A stretch of 39,798 nt of DNA. It comes from an uncultured Candidatus Saccharibacteria bacterium (GTDB taxonomy: Bacteria; Patescibacteriota; WWE3; UBA101185; UBA10185). The notes under the pieces were generated by a model. It was not told the DNA's origin. It ran no database searches and saw only the letters and a program-made list of their open reading frames with translations. The position numbers were made by a program, and so were the translations under genes. The stretch is from the NCBI GenBank assembly GCA_964535155.1, contig CAZHSR010000001.1, forward strand, positions 13,896 through 53,693, given 5' to 3'. Each line of letters begins with the position of its first letter. The first letter of the stretch is position 1. This document shows, one piece after another, positions 1 to 39,798 of the stretch.

Positions 1-579
1 GCTAATATTAATGCAACTACTCATCCCATAAATATTTTTCTTATTTTCATCGCTTTCAAACCACTCGTTATAATTTAAGGCTATTTTGTCTTTTAGGATA
101 TTTGTTATCCCAAGATATTCCTTAGCGTAGGCTATCCATAAATTGGGGGTATCTTTAAACTCTTCTAAACTGGGCTTCCATTCTTTTCTATGTTCCCCTC
201 TAAACCATTTAAATTTACTAGCAAATAGATTAAATGGATCCCGTAATACTAGTAATGTATTAAATTCTTGTGTGGATCCTAACCAAGCATCGTGGTTAAT
301 AGCTAAGTCCTCATAAGAGAATTTATTAAAATACATATCCTCAAAGTTATATATTAGTAAGCCTTTATCTACTATAGGGTCTTTTGTGCTCTTGGGGTCT
401 TCTGCTTCTTGCTTTCCACCCTTATAAGTTTCAAAGGGATTTCCAACAAGGTCACAATCATTTAAAAAACAATGTTTGCCTAGGGTATTTGCCATAACCC
501 ATTCCATAATAGCGTGATGACCGCTTCTACGCATTGCAAAAACAGCATATTCCTTTTTATTTCTATAAGATATTCCCAT
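1..579 (-). CDS. hypothetical protein, 3' end cut by window edge (193 codons visible)
   Basis: Own translation of the minus strand: ATG at 579-577, then an open frame to position 1 (MGISYRNKKEYAVFAMRRSGHHAIMEWVMANTLGKHCFLNDCDL...). It is absent from the ORF track because no stop lies in the window. The RRSGHH loop is only vaguely sulfotransferase-like, so no function is claimed. Confidence 0.5.
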   Translation of the reverse strand, partial: MGISYRNKKEYAVFAMRRSGHHAIMEWVMANTLGKHCFLNDCDLVGNPFETYKGGKQEAEDPKSTKDPIVDKGLLIYNFEDMYFNKFSYEDLAINHDAWLGSTQEFNTLLVLRDPFNLFASKFKWFRGEHRKEWKPSLEEFKDTPNLWIAYAKEYLGITNILKDKIALNYNEWFESDENKKNIYGMSSCINIS

Positions 580-611
580 GCGTATCATTATATCAGTGTT
601 ATATAGGAATT

Positions 612-659
612 TGAGACATTCCTTTTTTATACTGTCTCATTTGTCTCATTTGTCTCATT
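612..659. repeat. TGAGACA (612-618) inverted relative to three tandem 9-bp units TGTCTCATT (633-641, 642-650, 651-659)
   Basis: Read directly from the sequence. It lies in the divergent intergenic region between the 1-579 (-) and 762-1538 (+) genes. Confidence 0.8.
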
Positions 660-761
660 TACATCCTAGAGAATAAAAAGGGTTCTAGATCGACATGCTC
701 AGCCAGAATAGGTACTTAGGAGACCACAAAGACCAATAGAATATTTTCAAGATATATATAT

Positions 762-1538
762 ATGAGTAAAGATAATAAAGAAAGTCAAAAAAATAAAATA
801 AGTGTTCATGAATTTTATTTCGATACGCCTTTATATGCAACAATTGAACATGAAGGAGTAAATGGGGATATTTTTAAGGGGGATGTTGATGGATATAACC
901 CAATTCAAAAATACGAAACCACTTTTAAAATCTCTGATTGTAGGCTGGGAAGTTATGGCGGTTTTCACTACGACTTCCATCTTGTGACGCTTATATGTAA
1001 AAGAGATGAGGATACTATCCTCACATTTATAGTCTTTGAAGGGGATAACAGCGTAGTTAAAATTGGCCAAAATCCTTCACTAGCGGATATCCAATTTGCA
1101 GCCCTGGGAAAGAAATACGACAAATTACTTGAAAAAGAGCAGTTATCCGAATTTAAAAAATCTATCGGCCTCGCTACCCATGGCGCTGGAGCGGGGTCAC
1201 TAATATACTTGCGCAGATTATTTGAAGATCTAGTAATACAAGCATACAAAGATAATATGCAGGATATTACAACAGAAAGATCTAATTTTATGAAACTTAG
1301 AATGAACAAAAAAGTAGAGTTACTAGAAAAATATCTACCTAGTCAACTATCTAAAATGAAATATATATACTCTTTATTGAGTGATGGAATTCACAATCTG
1401 ACCGAAAAGGAGTGTCTTGAATATTTTCCACCTCTTAAATTATCGGTCGAGCTGATACTGGACCAAAAAATTGAATTGGCAGAAAAGACAAAGAGAGATG
1501 AATCTGTTAGAAGGCAGTTGCAAGCCCTCGTTAGGTAG
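762..1538 (+). CDS. hypothetical protein (258 aa)
   Basis: Long ORF with no motif I can name. ORFs 831-1070 and 968-1309 on the minus strand are antisense shadows. Confidence 0.6.
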   Translation: MSKDNKESQKNKISVHEFYFDTPLYATIEHEGVNGDIFKGDVDGYNPIQKYETTFKISDCRLGSYGGFHYDFHLVTLICKRDEDTILTFIVFEGDNSVVKIGQNPSLADIQFAALGKKYDKLLEKEQLSEFKKSIGLATHGAGAGSLIYLRRLFEDLVIQAYKDNMQDITTERSNFMKLRMNKKVELLEKYLPSQLSKMKYIYSLLSDGIHNLTEKECLEYFPPLKLSVELILDQKIELAEKTKRDESVRRQLQALVR

Positions 1539-1577
1539 CTTATTCAAGTTTCTTAATCGACAGGCTCGACCAAAAAA

Positions 1578-1871
1578 ATGGAGAAAATAACAAATGCGGA
1601 TTTAAAAATCAGTGTATCTGACCAAGTTACCGTTTCTGAAAACCGACTAGAACTAAAATTGAGAGGTATTGGAGGCTTTATTCTAAACCACTTCAAGTGG
1701 TATAGAAGATTATCAGGAGAGAGAAATAATCAAACAGATCAGAAAATTATTATTGACAGAACACATCCAAATAAAACCTCTAAATACCACCAATCAATAG
1801 AATATGACTCTTTAGGTAACATTATTGATTATCACGAACATACAGATATTTCTGAGGCAGTCCACCGATAG
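1578..1871 (+). CDS. hypothetical protein (97 aa)
   Basis: ORF only; co-directional with its neighbours. Confidence 0.4.
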   Translation: MEKITNADLKISVSDQVTVSENRLELKLRGIGGFILNHFKWYRRLSGERNNQTDQKIIIDRTHPNKTSKYHQSIEYDSLGNIIDYHEHTDISEAVHR

Positions 1872-1935
1872 CCACAAACAGCATATAAAATCCCCAGCCA
1901 AAAAATCCTCACACAAAATAATGTACAATTAAGGC

Positions 1936-2286
1936 ATGAAATTCCATTCAGCAATTTTCTATTCTAAGGATTTGACGCCATTAAAACCCTTTTATATAGA
2001 CTTTTTAGGACTAACTATTGACAGAGAAGCCCCAGATAAATTTTTATCCTTAAAGTTTTCTGACTCAACTAGGTTAGGGATTAAGGTCGGTGATAAAGCA
2101 AGGGAAATAGGTGGCCATGGGACAATCTTTGTGGAAGTTAAAAATATTGAGAATTGGTACCAAAAAGCTATTGATGCAAATGTGGAAATCTATAAAGAAC
2201 TAACTATACAACCTTGGGCAACTTCATTTAGTGTGCTTGACCCTGATGGGAATAAAATTGAGTTTATTAAATCTGAAAATGAATAA
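1936..2286 (+). CDS. VOC / glyoxalase-bleomycin resistance family protein
   Basis: 116 aa. The N-terminal MKFHSAIFYSKDL...FYIDFLGL and C-terminal DPDGNKIEF are typical of the VOC beta-alpha-beta-beta-beta fold family. Confidence 0.75.
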   Translation: MKFHSAIFYSKDLTPLKPFYIDFLGLTIDREAPDKFLSLKFSDSTRLGIKVGDKAREIGGHGTIFVEVKNIENWYQKAIDANVEIYKELTIQPWATSFSVLDPDGNKIEFIKSENE

Positions 2287-2806
2287 ACAGTTTTTACTAA
2301 TATTGGATGGACCAATGGGTGGTGGAAAAACTACTGTATCAAAACTCCTTTTCGAAAAATTAGATAAGACACTCTTCACAGGTTTTGACAAAATAAAATT
2401 CACTATTTCAGGCTATTCAAGAACTTCTGCGGAGAACGAAGTCGTAGCAGGTTTAGTAGCTTCTTTAACTTTCAAAGCTTTGGATAAAGGTTTAAATGTT
2501 TGTGTAGAACAAGGCTTCATGAAAAGTGAATTTTTAGAGCCGTATATAAGAAAAACAAAGGAATTAGACATACCTATATTTATTTTCCAATTGGAAGCCC
2601 CTAGAGAAGTACTTCTAAGCCGAATACTTAATAGACCAAAAGCAGAACATGCAAAACAGCCAATTAGCCAAGAAAAGGTTGAAAAGAATTTAGATACTTA
2701 TTTTACATACAAATATAAGAGAGCAAGAATAATAGATACATCAAAAAAGAGTCCAGCATCTATAGCTGAGGAGATATTTGAATATGTCAATAATTTGGAC
2801 AATTAA
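2279..2806 (+). CDS. P-loop NTPase / small-molecule kinase-like protein
   Basis: Walker A motif LILDGPMGGGKTT sits right after the internal ATG at 2279. This start overlaps the upstream stop (ATGAATAA). The track start at 2231 would overlap the VOC gene by 56 nt. Confidence 0.65.
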   Translation: MNKQFLLILDGPMGGGKTTVSKLLFEKLDKTLFTGFDKIKFTISGYSRTSAENEVVAGLVASLTFKALDKGLNVCVEQGFMKSEFLEPYIRKTKELDIPIFIFQLEAPREVLLSRILNRPKAEHAKQPISQEKVEKNLDTYFTYKYKRARIIDTSKKSPASIAEEIFEYVNNLDN

Positions 2807-2809
2807 ACC

Positions 2810-3202
2810 ATGAAAGAATCACCCCACATAGATATATTTATAGAAGATCCAGAAACCTCCCAATCAAAAATACATCTGAATATCGTTGTAAACGAGTTAG
2901 ACAAATGCTCCGATTTTTATAACAAAGTAAGTCTATCCATTACTGGAAATCCCTTATTAAGAGGCGTTTTTGAATATAAAAATGTAACAATTTCTCTCTC
3001 AGAAAATAGAACAAATAAAAAGGGAGATAAAATCTATTTAGGTATGAGATTGAGAAACCTAAAAGAAATAGCAAAAAAACTTAAAGAACACGACATTGAA
3101 CCCTTTAGAGAATACGAAAATCTAAAAGGAAGGGCAATAACAATAATTAAAGATCCCTGTGATAATTATATTGAGTTTTCAGAAAATTTAACCAAACAAT
3201 GA
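2810..3202 (+). CDS. small VOC-like protein (130 aa)
   Basis: C-terminal KDPCDNYIEFSE resembles the VOC-family DPDGNxIEF terminus. Otherwise weak. Confidence 0.45.
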   Translation: MKESPHIDIFIEDPETSQSKIHLNIVVNELDKCSDFYNKVSLSITGNPLLRGVFEYKNVTISLSENRTNKKGDKIYLGMRLRNLKEIAKKLKEHDIEPFREYENLKGRAITIIKDPCDNYIEFSENLTKQ

Positions 3203-3218
3203 GGAAACCAATTATTTA

Positions 3219-3749
3219 ATGCAAACAAATTTATATACAGAAGTAATCGAAGTATTAACCAGCACATTAGTGGAAACATTTTTTTCCTTTTTCCTAAATT
3301 TCTGGTATCTCTGGCTACCCATAATAAGCATAGCAACCTTCAAAATTTTTCTAGCAATCCATCGATTACATAAAATAAAAAAATCAGGTCTTTTTGAAAT
3401 AGTCAAAATGTATGGAACTGACTTTGAAATCTTCCTGAAGCAACTTTTTATTAAACTGGGATACAAAGTGGAAGTAACTGGAAGAATGGCAGATTATGGC
3501 GCGGATTTAACAATTGAAAAGGATAACATTAGAACTGCGGTTCAGGCCAAATGTTGGAGAAGTCCTGTTACTGTCAAGGCAATTCAAGAGGTAACCGCAG
3601 CTAAAGCTCATTACAATGCCACGGAAGCTATGGTAGTAACCAATAGCCGTTTTACTTCTAATGCGAGGGTTCTTGCAGAGGAAAATCACATACGGCTTGT
3701 GGATAGGGAGAAATTGGCGTCATTGATACTTCAAAGTAATAAGATATAA
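3219..3749 (+). CDS. membrane-anchored restriction endonuclease (Mrr_cat-like) domain protein
   Basis: N-terminal hydrophobic helices, then FEIFLKQLFIKLGYKVEVTGRMADYGADLTIEKDN..AVQAKCW...VVTNSRFTSNA...IRLVDREKL. This is the D-(D/E)xK layout of the Mrr catalytic domain. Confidence 0.75.
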   Translation: MQTNLYTEVIEVLTSTLVETFFSFFLNFWYLWLPIISIATFKIFLAIHRLHKIKKSGLFEIVKMYGTDFEIFLKQLFIKLGYKVEVTGRMADYGADLTIEKDNIRTAVQAKCWRSPVTVKAIQEVTAAKAHYNATEAMVVTNSRFTSNARVLAEENHIRLVDREKLASLILQSNKI

Positions 3750-4045
3750 AATGTATTGTGAGGCATGTCCTTGAGAATGAAAACCCTCAAATTCACCTCT
3801 TTATATAGGGCTTATATTTTTATGAATAAAGGCGTTTTTTTGAATAACAAATAACAAAAGACAAAACCTCATGTGCTATATAGGGTGACCATTCCGGAGA
3901 CCCACACATGAGGAATTATTTGTTATAGAAAGTATACATATTGAAAATGTTAAAGCAAATTTCAGAAGAATTCTCCAAACCTCCTTTCCTCCTGCAGTAG
4001 GAAAAGTAAGGTCTATTTTGGCTTATTTGTCAAACCACACATCAC

Positions 4046-4285
4046 TTAGAATAATCTAGCTATAAAAAGCACAAACAGCGCCCCTATAACCGCAATTACA
4101 ATGGAAGGTAGGTTAAATCCCGTTACATCCACTCCAAAGAGCTTTTGTCCCAAAAATCCACCTACAATAGCCCCAATAATTCCAAGGATAATTGATCCCA
4201 CTATGCCCCCACTCGAACTCGGGGAAATAAAATTGGCAATACCTCCAACAATTAATCCAAAAACGATCCAGTAAATAATACTCAC
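4046..4285 (-). CDS. GlsB/YeaQ/YmgE family stress-response membrane protein
   Basis: 79 aa, glycine-rich TM repeats (MSIIYWIVFGLIVGGIANFI...GAIVGGFLG). Confidence 0.8.
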   Translation of the reverse strand: MSIIYWIVFGLIVGGIANFISPSSSGGIVGSIILGIIGAIVGGFLGQKLFGVDVTGFNLPSIVIAVIGALFVLFIARLF

Positions 4286-4354
4286 TTAAATCACCTCCAG
4301 TACAGTTTAAAACTAGCAATAAATACGACTAACCAACTAACTAACAGCTAGCTT

Positions 4355-4795
4355 TTAGCCTTGCTGCTTCTCTCCTGAAAGGATTTGGACTAGCTTAACT
4401 ATTCCCCAGGCTGCAAAGGCATATGCGAACAAAGCCACTATTGTAGCGGGTTCAAAAATTGAGTTAGCCTCCAACCCCTCTGATATTCCTCTACTAAATA
4501 TACCTTCAAAAGGTAAGATGAAAATACCTGTTATGCCGTAGATGAAGTTGACGAAAGCACTTGCACTACTTGCAGCGGCCAACTTAAAGACTAAGCGGAA
4601 GGCTAGTAATGCTTCAAGAATTCCAAAACCAAAGTAGATTAAATATTCTATAGTCTGGGAACTTGTAGCAGCAGTTTGCACTTGTGTAGCCATTACTGGG
4701 TTACTTTCTTTACCTGTAGGATTATTTAACATTGTTGTATCCTCATGTCCTTGGGTAGTTACTGTCTCTTTAATTATTTCTGTCATTTTTATCAC
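4355..4795 (-). CDS. YggT-like membrane protein
   Basis: LEALLAFRLVFKL...FVNFIYGITGIFILPFEGIF resembles the YGGT repeat. The N-terminal tail is low complexity. Confidence 0.45.
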   Translation of the reverse strand: MIKMTEIIKETVTTQGHEDTTMLNNPTGKESNPVMATQVQTAATSSQTIEYLIYFGFGILEALLAFRLVFKLAAASSASAFVNFIYGITGIFILPFEGIFSRGISEGLEANSIFEPATIVALFAYAFAAWGIVKLVQILSGEKQQG

Positions 4796-4844
4796 CTGCT
4801 TTCGGTTAAAATCAATACGCTTTAGCTAAAAACAATTCTATGCT

Positions 4845-5069
4845 TTATTTTCTGTCTATCTGATCTCTAATGTCAACTTTTTTTATGATGGTTTCTTTTG
4901 GTAAATAGTTGAGAAGGGCTTTTTCAATAAGGGCCGTTAAAGTTAAATTTTCAACTACTGCCTGTGCTCTGGCTTGTGTGGCAATGGATGGGTTAATAAA
5001 TATGGTTACTCTTTGTTTGGTATCACTTGACATATTACAAGTATTACATGTATTTGTAATACTTGTCAA
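4845..5069 (-). CDS. small ribbon-helix-helix-like protein (74 aa)
   Basis: RVTIFINPSIATQARAQAVVENLTLTALIEKALLNYL has a beta-strand then two-helix pattern like CopG/RHH. Weak. Confidence 0.4.
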   Translation of the reverse strand: MTSITNTCNTCNMSSDTKQRVTIFINPSIATQARAQAVVENLTLTALIEKALLNYLPKETIIKKVDIRDQIDRK

Positions 5070-5077
5070 TAGCAGGA

Positions 5078-6673
5078 TTAGTTTAAAGGCAGGGAACTCC
5101 TTATATTAAAGATTGGCACACCTTCCCGATTTATGCTGGTTATCAAAGGATATATTTCCTCAAAACCTTTTAGCTTGTCCTTGTGCGTGTCACAAATTAT
5201 AATATTGGCATCTTCCGCGCCATCCACTAGTCCAAACTTAAATTGTGAATAGTAAACAACTGGAAACTTGCTATCACAAGAATATACTTTTAAATCTTCT
5301 ACCTCGTGAGAAACTGCAAAATCTCTTACATACTCAGCAGCTTCCTTGTAGGCAGCTCCCCAATAGTCAACATCAAAATTTCCTGAAACATTTTTTAAAC
5401 CGCCTGTTAATTCGTTAAAATAAATGTATTCGTAGGGATGCAAATGTACCATCCGATAGGCGGTGAACATAAAGTAAATACCTACAACTGCAACTACAAT
5501 CTTGCAGATGTGAAAATTTAATGTTTTAAAAACATCCAAAAAGAAAAACCCAGAAATTAAAGTTACTAGAACAACTAAATACAAAAAGTGCCTAATTCCA
5601 TTGTAAACAACGGGTTTTATTGCCAAATAAATTGCAAAATTTAAAAGACAAAGGATTGTTAGTAAAACCAAGGGATGATCTTTTTGATATTTAAGCTTTC
5701 TTTTCAACATAAGAAGCATGCCCGCCAAAAGAGGAAATAAGCTAAATAAAGGCATCTTTATACCCAAATAAACAAATAAGTAATGCCAAGGTCTTTCAGA
5801 TTTTCTTAAATATTCTCCAAAATAAATAATCTCGTGATTCCAATCGGCATATCCAGCAGCATTAACCAAAAGCCCATAAAAATTAAGGGGAAGATTTGCA
5901 CCAAGGAAGGGGAGGGCAATAATCCAAATGATAAGAGAAACAATAAAAATTAAAAGGGATTTAAGGCAAAAGTTAAAAAAGGCTTGAATATTGTGCTTTT
6001 TAAAGGGAAGAAAATCGGAAATTCCTAGGAAAAAATAGACCATCAATAAAGTTAACCCAACAACTCTTTGACTTTGTGCAAGCCCAAAAATTACGCCTAA
6101 AACTAAAATTTCCAAAAGCTCATTTTTCTTACGAGTTCTAAAAAAGTAAATTTCCAAAGCTCCCAAAAGGAAAATTGTAGCAAAAGGAATATCCTTTGGA
6201 TTTGCGGGAATATGCCCCAATAAATAAGGGGAAAAAGCAATAAATAGGGGAGCAAGAATAGCCTTTTTTCCACTTTTGTAATGCAAATAAAAGAGTACAT
6301 AAGAAAACAAGAACAGAGACCATCCAAAAAGCATGTTTTGCAAATGGAACCACTCAAAATAATAATTTGGGTTAAAAATATTAACCAAGGCGGGATAAAT
6401 TCTTGAATAAACGCTAAACAACGGAAGGTGCCTATGCTCAATATGAACGGGCTTTTTGTTTACTAAATTTGAAACATAATCCAAGGAAGTTGGGGTTTGA
6501 TAATAAGTAAGCAAATACTTTCCCGCGTCGTACTCTACTTTTTCATCGTATGTAACACCAAAGTCCTTGTAGGTTAAAAAGGAAAAAGCTAGATATAAAA
6601 GGGTAAAAATTAAGAAAAGAAAGTGGCTCTTTAAAAAAGACTTAAATTTTTCCAAGAATCTTAAAATCCTCAT
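5078..6673 (-). CDS. GT-C fold membrane glycosyltransferase (ArnT/PMT-like)
   Basis: 531 aa polytopic protein. An acidic motif (TYDEKVEYDAG) lies in the first loop after TM1, followed by a soluble C-terminal domain, as in GT39/GT83 enzymes. Confidence 0.65.
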   Translation of the reverse strand: MRILRFLEKFKSFLKSHFLFLIFTLLYLAFSFLTYKDFGVTYDEKVEYDAGKYLLTYYQTPTSLDYVSNLVNKKPVHIEHRHLPLFSVYSRIYPALVNIFNPNYYFEWFHLQNMLFGWSLFLFSYVLFYLHYKSGKKAILAPLFIAFSPYLLGHIPANPKDIPFATIFLLGALEIYFFRTRKKNELLEILVLGVIFGLAQSQRVVGLTLLMVYFFLGISDFLPFKKHNIQAFFNFCLKSLLIFIVSLIIWIIALPFLGANLPLNFYGLLVNAAGYADWNHEIIYFGEYLRKSERPWHYLFVYLGIKMPLFSLFPLLAGMLLMLKRKLKYQKDHPLVLLTILCLLNFAIYLAIKPVVYNGIRHFLYLVVLVTLISGFFFLDVFKTLNFHICKIVVAVVGIYFMFTAYRMVHLHPYEYIYFNELTGGLKNVSGNFDVDYWGAAYKEAAEYVRDFAVSHEVEDLKVYSCDSKFPVVYYSQFKFGLVDGAEDANIIICDTHKDKLKGFEEIYPLITSINREGVPIFNIRSSLPLN

Positions 6674-6721
6674 GGAAAAAGTATATCAAGTAGAAAAGCT
6701 GTTGTAACCTTTAAAGCTTAA

Positions 6722-7627
6722 TTAAGGCGTTTCCAACTCAATTTGCACATGCGCCACATCGGGAAGGGCTTCATTTATTTCAACCTTAATCCTATCCATT
6801 AGGCGCTCAATCTCATCCGTTGTTAAGCCGTTTCTAACATGCACTTCCAAATTTACCAATAATTTTTCTGGACCAATAATTGTGCCTTTTAAATCAAGCA
6901 CTTCTAAAACCTCTGGCTGTTCTAGGACTGCTTCCTTAATTTTTTCTTTCTGAGAGTCGGAAATACTTAATCCAATAAGCAAATCCTTAACCGAAAGGAT
7001 GATGCCCCGAGCAAAAACCATTATTAACACACCAATTAAAATGGCGCCAATAGCATCAAATTGGGGGTTGCCCGTAAGGATATAAATCAATAGAGCCAGA
7101 ATTCCAACTAATGCTGCCAAAGTGCCAATTAAATCCAAGATCAGGGAAGTCTTTAGGTCAACTAAAAGTGAGTCCCGATACTGATCCCGTATAGATTTAC
7201 CTTTCTGCAAAAAGAGGCCCTTATAATTTAGACAAAAAGAATAGCCATTACTAACAACCGCAACTCCCAAAATGATAAGTGCAATATGAATGTTCTCAAT
7301 TGGTTGCGGATTTAGAAAACGAGTCACGCCAGAATAAATGGAAAGCCCAGATAATGCTGTTGCCATAACAATGGATGTGATTAAAACCCAAAAATACATT
7401 TCCCTGCCATACCCAAAAGGATGCTTTTTATCCGCCCGTTTATTGGAACGATTTAAGCCTACAAGGAGGAAAGTAGCCGAGGCGGTATCAACAATTCCTT
7501 GGAGGGTTTCTGCAAGCATGACCACACTTCCTGTGAGGAGGAGGGCAAGTAGGCTTAAGGAAATGTCGAGCAGGTTTACAAAAAAGCCTGTTAAAAGTAT
7601 TTTCTTAGTTGTGATTTTTTTTGACAT
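6722..7627 (-). CDS. cation diffusion facilitator (CDF) family transporter
   Basis: Six TM segments, KKHPFGYGR signature and a C-terminal cytoplasmic alpha/beta domain. Confidence 0.85.
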   Translation of the reverse strand: MSKKITTKKILLTGFFVNLLDISLSLLALLLTGSVVMLAETLQGIVDTASATFLLVGLNRSNKRADKKHPFGYGREMYFWVLITSIVMATALSGLSIYSGVTRFLNPQPIENIHIALIILGVAVVSNGYSFCLNYKGLFLQKGKSIRDQYRDSLLVDLKTSLILDLIGTLAALVGILALLIYILTGNPQFDAIGAILIGVLIMVFARGIILSVKDLLIGLSISDSQKEKIKEAVLEQPEVLEVLDLKGTIIGPEKLLVNLEVHVRNGLTTDEIERLMDRIKVEINEALPDVAHVQIELETP

Positions 7628-7634
7628 AAAAACC

Positions 7635-8792
7635 TTAAACAGGCAAAACTACCCAAAAAGTACTCCCCTTATAGTCACCTTCAGAAAAGCATCCAACTGA
7701 ACCTCCCATGGCCTCCACAAATATCTTTACTGCATATAAACCCAAACCCGTTCCTCCAGATATAGCCATCTTCTTATAAGAGTTCTCCACTCTTCCAAAT
7801 TTTGTAAAAAGCTTGGAGATTTCATCTTTGCTTAAACCTACGCCACTATCAATTACCGAAATCTTTAATTCCGTTTCCTTTTTCTCAATCCTAACCGTAA
7901 TACCTCCTTTATCCGTAAATTTGATTGCGTTATTCACCAAATTTAAAAAGCATGATTTTAACTTCACTTCGTCATATAAAACTTCCATATTTTTGTCACA
8001 ATTCACTAAATCCAGTTTTAAGTAAATATTCTTTTCATTTGCTTGCGGGATAAAGGAATTTACCACATCCTCAACAAGTTCAACAATCTTCCCAGGGACA
8101 ATATTAAATTCCAGCTTTCCCTGTTCTACTCTAGAAATATTTAACATATCATTTACCATGGAAATCATTTGCTCCGTACTTTTAGAGGCCATATCCAAAT
8201 ACTGATTAGCATCAGAATTACCTAGTGGTGTAAGTTCCTCTTGCAATAACCATAAAACACTTTTTATAACAGTTAGGGGACTTCTAAGCTCATGAGATGC
8301 TAAAGAAAGAAAGTCATCTTTTGCCTTATCCAACAGGATTTCCTTTGTTACATCCGACATTGTAATTAAGCATTCAGACTCATTGGGATTAACTTCCGAG
8401 TCGATCTGGGAAAATTTTACATTTAGATAATAATCTTGTTGATCAGACTTTAAAATTAGGTTGTATAAAACTGGCATTTTCTGTGGAGGTAAAAAGCAAT
8501 ATTGCTTAATATCTATAGGAACGCCTTCTTCGTTTTTCAAATGAATTACATGATCAATATTTTTCCCCAAAACACTATGCCCTGGTAATCCAAGCATTTT
8601 TTCTAGGGCGTTGTTAAAAATGGTTATTTTATAATCAGTGTCTAGAGCAAAAACCCCTTCGGATACGTTATATAACAAATCTTCCGCACGCCTTCGTTCC
8701 TTTAGTAGCTCAAGGTTTCTCTTATATATTTCTTGGGCAATATCTTCTTTGGGATTTTTAGAAACGATGGGCATATTTGGATTATACAACAA
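7635..8792 (-). CDS. PAS-domain sensor histidine kinase (soluble)
   Basis: H-box SHELRSPLT, N box LVNNAIKFT, G boxes DSGVGL and GGTGLGL. A PAS-like N-terminal half; no TM segment. Confidence 0.85.
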   Translation of the reverse strand: MLYNPNMPIVSKNPKEDIAQEIYKRNLELLKERRRAEDLLYNVSEGVFALDTDYKITIFNNALEKMLGLPGHSVLGKNIDHVIHLKNEEGVPIDIKQYCFLPPQKMPVLYNLILKSDQQDYYLNVKFSQIDSEVNPNESECLITMSDVTKEILLDKAKDDFLSLASHELRSPLTVIKSVLWLLQEELTPLGNSDANQYLDMASKSTEQMISMVNDMLNISRVEQGKLEFNIVPGKIVELVEDVVNSFIPQANEKNIYLKLDLVNCDKNMEVLYDEVKLKSCFLNLVNNAIKFTDKGGITVRIEKKETELKISVIDSGVGLSKDEISKLFTKFGRVENSYKKMAISGGTGLGLYAVKIFVEAMGGSVGCFSEGDYKGSTFWVVLPV

Positions 8793-8859
8793 TTTGGAAA
8801 GGAATAAATCAATTGGTTTTTGGTATTCAAATCATCAAGAAAAACTATATAATGACAAC

Positions 8860-9063
8860 ATGGAATTAAATATTAACGAGAACGCTCCCGCCGAAGCAAA
8901 TTTTAGAGAAGTGTCAGCAGCTTGTGCTGAAGCCGTACTATTAATTTCACAAGATGCCAAGAGACTTGAATCTGAGGTATATAAACCTGATGAGTCCTGG
9001 TGTGTAGTCACGGGAGAAGATCCACCAGATTTCAACATGGCTATCAGAAGAAGCTGTAGATAA
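8860..9063 (+). CDS. 67-aa ORF, possibly the detached N-terminal segment of the downstream GNAT gene
   Basis: MELNINENAPAEANFREV...WCVVTGEDPPDFNMAIRRSCR ends at TAA 9061-9063, and the next ORF starts at 9065 (TAA-T-ATG). The upstream part of track ORF 8638-9063 overlaps the kinase gene and is not credible. Confidence 0.3.
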   Translation: MELNINENAPAEANFREVSAACAEAVLLISQDAKRLESEVYKPDESWCVVTGEDPPDFNMAIRRSCR

Positions 9064-9064
9064 T

Positions 9065-9673
9065 ATGGTAGCAATGGTTTCAATACTTCAAGGTTACAAT
9101 AAACCATCAATACTTTTTTCCCCCACAAATGGGGTTGAACTTAGAACCATTGCAGAAACAGCAGGATTACTTCATTGTGGTACTACTCCTTTAATGGAGT
9201 TAAGATGTGAAAGATTTATCCCCGAAGAGACTGTGGGGAGAGTCAAAGTACAAGAGGTCGCGAATATGCAGGAACTAGGAGAAGCAATTAAGATACAGGC
9301 GAGTGCATTAGATTTTGATGAAGCAGTAATTACAAGAACGATGGGTGAGAAAGTCCTAGAAGTTCCAAATGTAAAAGTCTTTGTTGGAAGAGACGAGGCA
9401 GAACAACCAATCTGTACAATGACAGTTGTTGAATCAGAGGGAATTGCCACAATATGGAATGTGGGCACACTTCCAGAACATCAAAGACAGGGTTATGGAA
9501 GAGAATTAATGCAAGAAGTACTAGAACTCTACTCTGGGGGAAAAAGACCCGGTATAAAAGCTTTTTATTTAATGTCGTCAGAGGCAGGTTTAAAACTATA
9601 TAACAACCTAGGATTTGAAACAGTAAGAGAATACGACACATGGTTAGTAGGAGAAGAACCTGTTAGTGAGTAA
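9065..9673 (+). CDS. GNAT family N-acetyltransferase
   Basis: Acetyl-CoA motif A, TLPEHQRQGYGRELMQ, and C-terminal LYNNLGFE. Confidence 0.8.
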   Translation: MVAMVSILQGYNKPSILFSPTNGVELRTIAETAGLLHCGTTPLMELRCERFIPEETVGRVKVQEVANMQELGEAIKIQASALDFDEAVITRTMGEKVLEVPNVKVFVGRDEAEQPICTMTVVESEGIATIWNVGTLPEHQRQGYGRELMQEVLELYSGGKRPGIKAFYLMSSEAGLKLYNNLGFETVREYDTWLVGEEPVSE

Positions 9674-9722
9674 TTGCTAATAAATAGCAAAAAATCTTTC
9701 CAATTGACACAAAAATTAAAAT

Positions 9723-10511
9723 GTGACAATAATACAAGGAGTGACAACAATTACAACTGCCAAAAAAACTAAATATTGGGAAGATCAAAAAATCGTTGAT
9801 AGATTTAACACTCATAAAGATATTTATGACATCCATCCTGATTCAGCAGTAAATATTTATGTTGGTTGGCCAGTTTTTTTTGAGCAAATAAAATACCAGG
9901 CAGAAGTTTTAGGAAAAAAGGTACTAAATATTCTTGATTTTGGATGTGGGGCAGGGGAGTTTGCACAAAAATTACATATGCAGGGTCACAATGTTGTTGG
10001 ACTGGATAGTTCAGAATCCTTATTGAAGATTGCCAAAAATGGCTCTCCCAAGACCATCCCATATTTTTTAACCGAAAATGGTGAAACTACTGGGGAGTAT
10101 AAAGAATTTGTTGGCCAAATGGATGTTGTGACAGCAATACACTCGCTAGAATGGAATGAAAATGTAAATGAGATAATTGATAACTTGTGTGAATTTTTGA
10201 TCCCTGAAGGACTACTACTTTTTGCTATCTTTCCTAAAGAACATGTTAAAGACTCCCTGAAAATTAAAGACCTCTTTGAGGATTTTGATTCAGAGGAAGA
10301 CCCGGAAGTTGGTTTTTGTAACTTTGAAGGAGTGAAAATTCCAGTATATATTAGAGATGCAATATATTTTGATGAACTGCTTTTAAGTAAAGGTTTTGAG
10401 AAGGTTTTGGAATTTTATCCTCATTATCCAAAATCCTTTTTAAATAAATATAAATGGAATGCATCTTTAAAACCTGAAATGCTTATATTGGCTTACAGAA
10501 AAGCCAGCTAG
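9723..10511 (+). CDS. class I SAM-dependent methyltransferase
   Basis: Motif I VLNILDFGCGAGEFAQKL and post-I VVGLDSS. GTG start according to the track. Confidence 0.8.
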   Translation: MTIIQGVTTITTAKKTKYWEDQKIVDRFNTHKDIYDIHPDSAVNIYVGWPVFFEQIKYQAEVLGKKVLNILDFGCGAGEFAQKLHMQGHNVVGLDSSESLLKIAKNGSPKTIPYFLTENGETTGEYKEFVGQMDVVTAIHSLEWNENVNEIIDNLCEFLIPEGLLLFAIFPKEHVKDSLKIKDLFEDFDSEEDPEVGFCNFEGVKIPVYIRDAIYFDELLLSKGFEKVLEFYPHYPKSFLNKYKWNASLKPEMLILAYRKAS

Positions 10512-10516
10512 AGCTT

Positions 10517-11416
10517 TTAAACTTTCTTTGTAATAGTATATTTCTTGAGAAAATGATCTGGATTATACGAAACCTTAGCTTTTCGTAAACCCTCAAGACC
10601 AGTATCCTGCTCAACATTTTGAAATTTATAGCCGTTCTCAAACAAAAATTTGGCTGTAACATATTCCATCATGTAAAAACTGGAATTGTAATCCCTGTTA
10701 GATGCCCCAAAATGACTGAGAACTATTTCTTTGTTTAGTACCTCGCTGGAAAGGTAAGCCGCCATAACTCCTTCCACATAAAGACCTAAAGTTATACTTT
10801 CAAAGAAGGGAAGGTGTTTAAAATATGTATTAATAATGCCACCTTCTTCTATAATCTTTTCTTCATCAAAACCTTTGTCCAAAAACCACTTGTGACTTAA
10901 ATCTTGAATTTCCTTTAGCACTTGAGAATCATTTATATCCAAGGGCTTAACTTCATATTTTGGAAACATTCGTGTAAAAATGTTTATCTCTTGCCGAAGG
11001 TGCTTAAACTTGGGACCTTGGGTCTCACATACTTTTTGAGTGGAATAAATATAGTCAAAACTGTCTCGGTCGGGTTGGATGTCAAAATCTTCACTTGAGG
11101 AGAGATTTAAAATAACATCTTCTGGAACAAAGGAAAGTTGAGGCATATCTTGCAATAAGGTATGAAGCGACTCCTCAATATTATTCCTTCCCAATATAGA
11201 ATATACGTTACCTTCTCCCAAATAGTCTTTAATTCTTATGACCAAATTCTCATCCAGTATTGAAAAGCTATTATCCTCATTTGCATTCCAAGAAAGTAAA
11301 CTTAATATATTGAAATCGGAGTATGAAGGGAATTCTTTGCAAAAGCTAGAAAAGAAATCTTTATCGCCTATGGTAACTTTTTTAAAATCTGGATATTGTG
11401 CAAAGTCTTTTTCCAC
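10517..11416 (-). CDS. DUF2156-like (lysyl-PG synthase C-terminal-like) protein
   Basis: Size (299 aa) and the N-terminal pattern (KKVTIGDKDFFSSF...YSDFNILSLLSWN) resemble the DUF2156 family. From memory only. Confidence 0.45.
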   Translation of the reverse strand: MEKDFAQYPDFKKVTIGDKDFFSSFCKEFPSYSDFNILSLLSWNANEDNSFSILDENLVIRIKDYLGEGNVYSILGRNNIEESLHTLLQDMPQLSFVPEDVILNLSSSEDFDIQPDRDSFDYIYSTQKVCETQGPKFKHLRQEINIFTRMFPKYEVKPLDINDSQVLKEIQDLSHKWFLDKGFDEEKIIEEGGIINTYFKHLPFFESITLGLYVEGVMAAYLSSEVLNKEIVLSHFGASNRDYNSSFYMMEYVTAKFLFENGYKFQNVEQDTGLEGLRKAKVSYNPDHFLKKYTITKKV

Positions 11417-11462
11417 GGAGGAATTATAACAAAATAGAATTTGTGTTATTATAAAAATCTAT

Positions 11463-12194
11463 ATGGGAACAATTTTATTAATTACAGCAGCAATATTAGG
11501 AACAGGAGCATCCTTAATTTTTGTAGAGTATTTGGCCGAAGCTTCCTTAATAACCGCTTTTTTCCTAGCAATTGCAATTTGGCTACCCACGAACACAGTC
11601 TTTGTCAAAGGTTTAACAGTGGTAAAAAATGTAGGCGTTGCCCTTGTAATATTTACCATATCCTCTACCATTTCAGACACACTTGGTGGATTATTCCTTC
11701 AGGGAGCCATACAAAATGTAAAAAACCCTTATTTTATAATCATGGGTCTAACTGCGGGAATAGCTGTAATAGTCCTGCAATCAAAGGAAAATACCGAGGA
11801 AAAAAAGGCAGATCCGCACAGAGAAAAATTACTATACATTGCTGGAATCTTAAGTCTTGGATTAGCAATTATCTTTAGAGAAGTATGGTGGATTCTTATA
11901 ATAATATATGGACTTGTAAATCTTTGGACAGCTTCTTGGGCAGATAAAATGTCGGAAAATCATTCCCTATATATAACCGCAATAGCAACATCGGCGCCAT
12001 TAATTTTTGTTGTAATGATTCTTCTCCAAGAGGTAGGAAATGTTGCTATTGTAGGGCCTTCAGCAACAATTATGAGTTGTGGAATGGCAATAGTAGGGGA
12101 TAAGTGGAGAACAAAAACGCCTCAAAATTTAAGAGGGGCATTCTTGGTGGCTTTATCCGCACTATGCATCGGTTTGATTTACTTTAGCTTCTGA
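11463..12194 (+). CDS. polytopic membrane protein, unknown function
   Basis: 243 aa with several hydrophobic helices. The alternative-frame ORFs 11441-11878 and 11459-11680 are rejected. Confidence 0.6.
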   Translation: MGTILLITAAILGTGASLIFVEYLAEASLITAFFLAIAIWLPTNTVFVKGLTVVKNVGVALVIFTISSTISDTLGGLFLQGAIQNVKNPYFIIMGLTAGIAVIVLQSKENTEEKKADPHREKLLYIAGILSLGLAIIFREVWWILIIIYGLVNLWTASWADKMSENHSLYITAIATSAPLIFVVMILLQEVGNVAIVGPSATIMSCGMAIVGDKWRTKTPQNLRGAFLVALSALCIGLIYFSF

Positions 12195-12337
12195 TAGCTT
12201 CATAATATTTCACAAGCATAAGCTCAAAATTTTCATAAATCCCATAATAAGTATTGACAGTCGCAATTTTTTATCTATTATAGACAAAGTAGGTAAATAT
12301 CTTTTTTCAAGTATTAAGATAAGCCCACTGCTCAAAT

Positions 12338-13150
12338 ATGAAGCTAAGAAAAACACTGACATTCTTGTGCACACTACTCTTCCTTTTATACTCTCTTTTA
12401 TGGCTCTATTTGGAATTATTTGTGAGCCCAGAAAGTCCTATCCGAGGCTATTATTCCCTAACTTACGGAATTGTTGCAGGGTTTGGCGGAATAGTTGGCT
12501 TAATAGTAGCCAAAAAATGGGGTGGAAGAAAAAGCTATGTTGGTAAATCCCTAATTTTCTTTTCTCTAGGACTTTTATTTCAATTTTTGGGCCAAAACAC
12601 TTATTCAATCCAATACCTAATCGATGGGATTGAAAATTCATACCCATCTTATGGAGAAATATTCTTTGTTTCTACTATACCAAGCTATATTTTAGGTGTC
12701 TGGTATATTGCAAAAGCCTCAGGCTCTTGGGAATCACTAAAATCAGCAAAAGTTAAGCTCCTTTCAACAGTCCTTCCTGCTTTAATGGTTATTACTTCAT
12801 ATTATTTCTTTGTAAAAGGAACCATGGAAGAGGGGCAATCTCTGCTTATCTCTGCATTGAACTTTACCTATCCAATGGGGCAAGCAATATTTGTATCCAT
12901 GGCTATAATGGCATATTTTCTATCTAATAAATTCCTTGGAGGAATCATGAAGAGAAGAGTTATATTTATACTGGCAGCACTTGTATTTCAATACATTGCG
13001 GACACAGTATTTTTATATAAAAGCATATATGGAACTTTTTACATGGCAGATTTTACGGAGTTTTTGTTTGCAATATCTTATGCAATTATGACTTTCTCCT
13101 TCCTTGACTTTTTTAAAGTTTCTATACAACTGCAAGAGGGAAACCAATGA
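12338..13150 (+). CDS. polytopic membrane protein, unknown function
   Basis: 270 aa, about 7 hydrophobic segments. Its stop overlaps the next start (ATGA at 13147). Confidence 0.6.
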   Translation: MKLRKTLTFLCTLLFLLYSLLWLYLELFVSPESPIRGYYSLTYGIVAGFGGIVGLIVAKKWGGRKSYVGKSLIFFSLGLLFQFLGQNTYSIQYLIDGIENSYPSYGEIFFVSTIPSYILGVWYIAKASGSWESLKSAKVKLLSTVLPALMVITSYYFFVKGTMEEGQSLLISALNFTYPMGQAIFVSMAIMAYFLSNKFLGGIMKRRVIFILAALVFQYIADTVFLYKSIYGTFYMADFTEFLFAISYAIMTFSFLDFFKVSIQLQEGNQ

Positions 13151-13377
13151 AACCAGAAACATTAGTACAAGATATTATTAAAGAGCAGAGCCAAATAATA
13201 GGCGAAAATTTGGCAATAAGTAGGGCTAAATCCAGTGGGGCTGTTATCTTTAGTTCAAATAGCATTGAGGGTTTGCAATTTGCCACAACTAACTATATTG
13301 AAGCACTAGAAAAAGTAATTGGATCTTATGAGGAAGTATTTGGAAAGCCTCATTTGAAGTTTGTGTCTCTGTTATAA
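13147..13377 (+). CDS. hypothetical protein (76 aa)
   Basis: Start is translationally coupled to the upstream membrane protein. Confidence 0.4.
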   Translation: MKPETLVQDIIKEQSQIIGENLAISRAKSSGAVIFSSNSIEGLQFATTNYIEALEKVIGSYEEVFGKPHLKFVSLL

Positions 13378-13445
13378 AAAGATACCCAAAAGAAGATGTA
13401 ATAAATTTTGTACCACAAAAAGTGGCAACAAGGATATAAGGGATT

Positions 13446-13823
13446 ATGGGTTTATTAAATAAAAAATTGGTTCTGATTGTAGAAGATGATCCTCAGTTGG
13501 GCAAAATTTACACAGATATTCTTACTAAATCAGGATATGAGGCGCGTTTGGCATCTGGAGCAGGTCTCGGATTAGAGTTGATAGACAGTCTTAAATGGGA
13601 CTTGTTACTACTGGATATAATGCTTCCTATTAGAGATGGAATTTCTATACTAAAGGAAATGGGAGAGAAGCAGCTGAAAAAAGGGAAGATTATTATGCTC
13701 ACAAACTTAAATAACGACAATATTATTCATGACGCGTTTAAGTATGGTGCGGATGGTTACATTATAAAATCAGAGGTAACTCCTGGGGGGCTTATTCAAG
13801 AGATAGAGGGGGTCCTTAAATAA
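13446..13823 (+). CDS. single-domain response regulator (CheY-like receiver)
   Basis: VEDD acidic pocket, phospho-acceptor LLLLDIMLP, and a conserved K in GADGYIIKS. Confidence 0.85.
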   Translation: MGLLNKKLVLIVEDDPQLGKIYTDILTKSGYEARLASGAGLGLELIDSLKWDLLLLDIMLPIRDGISILKEMGEKQLKKGKIIMLTNLNNDNIIHDAFKYGADGYIIKSEVTPGGLIQEIEGVLK

Positions 13824-13835
13824 AGTAGCAAAATT

Positions 13836-14582
13836 CTATTTTTCCGACACTTCAACCGAAACGATTGAAACTGGCTCTTTTGGCTTGGACATTTCCCCAG
13901 TTAAACTTCTATCCACTGGAGCTGTTGCTATAGCGTCAACAACTTCCATTCCATTTGTGACCTTGCCAAAAATTACATAATTTTTGGGTAGGGGATAGTC
14001 AGCGTGCATAATAAAAAACTGGCTTCCGTTTGTGTCTGGGCCAGAATTTGCCATTGCTACAGTGCCACGGGTATATTCGCCAGTAAAGGGTTCGTCTGCA
14101 AATTTGTAGCCAGGGCCTCCCATGCCTGTACCTTCGGGGCATCCGCCTTGGATCATGAACCCTTCGATTACGCGGTGGAAAATTGTGTCATTGTAAAAGC
14201 CATTTTTGGAGAGGTCTACAAAGTTTTGAACGGTTTTGGGGGTTTGGTTGGTGTTGAGGGCAATTGTAATGTCGCCTTTGGTGGTTTTTAAGGTGACAAT
14301 GTAGGCTTTTTCTTCTTTTTCTTCCTCTACAGCTCCAACCGAAGGATTTTCCAGGCCATCCTCTGCGGGAGTCGTATTTTCTGCAGGGGATATACTTTCG
14401 ACTCGGGTTTCTGCCACAGAGGAAACTCCTAATTTCTCTCCGTTTTCTTTGGCTAATGATAAATTATCAGAATTGCCGGAACTATTGTCTAAATTACTAT
14501 TTTTTGATTTTTTAAAGAAAAACATAAATCCTCCTATGGAAAAAAATATTATTACTAGTGCCATTACATATCCTTTTTGCAT
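13836..14582 (-). CDS. membrane-anchored cyclophilin-type peptidyl-prolyl cis-trans isomerase
   Basis: N-terminal TM helix and low-complexity linker, then FHRVIEGFMIQGG...GSQFFI cyclophilin signatures. Confidence 0.9.
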   Translation of the reverse strand: MQKGYVMALVIIFFSIGGFMFFFKKSKNSNLDNSSGNSDNLSLAKENGEKLGVSSVAETRVESISPAENTTPAEDGLENPSVGAVEEEKEEKAYIVTLKTTKGDITIALNTNQTPKTVQNFVDLSKNGFYNDTIFHRVIEGFMIQGGCPEGTGMGGPGYKFADEPFTGEYTRGTVAMANSGPDTNGSQFFIMHADYPLPKNYVIFGKVTNGMEVVDAIATAPVDRSLTGEMSKPKEPVSIVSVEVSEK

Positions 14583-14629
14583 AAATCTATTATAGCAATA
14601 ACCCCTTTAAAAATGCTATCCTTTCTATA

Positions 14630-15652
14630 ATGGCTAATCTTGAAGAATGGAACTATCCTACACCAGAGGGTCAAACTACACATGAAGCAGTTGCCGAAGC
14701 ATTGGGAGTTATTGCTGATGCAATTGAGTCACTGGAAGAAAAACAGTTAGTTGAGGGGGTTTCAATAGTAATGTACGGGAGCTCAGTCACCGAATTTCGG
14801 CAACCTTCGGATATAGATGTCATTCTAATTTATGACAAACTGACCCCTTTTTGGCATAGCGAGGAGGAGACAAGAGACCATGCGCGAATGGAAGAATTTT
14901 GCAAGGAACATGGACTTAGCGATTTAGAGAGCCTGTTACTAAAAAGACTTTTTGGACAATCGTTTACAACCTTCTCGCTAGATACTCCACATGAAAGAGA
15001 TATAAAAAAAGATAGATTGAGTTTGGATATTACAGTTATTTCAAAAAAGGTTTTTCTAGAAAGCAAATCACAAGGAATTCCTCAAACAGAGGGAAGCACG
15101 CAAGAATCTGTGAAAAGGGGAAAGAGAATGAACGAAATAGAGGCTTGCATGAGGATGGAAGATTCTTATATGCATTACAGTGAAGCACCATACCTAGATA
15201 CAGAGACCGAAACAGTTATTGTAACATTTCCAATACTTATGGAAAAGCTACTAGGACAACCTTTTGATGAGTATGATACTGCCTTTACTCAGAACTTACT
15301 GGGATTACCAGAAGGCGTAACAGGGGAAGAGCTTTTGCAGGAATTTATACAATGGTATGCGTCAAAGATACCAGATAGAACGATAAGTGAAGAATTAGCA
15401 AATATTGAGGGAAAATCCAAGGAGGATATTAAAACACTCTTAAAAGATGTTTTGGATACTAATGCAGAATACTTAACTCCAAAAGAGGCATCAACATACA
15501 GGGCGGGATTTAGAAATTATATGCAAGCCTCTAATTTTATGCAGGGTTTAAATGATAGAAATGCTATTTTAATATATGGAAAAAATATTCTGACTCAAGG
15601 AAAAAAACCCTTATTCATGGAGGATAGAGATTTCATAAAACGGAAACCCTAG
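14630..15652 (+). CDS. nucleotidyltransferase-domain protein
   Basis: Pol-beta-type NTase motif VMYGSSVTEFRQPSDIDVILIY in the N-terminal third. The remainder is unassigned. Confidence 0.55.
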   Translation: MANLEEWNYPTPEGQTTHEAVAEALGVIADAIESLEEKQLVEGVSIVMYGSSVTEFRQPSDIDVILIYDKLTPFWHSEEETRDHARMEEFCKEHGLSDLESLLLKRLFGQSFTTFSLDTPHERDIKKDRLSLDITVISKKVFLESKSQGIPQTEGSTQESVKRGKRMNEIEACMRMEDSYMHYSEAPYLDTETETVIVTFPILMEKLLGQPFDEYDTAFTQNLLGLPEGVTGEELLQEFIQWYASKIPDRTISEELANIEGKSKEDIKTLLKDVLDTNAEYLTPKEASTYRAGFRNYMQASNFMQGLNDRNAILIYGKNILTQGKKPLFMEDRDFIKRKP

Positions 15653-15709
15653 AATCCCAAAATTAAGGAGTAATCCCTTGTTTTGCCTAGTTTTTGGTAA
15701 CATCTAATT

Positions 15710-16240
15710 ATGAGAATTATTCAAGATAGTATTCAGGTTCTGTTGGTTCTAGAATACCTTCCTGTCAATATTACTGATTTTTTTGCATGCAAGGACAATC
15801 CCATATATGTTGAAAATCTTTTAAATGCCTTTAATCGAGCAGGTATTAACATTACTTCATTACAAGAGATTGTTAATAAAGGATTTTATACTACAACAGC
15901 AATAAAATCCAAGGAGGTTACATATCCAATAGAAAAAAGTTTAATTGAGAAGGATTCCTTTCAATTAGAGAAAGAAATCAGCAAATTCCATAATCTAAAA
16001 GCGATTTTATTAATGGGGGACACTGCAATTAAATCCTTCTATTACATCTCAAAGAGAATCACTGGCAAAAGGGCTATTACATCTGGCTCAACATATAAGA
16101 TTAGAGATGGTGAGTACTACCTTAATGGAGTTAGATTATTTCCTTCATACTCCCCCATAGGTAAGAATTTTCTGATTGAAAAAGCCAAACAAGGAATGGT
16201 GATTGAGGACATAAAAACTGCTTATGCATATATAAAGTAA
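15710..16240 (+). CDS. uracil-DNA glycosylase superfamily-like protein (catalytic motifs degenerate)
   Basis: The overall layout (VLLVLEYLP ... ILLMGDTA ... LFPSYSP) parallels UDG family 4/5 motif positions, but GEAPG is not conserved. Confidence 0.35.
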   Translation: MRIIQDSIQVLLVLEYLPVNITDFFACKDNPIYVENLLNAFNRAGINITSLQEIVNKGFYTTTAIKSKEVTYPIEKSLIEKDSFQLEKEISKFHNLKAILLMGDTAIKSFYYISKRITGKRAITSGSTYKIRDGEYYLNGVRLFPSYSPIGKNFLIEKAKQGMVIEDIKTAYAYIK

Positions 16241-16242
16241 AA

Positions 16243-16470
16243 ATGAAAATCACTGTAATTGCACATCCAAATTCCAAAAAACAAGAAATCGTTAAAGATT
16301 TGGAAGGAACTCTACATATTTATACAAAAGAGCCAGCACAGGAAGGGAGAGCAAATAAGACAATTATAGAAGCTTTAGCAAAACACTTTGATGTATCAAA
16401 ATCTCAGGTTAAGTTAGTGAAGGGACATAAATCAAAACAGAAGATTTTTGAAATAAATTCGACGGAGTAA
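16243..16470 (+). CDS. DUF167 (YggU) family protein
   Basis: EGRANKTIIEALAKHFDVSKSQVKLVKGHKSKQKIFEI matches the GKAN...V.G..S..K pattern of DUF167. Confidence 0.75.
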   Translation: MKITVIAHPNSKKQEIVKDLEGTLHIYTKEPAQEGRANKTIIEALAKHFDVSKSQVKLVKGHKSKQKIFEINSTE

Positions 16471-16493
16471 AGTTACCTAGCGAGAATCCGTTG

Positions 16494-16516
16494 GGCGAGG
16501 CGGGCAGATCCTCGCC
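16494..16516 (+). terminator. stem-loop GGCGAGG-N9-CCTCGCC followed by TTTAAT
   Basis: 7-bp GC-rich stem between convergent genes. The U-tract is short. Confidence 0.4.
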
Positions 16517-16534
16517 TTTAATACACCCAACATC

Positions 16535-16798
16535 TTATTTATTGGCTCCGGTTTTGGTGCCAACTTTAGATTGAACTTTGTTCTGAGTCATCACTTGACT
16601 CTGGGTTTTAACTTGGGCTTTGTTCTGAAGCTTTTTAGTAGCCCCTTTGTTCATAACAGCCTTTTTTACAGCTGCTTTAACTTGCTTCATCACTGTAGCT
16701 TTGGTTTGAATTTGAGCTTTAGCTTGGGTTGCGGCGTAAGCTTTTGAAGAACCTGCTAACATTACAACCATAGCAATTGCTATTAAAGTTTTAAACAT
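16535..16798 (-). CDS. small secreted Lys/Ala/Gln-rich protein (87 aa)
   Basis: Signal peptide MFKTLIAIAMVVMLAGSSKAYA and a strong AGGAGG Shine-Dalgarno upstream. Low-complexity KxQ repeats. Confidence 0.6.
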   Translation of the reverse strand: MFKTLIAIAMVVMLAGSSKAYAATQAKAQIQTKATVMKQVKAAVKKAVMNKGATKKLQNKAQVKTQSQVMTQNKVQSKVGTKTGANK

Positions 16799-16959
16799 AA
16801 TAATTACCTCCTTACAATAAAATAACTAAGTGGTGATTTGGCGAATATATCCGGCTTATTAGCCAAATCAGAGAAGTGTACCTCAAAAGCGCCCCATAGT
16901 CAAGAGGTAAGGGGGCACACTCTTTAATTCTTTAAGGAAAAATGGCAAGGGAGAAAAAA

Positions 16960-18411
16960 TTAAATTTCACTCAATACACCCTCACGCAAATTCAAAACCT
17001 TCTCCACACCCACCCGCTCAACAAAAAACCTATCGTGCGAGACCAGAAGCAAGGTTCCCTTATACTCACGCAAAGAATTTTCCAGAATCTCTTTGGTATC
17101 AATATCCAAGTGGTTATCTGGCTCATCTAAAACGAGCATGTCATAATTTTTGGAAGCAAAAATTGCAAAGGCAAACCGCGCCCGTTGCCCTGGACTTAAT
17201 TCTCCAACCTGTTTTTGTACATCCTCTCGATCAAACATATATTTTCTCAGTGCCACAAAAGCATTTCCATAGTAACAACCTGTGGATTCAATAAATGTTT
17301 CCAGTAAATTTTTCCCAAAATCCAGATGAGTTTGTTTTTGCACAAAGTAACCGATTTTTAGATTTTCTCCAATAGTAATCTCCCCACTGGAAGGGGTTTC
17401 ATCGCCTTTTAGCAGGTTTACAATTGTGGACTTTCCAGCGCCATTTGGGCCAAAGAGCCAAATTTTTTGACCTCCTCGAATTTCAAAGTCGAGATTTTCA
17501 AAAACCTTTTTTTCTCCATAAAATTTTGAGACCTCGGCAAACCTAACCATTAATTTTGAGTGCGTAATTCCGGTTTCAAAGCCAATTTTGCGCATCTTTT
17601 TATCCACATATTTTTCTTTCTCATTTTCTCCGCCAACTTCTCTTTCGATTCTTTTCTTAGTGGAAGAAATTGCCTTGCTTCGCTTTTTTCCATCCTTTAT
17701 TCGGTGCACATTTTCTAAAAGTGTCTCTAACTGGGATTTATGCTTTAAAAATCTCACATACTCCGCATCCCATTTATTCACCAGGCGCAATTTTTCCTCC
17801 TTGTAAAAGTCATAATCACCCGCAAATCTTAAGAGCTTTTTGTTATCAATTTCCCAAATCTCATCCACTGTGTTGTTTAAAAATTGCCTGTCATGAGAAA
17901 TCATTAGAACGGTCTTGTTAAGCGATTTGATGTACTTTTCAAACCATAAAATCCCTTCAATATCTAGGTGGTTTGTTGGTTCGTCAATTAACAAAAGAGT
18001 GGGTTCTTGCAACAGAATTGCTAGGACTTCTAGTTTCATCTTTTGTCCTTCGCTTAAAGTGCCAATTTCTTGATACTGATCAAAATTATGAAATTCTAGG
18101 TCTGCAACAAGTTTTTCTACTCTATAAAATTCCCATGGGTTTTCTAGGTAGGTTTCTAGGTATTCGCCAACTAACTGCTCCTGCGAAGGGAAGTTGAACT
18201 CCTGCGGGATATAGCCAATTATTTCGCCCTCATTTTTAACGGAGCCTGTATCTGTGGTTAGTTCTCCTGAGATCAGCTTTAGCAGGGTTGATTTCCCGCA
18301 ACCGTTTTTTCCCACAAGGGCAACCTTCTGCTTGTTTCCAAGTTTAAAATCAACACCTTCAATAATTGAGGTGCTTGTAAAGGTTTTACTAACATTTGAG
18401 CCAATTATCAT
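16960..18411 (-). CDS. ABC-F family ATPase (two ABC domains, no TM domain)
   Basis: Two Walker A motifs (GKNGCGKST, GPNGAGKST) and two signature motifs (LSEGQKMK, LSPGQRAR), with an inter-domain linker. Confidence 0.9.
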   Translation of the reverse strand: MIIGSNVSKTFTSTSIIEGVDFKLGNKQKVALVGKNGCGKSTLLKLISGELTTDTGSVKNEGEIIGYIPQEFNFPSQEQLVGEYLETYLENPWEFYRVEKLVADLEFHNFDQYQEIGTLSEGQKMKLEVLAILLQEPTLLLIDEPTNHLDIEGILWFEKYIKSLNKTVLMISHDRQFLNNTVDEIWEIDNKKLLRFAGDYDFYKEEKLRLVNKWDAEYVRFLKHKSQLETLLENVHRIKDGKKRSKAISSTKKRIEREVGGENEKEKYVDKKMRKIGFETGITHSKLMVRFAEVSKFYGEKKVFENLDFEIRGGQKIWLFGPNGAGKSTIVNLLKGDETPSSGEITIGENLKIGYFVQKQTHLDFGKNLLETFIESTGCYYGNAFVALRKYMFDREDVQKQVGELSPGQRARFAFAIFASKNYDMLVLDEPDNHLDIDTKEILENSLREYKGTLLLVSHDRFFVERVGVEKVLNLREGVLSEI

Positions 18412-18452
18412 GAGGTTGATTGTACCAAATTACCTATAACTTGAGTAACTTG

Positions 18453-18595
18453 AGGGATTATCCTTGGCGGTTTTGGGGGTATAGACTGTTGCAATGGTGC
18501 AAAACCAGGATAGCGTAAAGGATAATCCTTGAGGGGATTCGTATTTCAGACTCTCACTAAAGCCCAAAGCCCTACTCTGTCCAAGGATTATCCTT
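18453..18595. repeat. palindrome array 1: AgGGATTATCCTT 18453-18465, AAGGATAATCCTT 18518-18530, AAGGATTATCCTT 18583-18595
   Basis: Read directly. The start-to-start spacing is exactly 65 bp twice. Confidence 0.9.
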
Positions 18596-18626
18596 AAAAA
18601 ACTTAAAAAAATGTTAAAATTTAGGT

Positions 18627-19085
18627 ATGCACACAAAAGTACAAACAATTTTTCCTTTTTTAATTTCCTTGCTGATTCTGAGCTTTCTAAGTTTTATTTT
18701 TGCAGTCAATAGGACAAATTTTTCCCAATGTAACCAATGCACAAATATAGACCAACCCCAAGAAACCCAAATAATTAACTCATTAGGGGAAGACATTGGG
18801 CAAATGCTAATAGGCACAATTAAAAAGGAAACTATACCAGAAGAACTAGAACTTGGTGACTACTGGTACTGGATGTATTTTGAGCCACAAGCATTACTTG
18901 TAAATAACGCTTTTGGTAATCCCTTATATATAGGCAAAATTCAAATTAATCCGCCAGAGGCCCAAGACATTTATCCAATTGACGATTTTTTGTATAAACA
19001 AGTGGAAGTTTATGGCTATCAAACATGGGGATATGCGGAAAGCTCTGTTTTTCAGGCACTCTCATTAAGAATCTACGAAAAATAG
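18627..19085 (+). CDS. hypothetical secreted/anchored protein (152 aa)
   Basis: An N-terminal hydrophobic segment (IFPFLISLLILSFLSFIFAV), then a soluble domain. Confidence 0.55.
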   Translation: MHTKVQTIFPFLISLLILSFLSFIFAVNRTNFSQCNQCTNIDQPQETQIINSLGEDIGQMLIGTIKKETIPEELELGDYWYWMYFEPQALLVNNAFGNPLYIGKIQINPPEAQDIYPIDDFLYKQVEVYGYQTWGYAESSVFQALSLRIYEK

Positions 19086-19182
19086 CGAAGCATCGTTGTG
19101 AATATCCTCTGTTTCTCTGATATATGAACTTACATATAAGAGCGTGAGTCCATAAAAAGAAGATAAAAAAATAATGGGACTA

Positions 19183-19875
19183 CTAAACAATAGGGGCTAC
19201 ATAAAAAGTAAAGACCCCATCTTCTCCAAGGGTTTTTGCTACACGATTATCATCTATAACCTTGACGTTTAAACCCCGGTCTCGCAAATTCCACACGATA
19301 GTAAGTTTTCTTTCATGATCACCATCTGGGTAAACACCAATTTCTCTAAAATGAGCCTTCACTACTGGGGAAGGAGCTTGCCCGCGACATGAATATAGGT
19401 GAGATGTATCAAAAAAATCAGCTATGGAACCCAACTGATCAGGCATCTCTAATTGCGTATTTAAATCTATTCTATTACTAAGAAGCCCATTGCGGATTGT
19501 TGGAAAATTTCCTCTTAGATATGGGAGTAAAAAAGGAAGAGAGGGCCTAAGTTTCCATTCTAAAACCTCACCACCATCTTCAGCAACTACTGGAAAGTAT
19601 TTTCCTAAAGTATCATCAATATCCCAAAGGACTAAAGGCTCGGGCTCCACAGACCATTTCTCATATGCAGCAACTACTACTTTGCAAAACCCCTTCTCCT
19701 TTTCTAGTGCTTTTTTATAGTCCTCAAGAAGTTCTTCTTTTGTAAGCCAAGATGCATCAGGAGAGATCTCAATTTTTCTCTTTACTTCAAACTCTAACAT
19801 CGGGGATACCCAAGATAAAAATTCATCGGGAGACATGTCTATAGTGGACTCATATTGAGTGGGAGCGATGGACAT
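19183..19875 (-). CDS. HAD-superfamily-like hydrolase
   Basis: DxDxT motif I in LVLWDIDDTLG, a possible motif II LLSNR, and motif IV VIDDN. Confidence 0.45.
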   Translation of the reverse strand: MSIAPTQYESTIDMSPDEFLSWVSPMLEFEVKRKIEISPDASWLTKEELLEDYKKALEKEKGFCKVVVAAYEKWSVEPEPLVLWDIDDTLGKYFPVVAEDGGEVLEWKLRPSLPFLLPYLRGNFPTIRNGLLSNRIDLNTQLEMPDQLGSIADFFDTSHLYSCRGQAPSPVVKAHFREIGVYPDGDHERKLTIVWNLRDRGLNVKVIDDNRVAKTLGEDGVFTFYVAPIV

Positions 19876-19955
19876 AATGAAAATATACCATTTTTTAGAA
19901 AAAACAGAGAAAGGTCTGCGATTGTAGTGCTAGTCATAAAGAGTCATAGAAAGGA

Positions 19956-20033
19956 AAGGATAATCCTTGAGGGGATTCGTATTTCAGACTCTCACTAAAG
20001 CCTAAAACCCCACTCCAGCCAAGGATTATCCTT
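19956..20033. repeat. palindrome array 2: AAGGATAATCCTT 19956-19968, AAGGATTATCCTT 20021-20033
   Basis: 65-bp spacing. The whole 78-bp unit is 72/78 identical to 18518-18595. Confidence 0.9.
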
Positions 20034-21156
20034 AGGAATCCGCGACAACTGATGCCAAAAATGTAGAAATAGGGACAGCCAAAATCAAGCCAGTGCTACC
20101 CAGCAAAGTGCGCAAAACCTCATCCGCTATGATTTCTCGATTAAAAGTAAGCATTAAAGGCTCTGACAGCCCGGGATTATTATTGCTATTGTTATTTAGA
20201 AACAGCAACAACAACGGAAGGGATGCCCCTGCATAAACCAAAACCAAAGTATTCACCATAGAAGTAATGTGATCCCGCCCAATTTCCATGGCACTTTTAT
20301 AAAGCTCAAAAGTCCCCAAGTTGGCATTTGACTTCTTCAACTGCATAACTACGCTACATTGCGAAACAGTAATATCATCCAAAACGCCTAGGAAACCAAT
20401 AATTATTCCTGCCAACAAAATTCCTCGCATATCTATACCGGAAAAATATTCATTTACAAAGAAAGCCTCTTCGGTGGCAAAACCAGACAAACGCGCCAAA
20501 GAGACCGAGACAGCAGTGAAAATTACGGTAATTACCAGGGCCACAAGGGTACTAACAATGGCAACATGCGTCTTTTTGTTGAAGCCGTGCGACAAATAAA
20601 AAGTAACAGGAATAATTGCAACTGAAGCCAATATTGTGACAAATACTGGATTTCTGCCCAAAATTATTTGAGGCAATATAAATTTAAATATTACAAAAAA
20701 GGAAAAAGCCATTCCTAAAATGGAATATAGACCATATTTTTTTCCAACTAAAAAGGTTAATAAGACAAAAATTGCAAATATAAAGGTTAAGTGAGGGGTT
20801 CTATGATAATCGGTTATTAAATAAACTTTCTGAGGGGATTCTGAAGTAGGGGACAAAGTAAGGGACTCCAACTTCATAAATTCCTGCAAAACCACCTTGT
20901 CGCCCTTCTTAAACTCCAGGTTTCTTGCAGAAACTTCGGGAGAATTTTCTACTGTAACAACATCTCCATTGGAAAGCTTAACTTGCAAGGTCTGAATATT
21001 TTGGCCGTCAACTACAACCGATTTTTCTACAGCCACAACTTTTCCGGTTACACTGGAATTGGGAACTTCTTCTAAAGCCAAGACTTTAGGGGCAACAGAA
21101 AATACTGAAAGAACAAAGATAAAGCAAAATAGTATCTTTGAAAAATAATTTTTCAC
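20032..21156 (-). CDS. YibE/F family membrane protein
   Basis: Signal/anchor plus N-terminal soluble domain, then TM bundle with GFLGVLDDITVSQCS and MEIGRDHITSMVNTLVLVYAG signatures. Confidence 0.75.
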   Translation of the reverse strand: MKNYFSKILFCFIFVLSVFSVAPKVLALEEVPNSSVTGKVVAVEKSVVVDGQNIQTLQVKLSNGDVVTVENSPEVSARNLEFKKGDKVVLQEFMKLESLTLSPTSESPQKVYLITDYHRTPHLTFIFAIFVLLTFLVGKKYGLYSILGMAFSFFVIFKFILPQIILGRNPVFVTILASVAIIPVTFYLSHGFNKKTHVAIVSTLVALVITVIFTAVSVSLARLSGFATEEAFFVNEYFSGIDMRGILLAGIIIGFLGVLDDITVSQCSVVMQLKKSNANLGTFELYKSAMEIGRDHITSMVNTLVLVYAGASLPLLLLFLNNNSNNNPGLSEPLMLTFNREIIADEVLRTLLGSTGLILAVPISTFLASVVADS

Positions 21157-21159
21157 TAT

Positions 21160-23337
21160 CTAAGCCTCCTCCACATCCAATGAGACTGACTCCTTATAAA
21201 ACGCCTCCTCCAACCTTGGCCAAGCTGCGGCAAGTCTAGACATCCTAGCCATATTATCTACAAAAACCCGTTTTGCCATTTCCAGCTCTTTTCTTGCCAA
21301 ATCTGGATTTGTGACCTCTTTTTCAAAGGAACTTGCCACCAACCGCATTGCGTTTAAACCAATTCCAAGTCTTGCCCACGCTGGATGTTTGGCAGAAACA
21401 GGCAAATCTGTTTTCGAGTCCAAATAAATACTTTCCCCAAAGGGGTTACCCGCCTGAACTGGGTGCTTTCCTGTAACAATTTCTCCAGTTGTAATGTCAA
21501 TATCTACTCCAATACGCGCCAGACTACGAAGTTTTGTAATTACATCACTGGAATAAGGCTTCCCCTCAGGATCTAAAATCTGAAAAGAAGCAATGGAACT
21601 AAGCTCATATTCCGTGTCTCTGCCAGTTGTTTCCATCCTAATCCTCTCATCCTTTTGGGCATATTCCTGAAAAGCATCCACCAAAAATTGAGTAGCCTTT
21701 GCAAACACCAAGGAATTTTCTGTAGCGTGTGCCTCTTGTGTATTGTGAAGAGCTGCAAACATTCTTGCCATTGTTGACAAATGAACCGCTAAATCGAAAG
21801 TACCCGCCTCGCCAGAAGTTGCCGCCTCACCAAAAATACCTTCCTCACCAGAATTTTTTAACTGCTCAATAAGAGCAGCCTCAATATCTGCGGGCAAAAA
21901 CCCAACCCCAAAATATTCCTGCAACTGTCTTGGATCAAAAACCTCTCCAGAGACAACATCTGTTTTTAATCTTTGAGAAGCACCTTTTGTTCCAACCGCA
22001 TATCCGCCAAATGGGGGACCATCTTCCGCTTTGGAAGTTGTTGCCATAACCCAACCTTCAATATGAGCCTCTTCCATAAGTCTTATAACCTCCGCGGGGG
22101 ATTTCCATCTTCCTTGGGCACAATCAACCACTAATTCAAATTTTCCTCCTTTTGCAAGATATTTTGAAATTACCTCTCTTTGTTCTGCTTCTATTTCAGG
22201 GGATTCTGCTAAAGTCGCTAAATCCAAAGACTTAATAAAGCTATCCATCTCTTTGTAGACAACTCCGCCTTTACCTGGAACTACTATGCTTTGCGTAAAA
22301 GCTAAAAGGACTGTTTCATCTCCTTCCGCTTTTGCGTCATTCTTTTCCAAAAGCTCCTGCATAGTATCAACCATGTATTTGTAATGCATTTTCTTATAGG
22401 TCTCATACTTAATTGGAGTTCCATTTTCATCCCTTACAGGGACATCTCTCACTTCTCTTTTAGCCTTAAGCAAATCTTCAGCCTTTCCACCAGATACACT
22501 TAAAGGCAAAGGCTCCCCTGTAGCTGCAACTTTTACAGTCCTGCCAGCTTCAGTGGACTGGTTTACAATATTTCCATATGTAATTAGGTACCACAAATGT
22601 GTACCAGAGAGGCCTTCAAAAGCTATGTTTTCCTCCGAATTGGGAAGTTCAACAAGGTTGTTTCTTAGCTTATTTGAAATCACGCGAATTGCTTGATTTG
22701 CCTCGGCCTTTTCCTCCGTCTCTTGGGAATTTTTAGCCATTGCCTCCGCACGAGATAAAAATTGTGCCCAATACACAGTGGATAAAAACATCTCACTATT
22801 TCTTGCCAAAGAATTTCCTGTGGTATTTCCCATCATATAGCCTACTCCTCCCATTAATCGGGAAAAATACTCAATTTCTTCAGGCTTAGTTAAAGTAATG
22901 CCAAGGTTTGTGGCATATTCTGTTGCATAGGCTAGATCCTTAAATCTTTCCAAATCCAAAATTCCGTTAAAGTACTGGTCAATTCCCATTGGGTAAGTCT
23001 CAGCTATTGCTTGTCTTAATTCCGGGGATAAACTTGGTGCCTTACCAAGAGGAAATCCATCAACGAGGGGCTTTTCTGTGGCTGTGGATGCAAGAATTGC
23101 GCTCAATTCGTGGGGAACAATTCGCTTGTCATCACTATAAATATAAGTTGTAAAGGCTTCTAATTGGGCAGCATTCCATTCCGATGGGGAGACAGCCTCC
23201 CAAGAGCCTGCCTCAGCCTCTGGTATTGTAATTCCTATTTCTGTTAGCTCCGCAATTATTTCTTGTTGAATTTGCTCATGAATAGGAGAGATTTTTTCGG
23301 CCTTTTTTGACTCAGGCCTTATGGATTCATCAGGCAT
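21160..23337 (-). CDS. large soluble hypothetical protein (725 aa)
   Basis: Uninterrupted 2.2-kb ORF tightly coupled to the yibE/F-like gene. No motif recognised. Confidence 0.8.
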   Translation of the reverse strand: MPDESIRPESKKAEKISPIHEQIQQEIIAELTEIGITIPEAEAGSWEAVSPSEWNAAQLEAFTTYIYSDDKRIVPHELSAILASTATEKPLVDGFPLGKAPSLSPELRQAIAETYPMGIDQYFNGILDLERFKDLAYATEYATNLGITLTKPEEIEYFSRLMGGVGYMMGNTTGNSLARNSEMFLSTVYWAQFLSRAEAMAKNSQETEEKAEANQAIRVISNKLRNNLVELPNSEENIAFEGLSGTHLWYLITYGNIVNQSTEAGRTVKVAATGEPLPLSVSGGKAEDLLKAKREVRDVPVRDENGTPIKYETYKKMHYKYMVDTMQELLEKNDAKAEGDETVLLAFTQSIVVPGKGGVVYKEMDSFIKSLDLATLAESPEIEAEQREVISKYLAKGGKFELVVDCAQGRWKSPAEVIRLMEEAHIEGWVMATTSKAEDGPPFGGYAVGTKGASQRLKTDVVSGEVFDPRQLQEYFGVGFLPADIEAALIEQLKNSGEEGIFGEAATSGEAGTFDLAVHLSTMARMFAALHNTQEAHATENSLVFAKATQFLVDAFQEYAQKDERIRMETTGRDTEYELSSIASFQILDPEGKPYSSDVITKLRSLARIGVDIDITTGEIVTGKHPVQAGNPFGESIYLDSKTDLPVSAKHPAWARLGIGLNAMRLVASSFEKEVTNPDLARKELEMAKRVFVDNMARMSRLAAAWPRLEEAFYKESVSLDVEEA

Positions 23338-23367
23338 ATAAAAATTGTAACATAGACCCAGAGTCTT

Positions 23368-23510
23368 AAGGATAATCCTTGTGGGGAATCATACTATTGA
23401 TCACAATATAGAGCAAAAATAAGTACTGGGTCAAGGATAATCCTTAGAGAAATTGGCACTTTAGACTATTAATAAAATCTAAACCCTTGCTTTAGGCAAG
23501 GATTATCCTT
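23368..23510. repeat. palindrome array 3: AAGGATAATCCTT 23368-23380 and 23433-23445, AAGGATTATCCTT 23498-23510
   Basis: Read directly; exact 65-bp register. Sits in a divergent intergenic region. Confidence 0.9.
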
Positions 23511-23527
23511 CATGCTAAAATTGACCT

Positions 23528-24664
23528 ATGAAAATAGCAATAAATGGCGAAAGGCTTGGGATTAAGCACTTTGCAGGACCAGAAATTTATACCTTAAACA
23601 TCATTTTGGGGCTTGGCAAAGTTGATAGAGCAAATTTTTACACCATTTTTTTGCACCACCGCCCATCCGATGAGATTTACGCCCAACTAAAACACCTCCC
23701 TCCAAATTTTGAGGTAAAAGTTATTCCCAAGGTTTTTTCGTGGACTCAAGTTAGCCTAGCCCTGGCGCTTTGGACTGCATCCATGAACAAAGCCACAAAA
23801 TATGACGTGCTTTTTTCTGCGGTGCATACAATTCCAATTTTGGCTTTTCCAAGGGTGAAAATGTTCTCTATGATTCATGGACTGGAGTTTAGGACAAATC
23901 AAGAAAGATCCACTTTTCCTTTTCTACTGGGCCTCCCCGAAAAAATTGTGGTAGCACTGTCACATTGGTTAGTGGTGCCGTCACAAGCAACAAAAACCGC
24001 GATTTTGGAATCTAGGTGGAAAATAAGAAATCGCGAGATAACGGTAATTCCCGAAGGAGTGTCCTCAAAATTTTCTCACACTACACAAAATGTGGATGCG
24101 ATTTTGGAAAAATATAAAATTCCGCAAGAGCCATATTTGATTTTTGTATCAACAATTCAGCCTCGCAAAAACTTAAAGTCTATTGTGGAAGCTTTGGCAA
24201 TTTTGAAGCAGAAGCATAATAAAAGGGTGAATTTAGTAGTTTGCGGAAAAAAAGGATGGAATTACGAGGAAGAAATTGCGTCGCCAGAAAAATTTGGAGT
24301 AGGGGAGCAGGTTTTCTTTGCGGGGCGGGTTTCAGATGAAGATTTGATCCCGCTTTTATCTAATGCAAAAGCTTTTATTTCGGCAAGTTTTGACGAAGGC
24401 TTTGGATTGACCGTTTTGGAGGCAATGGCCTGCGAAACTCCTCTTATTATTTCGGAAATTCCCGCACATAAAGCTTTAGCAGGGGATTTAGCTGTTTATA
24501 TGGACCCTTACTCAGTGGAAGATATTGCCAGCAAAGTAAATTCGGTTTGGGAAGAAGCTCCAGAAAGCACAGCGGAAAGGGTGAAAAAGGCAAAGGAGCG
24601 GGCAAATCGATACTCGTGGGAGAATTCGGCAAAACAACTAAAAGAGATTTTAGAAATAAGGTAA
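23528..24664 (+). CDS. GT4 (GT-B fold) glycosyltransferase
   Basis: C-terminal EGFGLTVLEAMACETPLI (EX7E region), typical of Glycos_transf_1. Confidence 0.85.
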   Translation: MKIAINGERLGIKHFAGPEIYTLNIILGLGKVDRANFYTIFLHHRPSDEIYAQLKHLPPNFEVKVIPKVFSWTQVSLALALWTASMNKATKYDVLFSAVHTIPILAFPRVKMFSMIHGLEFRTNQERSTFPFLLGLPEKIVVALSHWLVVPSQATKTAILESRWKIRNREITVIPEGVSSKFSHTTQNVDAILEKYKIPQEPYLIFVSTIQPRKNLKSIVEALAILKQKHNKRVNLVVCGKKGWNYEEEIASPEKFGVGEQVFFAGRVSDEDLIPLLSNAKAFISASFDEGFGLTVLEAMACETPLIISEIPAHKALAGDLAVYMDPYSVEDIASKVNSVWEEAPESTAERVKKAKERANRYSWENSAKQLKEILEIR

Positions 24665-24673
24665 AATGCAAGA

Positions 24674-25774
24674 ATGAAGATAGAACCACCAGTCCCAGAA
24701 AAGCAGAGCGTTGAAGAGATTGCTAAAATCTTTTTGGGAGAGGTAAAAATAACCGAGGTAAAAGATGTCTCGTATAAACAGGGTTGGAGTACAAAATATC
24801 TTTTTGAAATTTATGCGGAGGGGACCCAAGAGAAAGGTGCTAAAATCCCATCGGATAAGGGTAGAAAAGGATACATTTTAAAAGGCAAAACCAAAGAGCA
24901 AAGGAAAGGCTTTATAGAATCCATGAGAATTATGGAATTTTTGCTCAAAAAAGGCTTTCTAGTAAGGCGTCCCATAAAAACTGTTAGGGGTAAAAGCTAT
25001 TCACACAAGATTGCAGTCACAGAATCCACCGGCCACACCGAAGAGATTTACTGGTCAATGACAAGCTTTATTGAAGGCGTTGACAGTCGCGTCTCAAAAT
25101 TCTCGGAGGAGACCGCGGAACAACTTGGAAAAAAAGTTACCACTTATATTGGCTTCACAAAAAACAAAAAATTCTTTAGCAAAATTATGGGAATTAGAAC
25201 CCCTGAAGCAGAAGAAAGATTGAGTTTTTTTAGAAAAGTTGCAAGGCACAAAACCGCTTTAAAAAAGGTTATTCCCAAGGAATTAGAACTTTTTGAAAGA
25301 TGGGCAGATGAAAACGAGCAAAATTTGGAAAAGTTTTTTGTTGGGAAGTCTGCAAAAGCCATTTTACATGGGGATTTAAACCAAAAAAACATTTTAGTTA
25401 CTGGCGACGGAAAGGAAATTGTGGCAATTATCGGTTGGGATCATTGTAAATATGACTACATCTTAACCGATGTGACAACAATTATTAATTTATTTTTTGA
25501 ATATGCGGAGTTCGAGGTTGCTGGAAAATTAAAGGAAGCATATTTGAGGAAAATTTTGTCTAAATTTCCAGAGGAAAAAGCTGTTATAAAGATGATAGGG
25601 GAGTATCAGACTTCCAAAAATAAATGGGAGTCAATTTTGTTTTATGCGGGTTTGATTGAAGAGTTGGGGGATTCCACGGGGGAATTAAAGCAGTTTACGG
25701 AAAATGTTAAGGGTGAGGCTAAGAAGTGGGTAGGGATTATGGGGTGTTGGGAAAATGATTCTTCGGGAAATTGA
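24674..25774 (+). CDS. aminoglycoside phosphotransferase (APH)/kinase-like fold protein
   Basis: Catalytic loop ILHGDLNQKNILV and metal-binding IIGWDHC. Confidence 0.7.
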   Translation: MKIEPPVPEKQSVEEIAKIFLGEVKITEVKDVSYKQGWSTKYLFEIYAEGTQEKGAKIPSDKGRKGYILKGKTKEQRKGFIESMRIMEFLLKKGFLVRRPIKTVRGKSYSHKIAVTESTGHTEEIYWSMTSFIEGVDSRVSKFSEETAEQLGKKVTTYIGFTKNKKFFSKIMGIRTPEAEERLSFFRKVARHKTALKKVIPKELELFERWADENEQNLEKFFVGKSAKAILHGDLNQKNILVTGDGKEIVAIIGWDHCKYDYILTDVTTIINLFFEYAEFEVAGKLKEAYLRKILSKFPEEKAVIKMIGEYQTSKNKWESILFYAGLIEELGDSTGELKQFTENVKGEAKKWVGIMGCWENDSSGN

Positions 25775-25878
25775 CTTACGCAACCTTTAAAAGTCGTCAA
25801 TTTAAATAATACTCAAATTCATTGATTTTTTTATTAAAAAGAGGTAGATTATGTGAAATCAAACTAAGGAGGTAAGAG

Positions 25879-26160
25879 ATGGGTGGAGAAACGGTTTTAC
25901 CCGTAATGATGGTTCTGTGGATTTTGGGAGCAATATTGGGAGGAGCATTACTTCTCATTATTGCTTTATATGTTCTACGGGTCATATATGAGGGTTCAAA
26001 GTTCGTCCTTGAGTTTAGTTCTGGCATTTTGGAACTTGATATACCACTAGCTATTGGCATGTTCCTTTGGTTTTGTATCTTAAGTTTCGTATTCACAACG
26101 CCCATCGGGTGGTTTATAATTATTCTAACAGGGGTGCTTGAAGTTTTTGACCCAGAATAG
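25879..26160 (+). CDS. small membrane protein (93 aa)
   Basis: Three hydrophobic helices. A strong AAGGAGG lies 8 nt upstream of the ATG. Confidence 0.6.
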   Translation: MGGETVLPVMMVLWILGAILGGALLLIIALYVLRVIYEGSKFVLEFSSGILELDIPLAIGMFLWFCILSFVFTTPIGWFIIILTGVLEVFDPE

Positions 26161-26226
26161 GTTTAGTATCAAAGGTTGGTACTTCCATCAATATTAGGAA
26201 GGACCAACCATCTTTTTTAATTTTCA

Positions 26227-27267
26227 ATGTATAATCCCATAATGAAGGAAAATTCAGATACAAATCTTGGATTTTGGGCGGAGCTTAAAAAAACAAAAAA
26301 GCCATTTTTGGCTTTAGCACCAATGGAAGATGTCACAGATTTTGCTTTTAGAGAAATTTTGGCAGAAACCGCTCCCCCCGATGTATTTTTTACCGAATTC
26401 ACAAATGCAGACGGCTTAATGTCCGCAGGAAGGGAAACTGTTATTAAGCGATTGATGTATTCCGAAAAGCAAAGGCCTATTGTGGCTCAGTTGTGGGGAA
26501 ATAATCCAGAAACCATGCGAGGTGCTGCGACTTTGGTTGCTGAGCTAGGGTTTGATGGAATAGACATAAACATGGGTTGCCCAGATAAATCGGTTGTGAA
26601 AATTGGGGCTGGGTCGGCTTTAATTGAGAATTGGGATTTGGCAAGGGAGTTGATTTTAGCTGCAAAGGAGGGGGCGAAAATTGGCGAGGCGGAAAACCTT
26701 CCAGTGAGCGTTAAGACTAGAATTGGCTTTAACAAAATCGTAACAGAAGAATGGGCAGAATTCCTGCTAAATCAGGGAATTGCCTGTTTGACAGTTCACG
26801 GGCGGACCAAAAAACAGATGTCAAAAGTGCCTGCTAATTGGGAAGAAATAGGAAAAGTTGCAAAGGTACGGGATGAAATGGGAGTTGAGACTTTGATTGT
26901 GGGAAATGGCGATGTGGAAAGCTGGGAAGATGCTGGGGGAAAGGCTGAGGAATTTGGGGTGGATGGTGTAATGATTGGAAGGGGGATTTTTAGTAACCCT
27001 TGGATCTTTGAAAAGGAAGGTGCAAAAAAACATTCGGTTTGTGAAAGTGAAAAAACCAGACACTCTGTTGAAGAACATTTAAATTTATTGCTAAAACACA
27101 CACAATTATTTGAAGAAACATGGGGAAAAGAGAAGAATTTTGCCATTATGAAAAAGTTTTTTAAAATTTATGTAAGAGGTTTTGATGGCGCAAATGAATT
27201 GAGGCAAAGGCTGATGGAATGTGGGTCTTTTGAGGAAATCCAAAGGATAATCCTTAATCAAAAGTAG
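26227..27267 (+). CDS. dus: tRNA-dihydrouridine synthase
   Basis: LAPMEDVTDFAFR, DINMGCP, VKTRIG and TVHGRT motifs of the Dus TIM barrel. The C-terminal codons (QRIILNQK*) run into palindrome 27243-27255. Confidence 0.85.
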   Translation: MYNPIMKENSDTNLGFWAELKKTKKPFLALAPMEDVTDFAFREILAETAPPDVFFTEFTNADGLMSAGRETVIKRLMYSEKQRPIVAQLWGNNPETMRGAATLVAELGFDGIDINMGCPDKSVVKIGAGSALIENWDLARELILAAKEGAKIGEAENLPVSVKTRIGFNKIVTEEWAEFLLNQGIACLTVHGRTKKQMSKVPANWEEIGKVAKVRDEMGVETLIVGNGDVESWEDAGGKAEEFGVDGVMIGRGIFSNPWIFEKEGAKKHSVCESEKTRHSVEEHLNLLLKHTQLFEETWGKEKNFAIMKKFFKIYVRGFDGANELRQRLMECGSFEEIQRIILNQK

Positions 27268-27385
27268 ATTTAAGCTCATACCCTAGGGTAAAAACCCCCC
27301 TTTTAAGAAGGATTATCCTTAACATAAACTCAGATATAAACTATAACAAAAGCCTAAAGTGCAGATGTTCACAAGGATTATCCTT
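27243..27385. repeat. palindrome array 4: AAGGATAATCCTT 27243-27255, AAGGATTATCCTT 27308-27320 and 27373-27385
   Basis: Read directly; exact 65-bp register. Confidence 0.9.
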
Positions 27386-27416
27386 AATCATTATAAAAAT
27401 AGGTTATAATACCGCC

Positions 27417-28916
27417 ATGAAATGGATAAACTTTTTACACTTTTACCAACCTGCCAACCAACAAAAAGACATCTTGGAAGCTGTTGTTAAGCAGAGTTAC
27501 TTACCAATTTTGCAGAAAATCGCAGAACTTCCTAATGTAAACCTTTCCATAAATGTTACCGGTTCTTTATTGGAACTATTTGAAAGGGATGGGTATAACG
27601 ACCTCTTAAATCTTTTGAGAAAATCGGTTAAGGAAGGAAAAATTGAACTTACGGGCTCTTGTAAATTTCATGCACTTATTCCACTAATTCCTGAAGAAGA
27701 AATAAAACGACAAATTCTGCAAAATCAGGAAACAATCAACAATATTTTGGGATTTGAATATAAACCAAAGGGATTTTTTCCCCCAGAAATGGCTTATCAT
27801 CCAAAACTTGACAAAATCATTGAAGAGATGGGATTTGAATGGATCATTATGGATGAAATTGCGCTTTCCCATAATGGGAATTTCCCAGTTTCTGACCGTA
27901 TTTACAAGCTTGACGATACAGATATTTCGATATTTTTTAGGAATCGCCGTGCCAGTAACTTAATCATGAGTGCGGTCGCAAGAGATACAAAAACTATTAA
28001 ACAAGCTTTAGCAGAAGAATTTAAACAGCCTTATTTAGTAACCGGAATGGATGGCGAAACTTTTGGGCATCATAGAATTGGTTTTGAAAAGCTTTTATTT
28101 GAAATTTTGGAGGATGAGAGTTTGGGGGTCACAAGTGGGGAAACGTTTTTAGAAGGCGAAGCAGATAAACTTCCAGTGGAAAAAGTGACACCAAAACCTT
28201 CCACATGGGCAAGCAGCATTCAAGATATTGAACAGGGAATTCAGTTTTTGTCTTGGAGAGACCCAGAAAACCCAATTCACGATCAGCAATGGGAATTTTT
28301 GGACATGGTTTTAAAAATGGTGCAAGACTACACAAAAAATGCGGAAAATTATGAGCAAATTAGGCACAAAATGGATATGGCTTTGGCTAGTGATCACTTT
28401 TGGTGGGCTTCGGCAAAGCCTTGGTGGAGCCTAGAAATGATTGAAGATGGCGCTTTTAGGCTTTTGGATGTGGTCTTGTCTTTGGAAAAAGTTTCGGAGA
28501 ATGTGATTTTTACAGCTTACAAGCACTACATGGGGATTGTTTCTAAAGCAGCCGAGTGGCAACGACAGGGAATTGTTAGAGAAATGGCTGTTCAGCAAAA
28601 TCAGTTTTTAAGGATTCCTTTTAAGGACCGCACATTTGGAATTGGCGGAGTAGAAGAAGGGGTTTATTGGGCATTCATCGATTTGATGAAGGAACAAGAA
28701 AAAGTGGCAGCAAATAATGGAGATTATGAAAAGGCTATTTTATGGCGAGATGCAATTTATAAGCTGGATAAGAAGTTTGACATTTATGACACGATTAATG
28801 TTATTGACCTTTTACGACTGGAAGTGGGAAACGGCCCAGTGGAGGAGACCATTGCCAGGTATAAGAAGCAGTATGACAAATTGCGCGGGGGTCAGCCGGA
28901 ACAACGAGGTGCTTAA
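27417..28916 (+). CDS. glycoside hydrolase family 57-like enzyme
   Basis: GH57-type conserved regions in order: HFYQP, GKIELTGS, FFPPEMAY, MDGETFGHH. Confidence 0.65.
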   Translation: MKWINFLHFYQPANQQKDILEAVVKQSYLPILQKIAELPNVNLSINVTGSLLELFERDGYNDLLNLLRKSVKEGKIELTGSCKFHALIPLIPEEEIKRQILQNQETINNILGFEYKPKGFFPPEMAYHPKLDKIIEEMGFEWIIMDEIALSHNGNFPVSDRIYKLDDTDISIFFRNRRASNLIMSAVARDTKTIKQALAEEFKQPYLVTGMDGETFGHHRIGFEKLLFEILEDESLGVTSGETFLEGEADKLPVEKVTPKPSTWASSIQDIEQGIQFLSWRDPENPIHDQQWEFLDMVLKMVQDYTKNAENYEQIRHKMDMALASDHFWWASAKPWWSLEMIEDGAFRLLDVVLSLEKVSENVIFTAYKHYMGIVSKAAEWQRQGIVREMAVQQNQFLRIPFKDRTFGIGGVEEGVYWAFIDLMKEQEKVAANNGDYEKAILWRDAIYKLDKKFDIYDTINVIDLLRLEVGNGPVEETIARYKKQYDKLRGGQPEQRGA

Positions 28917-29057
28917 GGATAATCCTTTAGCATAATACCATTATTGGCTTTCATACAAACGAAATGTACGCTTTCCGACAAGGATTATCCTTAGCTACTT
29001 TAGTACTTTCTGGCTTTGTAAAAAGGCGAAACCTAGTTTTGGACAAGGATTATCCTT
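28915..29057. repeat. palindrome array 5: AAGGATAATCCTT 28915-28927, AAGGATTATCCTT 28980-28992 and 29045-29057
   Basis: Read directly; exact 65-bp register. Sits between convergent genes and overlaps both gene ends. Confidence 0.9.
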
Positions 29058-30613
29058 GAAAAAATTAGTGTGACAATTGTCACATACAGTAAAAACCACG
29101 GAAAAGTTTTCTTTAGAATTGCTACTTCTTGATCTTGAATTGGCCCCGCTGTTAACTGCCCAGTTATAATGTTTTGCAAAGAAATCATATTTCCACCTGT
29201 GGCGCCCAAAAGCTGAATACCCAAAATAGCGGGCAAAATTAACGCCATGTCCGCAAAGAAACTTCCAGTTATGTCGCCGATTAAAATATTTGACACGGTG
29301 GCACTTCCAGAGAGAAAAGCTCCAAGTGCACCCAACAACGGCACAAAATAAATGGCAGAGCTGGGATGGAAGCTAGCAAATAAAACATCCAGCATGCCAA
29401 GCCCAGTACCACCATTTAGCTTACTGGAAATGATAAGTTGCATAATTCCCGTTATGAGAAAAATTAAAAGTGCTGTCTTAAAAAGCTTGGGTAAAACCAC
29501 ATTAAAAACCTCTTTAAAATCGCCTTTTTTTACTGGAAAAATAAGCAAAGACAAAGCCAACGCTAATATAAAAGGAATCCCAGGGTTTAATAATCTAAAA
29601 GTATGCAAAAAACTACCAAAAAAAGTTATCGTGTTAGACTTGTCAAAAGAGGGAATAAGAGTCCCTATTAAAATGAAGAAAATTAAAAAAACATAGGGTA
29701 AAACTGTCTTATAAAGAGGCAACCTCTCATCGATGTGAGATACATTTAAAACCTCTCTAATTTTGTCAGTTAAGACAACTTCCACCGAGGGCTTCTTAAA
29801 CAACCGAACCAAAATTCCCATTATGAGAAAACCAATGATTGAACCTGCAATAGTGGGAAGTCCAGAATTGATCCGAGAAAATAACAAATAAGGTAATCCA
29901 AAAGCTAATCCAGACATAAAAGCAAAAGGCAAACCCGTGAAAAAATACCGCCGATCCTTTTGCAAAAAGGAAGTAAGCACAAATAAAAGCACAATTGGCC
30001 AAATTAAAGACATAATGAAACCAAAATTTGCCGTATATAAAGTTATTTGAGGGTTATCAAAACTATATAAACCAACTCTTATAGGAGTTCCTGCAGCACC
30101 AAAAGTTACAGGTACAGTATTTGAAAGCAATGCCAAAGAAACAGCCTGTACAGGGGTTAAACCAAGACCAATTAACAAAGGCGAAATCAAAAGTCCGGGT
30201 ACGCCGAATCCAGCAGTACCTTCTATAAAAGCCCCAAAGAGCCAACCAATAAAAATAAATTGAATTCTCAAATCATCAGAAAGCTTATACAGATGCAAAA
30301 TAATGGACCTAATAACATGGTGCTTTTTCATAAACTCCAAAAACATCATGGCACCAAAAATTATTAGGGAGATGTCAAAGGCGATAAAAAAAGCCTTTAA
30401 TAAAGCCCCAAGGACAGCAAAGTTATACATGTGCCAATAAAATCTTCCCACCAGTAAGGCAATGGCCAAGGAGACAATAGAAACATATAACAGTTTTCCT
30501 TTAAACAAAAATATTCCAAGGATTAAAAAAATTAGGGGACTTAAAATTAAAAAATACGGCATTAGAAAAATAATATCACTAAATAAGACTCCCAAGGGGA
30601 ATTTGTTTAGCAT
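29033..30613 (-). CDS. lctP: L-lactate permease family transporter
   Basis: 526 aa polytopic protein. FIEGTAGFGVPGLLISPLLIGLG matches the LctP signature region. The C-terminus (SRIILVQN*) is encoded by palindrome 29045-29057. Confidence 0.8.
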   Translation of the reverse strand: MLNKFPLGVLFSDIIFLMPYFLILSPLIFLILGIFLFKGKLLYVSIVSLAIALLVGRFYWHMYNFAVLGALLKAFFIAFDISLIIFGAMMFLEFMKKHHVIRSIILHLYKLSDDLRIQFIFIGWLFGAFIEGTAGFGVPGLLISPLLIGLGLTPVQAVSLALLSNTVPVTFGAAGTPIRVGLYSFDNPQITLYTANFGFIMSLIWPIVLLFVLTSFLQKDRRYFFTGLPFAFMSGLAFGLPYLLFSRINSGLPTIAGSIIGFLIMGILVRLFKKPSVEVVLTDKIREVLNVSHIDERLPLYKTVLPYVFLIFFILIGTLIPSFDKSNTITFFGSFLHTFRLLNPGIPFILALALSLLIFPVKKGDFKEVFNVVLPKLFKTALLIFLITGIMQLIISSKLNGGTGLGMLDVLFASFHPSSAIYFVPLLGALGAFLSGSATVSNILIGDITGSFFADMALILPAILGIQLLGATGGNMISLQNIITGQLTAGPIQDQEVAILKKTFPWFLLYVTIVTLIFSRIILVQN

Positions 30614-30647
30614 TGAAAATAAGTTCTGGGTACACTATGATATTAAT

Positions 30648-31658
30648 GTGGAACTGCAAAAAACCTACCCAAAAGACGCTGCCATAAAAGTGGCGACACA
30701 AAAAGTTCCGGTGACAAGTCAAACTGCCACAGTTTATAAAACTTTGGCAATGATTTCACAAAAATCGGCAGAATTTGACACCATTAACTACATTTACATA
30801 ACAAATACTGAAAATTCATTAATTGGCATAGTTTCTATTAAGGATCTTTTTGAAAACGCTACCGAAGGCGGGGAGAAAGCCCTAAAAGAGCTAATGAAAA
30901 CGGAAATTGTTAGTGTACGCCCGCACTCATCGCAGGAAAAGGCAGCTAACCTATCACTAGAGCACGGAATAAAGGCAGTGCCTATTACGGATAAAGAAGG
31001 AGAATTCTTAGGCGTAATTCCAAGTGACACAATCCTTTCCATTATGCATAGAGAAAAGGAAGAAGACTTGTTAAAGTTTGCAGGAATTTCTGGGCATGGG
31101 AAAATTAGCAAAGAAGGCTTTAGTGAAGATAACATAATGAAGACCCCAGTTTTTAAGTCGTTTTTAAAAAGGTTACCTTGGCTTATTGTGGGAACATTTG
31201 GTGGGCTTTTTATGGCACAAACAATTTCATTTTTTGAGGCCACATTGGAAAAAAACATTTTAATAGCAGCTTTTATTCCCTTAATGGTTTACGCAAGCAA
31301 TGCAGTGGGACAACAAGTGACAGCTTTTTTAATAAGGGATTCTGCTCACAACAACAAGATTGCGTACTTTAAGTATTTTTTACGGCACTTTTTAATAGTG
31401 CTTTTAATTGCTATAACAATAGGAATTTTCCTACTTACTTACGGATGGATTTTTTACCAAGATATAAAAATTGCAAGCGTACTTGGAATTGGGGTCTTTG
31501 CAACAATATTATCCGCAATTCTTTCGGGATTTTTGATTCCGTTTTTGTCTATTAAATTAAAAAGAGATCCCGCAAATGTGAGTGGGCCTATTGCAACTTC
31601 TATTCAGGATTTGATGAGTGTTCTGATTTATTTTTTGATTGCTAATGCGATTTTGTAG
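30648..31658 (+). CDS. mgtE: MgtE-type magnesium transporter lacking the N-terminal MgtE_N domain
   Basis: CBS pair, then a TM domain with DPANVSGPIATSIQDLMSVLIYF. The track ORF starts at 30462 but would overlap the lctP 5' end by 152 nt on the opposite strand. GTG 30648 is my best guess for the start; TTG 30603 and ATG 30747 are alternatives. Confidence 0.75.
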   Translation: MELQKTYPKDAAIKVATQKVPVTSQTATVYKTLAMISQKSAEFDTINYIYITNTENSLIGIVSIKDLFENATEGGEKALKELMKTEIVSVRPHSSQEKAANLSLEHGIKAVPITDKEGEFLGVIPSDTILSIMHREKEEDLLKFAGISGHGKISKEGFSEDNIMKTPVFKSFLKRLPWLIVGTFGGLFMAQTISFFEATLEKNILIAAFIPLMVYASNAVGQQVTAFLIRDSAHNNKIAYFKYFLRHFLIVLLIAITIGIFLLTYGWIFYQDIKIASVLGIGVFATILSAILSGFLIPFLSIKLKRDPANVSGPIATSIQDLMSVLIYFLIANAIL

Positions 31659-31706
31659 CTTCAAAGGATTGGAGCATTTTAGAAAGGCCCCTAAATAATT
31701 GAAACT

Positions 31707-31735
31707 TTACAACCCATCGTTAGAAAGTATATAAT
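31707..31735 (+). promoter_or_regulatory. candidate sigma70-type promoter of abiEi-1 (TTACAA-17-TATAAT) with TAGAAA/TTTCTA inverted repeat over the -10
   Basis: -35 at 31707-31712 and -10 at 31730-31735, with the ATG at 31747. Inverted-repeat arms at 31721-31726 and 31735-31740. Confidence 0.4.
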
Positions 31736-31746
31736 TTCTATAACTT

Positions 31747-32391
31747 ATGAACGACAAAACCACAAAAACAACCCCAACTAACCCACCAAAACCCAAGGCT
31801 AAAACAACCAAGAGCCTCCTTGAACCCCTTACCACAACCACCAAGACAGTTTTTACAACTCAAGACCTTAATAAAATATGGCAATATGAAAACTATAAAA
31901 GCCTGATTCAACGCATTTCATACCTTTCAAAAGCAGGGAAAATTCAAAAAATTAAGCGCGGAATCTATTCCTTCCCAAATCGTCCAATAAATGAGTTGGA
32001 GCTTGCAAATAAAATCAAAACCCCCTCATATATTTCCTTTGAGACAGTTCTCTATATAGAGGGGATAATTTTCCAGTGGGATAACCGAATTACTTTAGCA
32101 GCAAAAGATTCGCGTGAAATACAGATTCAAAATGACCCACTAGCACTTAAAATAGTATTTAGGAAAATTAAAGACGAGATTCTGCTTAATCCAACGGGGA
32201 TAATTCCAGAGAATAATTATTTTGTGGCTTCAAAAGAACGAGCAATGCTAGATATGCTTTATATAAGCCCAAATTTCACCTTTGATAATTTAAGAAGTAT
32301 TGATTTTGCCAAACTAAAAGAAATGGCTCAAATTTATAATAGAGCCTCAATTTTTAGGGCAATAGAAAGGCTGGAAAAATATGTTAGATAG
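31747..32391 (+). CDS. AbiEi-family type IV antitoxin (copy 1)
   Basis: wHTH-like region (LIQRISYLSKAGKIQKIKRGIYSF), then SYISFETVLYIEG and ASKERAMLDMLY, as in AbiEi. Overlaps the downstream toxin gene by 11 nt. Confidence 0.75.
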   Translation: MNDKTTKTTPTNPPKPKAKTTKSLLEPLTTTTKTVFTTQDLNKIWQYENYKSLIQRISYLSKAGKIQKIKRGIYSFPNRPINELELANKIKTPSYISFETVLYIEGIIFQWDNRITLAAKDSREIQIQNDPLALKIVFRKIKDEILLNPTGIIPENNYFVASKERAMLDMLYISPNFTFDNLRSIDFAKLKEMAQIYNRASIFRAIERLEKYVR

Positions 32392-33145
32392 ACTAAAACA
32401 TGAGACTACAATGCGAAACATCTTGGATGATATTTACAACGATAATTTTTTGTCAAATAAACTTGGCTTTAAAGGTGGAACCTGTGCATACTTTTTTTAT
32501 GAATTGCCCAGATTCTCTACCGATTTGGATTTTAACTTGATTTCTACAAGGGACTCAATCGATGAGAGTAAAGGCACAATTGAGGATGAAAGCTCTAAAA
32601 GTACGCTGGCAAATCAAGTCTTTGAAAAATTGGAAGAACTGCTAAAGAAACATGGCGAGGTTAGGGACAGACACATTAAGGCAAATACTATATTCTTTTA
32701 TGTTGTACATACGCCAAATAAAAGCGGTATAAAAATTGAAATTTCAACAAGAGAAATAGAAAAAATCAATGCATACGAATTGAAAGAATTTTATGGAACA
32801 TCTTTTTTAATTATGAAGCGAGCGGATTTATTTGCAAACAAGTTATTAGCTTTAACAATGCGTGTAAACCCTTCGGCTAGGGATTTGTATGATATAAATT
32901 TTTTCTTTTCAAAAAACTGGGATATAAATGAGAATGTGGTTAGTGAGGCGTCTGGAAAAGCTTTTTTGGAATATGTAGAGGCGTTGCCAAAGTTTATTGA
33001 AGAAACTTTTAATTCTGCAAATGTGCATTTGGGATTGGGGGAGCTGTTAAAAGGGCAATCGGAAAGGGATTTTGTTAAAAGAAAGTTAGTAGAAGATACT
33101 GTAAATAAAATTAGGTTTTTTGTGGATGCGCATAAGAGATTTTAG
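32381..33145 (+). CDS. AbiEii/AbiGii (DUF1814) nucleotidyltransferase toxin (copy 1)
   Basis: FKGGTCAYFFYELPRFSTDLDFN is the hallmark NTase motif. Also a later ARDLYDI motif. Confidence 0.85.
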   Translation: MLDRLKHETTMRNILDDIYNDNFLSNKLGFKGGTCAYFFYELPRFSTDLDFNLISTRDSIDESKGTIEDESSKSTLANQVFEKLEELLKKHGEVRDRHIKANTIFFYVVHTPNKSGIKIEISTREIEKINAYELKEFYGTSFLIMKRADLFANKLLALTMRVNPSARDLYDINFFFSKNWDINENVVSEASGKAFLEYVEALPKFIEETFNSANVHLGLGELLKGQSERDFVKRKLVEDTVNKIRFFVDAHKRF

Positions 33146-33214
33146 CTTGTAATCTTTTAAAGGTTATCCCTTAATCGTTTTAGAAGCCTAAATTCTATTT
33201 AAGAGTAAAATAGC

Positions 33215-33297
33215 AAAAAACAAAAAAGCCCTTGGTCTCCCAAGAGCTTTCCTGCCATCCTCTCTTTACTTATGATTAACATAAGAGAAGCATCGAC
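33215..33297 (-). ncRNA. candidate small RNA A (hairpin + GNRA-looped intrinsic terminator)
   Basis: On the minus strand: TGGTAAAAT extended -10 (complement of 33304-33312), hairpin 33269-33285, and terminator stem 33228-33247 (a G-U pair forms only on the minus strand, loop GAGA) followed by U6-G-U6. No ORF larger than 7 codons. Confidence 0.3.
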
Positions 33298-33323
33298 ATG
33301 GTTATTTTACCAAATATGTAGCG

Positions 33324-33394
33324 AACAAAAAAGCCTCTGTATAAACAGAGGCTTTCTTGCATCCAACACTGAAAATTCAGTGGGGCCTTGACAT
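33324..33394 (-). ncRNA. candidate small RNA B (paralogue of A)
   Basis: On the minus strand: TAAAAT (complement of 33401-33406), hairpin 33367-33382, and terminator 33331-33354 followed by a U-run. It shares the GGATG(G)CA(G/A)GAAAGC linker with unit A. Confidence 0.3.
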
Positions 33395-33458
33395 AAGATG
33401 ATTTTACACTAGATCCCAATATTTATCAAAAATAGTTGAAACTATCCGAATTTATAAT

Positions 33459-33505
33459 AATTTGTAGACCCAACTCTACGAATTTCGCTAAATTTGTAGA
33501 CCCAA
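33459..33505 (+). repeat. 15-bp direct repeat AATTTGTAGACCCAA x2 (33459-33473, 33491-33505), 32-bp period
   Basis: Read directly. Lies upstream of the DGR RT gene. Confidence 0.85.
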
Positions 33506-33507
33506 TG

Positions 33508-33650
33508 AAGGATAATCCTTGCAGGAAATAGAACTTTTGGTGTTAGCAACAGGACAAAGCCCGTTTTTTATGAAGGATTATCCTTGGGCAATATAGCCCC
33601 TTAGACTTTAGCAACAAGCAGAAGTGCGTATTCGGCAAAGGATTATCCTT
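33508..33650. repeat. palindrome array 6: AAGGATAATCCTT 33508-33520, AAGGATTATCCTT 33573-33585 and 33638-33650
   Basis: Read directly; exact 65-bp register. It ends 6 nt before the RT start codon. Confidence 0.9.
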
Positions 33651-33656
33651 TAAGAT

Positions 33657-34838
33657 GTGTTCCAAACTTTGCTAAGCGCGTACAAACAATGTCAAAAGAA
33701 CAAAAGGCTAAAAACCTCTTCAGCTAAATTTGAAATAAACCTAGAAAAAGAGCTGATTTCCTTGGAAGCCGACCTAAAATCAAAAACATATAACCCGGGC
33801 AGGTTTTCCGTATTTGTAGTTACTGAGCCAAAAGTAAGAGAAATATTTGCCGCGGAGTTTAGAGACAGAGTTATTCATCACATTATTGTTAATCACATTC
33901 AGCCTGTCTTTGAGCCAAAATTTATTTATGACAGCTTTGCCAATCGAAAAAACAAAGGCACTCACTTAGCGGTTAAAAGGTTGCAAATTTTTGCAAGAAA
34001 AATTACAAAAAACGGCAATCAAAAGGCGTTTTATTTACAGGCAGATATAAAAAACTTCTTTCCTTCCATTAACCACAACATTTTGTTTAACTTAATAAAA
34101 AAACATATTCACAACAAAGAAATTCTAGACCTTACAAAATTAATAATTTTCCATGATTGCACACAAAATCCCATTAGAAAAGGACATCCAAGTTTATTTC
34201 AAAAAGTTCCGCCTCAAAAATCTTTGTTTTTTACACCAAAAGGGCAAGGCCTTCCAATAGGAAATTCAACCTCCCAATTTTTTGCAAATGTTTATTTAAA
34301 TGAGCTAGATCAGTATGTGAAGCATTCTTTAAAGTGCAAATTTTATGTACGATACGTGGATGACTTTGTCATTTTGGATATAAATAGAGAAAAACTGGAA
34401 GAGATTTTGCAAAAAATTAATGTGTTTTTACTGGAAAAATTGGCACTAGAGTTGCATCCAAATAAATGCAAAATAGAGGTGATTTCTAAGGGAATTGATG
34501 CCTTGGGATATGTTATTAAGCCAGATTATTTGATTGTTAGAAAAAGGGTAATCAAAACCTTAAAGAGAAAGTTGTGGGAGTTTAAGAGAATGGTAGGGGA
34601 AAACGAGGCGAGACGGGAAGGGACGAAGAAGGGAGAAAACGAGGTGGATTGGGAATTTATTGTATCCAGCATCAACTCCTATTATGCCCATTTTGGACAT
34701 GCAAAAAGCTATAAATTACGGAAAAACCTTTGGGAAAAACACTTTGGAATTTTAAAAGACTATCTAATTCCAATAAACGGATATAAATACTTTAAATTAA
34801 AGAAAACTAAGAGCCCCAACCAAGCTAAAAAAAGCTAG
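33657..34838 (+). CDS. DGR-type reverse transcriptase
   Basis: 393 aa, GTG start. Motifs: PKVREIFAAEFRDRVIHH, SFANRKNKGTHLA, LPIGNSTSQFFANVYLNELD (the DGR-typical IGxxxSQ) and the catalytic box YVRYVDDFVIL. No maturase or endonuclease domains. Confidence 0.92.
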   Translation: MFQTLLSAYKQCQKNKRLKTSSAKFEINLEKELISLEADLKSKTYNPGRFSVFVVTEPKVREIFAAEFRDRVIHHIIVNHIQPVFEPKFIYDSFANRKNKGTHLAVKRLQIFARKITKNGNQKAFYLQADIKNFFPSINHNILFNLIKKHIHNKEILDLTKLIIFHDCTQNPIRKGHPSLFQKVPPQKSLFFTPKGQGLPIGNSTSQFFANVYLNELDQYVKHSLKCKFYVRYVDDFVILDINREKLEEILQKINVFLLEKLALELHPNKCKIEVISKGIDALGYVIKPDYLIVRKRVIKTLKRKLWEFKRMVGENEARREGTKKGENEVDWEFIVSSINSYYAHFGHAKSYKLRKNLWEKHFGILKDYLIPINGYKYFKLKKTKSPNQAKKS

Positions 34839-34854
34839 AGTTGGAGCCCAAAGT

Positions 34855-34999
34855 TAAATACTTCCAGGGACGCAACACAACCCGAAACCCGATATTACTA
34901 TTTGCATTACTAGTGTTATTGTTATTGACATTGGAACAACTAGAGTTGCCTAAGATCCTTGCATTAGTTGTATTGTTGGCGGCGGAAGCCCAACTATAT
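34855..34999 (-). repeat. DGR template repeat (TR)
   Basis: About 145 bp homologous to 35817-35962. Its minus-strand frame is rich in AAC/AAT codons (WASAANNTTNARILGNSSCSNVNNNNTSNANSNIGFRVVLRP). Confidence 0.9.
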
Positions 35000-35360
35000 A
35001 GGCAACAAAACAAAAAAGCAAAGTGTCAGGACAAATAACACCCATGTTTGTTAGTCTCTTCACTTTTGCGGTTTAATAAACCCTTTAGAAACCAATCTCA
35101 TATTAACCAATAAACAGAGTATGGTTTCTTGCATAGATCCTCAAAGCTTTTTTAGTTACTCAATCCATATTTATCTGCAATCTTTGGCCTTAAGCCAATT
35201 TATATTGCAGGAAAGAGACCGAAGTATTTTTTGGCCAAGGTTTCTAACCTTGAAACAAAGCTTGCTGTTAGGCTGGCTTTGTTACACTTTTGAGCCGTTT
35301 AAGGGTCTTTTAAACTAGTTCAAAATTCTGGCCAGGGCGATGAGTGGGCAAATAGAAGGA

Positions 35361-35699
35361 CTAGGACGATTTTATCCAGCCTCCTAACATTTTACCCACC
35401 TCATCTACATATTTTGAAAGAACTTCATATTTTTTAACACCTATTATTTTTAAACCAAAACATAACCGAATGTAAATACGCATACGGTCTAAATGTGTAT
35501 TTGCTTTCTTTAAATGGGGCTTTTTGTTAATTTCAGAATTGGCAATAATTATACAGTCTAAAAATTCCAAACAGGCTGTCTGTAGGCTTTGTCCCAGGCT
35601 ATATCTATATTCTTTTGGAAATTTATGTATTTCTTTATATATTCTAAGAAGAAGATCATAAGATTTTTGAAAGATGGTAAGTTGTGTATATTGTGCCAT
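35361..35699 (-). CDS. avd: Avd accessory variability determinant (four-helix-bundle family)
   Basis: 112 aa. IFQKSYDLLLRIYKEIHKFPKEYRYSLGQSL...LDRMRIYIRLCF...VGKMLGGWIKS fits the Avd / 23S-rRNA-IVS four-helix-bundle pattern. It lies between the target gene and TR. Confidence 0.8.
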   Translation of the reverse strand: MAQYTQLTIFQKSYDLLLRIYKEIHKFPKEYRYSLGQSLQTACLEFLDCIIIANSEINKKPHLKKANTHLDRMRIYIRLCFGLKIIGVKKYEVLSKYVDEVGKMLGGWIKSS

Positions 35700-35712
35700 A
35701 AAAATTTTTTGC

Positions 35713-35800
35713 GTTCTTTGCTACGCAAAGAACTTGGTTCAAGCCTTTGGCTTGAAAACCTTTTGCTTTGCAAAAGGTTATGCAGCCACTACGTGGCTGC
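35713..35800. other. four tandem perfect stem-loops, each with a 3-nt loop (35713-35733, 35738-35756, 35757-35779, 35782-35800)
   Basis: Stems of 9, 8, 10 and 8 bp with no mismatches. Plus-strand loops are TAC, TTT, TTT, TAC. The array lies between the VR end and the avd start. Confidence 0.85.
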
Positions 35801-35816
35801 TCAAATGAGCAGAGTC

Positions 35817-35962
35817 TAAATACTTCTCAGGGACGCAACACAACCCGAAACCCGATAGTACTACCAGCACCACTAGCGCTATTGAGAAAGACAAGGGAAC
35901 AACTAGAGTAGCCTAAGATCCTTGCATAAGTAGTATTGTAGGCGGCGGAAGCCCAACTATAA
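35817..35962 (-). repeat. DGR variable repeat (VR) at the 3' end of the target gene
   Basis: With TR coordinate + 963 = VR coordinate, there are 18 mismatches. All fall at plus-strand T in TR, which is A on the coding strand. Confidence 0.9.
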
Positions 35963-36801
35963 TTAGTATCACCGTCGTTGCATGTCTTCCTGTTAGCATA
36001 AAATAACCCCCCGTAACAGGCCAAGGGATAGTCATTACTTGAGTGTTGCTCACAGGCATTTTGGAAATCATTACCTACACTCGTACTGGACGCGTAATAT
36101 GGCAAAGCAGACTTACTTCCTGTTGCCAAAGCCCATGTTGCTAAAGAGGCATTTACTGCAGCTAAATCAGCACCCAAACAGCCATTCCCAGTACATAAAT
36201 CTCTGGTGCCGTCTAAACAATCGGAAATTGCCAATGCAGAAATACTGCTATACCCAGCCGAACCATTATGAGAACTGGTTATGGTTACACTATTTACACT
36301 AGAAACCAACTTGTACCACTGACCAGCTGACGCTGCTATCATTCGGTCCTTGAGTGCGGGAACATCACTGGCGCAAGTGTAAGCCCCGGGGTTATCAACA
36401 TCATCTCCAACCCCTTTATTCCAGCTCACAGTGTCTGCCAAAGTCTTAGACCAGCAGGCACCTCTTCCGTTGGTTTCGTACCAATACCAACCAGAGATTG
36501 AGTTGCAGTTACATTCGGTTAAAGTGGACCAAGTAGCTTCTGATAATAAGACCTGACCATTACAAATTGTCATATCAACTTTGGAGGCAATTTGTTCTGG
36601 ATCGTTAAAGTCTTCCGTAACGGAAAGGGAAACGGCGCGGGCAACAAGGGTTAAAATGGAAATTGTGGCAATTAAAACGGTGGCTACTATTGTGCCAAGG
36701 ATTATTCGGGATTTTTTTGTGGCGGGGAGGGCACGGAGGGAAGTGGGCAAGGTGGTAAGGGGGATTTTGCTAAATATTTTTGTAAGTTTTTTTAAGGGCA
36801 T
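35827..36801 (-). CDS. DGR target (variable) protein: N-terminal TM anchor, Cys-rich ectodomain, C-terminal CLec-type variable region
   Basis: 324 aa. TM segment IILGTIVATVLIATISILTLV. The C-terminus WASAAYNTTYARILGYSSCSLVFLNSASGAGSTIGFRVVLRP aligns with the TR frame. Confidence 0.9.
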   Translation of the reverse strand: MPLKKLTKIFSKIPLTTLPTSLRALPATKKSRIILGTIVATVLIATISILTLVARAVSLSVTEDFNDPEQIASKVDMTICNGQVLLSEATWSTLTECNCNSISGWYWYETNGRGACWSKTLADTVSWNKGVGDDVDNPGAYTCASDVPALKDRMIAASAGQWYKLVSSVNSVTITSSHNGSAGYSSISALAISDCLDGTRDLCTGNGCLGADLAAVNASLATWALATGSKSALPYYASSTSVGNDFQNACEQHSSNDYPLACYGGLFYANRKTCNDGDTNYSWASAAYNTTYARILGYSSCSLVFLNSASGAGSTIGFRVVLRP

Positions 36802-36869
36802 GTTTCATTAAAATATACACTTCTGTACATTTTATTGCAACCTAAATAAAAACTGGTGTATCAAATAAG

Positions 36870-36905
36870 AGATAATTGACACAGAAGGTAATTATCTAGT
36901 ATAAT
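36870..36905 (+). promoter_or_regulatory. candidate promoter of abiEi-2 (TTGACA-18-TATAAT, near-leaderless) overlapped by inverted repeat AGATAATT-N12-AATTATCT
   Basis: -35 at 36876-36881 and -10 at 36900-36905, with the ATG at 36912 only 6 nt after the -10. Inverted-repeat arms at 36870-36877 and 36890-36897. Confidence 0.5.
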
Positions 36906-36911
36906 CTACAC

Positions 36912-37661
36912 ATGGAAGACATAAAAATTATTGAACTTGTCCTTATAAAAAAAGGCCGAATTGTAACAAATGCAGCATTAAGCAAATATCTAGGTACATA
37001 TATAGATGTAAACAAAAAAATTTCCTCGCTTATAAAAAAAGGATTTTTGGTGAAACTAAAAAAAGGGACTTATTACATTGCTAAATTAGGAAGTTTAAGC
37101 TACATCTCTATATCCAACTACCTAATAGCAAATATTATAGGGGAGAAGTCCTTTGTTTCTTTTGAAGCAGCCCTAAAATTCCATGGGCTATTTGACCAGG
37201 GGATTAGTAAATATAGGTCTATCTCATTAAAGCAATACTTAACCAAAAATTTGGAGGGAATAAGCTATGAATACATAAAAGTTAAGCAGAATCAGTATTT
37301 TGGGTTTAATCTTGAAAGAGTTGATGGGGGAAACGCGGAAATTGCTACAAAGGAAAGGGCACTATTGGATCTTCTTGAATATAAAAGGTCCATTAGTACT
37401 GTAAGTTTAGTTTTGGAAAAATTAAGCACATATAAATCGGAGATTAATTTTAGTCTGTTAAACGAATATGCGGAAAATTATTCGCAGACGACAATAAAAA
37501 TATTAGGTTTATTACTGGATATTTTAGAGATTGATAGCAAGGATTTGGAGGGGTTAATTAATAAAAAATCAACTTCTCGCATGCTAAAGGATTCCGATAA
37601 ATTCAGTAATAAATGGAGACTTTATTACAACTCTATATTGGAAAATCAAATTAATGATTGA
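36912..37661 (+). CDS. AbiEi-family type IV antitoxin (copy 2)
   Basis: ISSLIKKGFLVKLKKGTYYI wHTH region, SFVSFEAALKFHGL and ATKERALLDLLEY. Overlaps the toxin gene by 8 nt. Confidence 0.75.
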   Translation: MEDIKIIELVLIKKGRIVTNAALSKYLGTYIDVNKKISSLIKKGFLVKLKKGTYYIAKLGSLSYISISNYLIANIIGEKSFVSFEAALKFHGLFDQGISKYRSISLKQYLTKNLEGISYEYIKVKQNQYFGFNLERVDGGNAEIATKERALLDLLEYKRSISTVSLVLEKLSTYKSEINFSLLNEYAENYSQTTIKILGLLLDILEIDSKDLEGLINKKSTSRMLKDSDKFSNKWRLYYNSILENQIND

Positions 37662-38424
37662 TTTAATAACTAGAGAGCAATTGGAATACACCGCCAAATC
37701 GGTATTAAATTATCCCTTACATGATGCCGAAAAAGATTATTTTCTGACACAAGTCATGAAAGTGGTTTCAGAATCATCATTATCAAATGCCCTCATTTTT
37801 AAGGGGGGAACCTCTATATATCATTGTTATCTAGACCAATTAAGATTTTCTGAGGACTTGGATTTTACTGCAATTGATAAAGACATATGCATAGAGGAAA
37901 TTAGGGAGATTTTTGACAAATTGGCTATGTTTGAATTTAAGAAAGAGTATGAATCCACTGCTACAATAAAGATTGAAAGGTTAAAGTATTACGGTATTCT
38001 TGACACTCCAAATAGCATAAAGTTTGAGGTGGATAGAATGCAAAATGTGATATTACCCACAGTCCATAGGCAGTATAAAAATGTGTGGGATTTAGACTTT
38101 TCCGTAAATGTAATGGATCCTGTGGAGATATGTGCAGAAAAATTGCGGGCTTGTAATGACAGGTTTAGATATAGAGATTTTTATGATTTATATATGATGA
38201 TAACCAAGCTAAATATAAACATTAAAAACTCCATATCCCTGATACCCCAAAAGGAAATCAGAAAGCCCTTTTCCAAGGAAAACATTTTAAGAAATTTTGC
38301 TTTAGCATTAAATGAAATCTCAATGGAAGCTGATACGGTTACATATAAAGAAGTTCTGAATACTGAGATTTTGAAAAAATTCTTTGAAGAGTTGAATTTA
38401 TCTCCACTTCAACCTAATGTTTAA
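37654..38424 (+). CDS. AbiEii/AbiGii (DUF1814) nucleotidyltransferase toxin (copy 2)
   Basis: FKGGTSIYHCYLDQLRFSEDLDFT hallmark motif, plus a later YRDFYDLY motif. Confidence 0.85.
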   Translation: MIDLITREQLEYTAKSVLNYPLHDAEKDYFLTQVMKVVSESSLSNALIFKGGTSIYHCYLDQLRFSEDLDFTAIDKDICIEEIREIFDKLAMFEFKKEYESTATIKIERLKYYGILDTPNSIKFEVDRMQNVILPTVHRQYKNVWDLDFSVNVMDPVEICAEKLRACNDRFRYRDFYDLYMMITKLNINIKNSISLIPQKEIRKPFSKENILRNFALALNEISMEADTVTYKEVLNTEILKKFFEELNLSPLQPNV

Positions 38425-38459
38425 ATATAAAAAGACCACATTACCATTACTTGGGTTTT

Positions 38460-38505
38460 GAGTACACTCCAAATTTTTGTTGATTTTTCTGGAGTACACT
38501 CCAAA
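38460..38505 (+). repeat. 14-bp direct repeat GAGTACACTCCAAA x2 (38460-38473, 38492-38505), 32-bp period
   Basis: Read directly. Lies upstream of the large secreted-protein ORF. Confidence 0.85.
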
Positions 38506-38552
38506 GTAAAGTATAGATTGGTAGACAAATTTTTTATTGATATACTTAACCC

Positions 38553-39798
38553 ATGTTTCGAGGATTCTCCTGGGTTCTGCCCATTAATAAAAGATTTAGG
38601 TACAAATGTCATCGTTTTTTGATAAGGCCCCTTGTGGCTATTGCTTTGATAACAGTCTTTACCCAAGGATTATCCTTGGCATTTGCAGCCACATACACCT
38701 CAACTGGAACACTCACTTCAAGTAATTTGCTTTCGGGAATTGGCGTATCTTCCATTGACGCCTTTGGATACAACTTAAATTCCCTTCCAGCTGGGACAAC
38801 AGCACAAGTGCAATTTTCCAATGACAATTCCACTTGGTATAGTTCTGCAGGAGTACAAGGCGCCTGGGACACACTTTCACAAGGGGACTTCACATTGGAA
38901 GAAGACGCCATCTCCCTAGCAACATTAGGCTGGTCTGACAATATTTTTTATTACAAGATTCAAATGGATACTTCTGACACAAGTGCAACCGCCACATTAA
39001 CCGAAATAGTGCTTTATTATGCACCTGGTGCATCGGCTGAAACCTTGGATCCTACATATGTTAAGCCAACATCTGCTACAGCTAATGGAGAAATAGATGC
39101 AATTACAGGGGGAAACGCAACGCAAAGGGGATTTCAATATGGCTTAACGGAAACTGCAACCTGGGAAACCAGCGAAACAGGAGATTTTGGGGAAGAAGAA
39201 TATTCGCTGGAAATTACGGGTCTAACCCCAAATACAACTTATTACATAAGGGCTTTTGCAACAAATCCAGAGGGCACAACTTATGGAACCTGGGAACCCT
39301 TTACCACCAGTGAATACGCCACAACTGGTACACTTACTTCCAGCAACATTTTGGACGGCGAAACCGTGGAAGTTATTACCGAATTTGAATACAGCATGTC
39401 AACCATGCCAAGCGGAGCCTCTGCCACAATTCAGTTTAGCGAAGACGGAACCAACTGGTACAACTCCACAGGCGTTTTAAACGGCACCGACGAGCTTTAC
39501 GCCTTAAAAGAAAACAGCGACAGGAACAAAATTAGCCTTTGCGAATTACGCTGGCGAGAACCCACCTTTTACTACAAAGTCCAGTTTACATCCAGTGCCA
39601 GTGGCGACACTCCAGTTTTGGACAGCATCAATGTCACTTATGACGATGAAAATTACACTTGCGGCCCCATTGCTCACTGGAAATTAGACGAGGGTCAAGG
39701 GGTCTCTGCCTATAACAGCGTGGCTTCTGAGGACAGGCAAAGTGCGGGGGCTACTTCGGCACATACTGGGACAATTTCTGGCGCCACCTGGCAAGAAG
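38553..39798 (+). CDS. large secreted/surface protein, 3' end beyond the window (signal peptide, two ~115-aa repeat modules flanking an FN3-like module, start of a LamG/ConA-like domain)
   Basis: Own translation in the frame with codon starts divisible by 3: open from 38550 to the window end. MFRGFSWVLPINKRFRYKCHRFLIRPLVAIALITVFTQGLSLAFAATYTSTGTLTSSNLL...GLTPNTTYYIRAFATNPEGTTYG...YATTGTLTSSNILDG...HWKLDEGQGVSAYNS. The start is uncertain (ATG 38553 or TTG 38619). It is missing from the ORF track because no stop lies in the window. Confidence 0.7.
   Translation, partial: MFRGFSWVLPINKRFRYKCHRFLIRPLVAIALITVFTQGLSLAFAATYTSTGTLTSSNLLSGIGVSSIDAFGYNLNSLPAGTTAQVQFSNDNSTWYSSAGVQGAWDTLSQGDFTLEEDAISLATLGWSDNIFYYKIQMDTSDTSATATLTEIVLYYAPGASAETLDPTYVKPTSATANGEIDAITGGNATQRGFQYGLTETATWETSETGDFGEEEYSLEITGLTPNTTYYIRAFATNPEGTTYGTWEPFTTSEYATTGTLTSSNILDGETVEVITEFEYSMSTMPSGASATIQFSEDGTNWYNSTGVLNGTDELYALKENSDRNKISLCELRWREPTFYYKVQFTSSASGDTPVLDSINVTYDDENYTCGPIAHWKLDEGQGVSAYNSVASEDRQSAGATSAHTGTISGATWQE
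38665..38677. repeat. solo AAGGATTATCCTT palindrome
   Basis: Read directly. It lies inside the predicted signal-peptide coding region (TQGLSLA) of the 38553-39798 ORF. Confidence 0.9.

Follow-up and report, generated by a model that had tools for sequence, protein, structure and literature searches.

Which kind of element places a 13-bp palindrome in strictly phased mini-arrays at six separate loci of one bacterial DNA? The question was raised by a first-pass annotation, in which the element was described and left without a name. The stretch analysed here, 39.8 kb in length, is called the window. The host is a CPR/WWE3-like bacterium.

Palindrome arrays and their gene context

The palindrome AAGGATWATCCTT was recounted in the window, and 17 exact copies and one 12/13 copy were found at exactly the coordinates listed before (Table 1). 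The count expected by chance is 0.12, with a maximum of 1 in 100 dinucleotide shuffles, against the 18 copies observed; the number is thus well above composition level. The start-to-start distance is 65 bp in all 11 intra-array intervals, as had been reported. The 65-bp module is composed of an invariant 13-bp palindrome, AAGGAT-W-ATCCTT, and a 52-bp spacer. A complete unit (palindrome-spacer-palindrome) is 78 bp long. Its terminal inverted repeats are 13-14 bp, AAGGATAATCCTT(G) ... (C)AAGGATTATCCTT, where the 14-mer form has n = 11. The bases beside the palindrome show a partial C/G at -1/+1 only and are otherwise unconserved. The modal array has three palindromes (143 bp), which is the form of five of the six arrays in the window and of an array in a WWE3 MAG (L001).

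Table 1. Palindrome arrays and related features, in window coordinates
Feature	Position	Strand	Palindromes and content	Setting
Array 1	18453..18595	+	18453 (AGGGATTATCCTT, the 12/13 copy), 18518, 18583; two 52-bp spacers	between divergent ABC-F 16960-18411 (-) and ORF 18627-19085 (+)
Array 2	19956..20033	+	19956, 20021; single 78-bp unit	between YibE/F-like 20032-21156 (-) stop and 19183-19875 (-) start
Array 3	23368..23510	+	23368, 23433, 23498; centres A,A,T	between divergent ORFan 21160-23337 (-) and GT4 23528-24664 (+)
Array 4	27243..27385	+	27243, 27308, 27373; centres A,T,T	Dus-GH57 spacer; array end 19 nt upstream of GH57 -10 box
Array 5	28915..29057	+	28915, 28980, 29045; centres A,T,T	fills convergent gap between GH57 and LctP-like gene
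Array 6	33508..33650	+	33508, 33573, 33638; centres A,T,T	array end 6 nt upstream of DGR reverse transcriptase GTG start
Truncated unit	38624..38677	+	spacer remnant and right palindrome 38665-38677; HMM positions 20-78, E 0.008	
Possible decayed solo palindrome (tentative)	33160..33172	+	AAGGTTATCCCTT then AATC, as in array 4	

The centre of every one of the six arrays falls in non-coding DNA, which makes up 16% of the window (p ~ 2e-5). The arrays are confined to 18-39 kb, and comparable intergenic spacers of 1-18 kb carry none (Fisher p = 0.05). Apart from overlaps with gene ends, the arrays are intergenic. At these ends, three genes (Dus, the LctP-like gene and a terminal ORF) take their C-terminal tails and their stop codons from element sequence. 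The Dus tail, QRIILNQK with its stop, is made by the first palindrome of array 4 (27243) and the next 12 bases. The third palindrome of array 5 (29045) encodes RIIL of the LctP-like tail (...RIILVQN, stop), and the first palindrome of the same array (28915) overlaps the GH57 stop codon. On the minus strand, the truncated unit at 38624-38677 encodes the tail KDNPWVKTVIKAIATRGLIKKR, with its stop, of an ORF running towards the window end. The copy at 38665 had been taken for a solo palindrome; it is really the right end of this truncated unit, within the 3' end of the minus-strand ORF.

Spacer homology, orientation and symmetry

The 52-bp spacers had been described as diverged yet homologous, and the comparison bore this out. 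Their mean ungapped identity is 22.7/52 in the forward orientation, against 13.8 ± 3.3 for random 52-mers of the window. With reverse complements it is 20.9/52 on a background of 13.8. The length is always 52 bp, without a single change in 11 units, at a sequence identity of ~43%. The earlier argument that the register was kept while the filler drifted, and hence that a spacing constraint exists, is upheld by this constancy and by the 65-bp phase of two other DNAs (L001 and L002, see below). Direct reading of the sequence confirmed two motifs: WYAGACT, which five units carry at spacer offsets 16-22, and TAGCAACA, present in each of the two array 6 units at offsets 24-31.

All of the 11 units lie in one orientation, and the + strand beats the - strand by 10-34 bits (median ~14) in a profile HMM. 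The AT/GC profile of the spacer is dyad-symmetric (r = 0.70), and the unit of L002 has the same dyad-symmetric profile (r ~ 0.5, p < 0.001). The symmetry is probably the remnant of an ancestral hairpin of ~78 bp. Substitutions in the spacers look neutral; 41% are transitions and W/S-preserving changes are not in excess.

Units within an array are no more similar than units from different arrays. One pair is young: the units 18518-18595 of array 1 and 19956-20033 of array 2 have spacers that are 46/52 identical (88%), with both palindromes in common. Their similarity ends exactly at the palindromes and the flanks are unrelated. The remaining pairs are ~57% diverged while 17/18 palindromes are perfect. 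The 40-bp sequences flanking 11 arrays or loci showed no target-site duplication, direct repeat or shared motif.

Relatives and public data

The element was compared at syntenic sites. In a relative whose GH57 is 80% identical (L005), the Dus-GH57 spacer is 49 bp long and carries no palindrome, against 149 bp with array 4 in the window. No palindrome surrounds GH57 in L007 (GH57 83% identical) or L008 (78%), and that of L008 also lacks one in its upstream spacer. At the array 5 site, the palindrome is absent from L005, L007 and L008. On the other hand, L006 carries at this position a solo variant, CTAGGATAATCCTAG, exactly at the GH57 stop, which is still palindromic through a double change (AA..TT to TA..TA). 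Within its GH57 gene, L006 also has a pair of palindromes that stand in frame at a distance of 63 bp (21 codons; KDYP...KDYP), with centres T,T. Two relatives lack the palindrome throughout 21-kb stretches, and three others lack it in their syntenic spacers.

The element is exceedingly scarce in public data: a scan for the exact 13-N52-13 pattern gave one hit among 185,579 species-representative genomes and one among 241 M metagenome records. L001 has the same palindrome three times at the 65-bp phase, with very different spacers and centres A,A,A, and its source genome (an 864-kb contig) contains a single array in the exact-pair scan. The metagenome contig L002, which is unrelated to L001, likewise has the palindrome, the 65-bp phase and very different spacers. 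The phase thus recurs elsewhere. The unit matched no known REP or MITE family, and blastn against plasmids and phages gave no match. The uniform orientation, the dyad-symmetric fossil-hairpin spacer, the insertion polymorphism and the three element-encoded gene tails had been missed by the first-pass annotation.

Nature of the repeat

The units are homologous, lie in one orientation, were copied as palindrome-to-palindrome blocks and are present or absent between relatives. Their landing sites are intergenic DNA, gene 3' ends and, once, an in-frame position within a gene. Insertion polymorphism, gene-end tails, the in-frame copy and the palindrome-bounded duplication are characteristic of an element that moves or duplicates. 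With a confidence that is about evenly balanced, we read the arrays as a family of small, modular DNA repeats that is restricted to one lineage, is non-autonomous and has its analogues in REPIN/BIME and in the NIME arrays of Neisseria. The family is previously undescribed and belongs to neither of the two.

The ancestor would have been a long hairpin that has stayed perfect over its outer 13-14 bp only. New modules may have been inserted at a pre-existing palindrome; neighbours would then share one palindrome, giving the exact 65-bp phase and arrays of mutually diverged units. Such growth fits the solo palindrome of L006 at the GH57 stop versus the three-palindrome array 5 of the window. Perfect palindromes and the lack of indels, despite neutral-looking decay of the spacer, imply a sequence-specific protein that reads both the palindrome and the spacing. 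The palindrome would be the recognition site of this trans-acting and probably dimeric protein, whose gene presumably lies in another part of the genome. A hairpin-reading transposase or nuclease (Y1/HUH RAYT-like or GIY-YIG Ssn-like) would be the foremost candidate, with a recombinase as the alternative. If the reader needed two sites at a fixed distance, the palindromes would stay perfect and the spacer would remain free of indels while its sequence drifts. In the 39.8-kb window, which covers about 5% of the genome, no gene for a transposase, RAYT (Y1_Tnp), GIY-YIG protein or recombinase was found with Pfam, NCBIfam and PADLOC; the Y1_Tnp search covered all ORFs of at least 80 aa, and the GIY-YIG search took in small ORFs too. 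A parent autonomous IS with matching termini was not found within the window either. The repeat-element reading has other points against it. The single array of L001 is unlike a proliferating element in that genome, at 13 bp the palindrome falls far short of hairpins of the REP, NTS or IS200 type, and a target-site duplication or conserved flank is missing.

REP, BIME and REPIN elements with RAYT transposases occur in Enterobacteria and Pseudomonas (PMC3116915, PMC3337134). In REPINs, two inverted copies stand at a constant distance (71 bp for the GI REPINs of SBW25), and evenly spaced tandem arrays of them are also known (PMC3116915, PMC3337134). The present family resembles them in its short extragenic palindromes (six arrays in the non-coding 16%), in a distance that is likewise constant and in a spacer less conserved than the palindrome. 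The outer centres A...T and the dyad-symmetric composition of the spacer would suit an inverted, hairpin-forming unit of the REPIN kind, but the folding of present-day spacers is no better than that of shuffled ones. Further parallels are clusters that would grow by insertion beside copies already there, a common orientation throughout a chromosomal region and the non-autonomous state. However, the palindrome is perfect and 13 bp long, whereas that of REP is imperfect and ~20-40 nt, and a GTAG-type 5' tetranucleotide is absent. Neighbouring units have one palindrome in common, hence the strict periodicity, and the spacers (~43% identity) are far more diverged than REPIN populations. A RAYT gene, usually flanked by repeats in REP systems, was not among the window ORFs. 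No description of REP/REPIN-type elements in CPR bacteria was found in the literature searched.

Hairpin repeats of Neisseria, dRS3 (consensus ATTCCC-N8-GGGAAT) and NTS (a 28-mer), are grouped near genes and serve as recognition sites for Ssn, a GIY-YIG ssDNA nuclease (PMC11893778). As in NIME arrays, an invariant short palindrome alternates here with members of a diverged repeat family (50-150 bp in NIMEs) around particular genes. The NIME palindrome is read by a small trans-acting protein, Ssn, and that of the present family probably has such a reader as well. The two systems differ in that AAGGATWATCCTT is unlike the dRS3 consensus, RS segments vary in length while the spacer here is always 52 bp, and an Ssn-like gene was not found in the window. 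The unusually strict spacing rule sets the family apart among REP/BIME/NIME-type repeats.

Correia elements are MITEs, and Rickettsia palindromic elements (RPEs) insert in-frame inside protein-coding genes. Terminal inverted repeats, small size, polymorphic insertion between relatives and insertion into gene ends are shared with both, and the in-frame copy inside the L006 GH57 recalls RPEs. Unlike MITEs, the family has no visible target-site duplication and no known parent IS, and its termini are themselves palindromes common to neighbouring copies. Its invariant length despite deep divergence differs from MITEs and RPEs alike.

Among host sites, F sopC consists of tandem 43-bp units, each with a 16-bp palindrome, and the consensus sequences of matS and parS are GTGACRNYGTCAC and TGTTNCACGTGAAACA, respectively. 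A short palindrome at a fixed period in tandem units is reminiscent of sopC; however, sopC units are near-identical and lie at one locus, whereas the present units are mutually diverged at six loci. The resemblance to matS or operator-type sites suggested earlier holds for the form only, a 13-bp dyad with a free central base, and not for the matS consensus. There is no sequence similarity to sopC, matS or parS, no partition genes lie near the arrays, and the occurrence among relatives is patchy. A matS/parS-type site was rejected; the consensus differs, and the palindrome is missing from the stretches and syntenic spacers of the five relatives and nearly absent from species-representative genomes.

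The strongest rival, which we consider possible though doubtful, is that the arrays are cis-acting sites of the host, phased for a dimeric chromosomal protein and held by purifying selection, so that a repeat origin would be history only. The protein could be nucleoid-associated or architectural, a global regulator, centromere-like (sopC/parS-type) or one of a gyrase-type wrapping site. The 17/18 perfect palindromes and the lack of indels beside neutral-looking spacers suit it, as do the modal 143-bp size, the clustering in 18-39 kb and the palindromy kept through a double change at the L006 GH57 stop. So does the identical 13-mer at the same phase elsewhere with essentially unrelated spacers, including a one-array genome. 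A purely selfish family would need many old, still-active lineages; therefore, in-situ purifying selection for a host function is equally simple. AT-rich positions recur every ~10 bp, phased to the palindrome centre, but such a pattern is explained by shared ancestry. Against host sites, the pattern is almost absent from public data and syntenic sites of close relatives are empty, whereas a conserved function should occur across WWE3. Divergent, tandem and convergent spacers are occupied alike, gene tails are overwritten and one copy lies in a CDS, which is unlike designed operators. Moreover, 65 bp is 6.2 turns of B-DNA and gives no integral helical phase. Among the explanations first offered, a REP/BIME-like or MITE-like unit and a phased site for a dimeric protein fit and are mutually compatible; a structured RNA does not.

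An RNA-level element, in which transcribed palindromes pair or fold as mRNA stabilisers, terminators, processing sites or a small-RNA family, is improbable. Each 78-nt unit is predicted to fold as a hairpin closed by a 13-bp stem, and several arrays lie at gene 3' ends. However, RNAalifold returned only the invariant outer stem, with 0/12 pairs covarying, and the covariation test proposed for the unit found 0 compensatory pairs; the stem is invariant across genomes. Compared with shuffled sequences, the spacers show no gain in stability (mean z +0.4/-0.5 under RNA parameters and ~0 under DNA parameters). Rfam gave no match at gathering score in the whole window and none overlapping an array at E<=1. 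Divergent genes flank two of the arrays, and no T-tracts follow the stems. Most units fold more stably on the minus strand (for 19956, -37.0 vs -22.7 kcal/mol), as would be expected if G:U pairs count, and this asymmetry is reversed in L001 and L002. The element acts as DNA, and an RNA function is not supported.

It is very unlikely that the arrays are invertons, whose 52- or 117-bp interior would be flipped by a master invertase at the outer palindromes. The reading draws on the central bases. The reported pattern, A in the first and T in the last palindrome of arrays 2-6, was confirmed (array 1 has T,A,T), and it makes the outer palindromes exact inverted repeats (5/6 arrays, p ~ 0.005 if centres were random). 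The conserved length and the intergenic sites, near gene starts in 5/6 arrays, also agree with it. However, 11/11 interiors have the same orientation and show no enrichment of promoter-like signal, and an interior of 52-117 bp would leave very little length for synapsis. L001 has centres A,A,A and L006 has T,T; no recombinase is encoded nearby, and some copies form part of coding tails.

A CRISPR-like or guide-RNA array is scarcely credible despite its regular layout of repeats and spacers of constant length and the CRISPR repeat near the L002 copies, since it is effectively refuted by spacers that are mutually homologous in one orientation, and a 13-nt repeat is far below any CRISPR repeat (at least ~23 nt expected), there are 1-2 spacers per array at six loci and the window has no cas genes.

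The CRISPR repeat of L002 is a true one and lies 350 bp from its palindromes. In the window, AAGGTTATCCCTT at 33160 stands directly after the AbiEii stop and is not detected by the HMM. Another match to the palindrome with one mismatch lies at 6184, in a coding region outside every array.

Phased palindromes and the 65-bp module

Searched for AAGGATWATCCTT with one mismatch allowed, the window gave 19 sites, where dinucleotide shuffles predict 0.12, and the palindrome family was the only over-represented k-mer family found. All of the 18 sites reported in the first-pass annotation were recovered, and 17 of them carry a perfect palindrome. The 65-bp phase claimed there was confirmed by all 11 start-to-start distances within the six arrays, and the minor motifs WYAGACT and TAGCAACA are present at the offsets it had assigned. 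The copy at 38665, which had been taken for solo, belongs instead to a truncated unit, of which it forms the right end. The central base is polarised: in five of the six arrays the first copy has A and the last has T, and the middle copy has A or T. The inverted repeat reaches 14 bp through the inner flank in many units (AAGGATAATCCTTG / CAAGGATTATCCTT, n = 11). The nineteenth site is a one-mismatch palindrome, AAGGAATATCCTT, within an unannotated 531-aa ORF with no array near; it may have arisen by chance or be a relic.

The 52-bp spacers of the units had been called diverged but homologous. Their mean ungapped identity is 22.7/52, compared with 13.8 ± 3.3 for random 52-mers; they are homologous and deeply diverged. 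There is no indel in the spacers of the window, whose length is constant at 52 bp while the sequence decays. Their relationships are star-like, and pairs from the same array (20–28/52) are not closer than pairs across arrays. There is one young pair, 18518-18595 and 19956-20033, in which 46/52 spacer positions and both palindromes are alike, and the likeness stops exactly at the palindromes. Therefore, the copied unit is the block from palindrome to palindrome. A composite 143-bp element with distinct halves was rejected because the spacers of first and second units are no more alike within each class than between the classes.

The orientation of the units was determined with a profile HMM, in which the + strand scored 10–34 bits (median ~14) above the - strand for every unit of the window. 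Therefore, all 11 units lie in one orientation regardless of the flanking genes. The identity of the spacers with their reverse complements (20.9/52) is likewise above background, their AT/GC profile is dyad-symmetric (r = 0.70), and AT-rich positions recur about every 10 bp with a periodicity significant against shuffles. Because the substitutions do not preferentially keep the W/S class (0.33 versus 0.35 in the null), we read the symmetry and the ~10-bp periodicity as a probable relic of a long hairpin in the ancestor and do not take them to prove current selection on DNA shape. DNA bending or wrapping is unproven, since common ancestry accounts for the AT/GC pattern.

Insertion sites in the window, in relatives and in collections

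The gene content of the window is ordinary for a small genome and includes an ABC-F ATPase, YibE/F, a GT4 glycosyltransferase, Dus, a GH57 glycosidase, LctP-like and MgtE transporters, and two-component proteins. Its G+C content is 34–41% and ~84% of it is coding. The best named relatives of the GH57 protein belong to candidate division WWE3 and other Patescibacteria. All six array centres are non-coding (p ~ 2e-5). The arrays fill the host spacers nearly entirely and extend into gene ends, some of which they encode (see the table). Promoter and terminator scans gave no enrichment linked to the arrays.

Coordinates of the arrays, gene ends and neighbouring features (window positions unless a contig is named)
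Feature	Position	Strand	Remark
Array 1	18453-18595		divergent spacer
Array 2	19956-20033		tandem spacer
Array 3	23368-23510		divergent spacer
Array 4	27243-27385		tandem spacer
Array 5	28915-29057		convergent spacer
Array 6	33508-33650		tandem spacer
Nineteenth site	6184-6196		in 531-aa ORF 5078-6673 (-)
Dus C-terminal tail			QRIILNQK*, element-encoded
LctP-like C-terminal tail			RIILVQN*, element-encoded
Tail of last minus-strand ORF		-	KDNPWVKT...*, element-encoded
GH57 and YibE/F stop codons			each overlapped by a palindrome
-10 box of GH57	27405-27419		6 nt before start codon
-10 box of GT4	23513-23530		6 nt before start codon
-10 box of ORF 18627	18612-18629		6 nt before start codon
DGR, complete	33657-36801		RT, template repeat, bAvd-like gene, variable repeat
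DGR RT	33657-34838	+	DGR-type IGNSTSQ motif
DGR template repeat (TR)	34865-34998	-	strand opposite to RT
bAvd-like accessory gene	35361-35699	-	
DGR variable repeat (VR)	35828-35961		3' end of 324-aa target gene
DGR target gene, 324 aa	35827-36801	-	
AbiEi/AbiEii pairs	31747-33145; 36912-38424		type IV toxin-antitoxin / abortive infection
Mrr-like restriction endonuclease	3219-3749		
725-aa ORF	21160-23337	-	
18-bp tandem repeat, three copies	21798-21853		
32-bp tandem direct repeat	33440-33503		AACTATCCGAATTTATAATAATTTGTAGACCC
TAGACCCA near array 3	23353-23360		8 bp upstream of array 3
RF04180-like matches, two in tandem	33222-33437	-	sub-threshold
In-frame element copy	L006 3137-3212		within GH57 CDS of a relative
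Solo variant	L006 3935-3950		at GH57 stop of a relative
CRISPR-type repeat, two copies	L002 3295-3402		metagenome contig

The GH57 neighbourhood was compared with contigs of relatives that carry a GH57 homologue. In two relatives, whose GH57 is 80 and 71% identical, 21 kb each were free of the palindrome, and GH57 lacks a palindrome on either side in L007 (83%) and L008 (78%). The Dus-GH57 synteny is retained in L005 (80%) with a spacer of 49 bp, compared with 149 bp including array 4 in the window, and in both the conserved GH57 -10 box comes after this spacer. In L006 (78%), a solo variant, CTAGGATAATCCTAG, lies exactly at the GH57 stop, which is the site of array 5 in the window, and keeps its palindromy by a double change. 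This variant supplies both the stop codon of GH57 and the C-terminal residues GLS* of a C5 DNA methyltransferase whose gene is convergent. The same contig has the pair AAGGATTATCCTT / AAGGATTATCCCT in frame within the GH57 CDS at a distance of 63 bp (21 codons), which encodes KDYP...KDYP in a variable loop. The presence/absence pattern among the relatives thus indicates that gain or loss of the element falls within the time over which these lineages diverged. The L006 sites indicate that a palindrome already present can be the starting point of its extension and that it can survive in a gene if its length is a multiple of three.

The exact 13-N52-13 pattern had one match among one-per-species representative genomes of 185,579 species and one match in 241 million metagenome records. 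The former is a WWE3 MAG with palindromes at 4793, 4858 and 4923 upstream of rplJ, and the latter is a metagenome contig (L002) with two palindromes between pyk and a small ORF. The 65-bp phase, whose loss elsewhere the first-pass annotation had named as counter-evidence, is kept in both. The palindrome and the 52-bp length of these two foreign arrays are identical to those of the window, and their spacers are almost unrelated to it; the L002 spacer tracks the AT/GC profile of the window (r ~ 0.5). The element-bearing genomes or bins number four: the source MAG, WJKK01000001.1, the bin of OMKS01019602.1 and JGI 3300062544. L002 also has a variant palindrome, AAGGACTGTCCTT, 4 bp past its array with intact arms and an altered centre, and, ~350 bp from the array, a 37-nt CRISPR-type repeat, GTCAGAGAGGCTTTAATCCCCGTAAGGGGTCGGAAAC, in duplicate.

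Viral contigs had no arrays of fixed or variable spacing. They gave more than 120 single 15-mer matches, none with a phased partner, which by our estimate is about the chance number for a collection of this size. No similar DNA was found in plasmid and phage collections by blastn. No sign of a parent element or of att-site use came from the viral contigs.

Relation to known repeats and a possible mechanism

The members of the family are homologous, agree in orientation and have been duplicated, with palindromic boundaries and presence/absence polymorphism, and the element inserts into spacers, gene tails and one CDS. The palindrome and the spacer length are invariant while the spacer sequence is decaying, in agreement with the earlier inference that the register was held while the filler drifted. 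We regard this repeat family as real and far from random, and class it, as one not described before, among the interspersed palindromic repeat arrays. Its working mode is nearest to that of REPIN/BIME arrays and Neisseria NIMEs, but it is neither of the two. The suggestion of a REP/BIME-like or MITE-like unit held in part. The array mode, the terminal inverted repeats and the insertion polymorphism agree with it. However, the REP hallmarks (an imperfect 20–40-nt hairpin and a GTAG-like tetranucleotide), a target-site duplication and a known parent IS are lacking, and the palindrome does not follow the dRS3/NTS consensus of Neisseria NIMEs. No genes tied to REP or NIME systems were found in the window. 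The element stands apart from known arrays in its very short invariant palindrome, the site common to neighbouring units and the strict 65-bp ruler. To our knowledge, interspersed palindromic repeats (REP, BIME, REPIN, NIME and Correia) have been studied almost solely in Proteobacteria. A literature search on the 13-mer and on such repeats in CPR/Katanobacteria returned nothing relevant, and such elements are not described in candidate-phyla-radiation bacteria in the literature searched.

We propose that 65-bp modules are added at a palindrome already in place. Such addition would produce the shared palindromes, the exact phase, the mutually diverged units of each array and the A...(W)...T centres. 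A trans-acting sequence-specific protein, encoded outside the window, would read the palindrome and require a partner site at a set distance. The survival of the spacer length through near-complete sequence turnover looks like the clear mark of a protein that measures distance, and the invariant stem sequence across genomes points to sequence-specific protein recognition, not to an RNA helix. The uniform orientation of the units spans 20 kb and is independent of transcription. Uniform orientation over a region is an outcome of single-strand (replication-coupled) HUH-type transposition. The tandem REP arrays of P. fluorescens are uniformly oriented as well (PMC3116915), and a further precedent comes from Neisseria, whose dRS3/NTS hairpins are read by the small GIY-YIG nuclease Ssn (PMC11893778).

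There is a tension in these data: 10 of the 11 spacers are old (~57% diverged), yet the palindromes are perfect at all sites except one and the spacers are free of indels. Either the element persists as many old lineages that are still active, or purifying selection operates in place. Purifying selection on palindromes and spacing in situ would mean that the arrays serve, or have come to serve, the host as phased sites for protein binding. This main rival, which is compatible with a mobile origin, draws on the same contrast between intact palindromes and diverged spacers, and we consider it possible but doubtful. A further reading, which we think rather unlikely, takes the arrays as the DNA side of an undescribed CPR protein-DNA system, kept by selection and not debris, with a dimeric reader of AAGGAT-W-ATCCTT as a ruler needing exactly 65 bp. 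Such a reader might add 65-bp modules at an existing site in a cassette-like manner, by hairpin- or palindrome-targeted chemistry unlike that of RAYT, Ssn or classical transposases. Alternatively, it might build a phased nucleoprotein structure on which the host now depends. The study of each well-known kind of palindromic repeat has revealed a dedicated protein (RAYT, Ssn, gyrase/IHF binding) and effects on genome plasticity. CPR genomes are ~1 Mb and streamlined, and the persistence of non-functional DNA in them is unexpected. The reader protein, if identified, would be a new sequence-specific DNA-recognition module and would tell whether selfish DNA is tolerated or put to use in CPR genomes. 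Since the element rewrites host C-termini and can sit in frame in an enzyme, it has an effect on how the proteins of these organisms evolve.

The structured RNA suggested earlier was rejected. Folding of both strands of all units showed that the 13-bp stem can close each of them into a hairpin. A consensus fold, computed from 15 oriented units, kept the invariant outer stem only, with compensatory changes in no pair. The spacers alone were not more stable than shuffles (z-scores with RNA and DNA parameters), and Rfam gave no match over the arrays at the gathering score or E<=1. A CRISPR was excluded by the homologous spacers, the 13-nt repeat and the lack of cas genes. A tie to the neighbouring reverse transcriptase was dismissed because the RT is part of a complete DGR with its own TR/VR, and adenine mutagenesis because the A-rich palindromes are invariant. 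The likenesses to a DnaA box (TTATCC; CACA half absent) and to Shine-Dalgarno/anti-SD sequences (AAGGA/TCCTT; unfit start-codon distances of 7–32 nt) were dropped.

Features neighbouring the arrays

The end of array 6 is 6 nt from the start of the RT, and all TR/VR mismatches are at TR adenines. The two AbiEi/AbiEii pairs lie on both sides of the DGR and, together with the Mrr-like endonuclease, suggest a defence-rich variable region. Arrays 2 and 3 flank the 725-aa ORF and a YibE/F-like gene. This ORF, with its 18-bp tandem repeat, is in the part of the window with the highest G+C (0.40–0.41); it had no homologue at E<=1e-20 besides itself among 5.8 billion proteins and no Pfam/NCBIfam match.

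The -10 boxes (TATAAT / TGnTAAAAT) of GH57, GT4 and ORF 18627 are close to their start codons, and that of GH57 is kept in three relatives (L005, L006 and L008). This suggests that leaderless mRNAs are common in the lineage. In arrays 1 and 4, the end of the last palindrome is exactly 32 nt from the ATG. The 32-bp direct repeat, whose second copy is 78% identical, lies directly upstream of array 6, and its end, TAGACCCA, occurs four times window-wide against 1.1 expected. The two RF04180 matches (Bacteroides sRNA BTnc231; 31.5 and 23.7 bits, gathering score 80.4) sit in a 500-bp spacer with two strong terminator-like hairpins. Between AbiEii and the DGR there may thus be a pair of small RNAs that is not annotated.

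Follow-up and report, generated by a model that had tools for sequence, protein, structure and literature searches.

Two apparently unrelated AbiE modules at the borders of a DGR in a small Patescibacteria genome

The region examined here is probably best explained as a resident, intact diversity-generating retroelement (DGR) with an autonomous AbiE module at each border, the two modules being from different subfamilies and independently acquired. The window (the whole stretch of DNA that was analysed, 39,798 nucleotides) belongs to a Patescibacteria genome of about 0.8 Mb, probably of the WWE3 type, in which the two modules would have lodged separately at both DGR borders, within an accessory region prone to rearrangement. 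The AbiE pairs are hitch-hiking modules, not components of the DGR. The identities of the genes, their organisation, the non-orthology of the two pairs, their absence from a sister species and the enrichment statistics are direct observations; what the modules do is argued from known systems.

Taken alone, of course, the locus adds two AbiE modules and a CPR DGR to those on record, each of a familiar kind. Its value is comparative: it presents AbiE as cargo that ultra-small genomes carry in great abundance and exchange independently, and the borders of DGRs as places where cargo of this sort gathers.

Two AbiE operons of different subfamilies

The preliminary description placed two AbiEi/AbiEii operons on the plus strand, at 31747-33145 and 36912-38424, and open reading frames lie at exactly these positions. 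To the left of the DGR, abiEi-1 (31747..32391) encodes a predicted wHTH antitoxin/autorepressor of 214 amino acids, with a T/K/P-rich extension at its N-terminus. It matches the PADLOC AbiEi profile PDLC02255 (E 2e-48) and Pfam AbiEi_4 (9e-4), and it matches NCBIfam TAA_AbiEi at a level (8e-12) that falls under the cut-off. Its reading frame overlaps by 11 nt that of abiEii-1 (32381..33145), which encodes a DUF1814 nucleotidyltransferase of 254 amino acids, the predicted toxin, scoring 73.2 bits against Pfam PF08843 (cut-off 22.5) and 8e-48 against PADLOC PDLC02324. A promoter-like site precedes the pair at 31706..31735 on the plus strand (TTTACA-18-TATAAT, 11 of 12 consensus matches), its -10 box flanked by the short inverted repeat TAGAAA..TTTCTA (6 bp).

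To the right of the DGR, also on the plus strand, abiEi-2 (36912..37661) encodes a predicted antitoxin of 249 amino acids. This protein matches PADLOC AbiEi PDLC02272 (1e-27) and, under the cut-off, NCBIfam TAA_AbiEi (4e-6); a Pfam search with it gave no match. An overlap of 8 nt joins it to abiEii-2 (37654..38424), again a DUF1814 nucleotidyltransferase and predicted toxin (256 amino acids; PF08843 at 105.8 bits against the cut-off of 22.5, PADLOC PDLC02304 at 1e-33). The promoter, at 36876..36905 on the same strand, is the consensus TTGACA-18-TATAAT with 12 of 12 matches, and it is overlapped by an 8-bp inverted repeat, AGATAATT..AATTATCT. At 31.5%, the AbiE-2 operon is low in GC for this genome (1.3rd percentile). 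The nearest relatives of AbiEii-2, at 45-50% identity, come from distant families, none of them in the same class.

Each toxin has a DUF1814 (PF08843) Pol-beta-type domain with intact catalytic motifs, keeping both GGT...RFS(T/E)DLDF and RD(L/F)YD, and each follows an AbiEi gene in an overlapping bicistronic operon. Thus, profile matches and motifs bear out the claim that these are complete AbiE modules carrying GGT...RFSxDLDF. Both operons have their own strong promoter, overlaid by a short operator-like inverted repeat (6 and 8 bp), with the repeats lying at 31720-31740 and 36869-36897, respectively. Such repeats are putative AbiEi operators, consistent with autoregulation.

The two pairs share 26-27% identity and find their best matches in different subfamily models. 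The view that no recent duplication had occurred therefore holds, while the wording "paralogous but diverged" overstated their relatedness. Because the subfamilies differ and the identity is so low, the pairs are best regarded as separate acquisitions. Judged by their sequences, both are a known kind of module, evidently acquired separately and unrelated to each other. Birth of the two pairs by duplication was considered as well, and the same identity rules it out. The four remaining AbiEii of this genome differ from both pairs at the locus.

AbiE is reportedly a type IV toxin-antitoxin and abortive infection system, described from Lactococcus lactis (pNP40) and Streptococcus agalactiae. The modules here resemble it in their overlapping bicistronic abiEi-abiEii genes, in the wHTH character of AbiEi, in a DUF1814/PF08843 toxin with GG[ST] and DxD-type motifs, and in a promoter inverted repeat of the sort that AbiEi might use to regulate its own operon. 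They differ from it in being very distant in sequence, with both AbiEi under the NCBIfam equivalog cut-off, and in having as host an ultra-small Patescibacteria genome with six such toxins.

A second comparison is with MenAT of Mycobacterium tuberculosis, where the DUF1814 toxins MenT3 and MenT4 are said to block tRNA aminoacylation. Residues 22-179 of AbiEii-2 match PDB entry 6y56, which we take to be MenT4, at E 1e-7 (the AbiGII chain 9hlo follows at 6e-5). AbiEii-2 shares its nucleotidyltransferase fold and motifs with 6y56, a likeness that suggests tRNA as its target. Unlike those of MenAT, the antitoxins here are of the AbiEi wHTH type, and sequence similarity is low.

By analogy with these systems, we infer that AbiEii is toxic, that AbiEi is autoregulatory, and that the modules serve in defence or stabilisation. 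Each is self-contained in its organisation, having a sigma-70-like promoter with an inverted repeat, a wHTH AbiEi as the predicted antitoxin and autorepressor, and a translationally coupled AbiEii. Loss of the antitoxin, or phage infection, would leave AbiEii to nucleotidylate tRNA, as characterised AbiEii and MenT do, and growth would then be arrested. This, in turn, could produce abortive infection, post-segregational stabilisation of the adjoining DNA, or both.

The DGR between the operons

The DGR was described as bracketed by the AbiE pairs, and indeed a complete RT, TR, avd and target with VR lie between the two operons. The reverse transcriptase (RT) gene, at 33657..34838 on the plus strand, encodes 393 amino acids and matches RVT_1 at 2e-24. 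The template repeat (TR; 34865..34998) has the minus strand as its sense strand and is convergent with RT. The gene for the accessory protein, avd (35361..35699, minus strand), encodes 112 amino acids matching bAvd (9e-23) and the NCBIfam equivalog DivGenRetAVD (104.8 bits, cut-off 80). The target gene (35827..36801, minus strand) encodes 324 amino acids with a TM helix at the N-terminus, and carries the VR at its 3' end, at 35828-35961. TR and VR form a pair of 134 nt, 87% identical, in which every mismatch falls at a TR adenine (minus strand). An adenine-specific TR/VR pair, a DGR-type RT and an Avd are thus all present.

By itself, this DGR would perform ordinary adenine mutagenesis, from TR to VR by way of RT and Avd, on a membrane-anchored target protein. 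The VR in L045 is identical to the VR here, and no diversification is seen between them. DGRs are reportedly known from Patescibacteria/CPR, with that of Bordetella phage BPP-1 said to be the prototype. The likeness extends to RT, Avd, the adenine-specific TR/VR and a C-terminal VR in a membrane-anchored target. Unlike these, the DGR here has an RT convergent with TR, avd and target, a layout kept in the same-genus genome G002, and it has AbiE cassettes at both borders.

A non-coding stretch of 511 bp (33146..33656) runs from abiEii-1 to RT. On the minus strand it contains two hairpin/terminator units, at about 33219-33256 and 33326-33359. A 32-bp tandem repeat follows at 33440-33503, and the palindrome AAGGATNATCCTT occurs three times, at 33508, 33573 and 33638. 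The gap has no counterpart in G002, where RT lies 74 bp from the adjoining gene. Arrays of the palindrome were considered as a feature specific to an island and ruled out, there being 63 copies genome-wide. Searches of the region gave only sub-threshold matches in Rfam and found no tRNA.

The locus in relatives

As the preliminary description had it, the block lies between mgtE on the left and a large surface-protein gene on the right, the latter being a repetitive gene whose 5' part (38553..39797, plus strand) runs off the contig end. Its orthologue in G002 (contig C66, 8990-11167; 45-49% identical) directly adjoins the G002 RT; the surface-protein gene is conserved backbone, not an accessory cassette. 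The gene mgtE is missing from both same-genus genomes and is unusable there as a synteny anchor. LctP-mgtE is kept only in G018, with a different right-hand neighbour; a P-type ATPase gene adjoins mgtE in G018, and its orthologue in the present genome is on another contig.

In G002, orthologous RT (63% amino acid identity), TR (81% nucleotide identity), avd and VR are found in unchanged layout; only 74 bp separate the start of RT from the orthologous surface-protein gene, with no AbiE between the two. As this contig of G002 breaks off within the VR, the visible neighbour of its DGR is the one on the RT side. No AbiEii was found anywhere in this 93%-complete assembly. The orientation of the DGR relative to the surface-ligA-xseA-pyk backbone is inverted between the two genomes. 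Another relative, G001, has a different DGR and its own AbiE pair.

These data bear on the proposal that AbiE-1, DGR and AbiE-2, the whole 31.7-38.4 kb block, travel together as a single island, mobile or stabilised by addiction. The block is compact, of course, its GC content departs from the genomic mean, and a second sample (L042) has the same order of target, AbiE-2 and surface gene at 99.7% identity; exact-protein look-ups matched contigs of 1-2.4 kb from the same study only. Against this, the orthologous DGR of G002 occupies the same chromosomal neighbourhood with the AbiE pairs absent, and the nearest relatives of the two pairs lie in different lineages. Neither integrase, transposase nor recombinase was found around either AbiE cassette, nor were flanking direct repeats, terminal repeats or insertion scars found at either. 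When the cassette flanks were aligned locally, both at this locus and in L078, L085 and L087, the scores did not exceed those of shuffled sequence. The locus thus offers neither what would mark a single mobile island (the block present or absent as a whole in relatives, a recombinase, terminal repeats) nor what would mark an integron-like or site-specific cassette (conserved recombination sites, duplication scars). A single island is very improbable on this evidence, and G002 would by itself appear largely to refute it.

Part of the original idea survives. Because the AbiE pairs are absent from G002, and because the GC content of AbiE-2 is so low, the pairs are accessory. The region is variable; it is the unity of the block that fails the synteny check. 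Toxin-antitoxin modules do stabilise genomic islands and cassette arrays, as with mosAT on SXT and the cassettes of chromosomal superintegrons. The flanking AbiE pairs resemble these as toxin-antitoxin operons at the edges of accessory DNA, the concept behind an addiction-stabilised reading, which by this analogy is plausible. They differ in that searches at this locus turned up neither an integrase nor attC-like sites or flanking repeats, and in that the sister species keeps its DGR without a toxin-antitoxin module.

AbiE cassettes and DGRs across the phylum

AbiEii is very common in this class, being found in 57 of 134 genomes, in up to 10 copies per genome that are often clustered. This genome holds six in 795 kb, two of them inside a 10-kb interval around the DGR (P ~0.003 if placement is uniform). 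Genes for DGR-type RT occur in 111 of 401 genomes of the phylum, and an AbiEii lies within 6 kb of 5 of the 24 DGR loci in the class. A lack of statistical co-occurrence had been named beforehand as a refutation, and a modest enrichment was found instead: with the index locus left out and 80 phylum genomes added, the count of AbiEii within 6 kb of a DGR RT gene is 7, where 2.1 were expected (P = 0.006). At close range, 3 AbiEii lie within 1.5 kb of RT in 80 DGR genomes, with 0.28 expected. As a control, PIN/VapC genes in these 80 genomes gave 1 observed against 1.35 expected, and none within 1.5 kb. All such expectations were computed with placement taken as uniform and genome sizes rounded, under a null that ignores the clustering of accessory genes.

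The association of AbiE with DGRs is real, and it is weak. AbiEii is absent altogether from 57 of the 80 DGR-bearing phylum genomes. Across the phylum, AbiE cassettes, and those of the pair-1 subfamily above all, have a slight tendency to adjoin DGR RT genes. Such weak adjacency fits cassettes that accumulate or persist at the borders of DGRs, not an obligate partnership.

AbiEii-1 shares its subfamily with the DGR-adjacent AbiEii of G001, G411, G314, L078, L085 and L087. The RT gene is the immediate neighbour of the cassette in 4 of 7 pair-1-type cases (the window, G411, L085 and L087), and in G314 one small gene stands between. In GTDB genomes, 3 pair-1-type loci out of 80 have a DGR RT within 2.3 kb (0.18 expected), and 2 of 34 pair-1-type members from the phylum have one within 1 kb (0.04 expected). 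The enrichment is apparently concentrated in this subfamily, with a Fisher P of 0.015-0.04 that rests on small numbers and on subfamily denominators estimated from the matches listed. The AbiE-2 subfamily, with 5 close members in 400 genomes, is too rare for a co-occurrence test.

One might suppose from this that AbiE cassettes, above all those of the pair-1 subfamily, are preferentially inserted or retained beside DGR RT genes, possibly because the cassette favours certain sites, or through selection for a toxin-antitoxin module that guards a costly, deletion-prone DGR. The enrichment at close range, about 10-fold or higher, the flat PIN control and the direct adjacency to RT speak for such a preference. 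We nevertheless consider it unlikely, with absolute frequencies so low (about 6% of DGRs; a DGR RT directly adjoins some 4-6% of the cassettes of the pair-1 subfamily, and more than 90% of these cassettes are not near any DGR), side and orientation variable, no scars or conserved junction sequence found, the G002 DGR kept without any AbiE, and a null model as simple as this one applied to small numbers. For the pair-1 subfamily in Patescibacteria taken by itself, specific lodging or persistence beside DGR RT genes, as opposed to generic clustering in islands, is a slightly better prospect, though still a doubtful one.

If the enrichment holds across the phylum, it would point to an insertion preference of the cassettes or to stabilisation of hypermutation loci by toxin-antitoxin modules. 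Either, if true, would say something about how streamlined symbionts keep accessory functions that are costly. Set against our preferred explanation, the enrichment near RT, its apparent concentration in one subfamily and the non-enriched PIN genes hint at a cause more specific than generic clustering in islands.

A functional coupling, in which AbiEii or AbiEi would act in the DGR (on TR RNA, on tRNA primers or in regulating RT), is far less likely still. Its appeal lies in proximity only, abiE-1 being upstream of RT on the same strand both here and in G411. Most DGRs, including the orthologous one in G002, have no AbiE, and no AbiE-DGR link was reported in the literature searched. The two abiE operons have promoters of their own, and the terminator-bearing 511-bp gap parts abiEii-1 from RT. 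The suggestion of a functional link through a toxin that acts on tRNA thus finds no support, as the order, side and orientation of AbiE relative to RT vary among DGR-adjacent cases, and the relationships of AbiEii and RT are incongruent: AbiEii-1 is closest to the G314 protein, and the RT to that of G411.

The two AbiE operons and the DGR between them

The best-supported reading of this region is that two ordinary, autonomous AbiE toxin-antitoxin (TA) cassettes lodged independently at both borders of a resident diversity-generating retroelement (DGR), in a stretch that is accessory and rearrangement-prone. The ORF listing reproduced exactly the coordinates in the preliminary description for both pairs. 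Here, pair 1 lies to the left of the DGR, with the antitoxin gene abiEi-1 at 31747-32391 (plus strand, 214 aa; PADLOC AbiEi, 2e-48) and the toxin gene abiEii-1 at 32381-33145 (plus strand, 254 aa; PF08843, 73 bits; PADLOC AbiEii, 8e-48) overlapping by 11 nt. Pair 2, to the right, consists of abiEi-2 at 36912-37661 (plus strand, 249 aa; PADLOC AbiEi, 1e-27) and abiEii-2 at 37654-38424 (plus strand, 256 aa; PF08843, 106 bits; PADLOC AbiEii, 1e-33), with an overlap of 8 nt. Both toxins exceed the Pfam cut-off for AbiEii/PF08843 (22.5 bits) and retain the GGT...RFSxDLDF motif originally noticed, together with an RD(L/F)YD motif; AbiEii-2 matches PDB 6y56 (1e-7) and an AbiGII chain. Both antitoxins match the NCBIfam AbiEi equivalog, but only below its cut-off.

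Each operon has a strong sigma-70-like promoter on the plus strand (31706-31735 for abiE-1, 11/12 matches; 36876-36905 for abiE-2, 12/12 matches). Short inverted repeats lie over both promoters, as expected if AbiEi is autoregulatory. Judging from its family, AbiEi would repress the operon and neutralise AbiEii. The toxin shares with the MenT toxins its nature as a nucleotidyltransferase, and by analogy with them may disable tRNA and so arrest growth. Such arrest could bring about abortive infection or stabilise adjacent DNA.

The intervening DGR is complete. It comprises a reverse transcriptase (RT) gene (33657-34838, plus strand), TR (34865-34998), avd (35361-35699, minus strand, passing the NCBIfam equivalog), a gene for a membrane-anchored target of 324 aa (35827-36801, minus strand) and, within the target gene, VR (35828-35961). 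All TR/VR mismatches are at TR adenines (minus strand). The genome holding the window (G000) has a second reverse-transcriptase gene (C14:15499-18181), whose 408-aa product is 28% identical to the DGR RT and which is followed by a 492-aa ORF.

In the interval that follows abiEii-2 and precedes the surface-protein gene (38461-38505), GAGTACACTCCAAA occurs twice, 31 nt apart, with no further copy anywhere in the G000 genome. Two hairpin/terminator, "sRNA-like" units 3' of abiEii-1 (33216-33406) have partial paralogues in G000 at C30:3504-3584 and at C55:1750-1784, the latter 23 bp past the stop of another AbiEii gene (88% over 35 nt). A further partial paralogue occurs in the same-genus genome G001 (locus L040, contig C30, 7786-7827; 83% over 42 nt), on a contig with a DGR and an AbiE pair.

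Origin of the pairs and synteny of the block

The pairs had been called paralogous but diverged. The divergence holds (27% identity between the toxins, 26% between the antitoxins), but close paralogy does not, the best PADLOC models of the two pairs not being the same. The G000 genome (795 kb, 57 contigs, 93% complete) contains six AbiEii genes, each distant from all others. AbiEii-2 has no close relative within its own class; the nearest ones, at 45-50% identity, come from distant families of the phylum. GC content is 31.5% in the abiE-2 operon and 34.1% in abiE-1, the 1.3rd and 11.6th percentiles, respectively, of 1.4-kb windows of the genome. The two operons are separate acquisitions.

Nor is the AbiE-DGR-AbiE block a single unit, as had been suggested, since the same-genus genome G002 carries an orthologous DGR beside the surface-protein gene and without AbiEii, none being detectable in its whole genome. 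The G002 DGR has the same unusual layout, with RT convergent with TR, avd and target (identities of 63% for RT protein, 81% for TR and 72% for avd nucleotides), and only 74 bp separate its RT start from the orthologue of the surface-protein gene. Its contig stops inside VR, and the target-side neighbour is unassembled. In G000, abiE-2 lies between the DGR target and the surface-protein gene, which is truncated because the window ends where contig C1 ends. Contig C35 of G000 carries pyk-xseA-ligA, syntenic with the G002 genes past the surface-protein gene, so C1 probably adjoins C35. Against this surface-ligA-xseA-pyk backbone, the DGR cassette (33657-36801 in the window; 11241-13327 in the G002 locus L039) is inverted between the two genomes.

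At the other border, mgtE is in neither same-genus genome. In G018, which keeps the LctP-mgtE pair, a P-type ATPase follows, and its G000 orthologue (71% identity) lies on contig C10. Thus, the mgtE/abiE-1 junction is a point of rearrangement. Neither an integrase nor a transposase was found near the AbiE/DGR region, and no direct repeats above shuffled background at the cassette flanks. The DGR of G001 is a different one, with all its parts in the same orientation and an RT 36% identical, and 2 kb beyond it comes an AbiE pair of the subfamily of AbiEii-1-type toxins (33-34% identity).

In each of the three species of the genus, a multi-copy ATPase, which from its sequence we read as AAA+/DUF4143-type, recurs near the DGR, AbiE pairs and backbone junctions (G002:C66, L039, 3754-5025; G001:C30, L040, 5953-7209; G000 contigs C2, C12, C28 and C55). 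This, too, looks like a mobile accessory gene.

Association of AbiE with DGR loci

Counts in this survey are among the matches listed. At least 57 of the 134 genomes of the class have AbiEii, in up to 10 copies per genome that are often clustered together, and the class has at least 24 DGR-type RT loci (E below 1e-15). AbiEii lies within 6 kb at 5 of the 24, among the matches listed: the index locus (two AbiEii), G001:C30, G115:C2 (5.8 kb), G086:C16 (0.9 kb) and G036:C16 (1.25 kb, a weak match). At least 111 of 401 sampled phylum genomes have a DGR RT. Among the best 80 of these 111, only 23 have any AbiEii, and three (G411:C1, G314:C2, G257:C60) have one no more than 1.1 kb from RT. With the index locus excluded, 7 AbiEii-DGR events were observed against 2.1 expected (P = 0.006), expected values assuming uniform placement and rounded genome sizes. 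PIN/VapC (PF01850), searched in the same 80 genomes as a control, gave 69 genes, of which 1 lay within 6 kb of RT, where 1.35 were expected, and 0 within 1.5 kb, where 0.41 were expected; of the 46 AbiEii genes of these genomes, 3 lay within 1.5 kb, against an expectation of 0.28 (P = 0.003).

AbiEii-1 groups with DGR-adjacent toxins of G314 (41%), G411 (38%) and G001 (34%). An alignment of this group, used to scan GTDB genome contigs, found at least 80 pair-1-type loci, mostly in Patescibacteria (best match a WWE3 bacterium, 53% identity). Three of the 80 listed (L078, L085, L087) have a DGR RT within 2.3 kb (0.18 expected). The 401-genome sample holds at least 34 non-index members (E below 1e-30); of the 34 listed, two abut RT (G314, G411; 0.04 expected) and a third, in G456, lies 7 kb from RT (0.29 expected). 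For the Fisher test on AbiE subfamilies, the subfamily denominators are approximate. Arrangement varies by locus. In the window and G411, abiE precedes a co-oriented RT; in L087 abiE follows RT; in L085 and G314 the two converge; and in L078 and G001 abiE flanks avd. AbiE and RT thus show no co-phylogeny: the toxin nearest to AbiEii-1 is that of G314, whereas the RT nearest to the window RT is that of G411. Duplication scars were looked for at L078, L085 and L087, and none was seen.

The proposed co-occurrence is real at close range, yet its absolute size is small: it concerns about 6% of DGR loci and, among pair-1-type cassettes, 4-6%. Because it combines close range with such small shares, it fits cassettes accumulating or persisting at DGR borders. 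A less likely alternative is that the cassettes have a specific preference for inserting there, or that AbiE stabilises DGRs. As for the functional link once raised, nothing indicates AbiE participation in DGR mutagenesis, and searches of the literature turned up no publication connecting AbiE with DGRs.

A second recurrent DGR neighbour, in two unrelated genomes, is a small AbiEii-like nucleotidyltransferase of 152-202 aa (G086:C16, L051, 7130-7738; G257:C60, L049, 1730-2188). The two proteins share 43% identity, match PF08843 weakly and are encoded beside DGR RT/avd genes, without an obvious AbiEi partner. The G314 DGR and AbiE pair (G314:C2, L048, 4310-15182) lie in a stretch that, by its gene content as predicted from sequence, looks defence-related or mobile: a 994-aa ATPase/nuclease-like protein, DNA methyltransferase-like and ParB-like genes and, between abiEii and RT, a RadC-like 160-aa gene.

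Palindrome arrays

The 795-kb genome has 63 copies of the 13-nt palindrome AAGGATNATCCTT, where about 0.1 would be expected, and 17 of them are in the window (18518-38677). Only loci of G000's species were found to carry it, and none of the fetched G001, G002 and G018 loci did. The copies form intergenic mini-arrays of 2-3, strictly spaced at about 65 nt. Three copies (33508, 33573, 33638) run right up to the RT start, and one (38665) lies inside the signal-peptide codons of the surface-protein gene.

Follow-up and report, generated by a model that had tools for sequence, protein, structure and literature searches.

In the DGR described here, a structured RNA domain that resembles the spacer of the Bordetella phage BPP-1 DGR in the order of its parts precedes the template repeat (TR) on the TR strand, and the reverse transcriptase (RT) gene faces the TR from the other strand. 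The element lies in a 39,798 nt stretch of DNA (the window) from a genome of 795 kb (37% G+C, 57 contigs), values typical of candidate-phyla bacteria. The helices of this leader covary, homologous leaders are present in loci with three different gene orders, and the gene order of the window is stable among its relatives. We consider it probable that the template RNA is a self-contained unit of leader, TR and short tail, encoded on the strand opposite the RT gene. With the cis-acting RNA domain upstream of the TR, the puzzle of a priming spacer antisense to a convergent RT gene is removed.

The element is an ordinary, complete DGR of a Patescibacteria-like candidate-phyla bacterium, with a layout typical of its lineage. 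An RT, an Avd, an adenine-specific TR/VR pair, a VR at the 3′-end of the target gene, an IMH-like end and downstream inverted repeats are all present. The RT translation contains YVDD and IGNSTSQ, which are marks of DGR RTs, and the nearest RT homologues adjoin TR/VR pairs. One TR and one VR were found in the whole genome, forming a repeat of 144 nt (34855-34998 versus 35817-35961), and the GC-rich block GGGTTTCGGGTTGTGTTGCGTCCC is common to both. All 18 mismatches between them are T on the plus strand and hence A in the minus-sense TR, for which the probability by chance is ~3e-10 (40 A in 136 TR bases). The TR is therefore read from the minus strand, like avd and the target gene. The genes and repeats of the element are as follows.

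33657..34838, plus strand: DGR reverse transcriptase gene, 393 aa, TAG stop at 34836-34838, RVT_1 match with E 2e-24.
34839..34854: 16 nt interval from the RT stop to where TR homology ends, forming the 5′ arm of the post-TR hairpin.
34855..34998, minus strand: TR, with adenine-biased TR/VR mismatches.
34865-34890, minus strand: IMH*-like GC-rich end of the TR.
35361..35699, minus strand: avd, encoding a bAvd-like accessory protein (PF22296 bAvd, E 9e-23).
~35710-35800: hairpins downstream of the VR and target gene.
35817-35961: VR repeat, covering the last codons of the target ORF 35827-36801.
35827..36801, minus strand: target gene, 324 aa, with the VR over its 3′-end.

The first-pass annotation of this DNA had described an RT convergent with the TR at a distance of 16 nt, and a gap of ~360 nt between avd and TR. 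The orientation stands, with the RT on the plus strand and the sense of the TR given by the 18 mismatches at A; the interval is indeed 16 nt (34839-34854), and the gap between the TR and the avd stop is 362 nt. The same annotation had called the layout unusual. It is not a one-off, as the layout is fixed throughout the RT clade, with the same order in 12 other distinct members, and opposite-strand TR and RT appear in earlier surveys.

Approximately 215 loci containing relatives of the RT were gathered from related genomes, metagenomes and species genomes, and each was scored for RT, avd and adenine-biased TR/VR pairs. Type I has the order RT→ ←TR ←avd ←target, which is also the order of the window, and was found in 12 of 12 other distinct relatives with RT identity of at least 56% and enough flanking sequence. 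In these 12 loci TR homology ends between -12 and +35 nt relative to the RT stop. In type II (RT→ avd→ ←TR ←target; RT identity 46-50%) the TR abuts the avd stop. In type III (RT identity 38-51%) the target gene, avd, TR and RT are all co-directional, which is the canonical arrangement; TR and RT are convergent in types I and II. In a FastTree phylogeny of 156 RTs, type I forms one clade, and its sister comprises type II, also a single clade, and type III. Three close relatives had no usable flank: L089 carries a Bro-N-like gene between RT and TR, L211 has a Bro-N gene after the RT and its contig ends before any TR, and the contig of L215 ends too early for the layout to be scored. Opposite-strand TR and RT form a minority pattern in the portions considered here of two published surveys (PMC5758913, PMC6642488). 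Given this and the stability in relatives, the layout is a lineage trait of a known kind.

The sole ORF in the avd-TR gap, according to a mechanical ORF list, is a 65 aa frame on the plus strand, and the conserved features of the gap are RNA helices on the minus strand. When the window was aligned with type I relatives, a conserved block, AAAUACUNCGGYCUCUUU, was apparent in the gap, and the 5′ half of this block is complementary to the final bases of the TR. The suggestion that the gap could hold a structured leader is upheld by a covariance-model match and by covariation, both described below. The leader is ~195 nt long and consists, from 5′ to 3′, of hairpin P0, a 9 nt strand that pairs with the TR end, a G, a 7 nt strand, hairpin P4, an A-rich linker and stem-loop P5. 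Its elements, and those at the two ends of the TR with which they are associated, are listed here in the order of transcription from the minus strand.

35325..35333, minus strand: GGCCAGAAU motif, just after the avd stop and common to type I and type III leaders.
35236..35252, minus strand: P0 hairpin, 5′ of the core strand.
35049..35242, minus strand: structured leader RNA of the TR transcript, a spacer-like domain, as delimited by covariance model R1.
35213..35229, minus strand: core strand, comprising the H2 5′ strand, a G and the H3 5′ strand.
35221-35229, minus strand: H2 5′ strand AAAUACUUC, in the core strand.
35220, minus strand: invariant G, the single nucleotide that separates the H2 and H3 5′ strands.
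35213-35219, minus strand: H3 5′ strand GUCUCUU, in the core strand.
35175..35210, minus strand: P4 hairpin, immediately following the H3 5′ strand and preceding the A-rich linker.
35087..35129, minus strand: P5, a two-part stem-loop AGAAACCA...UGGUUUCU, the positional counterpart of the RT-binding stem-loop.
35054..35060, minus strand: H3 3′ strand AAGAGAC, between leader and TR, with its partner at 35213-35219.
34856..34864, minus strand: H2 3′ strand GAAGUAUUU, formed by the final 9 nt of the TR, with its partner in the leader at 35221-35229.
34794..34849, minus strand: hairpin 34811-34849 and U-rich tract 34794-34810, directly 3′ of the TR.

Helix H2 is formed by AAAUACUUC (35221-35229) and GAAGUAUUU (34856-34864), and helix H3 by GUCUCUU (35213-35219) and AAGAGAC (35054-35060). 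Both are present in the MFE and centroid structures when minus-sense RNAs of 427-468 nt are folded without constraint, and pair probabilities in the RNA of the window itself are 0.83-0.997 for H2 and 0.85-0.95 for H3. The fold of the whole RNA is only moderately better than that of shuffled sequences (z -2.17). The leader of the window carries insertions, and lies ~55 nt further from the TR than do the leaders of relatives.

Covariance model R1 was built from nine type I leaders, with this genome and its same-genus relative both left out. Applied to the 39.8 kb window with filters off, R1 identified 35049-35242 on the minus strand (40.1 bits, E 1.4e-7), a full-length match over model positions 1-130, and the runner-up in the window had an E of 0.13. 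A scan of the whole genome returned the same single place, in one copy. Over 1.17 Mb of related loci, R1 also matched type III and type II leaders with E < 0.01, and each match of these types that was inspected is directly 5′ of the TR and on the TR strand, whatever the orientation of the RT. The leader and TR thus behave as one module that can be placed on either strand. R1 did not match BPP-1. Conversely, the Rfam model RF03022, which recovered the BPP-1 spacer as a positive control (104.7 bits), had no match in 33000-37200 even at E ≤ 1 and none in 11 relatives at the gathering score, and nothing relevant was found among other Rfam families. A sigma-70 scan of the minus strand revealed no convincing promoter inside the avd-TR gap, and a weak 9/12 match is located inside the 3′-end of avd (35418-35389).

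Covariation, for which 35000-35360 had been singled out by the first-pass annotation, lends support to the helices in each of the three architecture classes. For each class, constructs were made in which the leader is joined to the 3′-end of the TR and the TR interior is removed; these were aligned with MAFFT on sequence similarity alone, and pairs were then counted. The cutting and joining of the alignments was manual, and the helices were initially spotted by eye. In type I (13 sequences), 96.5% of cells are paired, compared with 42-52% when the partner strand is slid, and 9 pairs are compensatory. The corresponding values are 90.1% versus 34-47% with 23 compensatory pairs for a type III subgroup (19 sequences), and 87.8% versus 28-51% with 13 compensatory pairs for type II (12 sequences), where two sequences are misaligned in the 3′ part, which counts against the structure.

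The contribution of individual helices differs between the classes. In type I, one H3 pair is C-G in 8 sequences and U-A in 5, and P5 includes six compensatory pairs. Six of the seven type I H2 pairs are invariant, and the seventh is paired in 8 of the 13 sequences and unpaired in 5, so that H2 in this class rests on complementarity and on covariation between classes. In type III, H2 includes five compensatory pairs (for example C-G in 9, U-A in 7 and A-U in 3 sequences, with none unpaired), 7 of 8 H3 pairs are compensatory, and on every measure all 500 shuffles fell short of the observed value. In type II, pairing in H3 is complete (100%) and five of its pairs are compensatory; this class has an extra helix, H1, between the leader and the first 10 nt 3′ of the TR, in which six pairs are compensatory. 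With no structure as input, RNAalifold predicts H3, P4 and P5 from nine type I leaders. Across 43 loci, the leader strand scores higher on average against its cognate TR end than against non-cognate ends (15.5 versus 11.1), and none of 10,000 permutations equalled the observed sum, either overall or in type III alone (p ≤ 1e-4).

Some further candidates were set aside. H1 was rejected for the window, where leader 35230-35238 and the RT-TR interval would be the partners: folds ending at 34825 or 34836 contain it, but its probability is 0.001 when the downstream hairpin is included. Between H2 and H3, AC-UNCG-GY might be read as a hairpin with a UNCG tetraloop, as in Bordetella Sp71-78; UNCG fits every type I sequence but not those of types II and III, and the hairpin is therefore kept as a local alternative only. 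A blind search for a composite strand complementary to both TR ends, upstream versus downstream and at every locus against dinucleotide shuffles, recovered the true junction in many loci. This search had no statistical power and was dropped, to be replaced by the alignment covariation and the cognate/non-cognate test.

The sequence immediately 3′ of the TR depends on the class, being the RT 3′-end in type I, the avd 3′-end in type II and the RT 5′-end in type III, and there is consequently no common downstream sequence. On inspection, the RT stop codon falls inside the H2 partner in most type I loci. The RT of the window has ~11 extra C-terminal codons; its relatives end ...YFKLK(K) and the window adds TKSPNQAKKS. 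These extra codons and the 16 nt interval together form, in the minus sense, the hairpin at 34811-34849 (dG ~-22.5 kcal/mol), which is followed by the U-rich UUAGUUUUCUUUAAUUU and overlaps the RT stop and the last RT codons. A short antisense overlap with the RT is thus likely. As the hairpin is not conserved in relatives, even in that of the same genus, its function is one that we infer: together with its U-rich tract it probably terminates the TR RNA, and by position it is possibly the counterpart of the Avd-binding stem-loop of BPP-1.

Under the explanation favoured here, the leader would most likely hold the 3′-end of the TR in the RT-Avd active site and, as we infer, would most likely supply the priming nucleotide as well. 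The TR RNA would presumably be co-transcribed with avd. A terminator would then be the only requirement 3′ of position 34856, and any gene could accordingly abut the TR, in any orientation.

The first-pass annotation had instead pictured a functional spacer of the Bordetella type 3′ of the TR, which in the window would run antisense to the RT over its final ~140 nt. The BPP-1 spacer does lie 3′ of its TR, where RF03022 finds it, and transcription in the window probably extends ~40-60 nt into the RT 3′-end before it reaches the U-rich tract. However, the RT 3′-end, where nucleotide conservation beyond coding constraint might have been expected, shows no unusual synonymous conservation in its last 45 codons. 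Third-codon identity there is 0.605 compared with 0.55 in the rest of the gene, and is within the range of other 40-codon segments (0.49-0.63). Types I, II and III share no downstream sequence, Bro-N genes have been inserted after the RT in two relatives, RF03022 has no match in 33000-37200 or in any relative tested, and the unit of primer strand, G and stop strand is located upstream of the TR. Such a downstream spacer is therefore very improbable, and with the spacer-like elements 5′ of the TR, an RT-antisense overlap of spacer length is not needed. An assembly inversion or recent rearrangement in this genome can be practically discounted. No point in its support was found, and it is already refuted by the relatives, as another 12 independent assemblies, from different samples, and the same-genus genome show this order too.

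Two further possibilities concern what the leader and the layout do. The leader RNA may be real and pair with both ends of the TR without priming, serving instead to recruit RT-Avd, to stabilise or process the transcript, or to mark the end of the cDNA, while the primer comes from elsewhere, for example a nicked RNA 3′-OH or the target DNA. This is possible though unlikely. All of the structural evidence fits it equally well, and a nicked-RNA priming model has been proposed for BPP-1 (PMC5703328), but the order of the strands and the invariant G mirror the Bordetella primer strand and G57, albeit by resemblance only. Convergent transcription of the RT and TR RNA could also be regulatory in itself, through antisense or collision coupling, and the layout kept for that reason. 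The layout is stable in two sister clades, and between RT and TR the plus strand shows no evident terminator. However, co-directional type III relatives carry the same leader and two relatives have Bro-N insertions after the RT, making this proposal improbable as the reason for the layout, though it could hold in addition to the upstream leader.

The upstream-leader explanation may extend well beyond this window. It appears, if by a narrow balance, that the template RNA of a large DGR clade is circularly permuted and retron-like, with the primer and RT/Avd-binding domain 5′ of the template. The clade, again with odds slightly in favour, would span candidate-phyla bacteria, Omnitrophota, Nitrospirota-like bacteria, Desulfobacterales and others, as labelled in the records. 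On this permuted-RNA reading, leader and TR would constitute an autonomous module, positioned in evolution on one strand or the other with respect to the RT, a view that we regard as somewhat favoured by what has been seen so far.

A cis-acting RNA domain upstream of the TR would be relevant to a large group of DGRs. If permuted RNAs are used, the opposite-strand architectures of this RT superclade would be explained, and surveys that look only downstream would miss the cis elements of these DGRs. Gene orders with the TR opposite the RT would no longer be puzzling, and the position of the primer and protein-binding domain relative to the template would be immaterial to DGR priming. TR RNA genes could also be annotated on their own by covariance model, and a second, compact RNA design would be available for testing in engineered DGR mutagenesis.

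Published DGR surveys, in the portions considered here, include the same core of avd, TR and RT (Wu et al. 2018, PMC5758913, classes B1-B3; Yan et al. 2019, PMC6642488). Cassette G5 of Yan et al. has an inverted RT (PMC6642488), and the order TR-(avd)-RT (B3) makes up 90% of Wu et al.'s CPR set (PMC5758913). The order in the window, avd-TR-(RT), differs from B3. Those portions of the two surveys (PMC5758913, PMC6642488) contain no discussion of the location of cis-acting RNA. In the cryo-EM study of the BPP-1 RNP, conservation of the RNA elements elsewhere was judged on 40 nt upstream and 100 nt downstream of the TR (10.1101/2023.10.23.563531), a range that an upstream domain would escape. Of 278 DGRs with an Avd, 71 had no predicted downstream elements (10.1101/2023.10.23.563531). 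In the literature searched, for which coverage was incomplete, no description of an upstream or permuted DGR spacer was found.

In topology only, the RNA of the window resembles the msr-msd RNA of retrons, in that the priming region lies on the 5′ side of the template, and the 5′ region pairs with the template 3′-end so that the primer and the start of the template come together. Unlike a retron, however, the element has an Avd and a TR/VR pair, and its RT clusters with the RTs of DGRs bearing TR/VR pairs; it is not put forward as a retron.

The DGR RNA of BPP-1 consists of a 3′ segment of avd, the TR and a 140 nt spacer 3′ of the TR (10.1101/2023.10.23.563531). In that spacer, the partner of TR117-129 is Sp47-56, whose last nucleotide is the priming A56; G57 is necessary, and Sp59-70 forms a duplex with the part of avd immediately 5′ of the TR. 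Next come a short stem-loop, then adenosines, a single-stranded ring and the RT-binding stem-loop (10.1101/2023.10.23.563531). The parts of the leader occur in a like order, namely the strand that pairs with the TR end, a G, the strand that pairs with sequence 5′ of the TR, a hairpin, an A-rich stretch and a long stem-loop. In both systems one continuous strand forms the duplex with the 3′-end of the TR and the adjacent duplex, but here that strand is 5′ of the TR. RT and Avd, adenine-specific TR/VR differences, a GC-rich IMH-like end and hairpins after the VR are likewise shared. The two differ in that the whole spacer-like domain is 5′ of the TR here and 3′ in BPP-1, in that the RT is here on the strand opposite the TR, and in that avd and TR are separated by 362 nt here and adjacent in BPP-1. 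The window also has no sequence or model match to RF03022 (Phage_DGR). The comparison thus supports a functional analogy between the leader and the Bordetella spacer based on architecture, rather than membership of RF03022, and by this analogy the leader RNA and the Bordetella RNA may be regarded as circular permutations of each other.

The DGR is flanked by two AbiEi-like/AbiEii toxin-antitoxin gene pairs, located at 31747-33145 and 36912-38424, and a domain search of the window identified the AbiEii members with E values of 4e-20 and 4e-30. An AbiEii gene also adjoins the RT gene in L210, one of the loci carrying an RT relative. Between the first of these pairs and the RT gene, the region 33215-33440 includes a promoter-like site on the minus strand, and its Rfam matches are weak and fall short of the threshold (BTnc231, E 1e-3). 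A 13-nt palindrome, AAGGATWATCCTT, is repeated in many intergenic regions between 18453 and 33651, often as paired copies spaced about 65 nt apart; the RT gene is immediately preceded by three copies (example stretch 33507-33651). Within the DGR, the interval separating the target gene stop from avd contains the following feature, within which one hairpin is listed as terminator-like.

35710-35800, between the target gene stop and avd: several consecutive perfect short hairpins

Among type I relatives (type I being the gene order of the window), two carry a Bro-N-like gene downstream of RT, at 849-1502 in L089 and 3680-4297 in L211. Pfam Bro-N is recorded for L211, and the L089 gene was assigned by eye. 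The RT of L089 has a new C-terminus, and about 45 nt still joined to TR in this locus resemble the antisense of the RT C-terminal sequence of L046.

In some type II relatives, where avd follows RT on the same strand, RT and Avd appear to be fused. A single open frame of 529 aa at 6118-7704 of L031 covers both, and the protein P0042 (502 aa) includes both RVT_1 and bAvd domains. Some RT homologues (P0081, P0104 and P0120; 48-50% identity) have an additional PF01624 (MutS domain I) domain.

One type II subgroup (L048, L050, L057, L082, L132 and L147) has GGUACUUA as the 3′ end of TR, which has one mismatch to the leader strand UAAGUCC. Over its overlap with the TR end, the VR copy in this subgroup reads GGGACU... 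and would pair at the mismatched position. Hence, IMH, the GC-rich end of VR, and IMH*, the corresponding end of TR, differ exactly at a position that pairs with the leader.

Follow-up and report, generated by a model that had tools for sequence, protein, structure and literature searches.

How the cDNA of a DGR finds and replaces VR is the least understood step of mutagenic retrohoming, and a hairpin or cruciform next to VR is, to our knowledge, the only structural cue. The 39.8-kb stretch of DNA analyzed here (referred to as the window; GC content of 36.7%) contains a DGR in which four perfect hairpins, rather than one, are packed between VR and the accessory gene avd. This raises the question of what the array is, and whether all four hairpins belong to the target site.

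The DGR cassette and its hairpin array

The window represents a piece of a cellular, CPR-like chromosome and carries transporter, glycosyltransferase, Dus, and ABC-type genes. No tRNA genes were found in the window, and its comparison to the phage collection gave no DNA match. GC skew in the window tracks gene orientation and is uninformative for the direction of replication. On the minus strand, the cassette is ordered as target gene with VR, hairpins, avd, and TR, while the RT gene is convergent on the plus strand. Such convergent or mixed-strand cassettes are already known for CPR DGRs. The features are as follows, with the hairpins named H-a to H-d in the order in which they follow VR:

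35827..36801, minus strand: DGR target gene, 324 aa, with a hydrophobic N-terminal segment, Cys-rich, C-terminus ...GFRVVLRP
35828..35961, minus strand: VR, at the 3' end of the target gene
35829-35827, minus strand: stop codon TGA, within region 35801..35829
35826-35817, minus strand: 10-nt extension of the TR/VR homology, GAAGTATTTA
Between the homology end and H-a, minus strand: 16-nt spacer, GACTCTGCTCATTTGA
35782..35800, minus strand: H-a, the first hairpin after VR, sense GCAGCCAC-GTA-GTGGCTGC, 8-bp stem (plus-strand stem-loop 4, GCAGCCAC-TAC-GTGGCTGC, 35782-35800)
35757..35779, minus strand: H-b, sense AACCTTTTGC-AAA-GCAAAAGGTT, 10-bp stem, 40% GC, c(AAA)g loop (plus-strand stem-loop 3, AACCTTTTGC-TTT-GCAAAAGGTT, 35757-35779)
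35738..35756, minus strand: H-c, sense TTCAAGCC-AAA-GGCTTGAA, 8-bp stem, 50% GC, c(AAA)g loop (plus-strand stem-loop 2, TTCAAGCC-TTT-GGCTTGAA, 35738-35756)
35713..35733, minus strand: H-d, sense GTTCTTTGC-GTA-GCAAAGAAC, 9-bp stem, 44% GC, c(GTA)g loop (plus-strand stem-loop 1, GTTCTTTGC-TAC-GCAAAGAAC, 35713-35733)
35361..35699, minus strand: avd accessory gene, 112 aa (PF22296 bAvd, E = 9.3e-23, above the curated cut-off)
34999..35360, minus strand: 362-nt spacer between avd and TR, with two motifs conserved across CPR DGRs
35227-35210, minus strand: spacer motif ATACTTCGGTCTCTTTCC, conserved across CPR DGRs
35065-35054, minus strand: spacer motif AAGTGAAGAGAC, conserved across CPR DGRs
34865..34998, minus strand: TR, 134-nt repeat
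33657..34838, plus strand: DGR reverse transcriptase gene, 393 aa (RVT_1, E = 2e-24), with YVDD and IGNSTSQ motifs

VR and TR are 134-nt direct repeats on the minus strand with 18 mismatches, every one at a TR adenine. With an RT, an adenine-specific TR/VR pair whose VR lies at the 3' end of an ORF, and avd, the locus is a DGR, as the original prediction had it. The identity of the RT is further backed by its relatives, which are DGR RTs with adjoining TR/VR pairs. With every TR/VR difference at a TR adenine, and with the YVDD and IGNSTSQ motifs in the RT, the DGR looks intact and active, as judged from its sequence. No Pfam match was obtained for the target gene product.

Downstream of the last variable site, VR equals TR for 30 nt, followed by one inserted A and another 10 identical nt (GAAGTATTTA). 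The inserted A creates the TGA stop codon in VR, and the VR and TR 3' ends differ by this single 1-nt indel across 40 nt. When one 1-nt indel is allowed at the stop codon, the TR/VR homology ends at 35817, which confirms the earlier placement of the array between VR and avd, with its nearest hairpin 16 nt past the homology. If TGA were recoded (genetic code 25), the target ORF would run on across the hairpins; this was rejected, as relatives have TAG at this position and table 11 yields intact long ORFs. In the 80 nt past TR, no comparable inverted repeat was found, and none of the perfect hairpins of the window (stems of 8 bp or more) is located there.

The array covers 35713-35800 and occupies the 127-nt gap between the co-directional target gene and avd. 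It consists of four mismatch-free stem-loops with stems of 9, 8, 10, and 8 bp in plus-strand order, loops of 3 nt throughout, and gaps of 4, 0, and 2 nt, H-c directly adjoining H-b (gap 0). The original prediction had described four back-to-back perfect hairpins with this loop size and these gaps, and the description is exact. H-a starts 16 nt after the end of the TR/VR homology and 26 nt past the target stop codon; H-b, H-c, and H-d start at +38, +61, and +84, respectively. On the sense strand, H-a to H-d are followed by AUAACC, UUUUCA, CCAAGU, and GCAAAA, and 3' of H-d lies GCAAAAAATTTTT and then the avd ATG, the avd start (35699) being 13 nt after the last hairpin.

All 35 base pairs of the array are Watson-Crick, with no G-T pairs, and are hence compatible with structure on both DNA strands. 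The four palindromes are four different sequences of 19 to 23 nt, of which H-b and H-d have a loop-proximal TTTGC/GCAAA in common. Each hairpin is closed by a C-G pair, and the loops (GTA, AAA, AAA, and GTA on the sense strand) are all of the sense type. In H-a, six of the eight stem pairs are G-C (75% GC) and the loop is c(GTA)g. The symmetric loop order (TAC, TTT, TTT, TAC) pointed out earlier is real, but it is not part of a larger dyad symmetry, as the sequences of the outer stems bear no relation to those of the inner stems. Tandem doubling of a two-hairpin unit was likewise discarded: both halves measure 44 nt, and a by-eye alignment shares almost only the TTTGC/GCAAA of H-b and H-d.

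Folding of both strands, proposed with the original prediction as a check, returned the four hairpins as both the MFE and the centroid structure on either strand. The minus strand folded as RNA reaches -50.8 kcal/mol (z = -6.0) and the plus strand folded as DNA -35.4 kcal/mol (z = -7.3), with 0 of 200 shuffles as low in each case. An attenuator-like alternative pairing, in which an extended H-b stem takes 5 bp from H-a and H-c, was rejected; a rough estimate puts its stability well below that of the four-hairpin MFE and centroid fold. The whole 39.8-kb window contains seven perfect non-overlapping hairpins (stem of at least 8 bp, loop of 3 to 5 nt), four of which lie in the array. Across 500 dinucleotide-preserving shuffles of the window, the maximum number of hairpins per 100 nt was zero in 9, one in 478, two in 13, and three or more in none. 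The cluster is real and far beyond chance.

VR-downstream hairpins in known and related DGRs

The single hairpin downstream of VR that the original prediction cited as a requirement in the Bordetella phage DGR is documented: BPP-1 needs one hairpin/cruciform downstream of VR (Guo et al. 2011; PMC3240598). This structure makes cDNA integration at VR more efficient and has no equivalent beside TR (PMC3240598). The published element has a GC-rich stem of 7 to 10 bp, located 4 to 34 bp past VR, and a GRNA loop on the sense strand (PMC3240598; PMC6602519). The structure is required and the stem sequence is not, while a greater distance between VR and hairpin, or an altered loop size or sequence, leads to less homing (PMC3240598). 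In addition, trinucleotide GRA loops have been described in nanoarchaeal DGRs (Paul et al. 2015; PMC4372165). The d(cGNAg) triloops, to which the c(GTA)g of H-a and H-d belongs, are exceptionally stable in DNA, with the C-G closer adding about 2 to 3 kcal/mol (PMC3201870); on the opposite strand, the complement c(TAC)g is no motif of this type.

Like the BPP-1 element, the array provides an inverted repeat just 3' of VR/IMH that has no counterpart next to TR, with a stem of about 8 bp and a sense loop that starts with G, ends with A, and is closed by C-G. H-a fits in position (16 nt past the homology), stem length, and GC content, and agrees with the published description except for loop length. 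Only H-a lies within 4 to 34 bp of VR; H-b, H-c, and H-d are outside this range. All four stems are perfect and within 7 to 10 bp (8, 10, 8, and 9 bp), and the stem of H-a is GC-rich at 75%, compared to 40%, 50%, and 44% for H-b, H-c, and H-d in a 37% GC genome. The structure is also absent downstream of TR, as in the published element. None of the loops is a 4-nt GRNA, all being 3 nt (GTA, AAA, AAA, and GTA), but the GTA loop keeps the G..A ends and the C-G closer and matches the triloop variant of the clade. BPP-1 differs in having one hairpin with a 4-nt GAAA loop, in contrast to four in tandem with 3-nt loops, two of them AAA, and three stems of 40 to 50% GC lying 38 to 84 nt from VR.

The nanoarchaeal DGRs (PMC4372165) share with the window a 3-nt loop with G and A ends immediately past VR in ultra-small uncultured prokaryotes, and the same triloop type occurs in several of the archaeal relatives that we surveyed. 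However, their hairpins are located within the target ORF, occur singly or at most in pairs in our survey, and have GRA loops, whereas the window has four intergenic hairpins with GTA or AAA loops. Taking these features together, we consider it very likely that H-a is the DGR target-site hairpin.

To place the other three hairpins, relatives were gathered by RT scans of IMG/VR (59 loci; best identity, 49%) and of GTDB genomes (80 loci; best identity, 62%, Patescibacteria), an avd search against 5.8 billion proteins (best identity, 78%), an avd-profile scan of JGI metagenomes (30 loci), and nine contig look-ups. TR/VR pairs in the relatives were found via adenine-specific mismatches. Perfect stems of at least 7 bp with loops of 3 to 5 nt were counted in 119 distinct VR-downstream regions of 150 nt, the window included:

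0 hairpins: 76/119 regions
1 hairpin: 33/119 regions
2 hairpins: 9/119 regions
4 hairpins: 1/119 regions (the window only)

At least one hairpin is present in 43 of the 119 regions (36%), in agreement with the survey of Wu et al. (PMC5758913), who found the inverted repeat in just 34% of 372 DGRs. Given these two proportions, even a single VR-downstream hairpin is not universal among DGRs. At one region in 119, an array of four hairpins is indeed unusual.

A typical relative with a hairpin has one, about 20 to 45 nt past the aligned VR end, with a GC-rich stem of 7 to 11 bp, a C-G closer, and a sense-strand loop such as GATA, GTTA, GAA, GTA, GCA, or AAA; first hairpins up to about +113 occur as well. 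The sense-strand loops of the 118 related regions are of the G..A/AAA type in 39 cases versus 3 of the complementary type, and a C-G closer is found in 27 of 42 first hairpins versus 26% of all hairpins in the same loci (background). The c(GTA)g combination of loop and closer recurs in the target hairpins of L013, L088 (twice), and L120, and c(AAA)g is the loop of the single VR-downstream hairpin in the CPR loci L068, L077, and L083 (Saccharibacteria and Dojkabacteria). Among the archaeal relatives, L105 and L117 each have a tandem pair of DGR-type hairpins, with AAA loops at +20 and +45 in L105 and with AGA and GAA loops in L117. Multi-hairpin clusters at non-DGR sites (L111, L135, and others) were set aside as not comparable, being AT-rich gene-end hairpins on archaeal contigs.

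About 35 loci belong to the same avd lineage (55 to 78% avd identity), each with zero or one hairpin. Their layout comprises the stop codon, about 30 nt of AT-rich sequence that opens with an AGTAT motif common to TR, zero or one short hairpin or palindrome, a AAAATTTTT-like run, and the avd ATG. The intergenic length between target gene and avd is 35 to 113 nt in this lineage, and the 127-nt gap in the window is slightly longer than that of the closest relatives L060, L140, and L143 (about 105 to 113 nt), which have one 6-bp hairpin followed by plain AT-rich sequence. The closest loci (avd identity, 78%; RT identity, 62%) have one 6-bp hairpin, and some have none; the closest RT relatives, at 62% and 58% identity, are Patescibacteria/CPR genomes. 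Single hairpins recur in the lineage with stems that are unrelated in sequence between sub-lineages (TTCTGC/GCAGAA, GCCTCCGC/GCGGAGGC, CCGGCTC/GAGCCGG, and GGCCG/CGGCC), and the stem in the closest relatives has 50% GC.

Both flanks of the array align with the relatives. H-a is placed after the motif TGCTCATTT, common to L060, and the hairpin of the relatives is likewise placed. H-d (TTCTTTGC-GTA-GCAAAGAA) resembles the single hairpin of the closest relatives (in L060, TTCTGC-GTAA-GCAGAA followed by AAATTTT), and the A/T run at its 3' flank is also seen in them. No counterpart of H-b or H-c was found in relatives of the avd lineage, and the four-hairpin array is in none of the RT or avd relatives collected from IMG/VR, GTDB, the JGI metagenomes, and the protein search. 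The hairpin of the relatives goes with VR and not with avd: it is absent at avd genes that lack a preceding VR (L141, L155, and L159-L161) and present at remote VRs without adjoining avd in the more distant relatives L086 and L088. In a further CPR relative (L169), a toxin-antitoxin cassette with palindromic repeats on its flanks splits avd, the sequences being unrelated to those of the window; palindromic insertions do therefore occur at such DGR loci.

A search for compensatory changes in homologous DGR loci, also suggested earlier, yielded no relative with counterparts to three of the four stems. The relatives have no positions homologous to the extra stems H-b to H-d, and they show neither conservation nor compensatory change of these stems. 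Absence of conserved stem pairing in related DGRs had been named as the outcome that would speak against the original prediction. It is the outcome for these three stems, and a special function of the array is accordingly not claimed.

Candidate roles of the array

Tentatively, we favor the reading that the DGR target-site hairpin/cruciform has been multiplied in this array. It is suggested by the position, the shared design, the loop type, the Watson-Crick stems, the lack of a hairpin at TR, and the double hairpins elsewhere. A DNA structure just 3' of VR would mark the recipient copy for mutagenic retrohoming, with H-a as the canonical element and H-b, H-c, and H-d as three extras of the same design. 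Under negative supercoiling or transient single-strandedness, the sense strand could fold into hairpins beside the IMH-like VR end. These would supplement the slight sequence difference that separates recipient from donor (one base over 40 nt at their 3' ends), and with four hairpins side by side, extrusion of at least one would become more likely. The exclusively Watson-Crick pairing, which structure on both DNA strands requires, is in line with this reading. Group IIC introns, DGR-related retroelements, offer a parallel, as they use a DNA stem-loop by structure and not sequence as part of their target (PMC3240598); in their case, however, one stem-loop is used and the targets are true intrinsic terminators that have U-tracts, and no intron is present here.

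Against multiplication of the target-site element, the three extras are without counterpart, the closest loci work with one 6-bp hairpin or none, and the stems of H-b to H-d are not GC-rich and lie past the 4- to 34-bp range. Since a longer distance and changes in the loop reduce homing in BPP-1, distal hairpins whose loops are AAA may be without activity. For the three extras alone, loop orientation is a weak argument (1 in 8 if orientation were random). The idea of a cruciform array, put forward in the original prediction, gains some support from the C-G closers and from the G..A/AAA sense loops of the RT clade, and loses ground on the extra stems, which are unconserved. The structures, their position and design, their absence beside TR, and their rarity are observed, whereas a part of H-b, H-c, and H-d in homing is inferred; the array appears to be a singleton variant of a known cis-element. 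A more far-reaching version, which we regard as quite unlikely, is that the four hairpins form a joint structural landing pad on the sense DNA strand that signals the recipient repeat by structure rather than sequence. Such a pad might stall replication or offer a structure-specific entry point for the cDNA. Multiplication of the hairpins would then tune homing frequency, making the array a natural dose series of the DGR cis-element that is least understood.

Alternatively, the array could act at the RNA level, as an intercistronic element in the transcript spanning target gene, avd, and TR that uncouples the expression of its two parts. It could terminate or pause part of the transcription, stabilize the target mRNA by blocking 3' exonucleases, or serve the avd-TR (DGR) RNA as a 5' stabilizer or processing site. 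This role is a serious candidate, if on the unlikely side. The array fills the gap between co-directional genes, the RNA fold is strong (as given above), and no sigma-70-like promoter was predicted between the target gene and avd in the scanned range (34700-37000), so that read-through transcription is plausible. In addition, the closest relatives have plain AT-rich sequence after the single hairpin in the corresponding stretch, that hairpin scores as terminator-like in L060 and L140, where the antisense (RT-direction) strand has a clean T-run, and H-b is followed by UUUUC. However, none of the four hairpins was called as a stem plus U-tract on either strand. The sole overlapping terminator-like call (35729-35708, minus strand) is a weak alternative 7-pair stem made of part of the H-d 5' arm and the GCAAA 3' of H-d, and the three terminator calls in the scanned 2.3-kb region are no more than the shuffles lead one to expect (2.3). 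The stems of 8 to 10 bp are too short for RNase III, the stable loop motifs of RNA include neither GUA nor AAA triloops, and the stems lack G-U pairs; nor is the array conserved in relatives.

The likely terminators of the window are single hairpins, at 33330-33355 (with A/T-run flanks) and at 5037-5066 (just past a stop codon). The array resembles an intrinsic terminator in having stable stem-loops directly past a stop codon, but there is no U-tract directly 3' of any of the four stems on either strand. As an identity for the array, an intrinsic terminator was rejected, as the scan found no G+C-rich stem directly followed by a U-tract and left the four hairpins themselves uncalled. With neither a U-tract terminator nor a promoter consensus, the attenuation and terminator reading raised originally found no support. 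Terminator features past IMH were reported in a minority of DGRs by Wu et al. (PMC5758913). As the region is also transcribed, RNA-level and DNA-level roles are inseparable by sequence.

Another unlikely explanation holds that one hairpin is functional and that the other three are neutral recent by-products, either quasi-palindromes perfected by replication template switching or remnants of a small palindromic insertion. It is consistent with the array being a singleton found in no relative, with the merely small excess of the 127-nt gap over the roughly 105 to 113 nt of the closest relatives, which fits turnover in a non-essential spacer, with the TTTGC/GCAAA common to H-b and H-d near the loop, and with the palindrome-rich insertion at a DGR locus of the lineage (L169). 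Four different perfect palindromes in 88 bp, never seen in 500 shuffles, are harder to reconcile with it, and the common C-G closers and sense-type loops are unexpected from neutral processes. Moreover, none of the four palindromes is copied elsewhere in the window, and there are no flanking target-site duplications. That the stems are perfect in a genome of 37% GC points to maintenance or else to a very recent origin. Snap-back synthesis by the RT was rejected as the origin of the palindromes by reasoning alone: the geometry is wrong, as the cDNA 3' end lies on the other side of VR.

A protein-binding platform was also part of the original prediction and is improbable; the palindromes would then be operators for dimeric DNA-binding proteins, such as regulators of avd/TR expression, or recruitment sites for Avd/RT. 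Operators typically are perfect inverted repeats with a 3-bp center, and the array has this geometry directly upstream of avd. Yet one protein could not recognize four differing sequences by sequence, which makes the reading unattractive; no regulator gene lies inside the cassette, and the array is not conserved in relatives. An assembly artifact is more remote still. The contig does come from an assembled metagenome, and the avd cluster is on one contig only, but the palindromes of 19 to 23 nt differ from each other, the cassette is continuous and correctly ordered with intact flanking ORFs, and both flanks align with relatives.

The array recalls REP/BIME elements in that several short palindromes are packed in the intergenic region past a gene end, but REP sequences form one family with many copies per genome, whereas the four sequences here are unrelated. 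A dispersed repeat or mobile element (REP/BIME or MITE) was rejected, as each hairpin matches only itself in the 39.8-kb window at up to three mismatches and there is no target-site duplication. A scan of IMG/VR with H-a and H-b gave no match for H-a and one for H-b, inside a coding region. Searches against Rfam 15 returned only sub-threshold chance matches, at 18 to 23 bits versus gathering scores of 56 to 80.

The class of element and the trinucleotide loops in archaeal DGRs were already known; the fourfold tandem arrangement is new and was seen once. Should the extra hairpins be inert, they would be a curiosity of one uncultured genome only. The four-hairpin element and the near-identical 3' ends of donor and recipient offer a ready-made series of constructs, with zero to four hairpins and GTA versus AAA loops, which would test whether the hairpins act by dose, position, or strand. 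For annotation, our survey shows that triloop hairpins in the DGRs of CPR and DPANN escape the standard rules (4-nt GRNA loop, 4 to 34 bp from VR).

Convergent RT gene and candidate RNA element around TR

The RT gene (33657-34838, plus strand) runs towards the block of TR, avd and target gene (34865-36801, minus strand), and only 26 nt separate the RT stop codon from the end of TR on its 3' side. Ten CPR relatives among the related DGR loci share this convergent layout (L061, L067, L068, L077, L083, L142, L173, L174, L179 and L180), while the other relatives mostly carry avd, TR and RT in that order, all on one strand. The TR RNA and the RT mRNA must be separate, converging transcripts. In DGRs with a convergent RT gene, the spacer 3' of TR has scant room.

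Alignment of seven CPR DGRs (alignment A4) revealed two motifs kept in the avd-TR spacer, which are listed below together with a further segment of a candidate paired element.

35227-35210, minus strand: conserved motif ATACTTCGGTCTCTTTCC, avd-TR spacer
35065-35054, minus strand: conserved motif AAGTGAAGAGAC, avd-TR spacer
34864-34858, minus strand: third segment of the candidate paired element, just 3' of TR

In the same alignment, one helix pairs GGTCTCTT with AAGAGACT, just 5' of TR, and a second pairs ATACTTC with GAAGTAT, just 3' of TR. Paired cells make up 94% in the two helices, compared to 42-53% when the partners are slid. In addition, a compensatory change from U-A to C-G is present in L173 and L142. 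Both helices would enclose TR between them. The spacer motifs and helices represent a candidate structured DGR-RNA element of DGRs with a convergent RT gene. The window also carries an insertion of approximately 45 nt, CAAACATGGGTGTTATTTGTCCTGACACTTTGCTTTTTTGTTTTGT (about 35050-35006, minus strand), which separates the AAGTGAAGAGAC motif from TR and is found in none of the other six CPR DGRs of the alignment.

Near-identical 3' termini of VR and TR

At their 3' ends, VR and TR are identical over 40 nt but for one inserted A, which creates the TGA stop codon in VR (CCCTGAGAAG, 35829-35817, versus CCCTGGAAG in TR, 34866-34855). L174 shows the same 1-nt difference, and in L060 a 1-nt indel falls at this position. 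Because these ends are near-identical, IMH and IMH* can barely be distinguished by sequence in the window's lineage.

Hairpins downstream of VR in related loci

Paired adjacent DGR-type triloop hairpins were found in two archaeal DGRs, one on a Woesearchaeota contig and one assigned to Methanosarcinales by binning. In L105, they span +20 to +67 after VR (AGCTGAAT-AAA-ATTCAGCT, then ATAAAAATGC-AAA-GCATTTTTAT), and in L117 they span -1 to +33 (AGCGCC-AGA-GGCGCT, then TGGCGC-GAA-GCGCCA). Tandem target hairpins may recur as a small class among the DGRs of ultra-small prokaryotes.

In the closest relatives, an A-run precedes the single VR-downstream hairpin on the sense strand (L060, 5927-5942; L140, 192-207). 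The antisense strand, read in the RT direction, therefore has the pattern of a clean intrinsic terminator, a stem followed by TTTTT(T). This hairpin could also stop transcription of the convergent RT gene before it reaches the target gene. None of the four hairpins of the window shows this terminator-like feature.

Toxin-antitoxin genes, repeats and an insertion in the avd gene of L169

AbiEi-like/AbiEii toxin-antitoxin gene pairs lie on either side of the DGR cassette (31747-33145 and 36912-38424; AbiEii matches with E = 4e-20 and 4e-30). Upstream of the RT gene, 510 nt of non-coding sequence contain a tandem 32-nt direct repeat (33440-33503; AACTATCCGAATTTATAATAATTTGTAGACCC and AACTCTACGAATTTCGCTAAATTTGTAGACCC, 78% identical). 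The repeat is located downstream of a hairpin (33330-33355) that resembles a bidirectional terminator.

In L169 (metagenome contig Ga0210057_1022611, region 2620-3640), an insertion truncates avd after about 44 codons. Within it lie two small genes that form a toxin-antitoxin-like cassette (ORFs 2999-3193 and 3200-3484). Long perfect palindromes and copies of a repeated unit, TTAGGAAG..CTTCCTAA ... GGTCATCGCAAGACCTTA, flank it on either side. The insertion looks like a mobile cassette bounded by palindromes.
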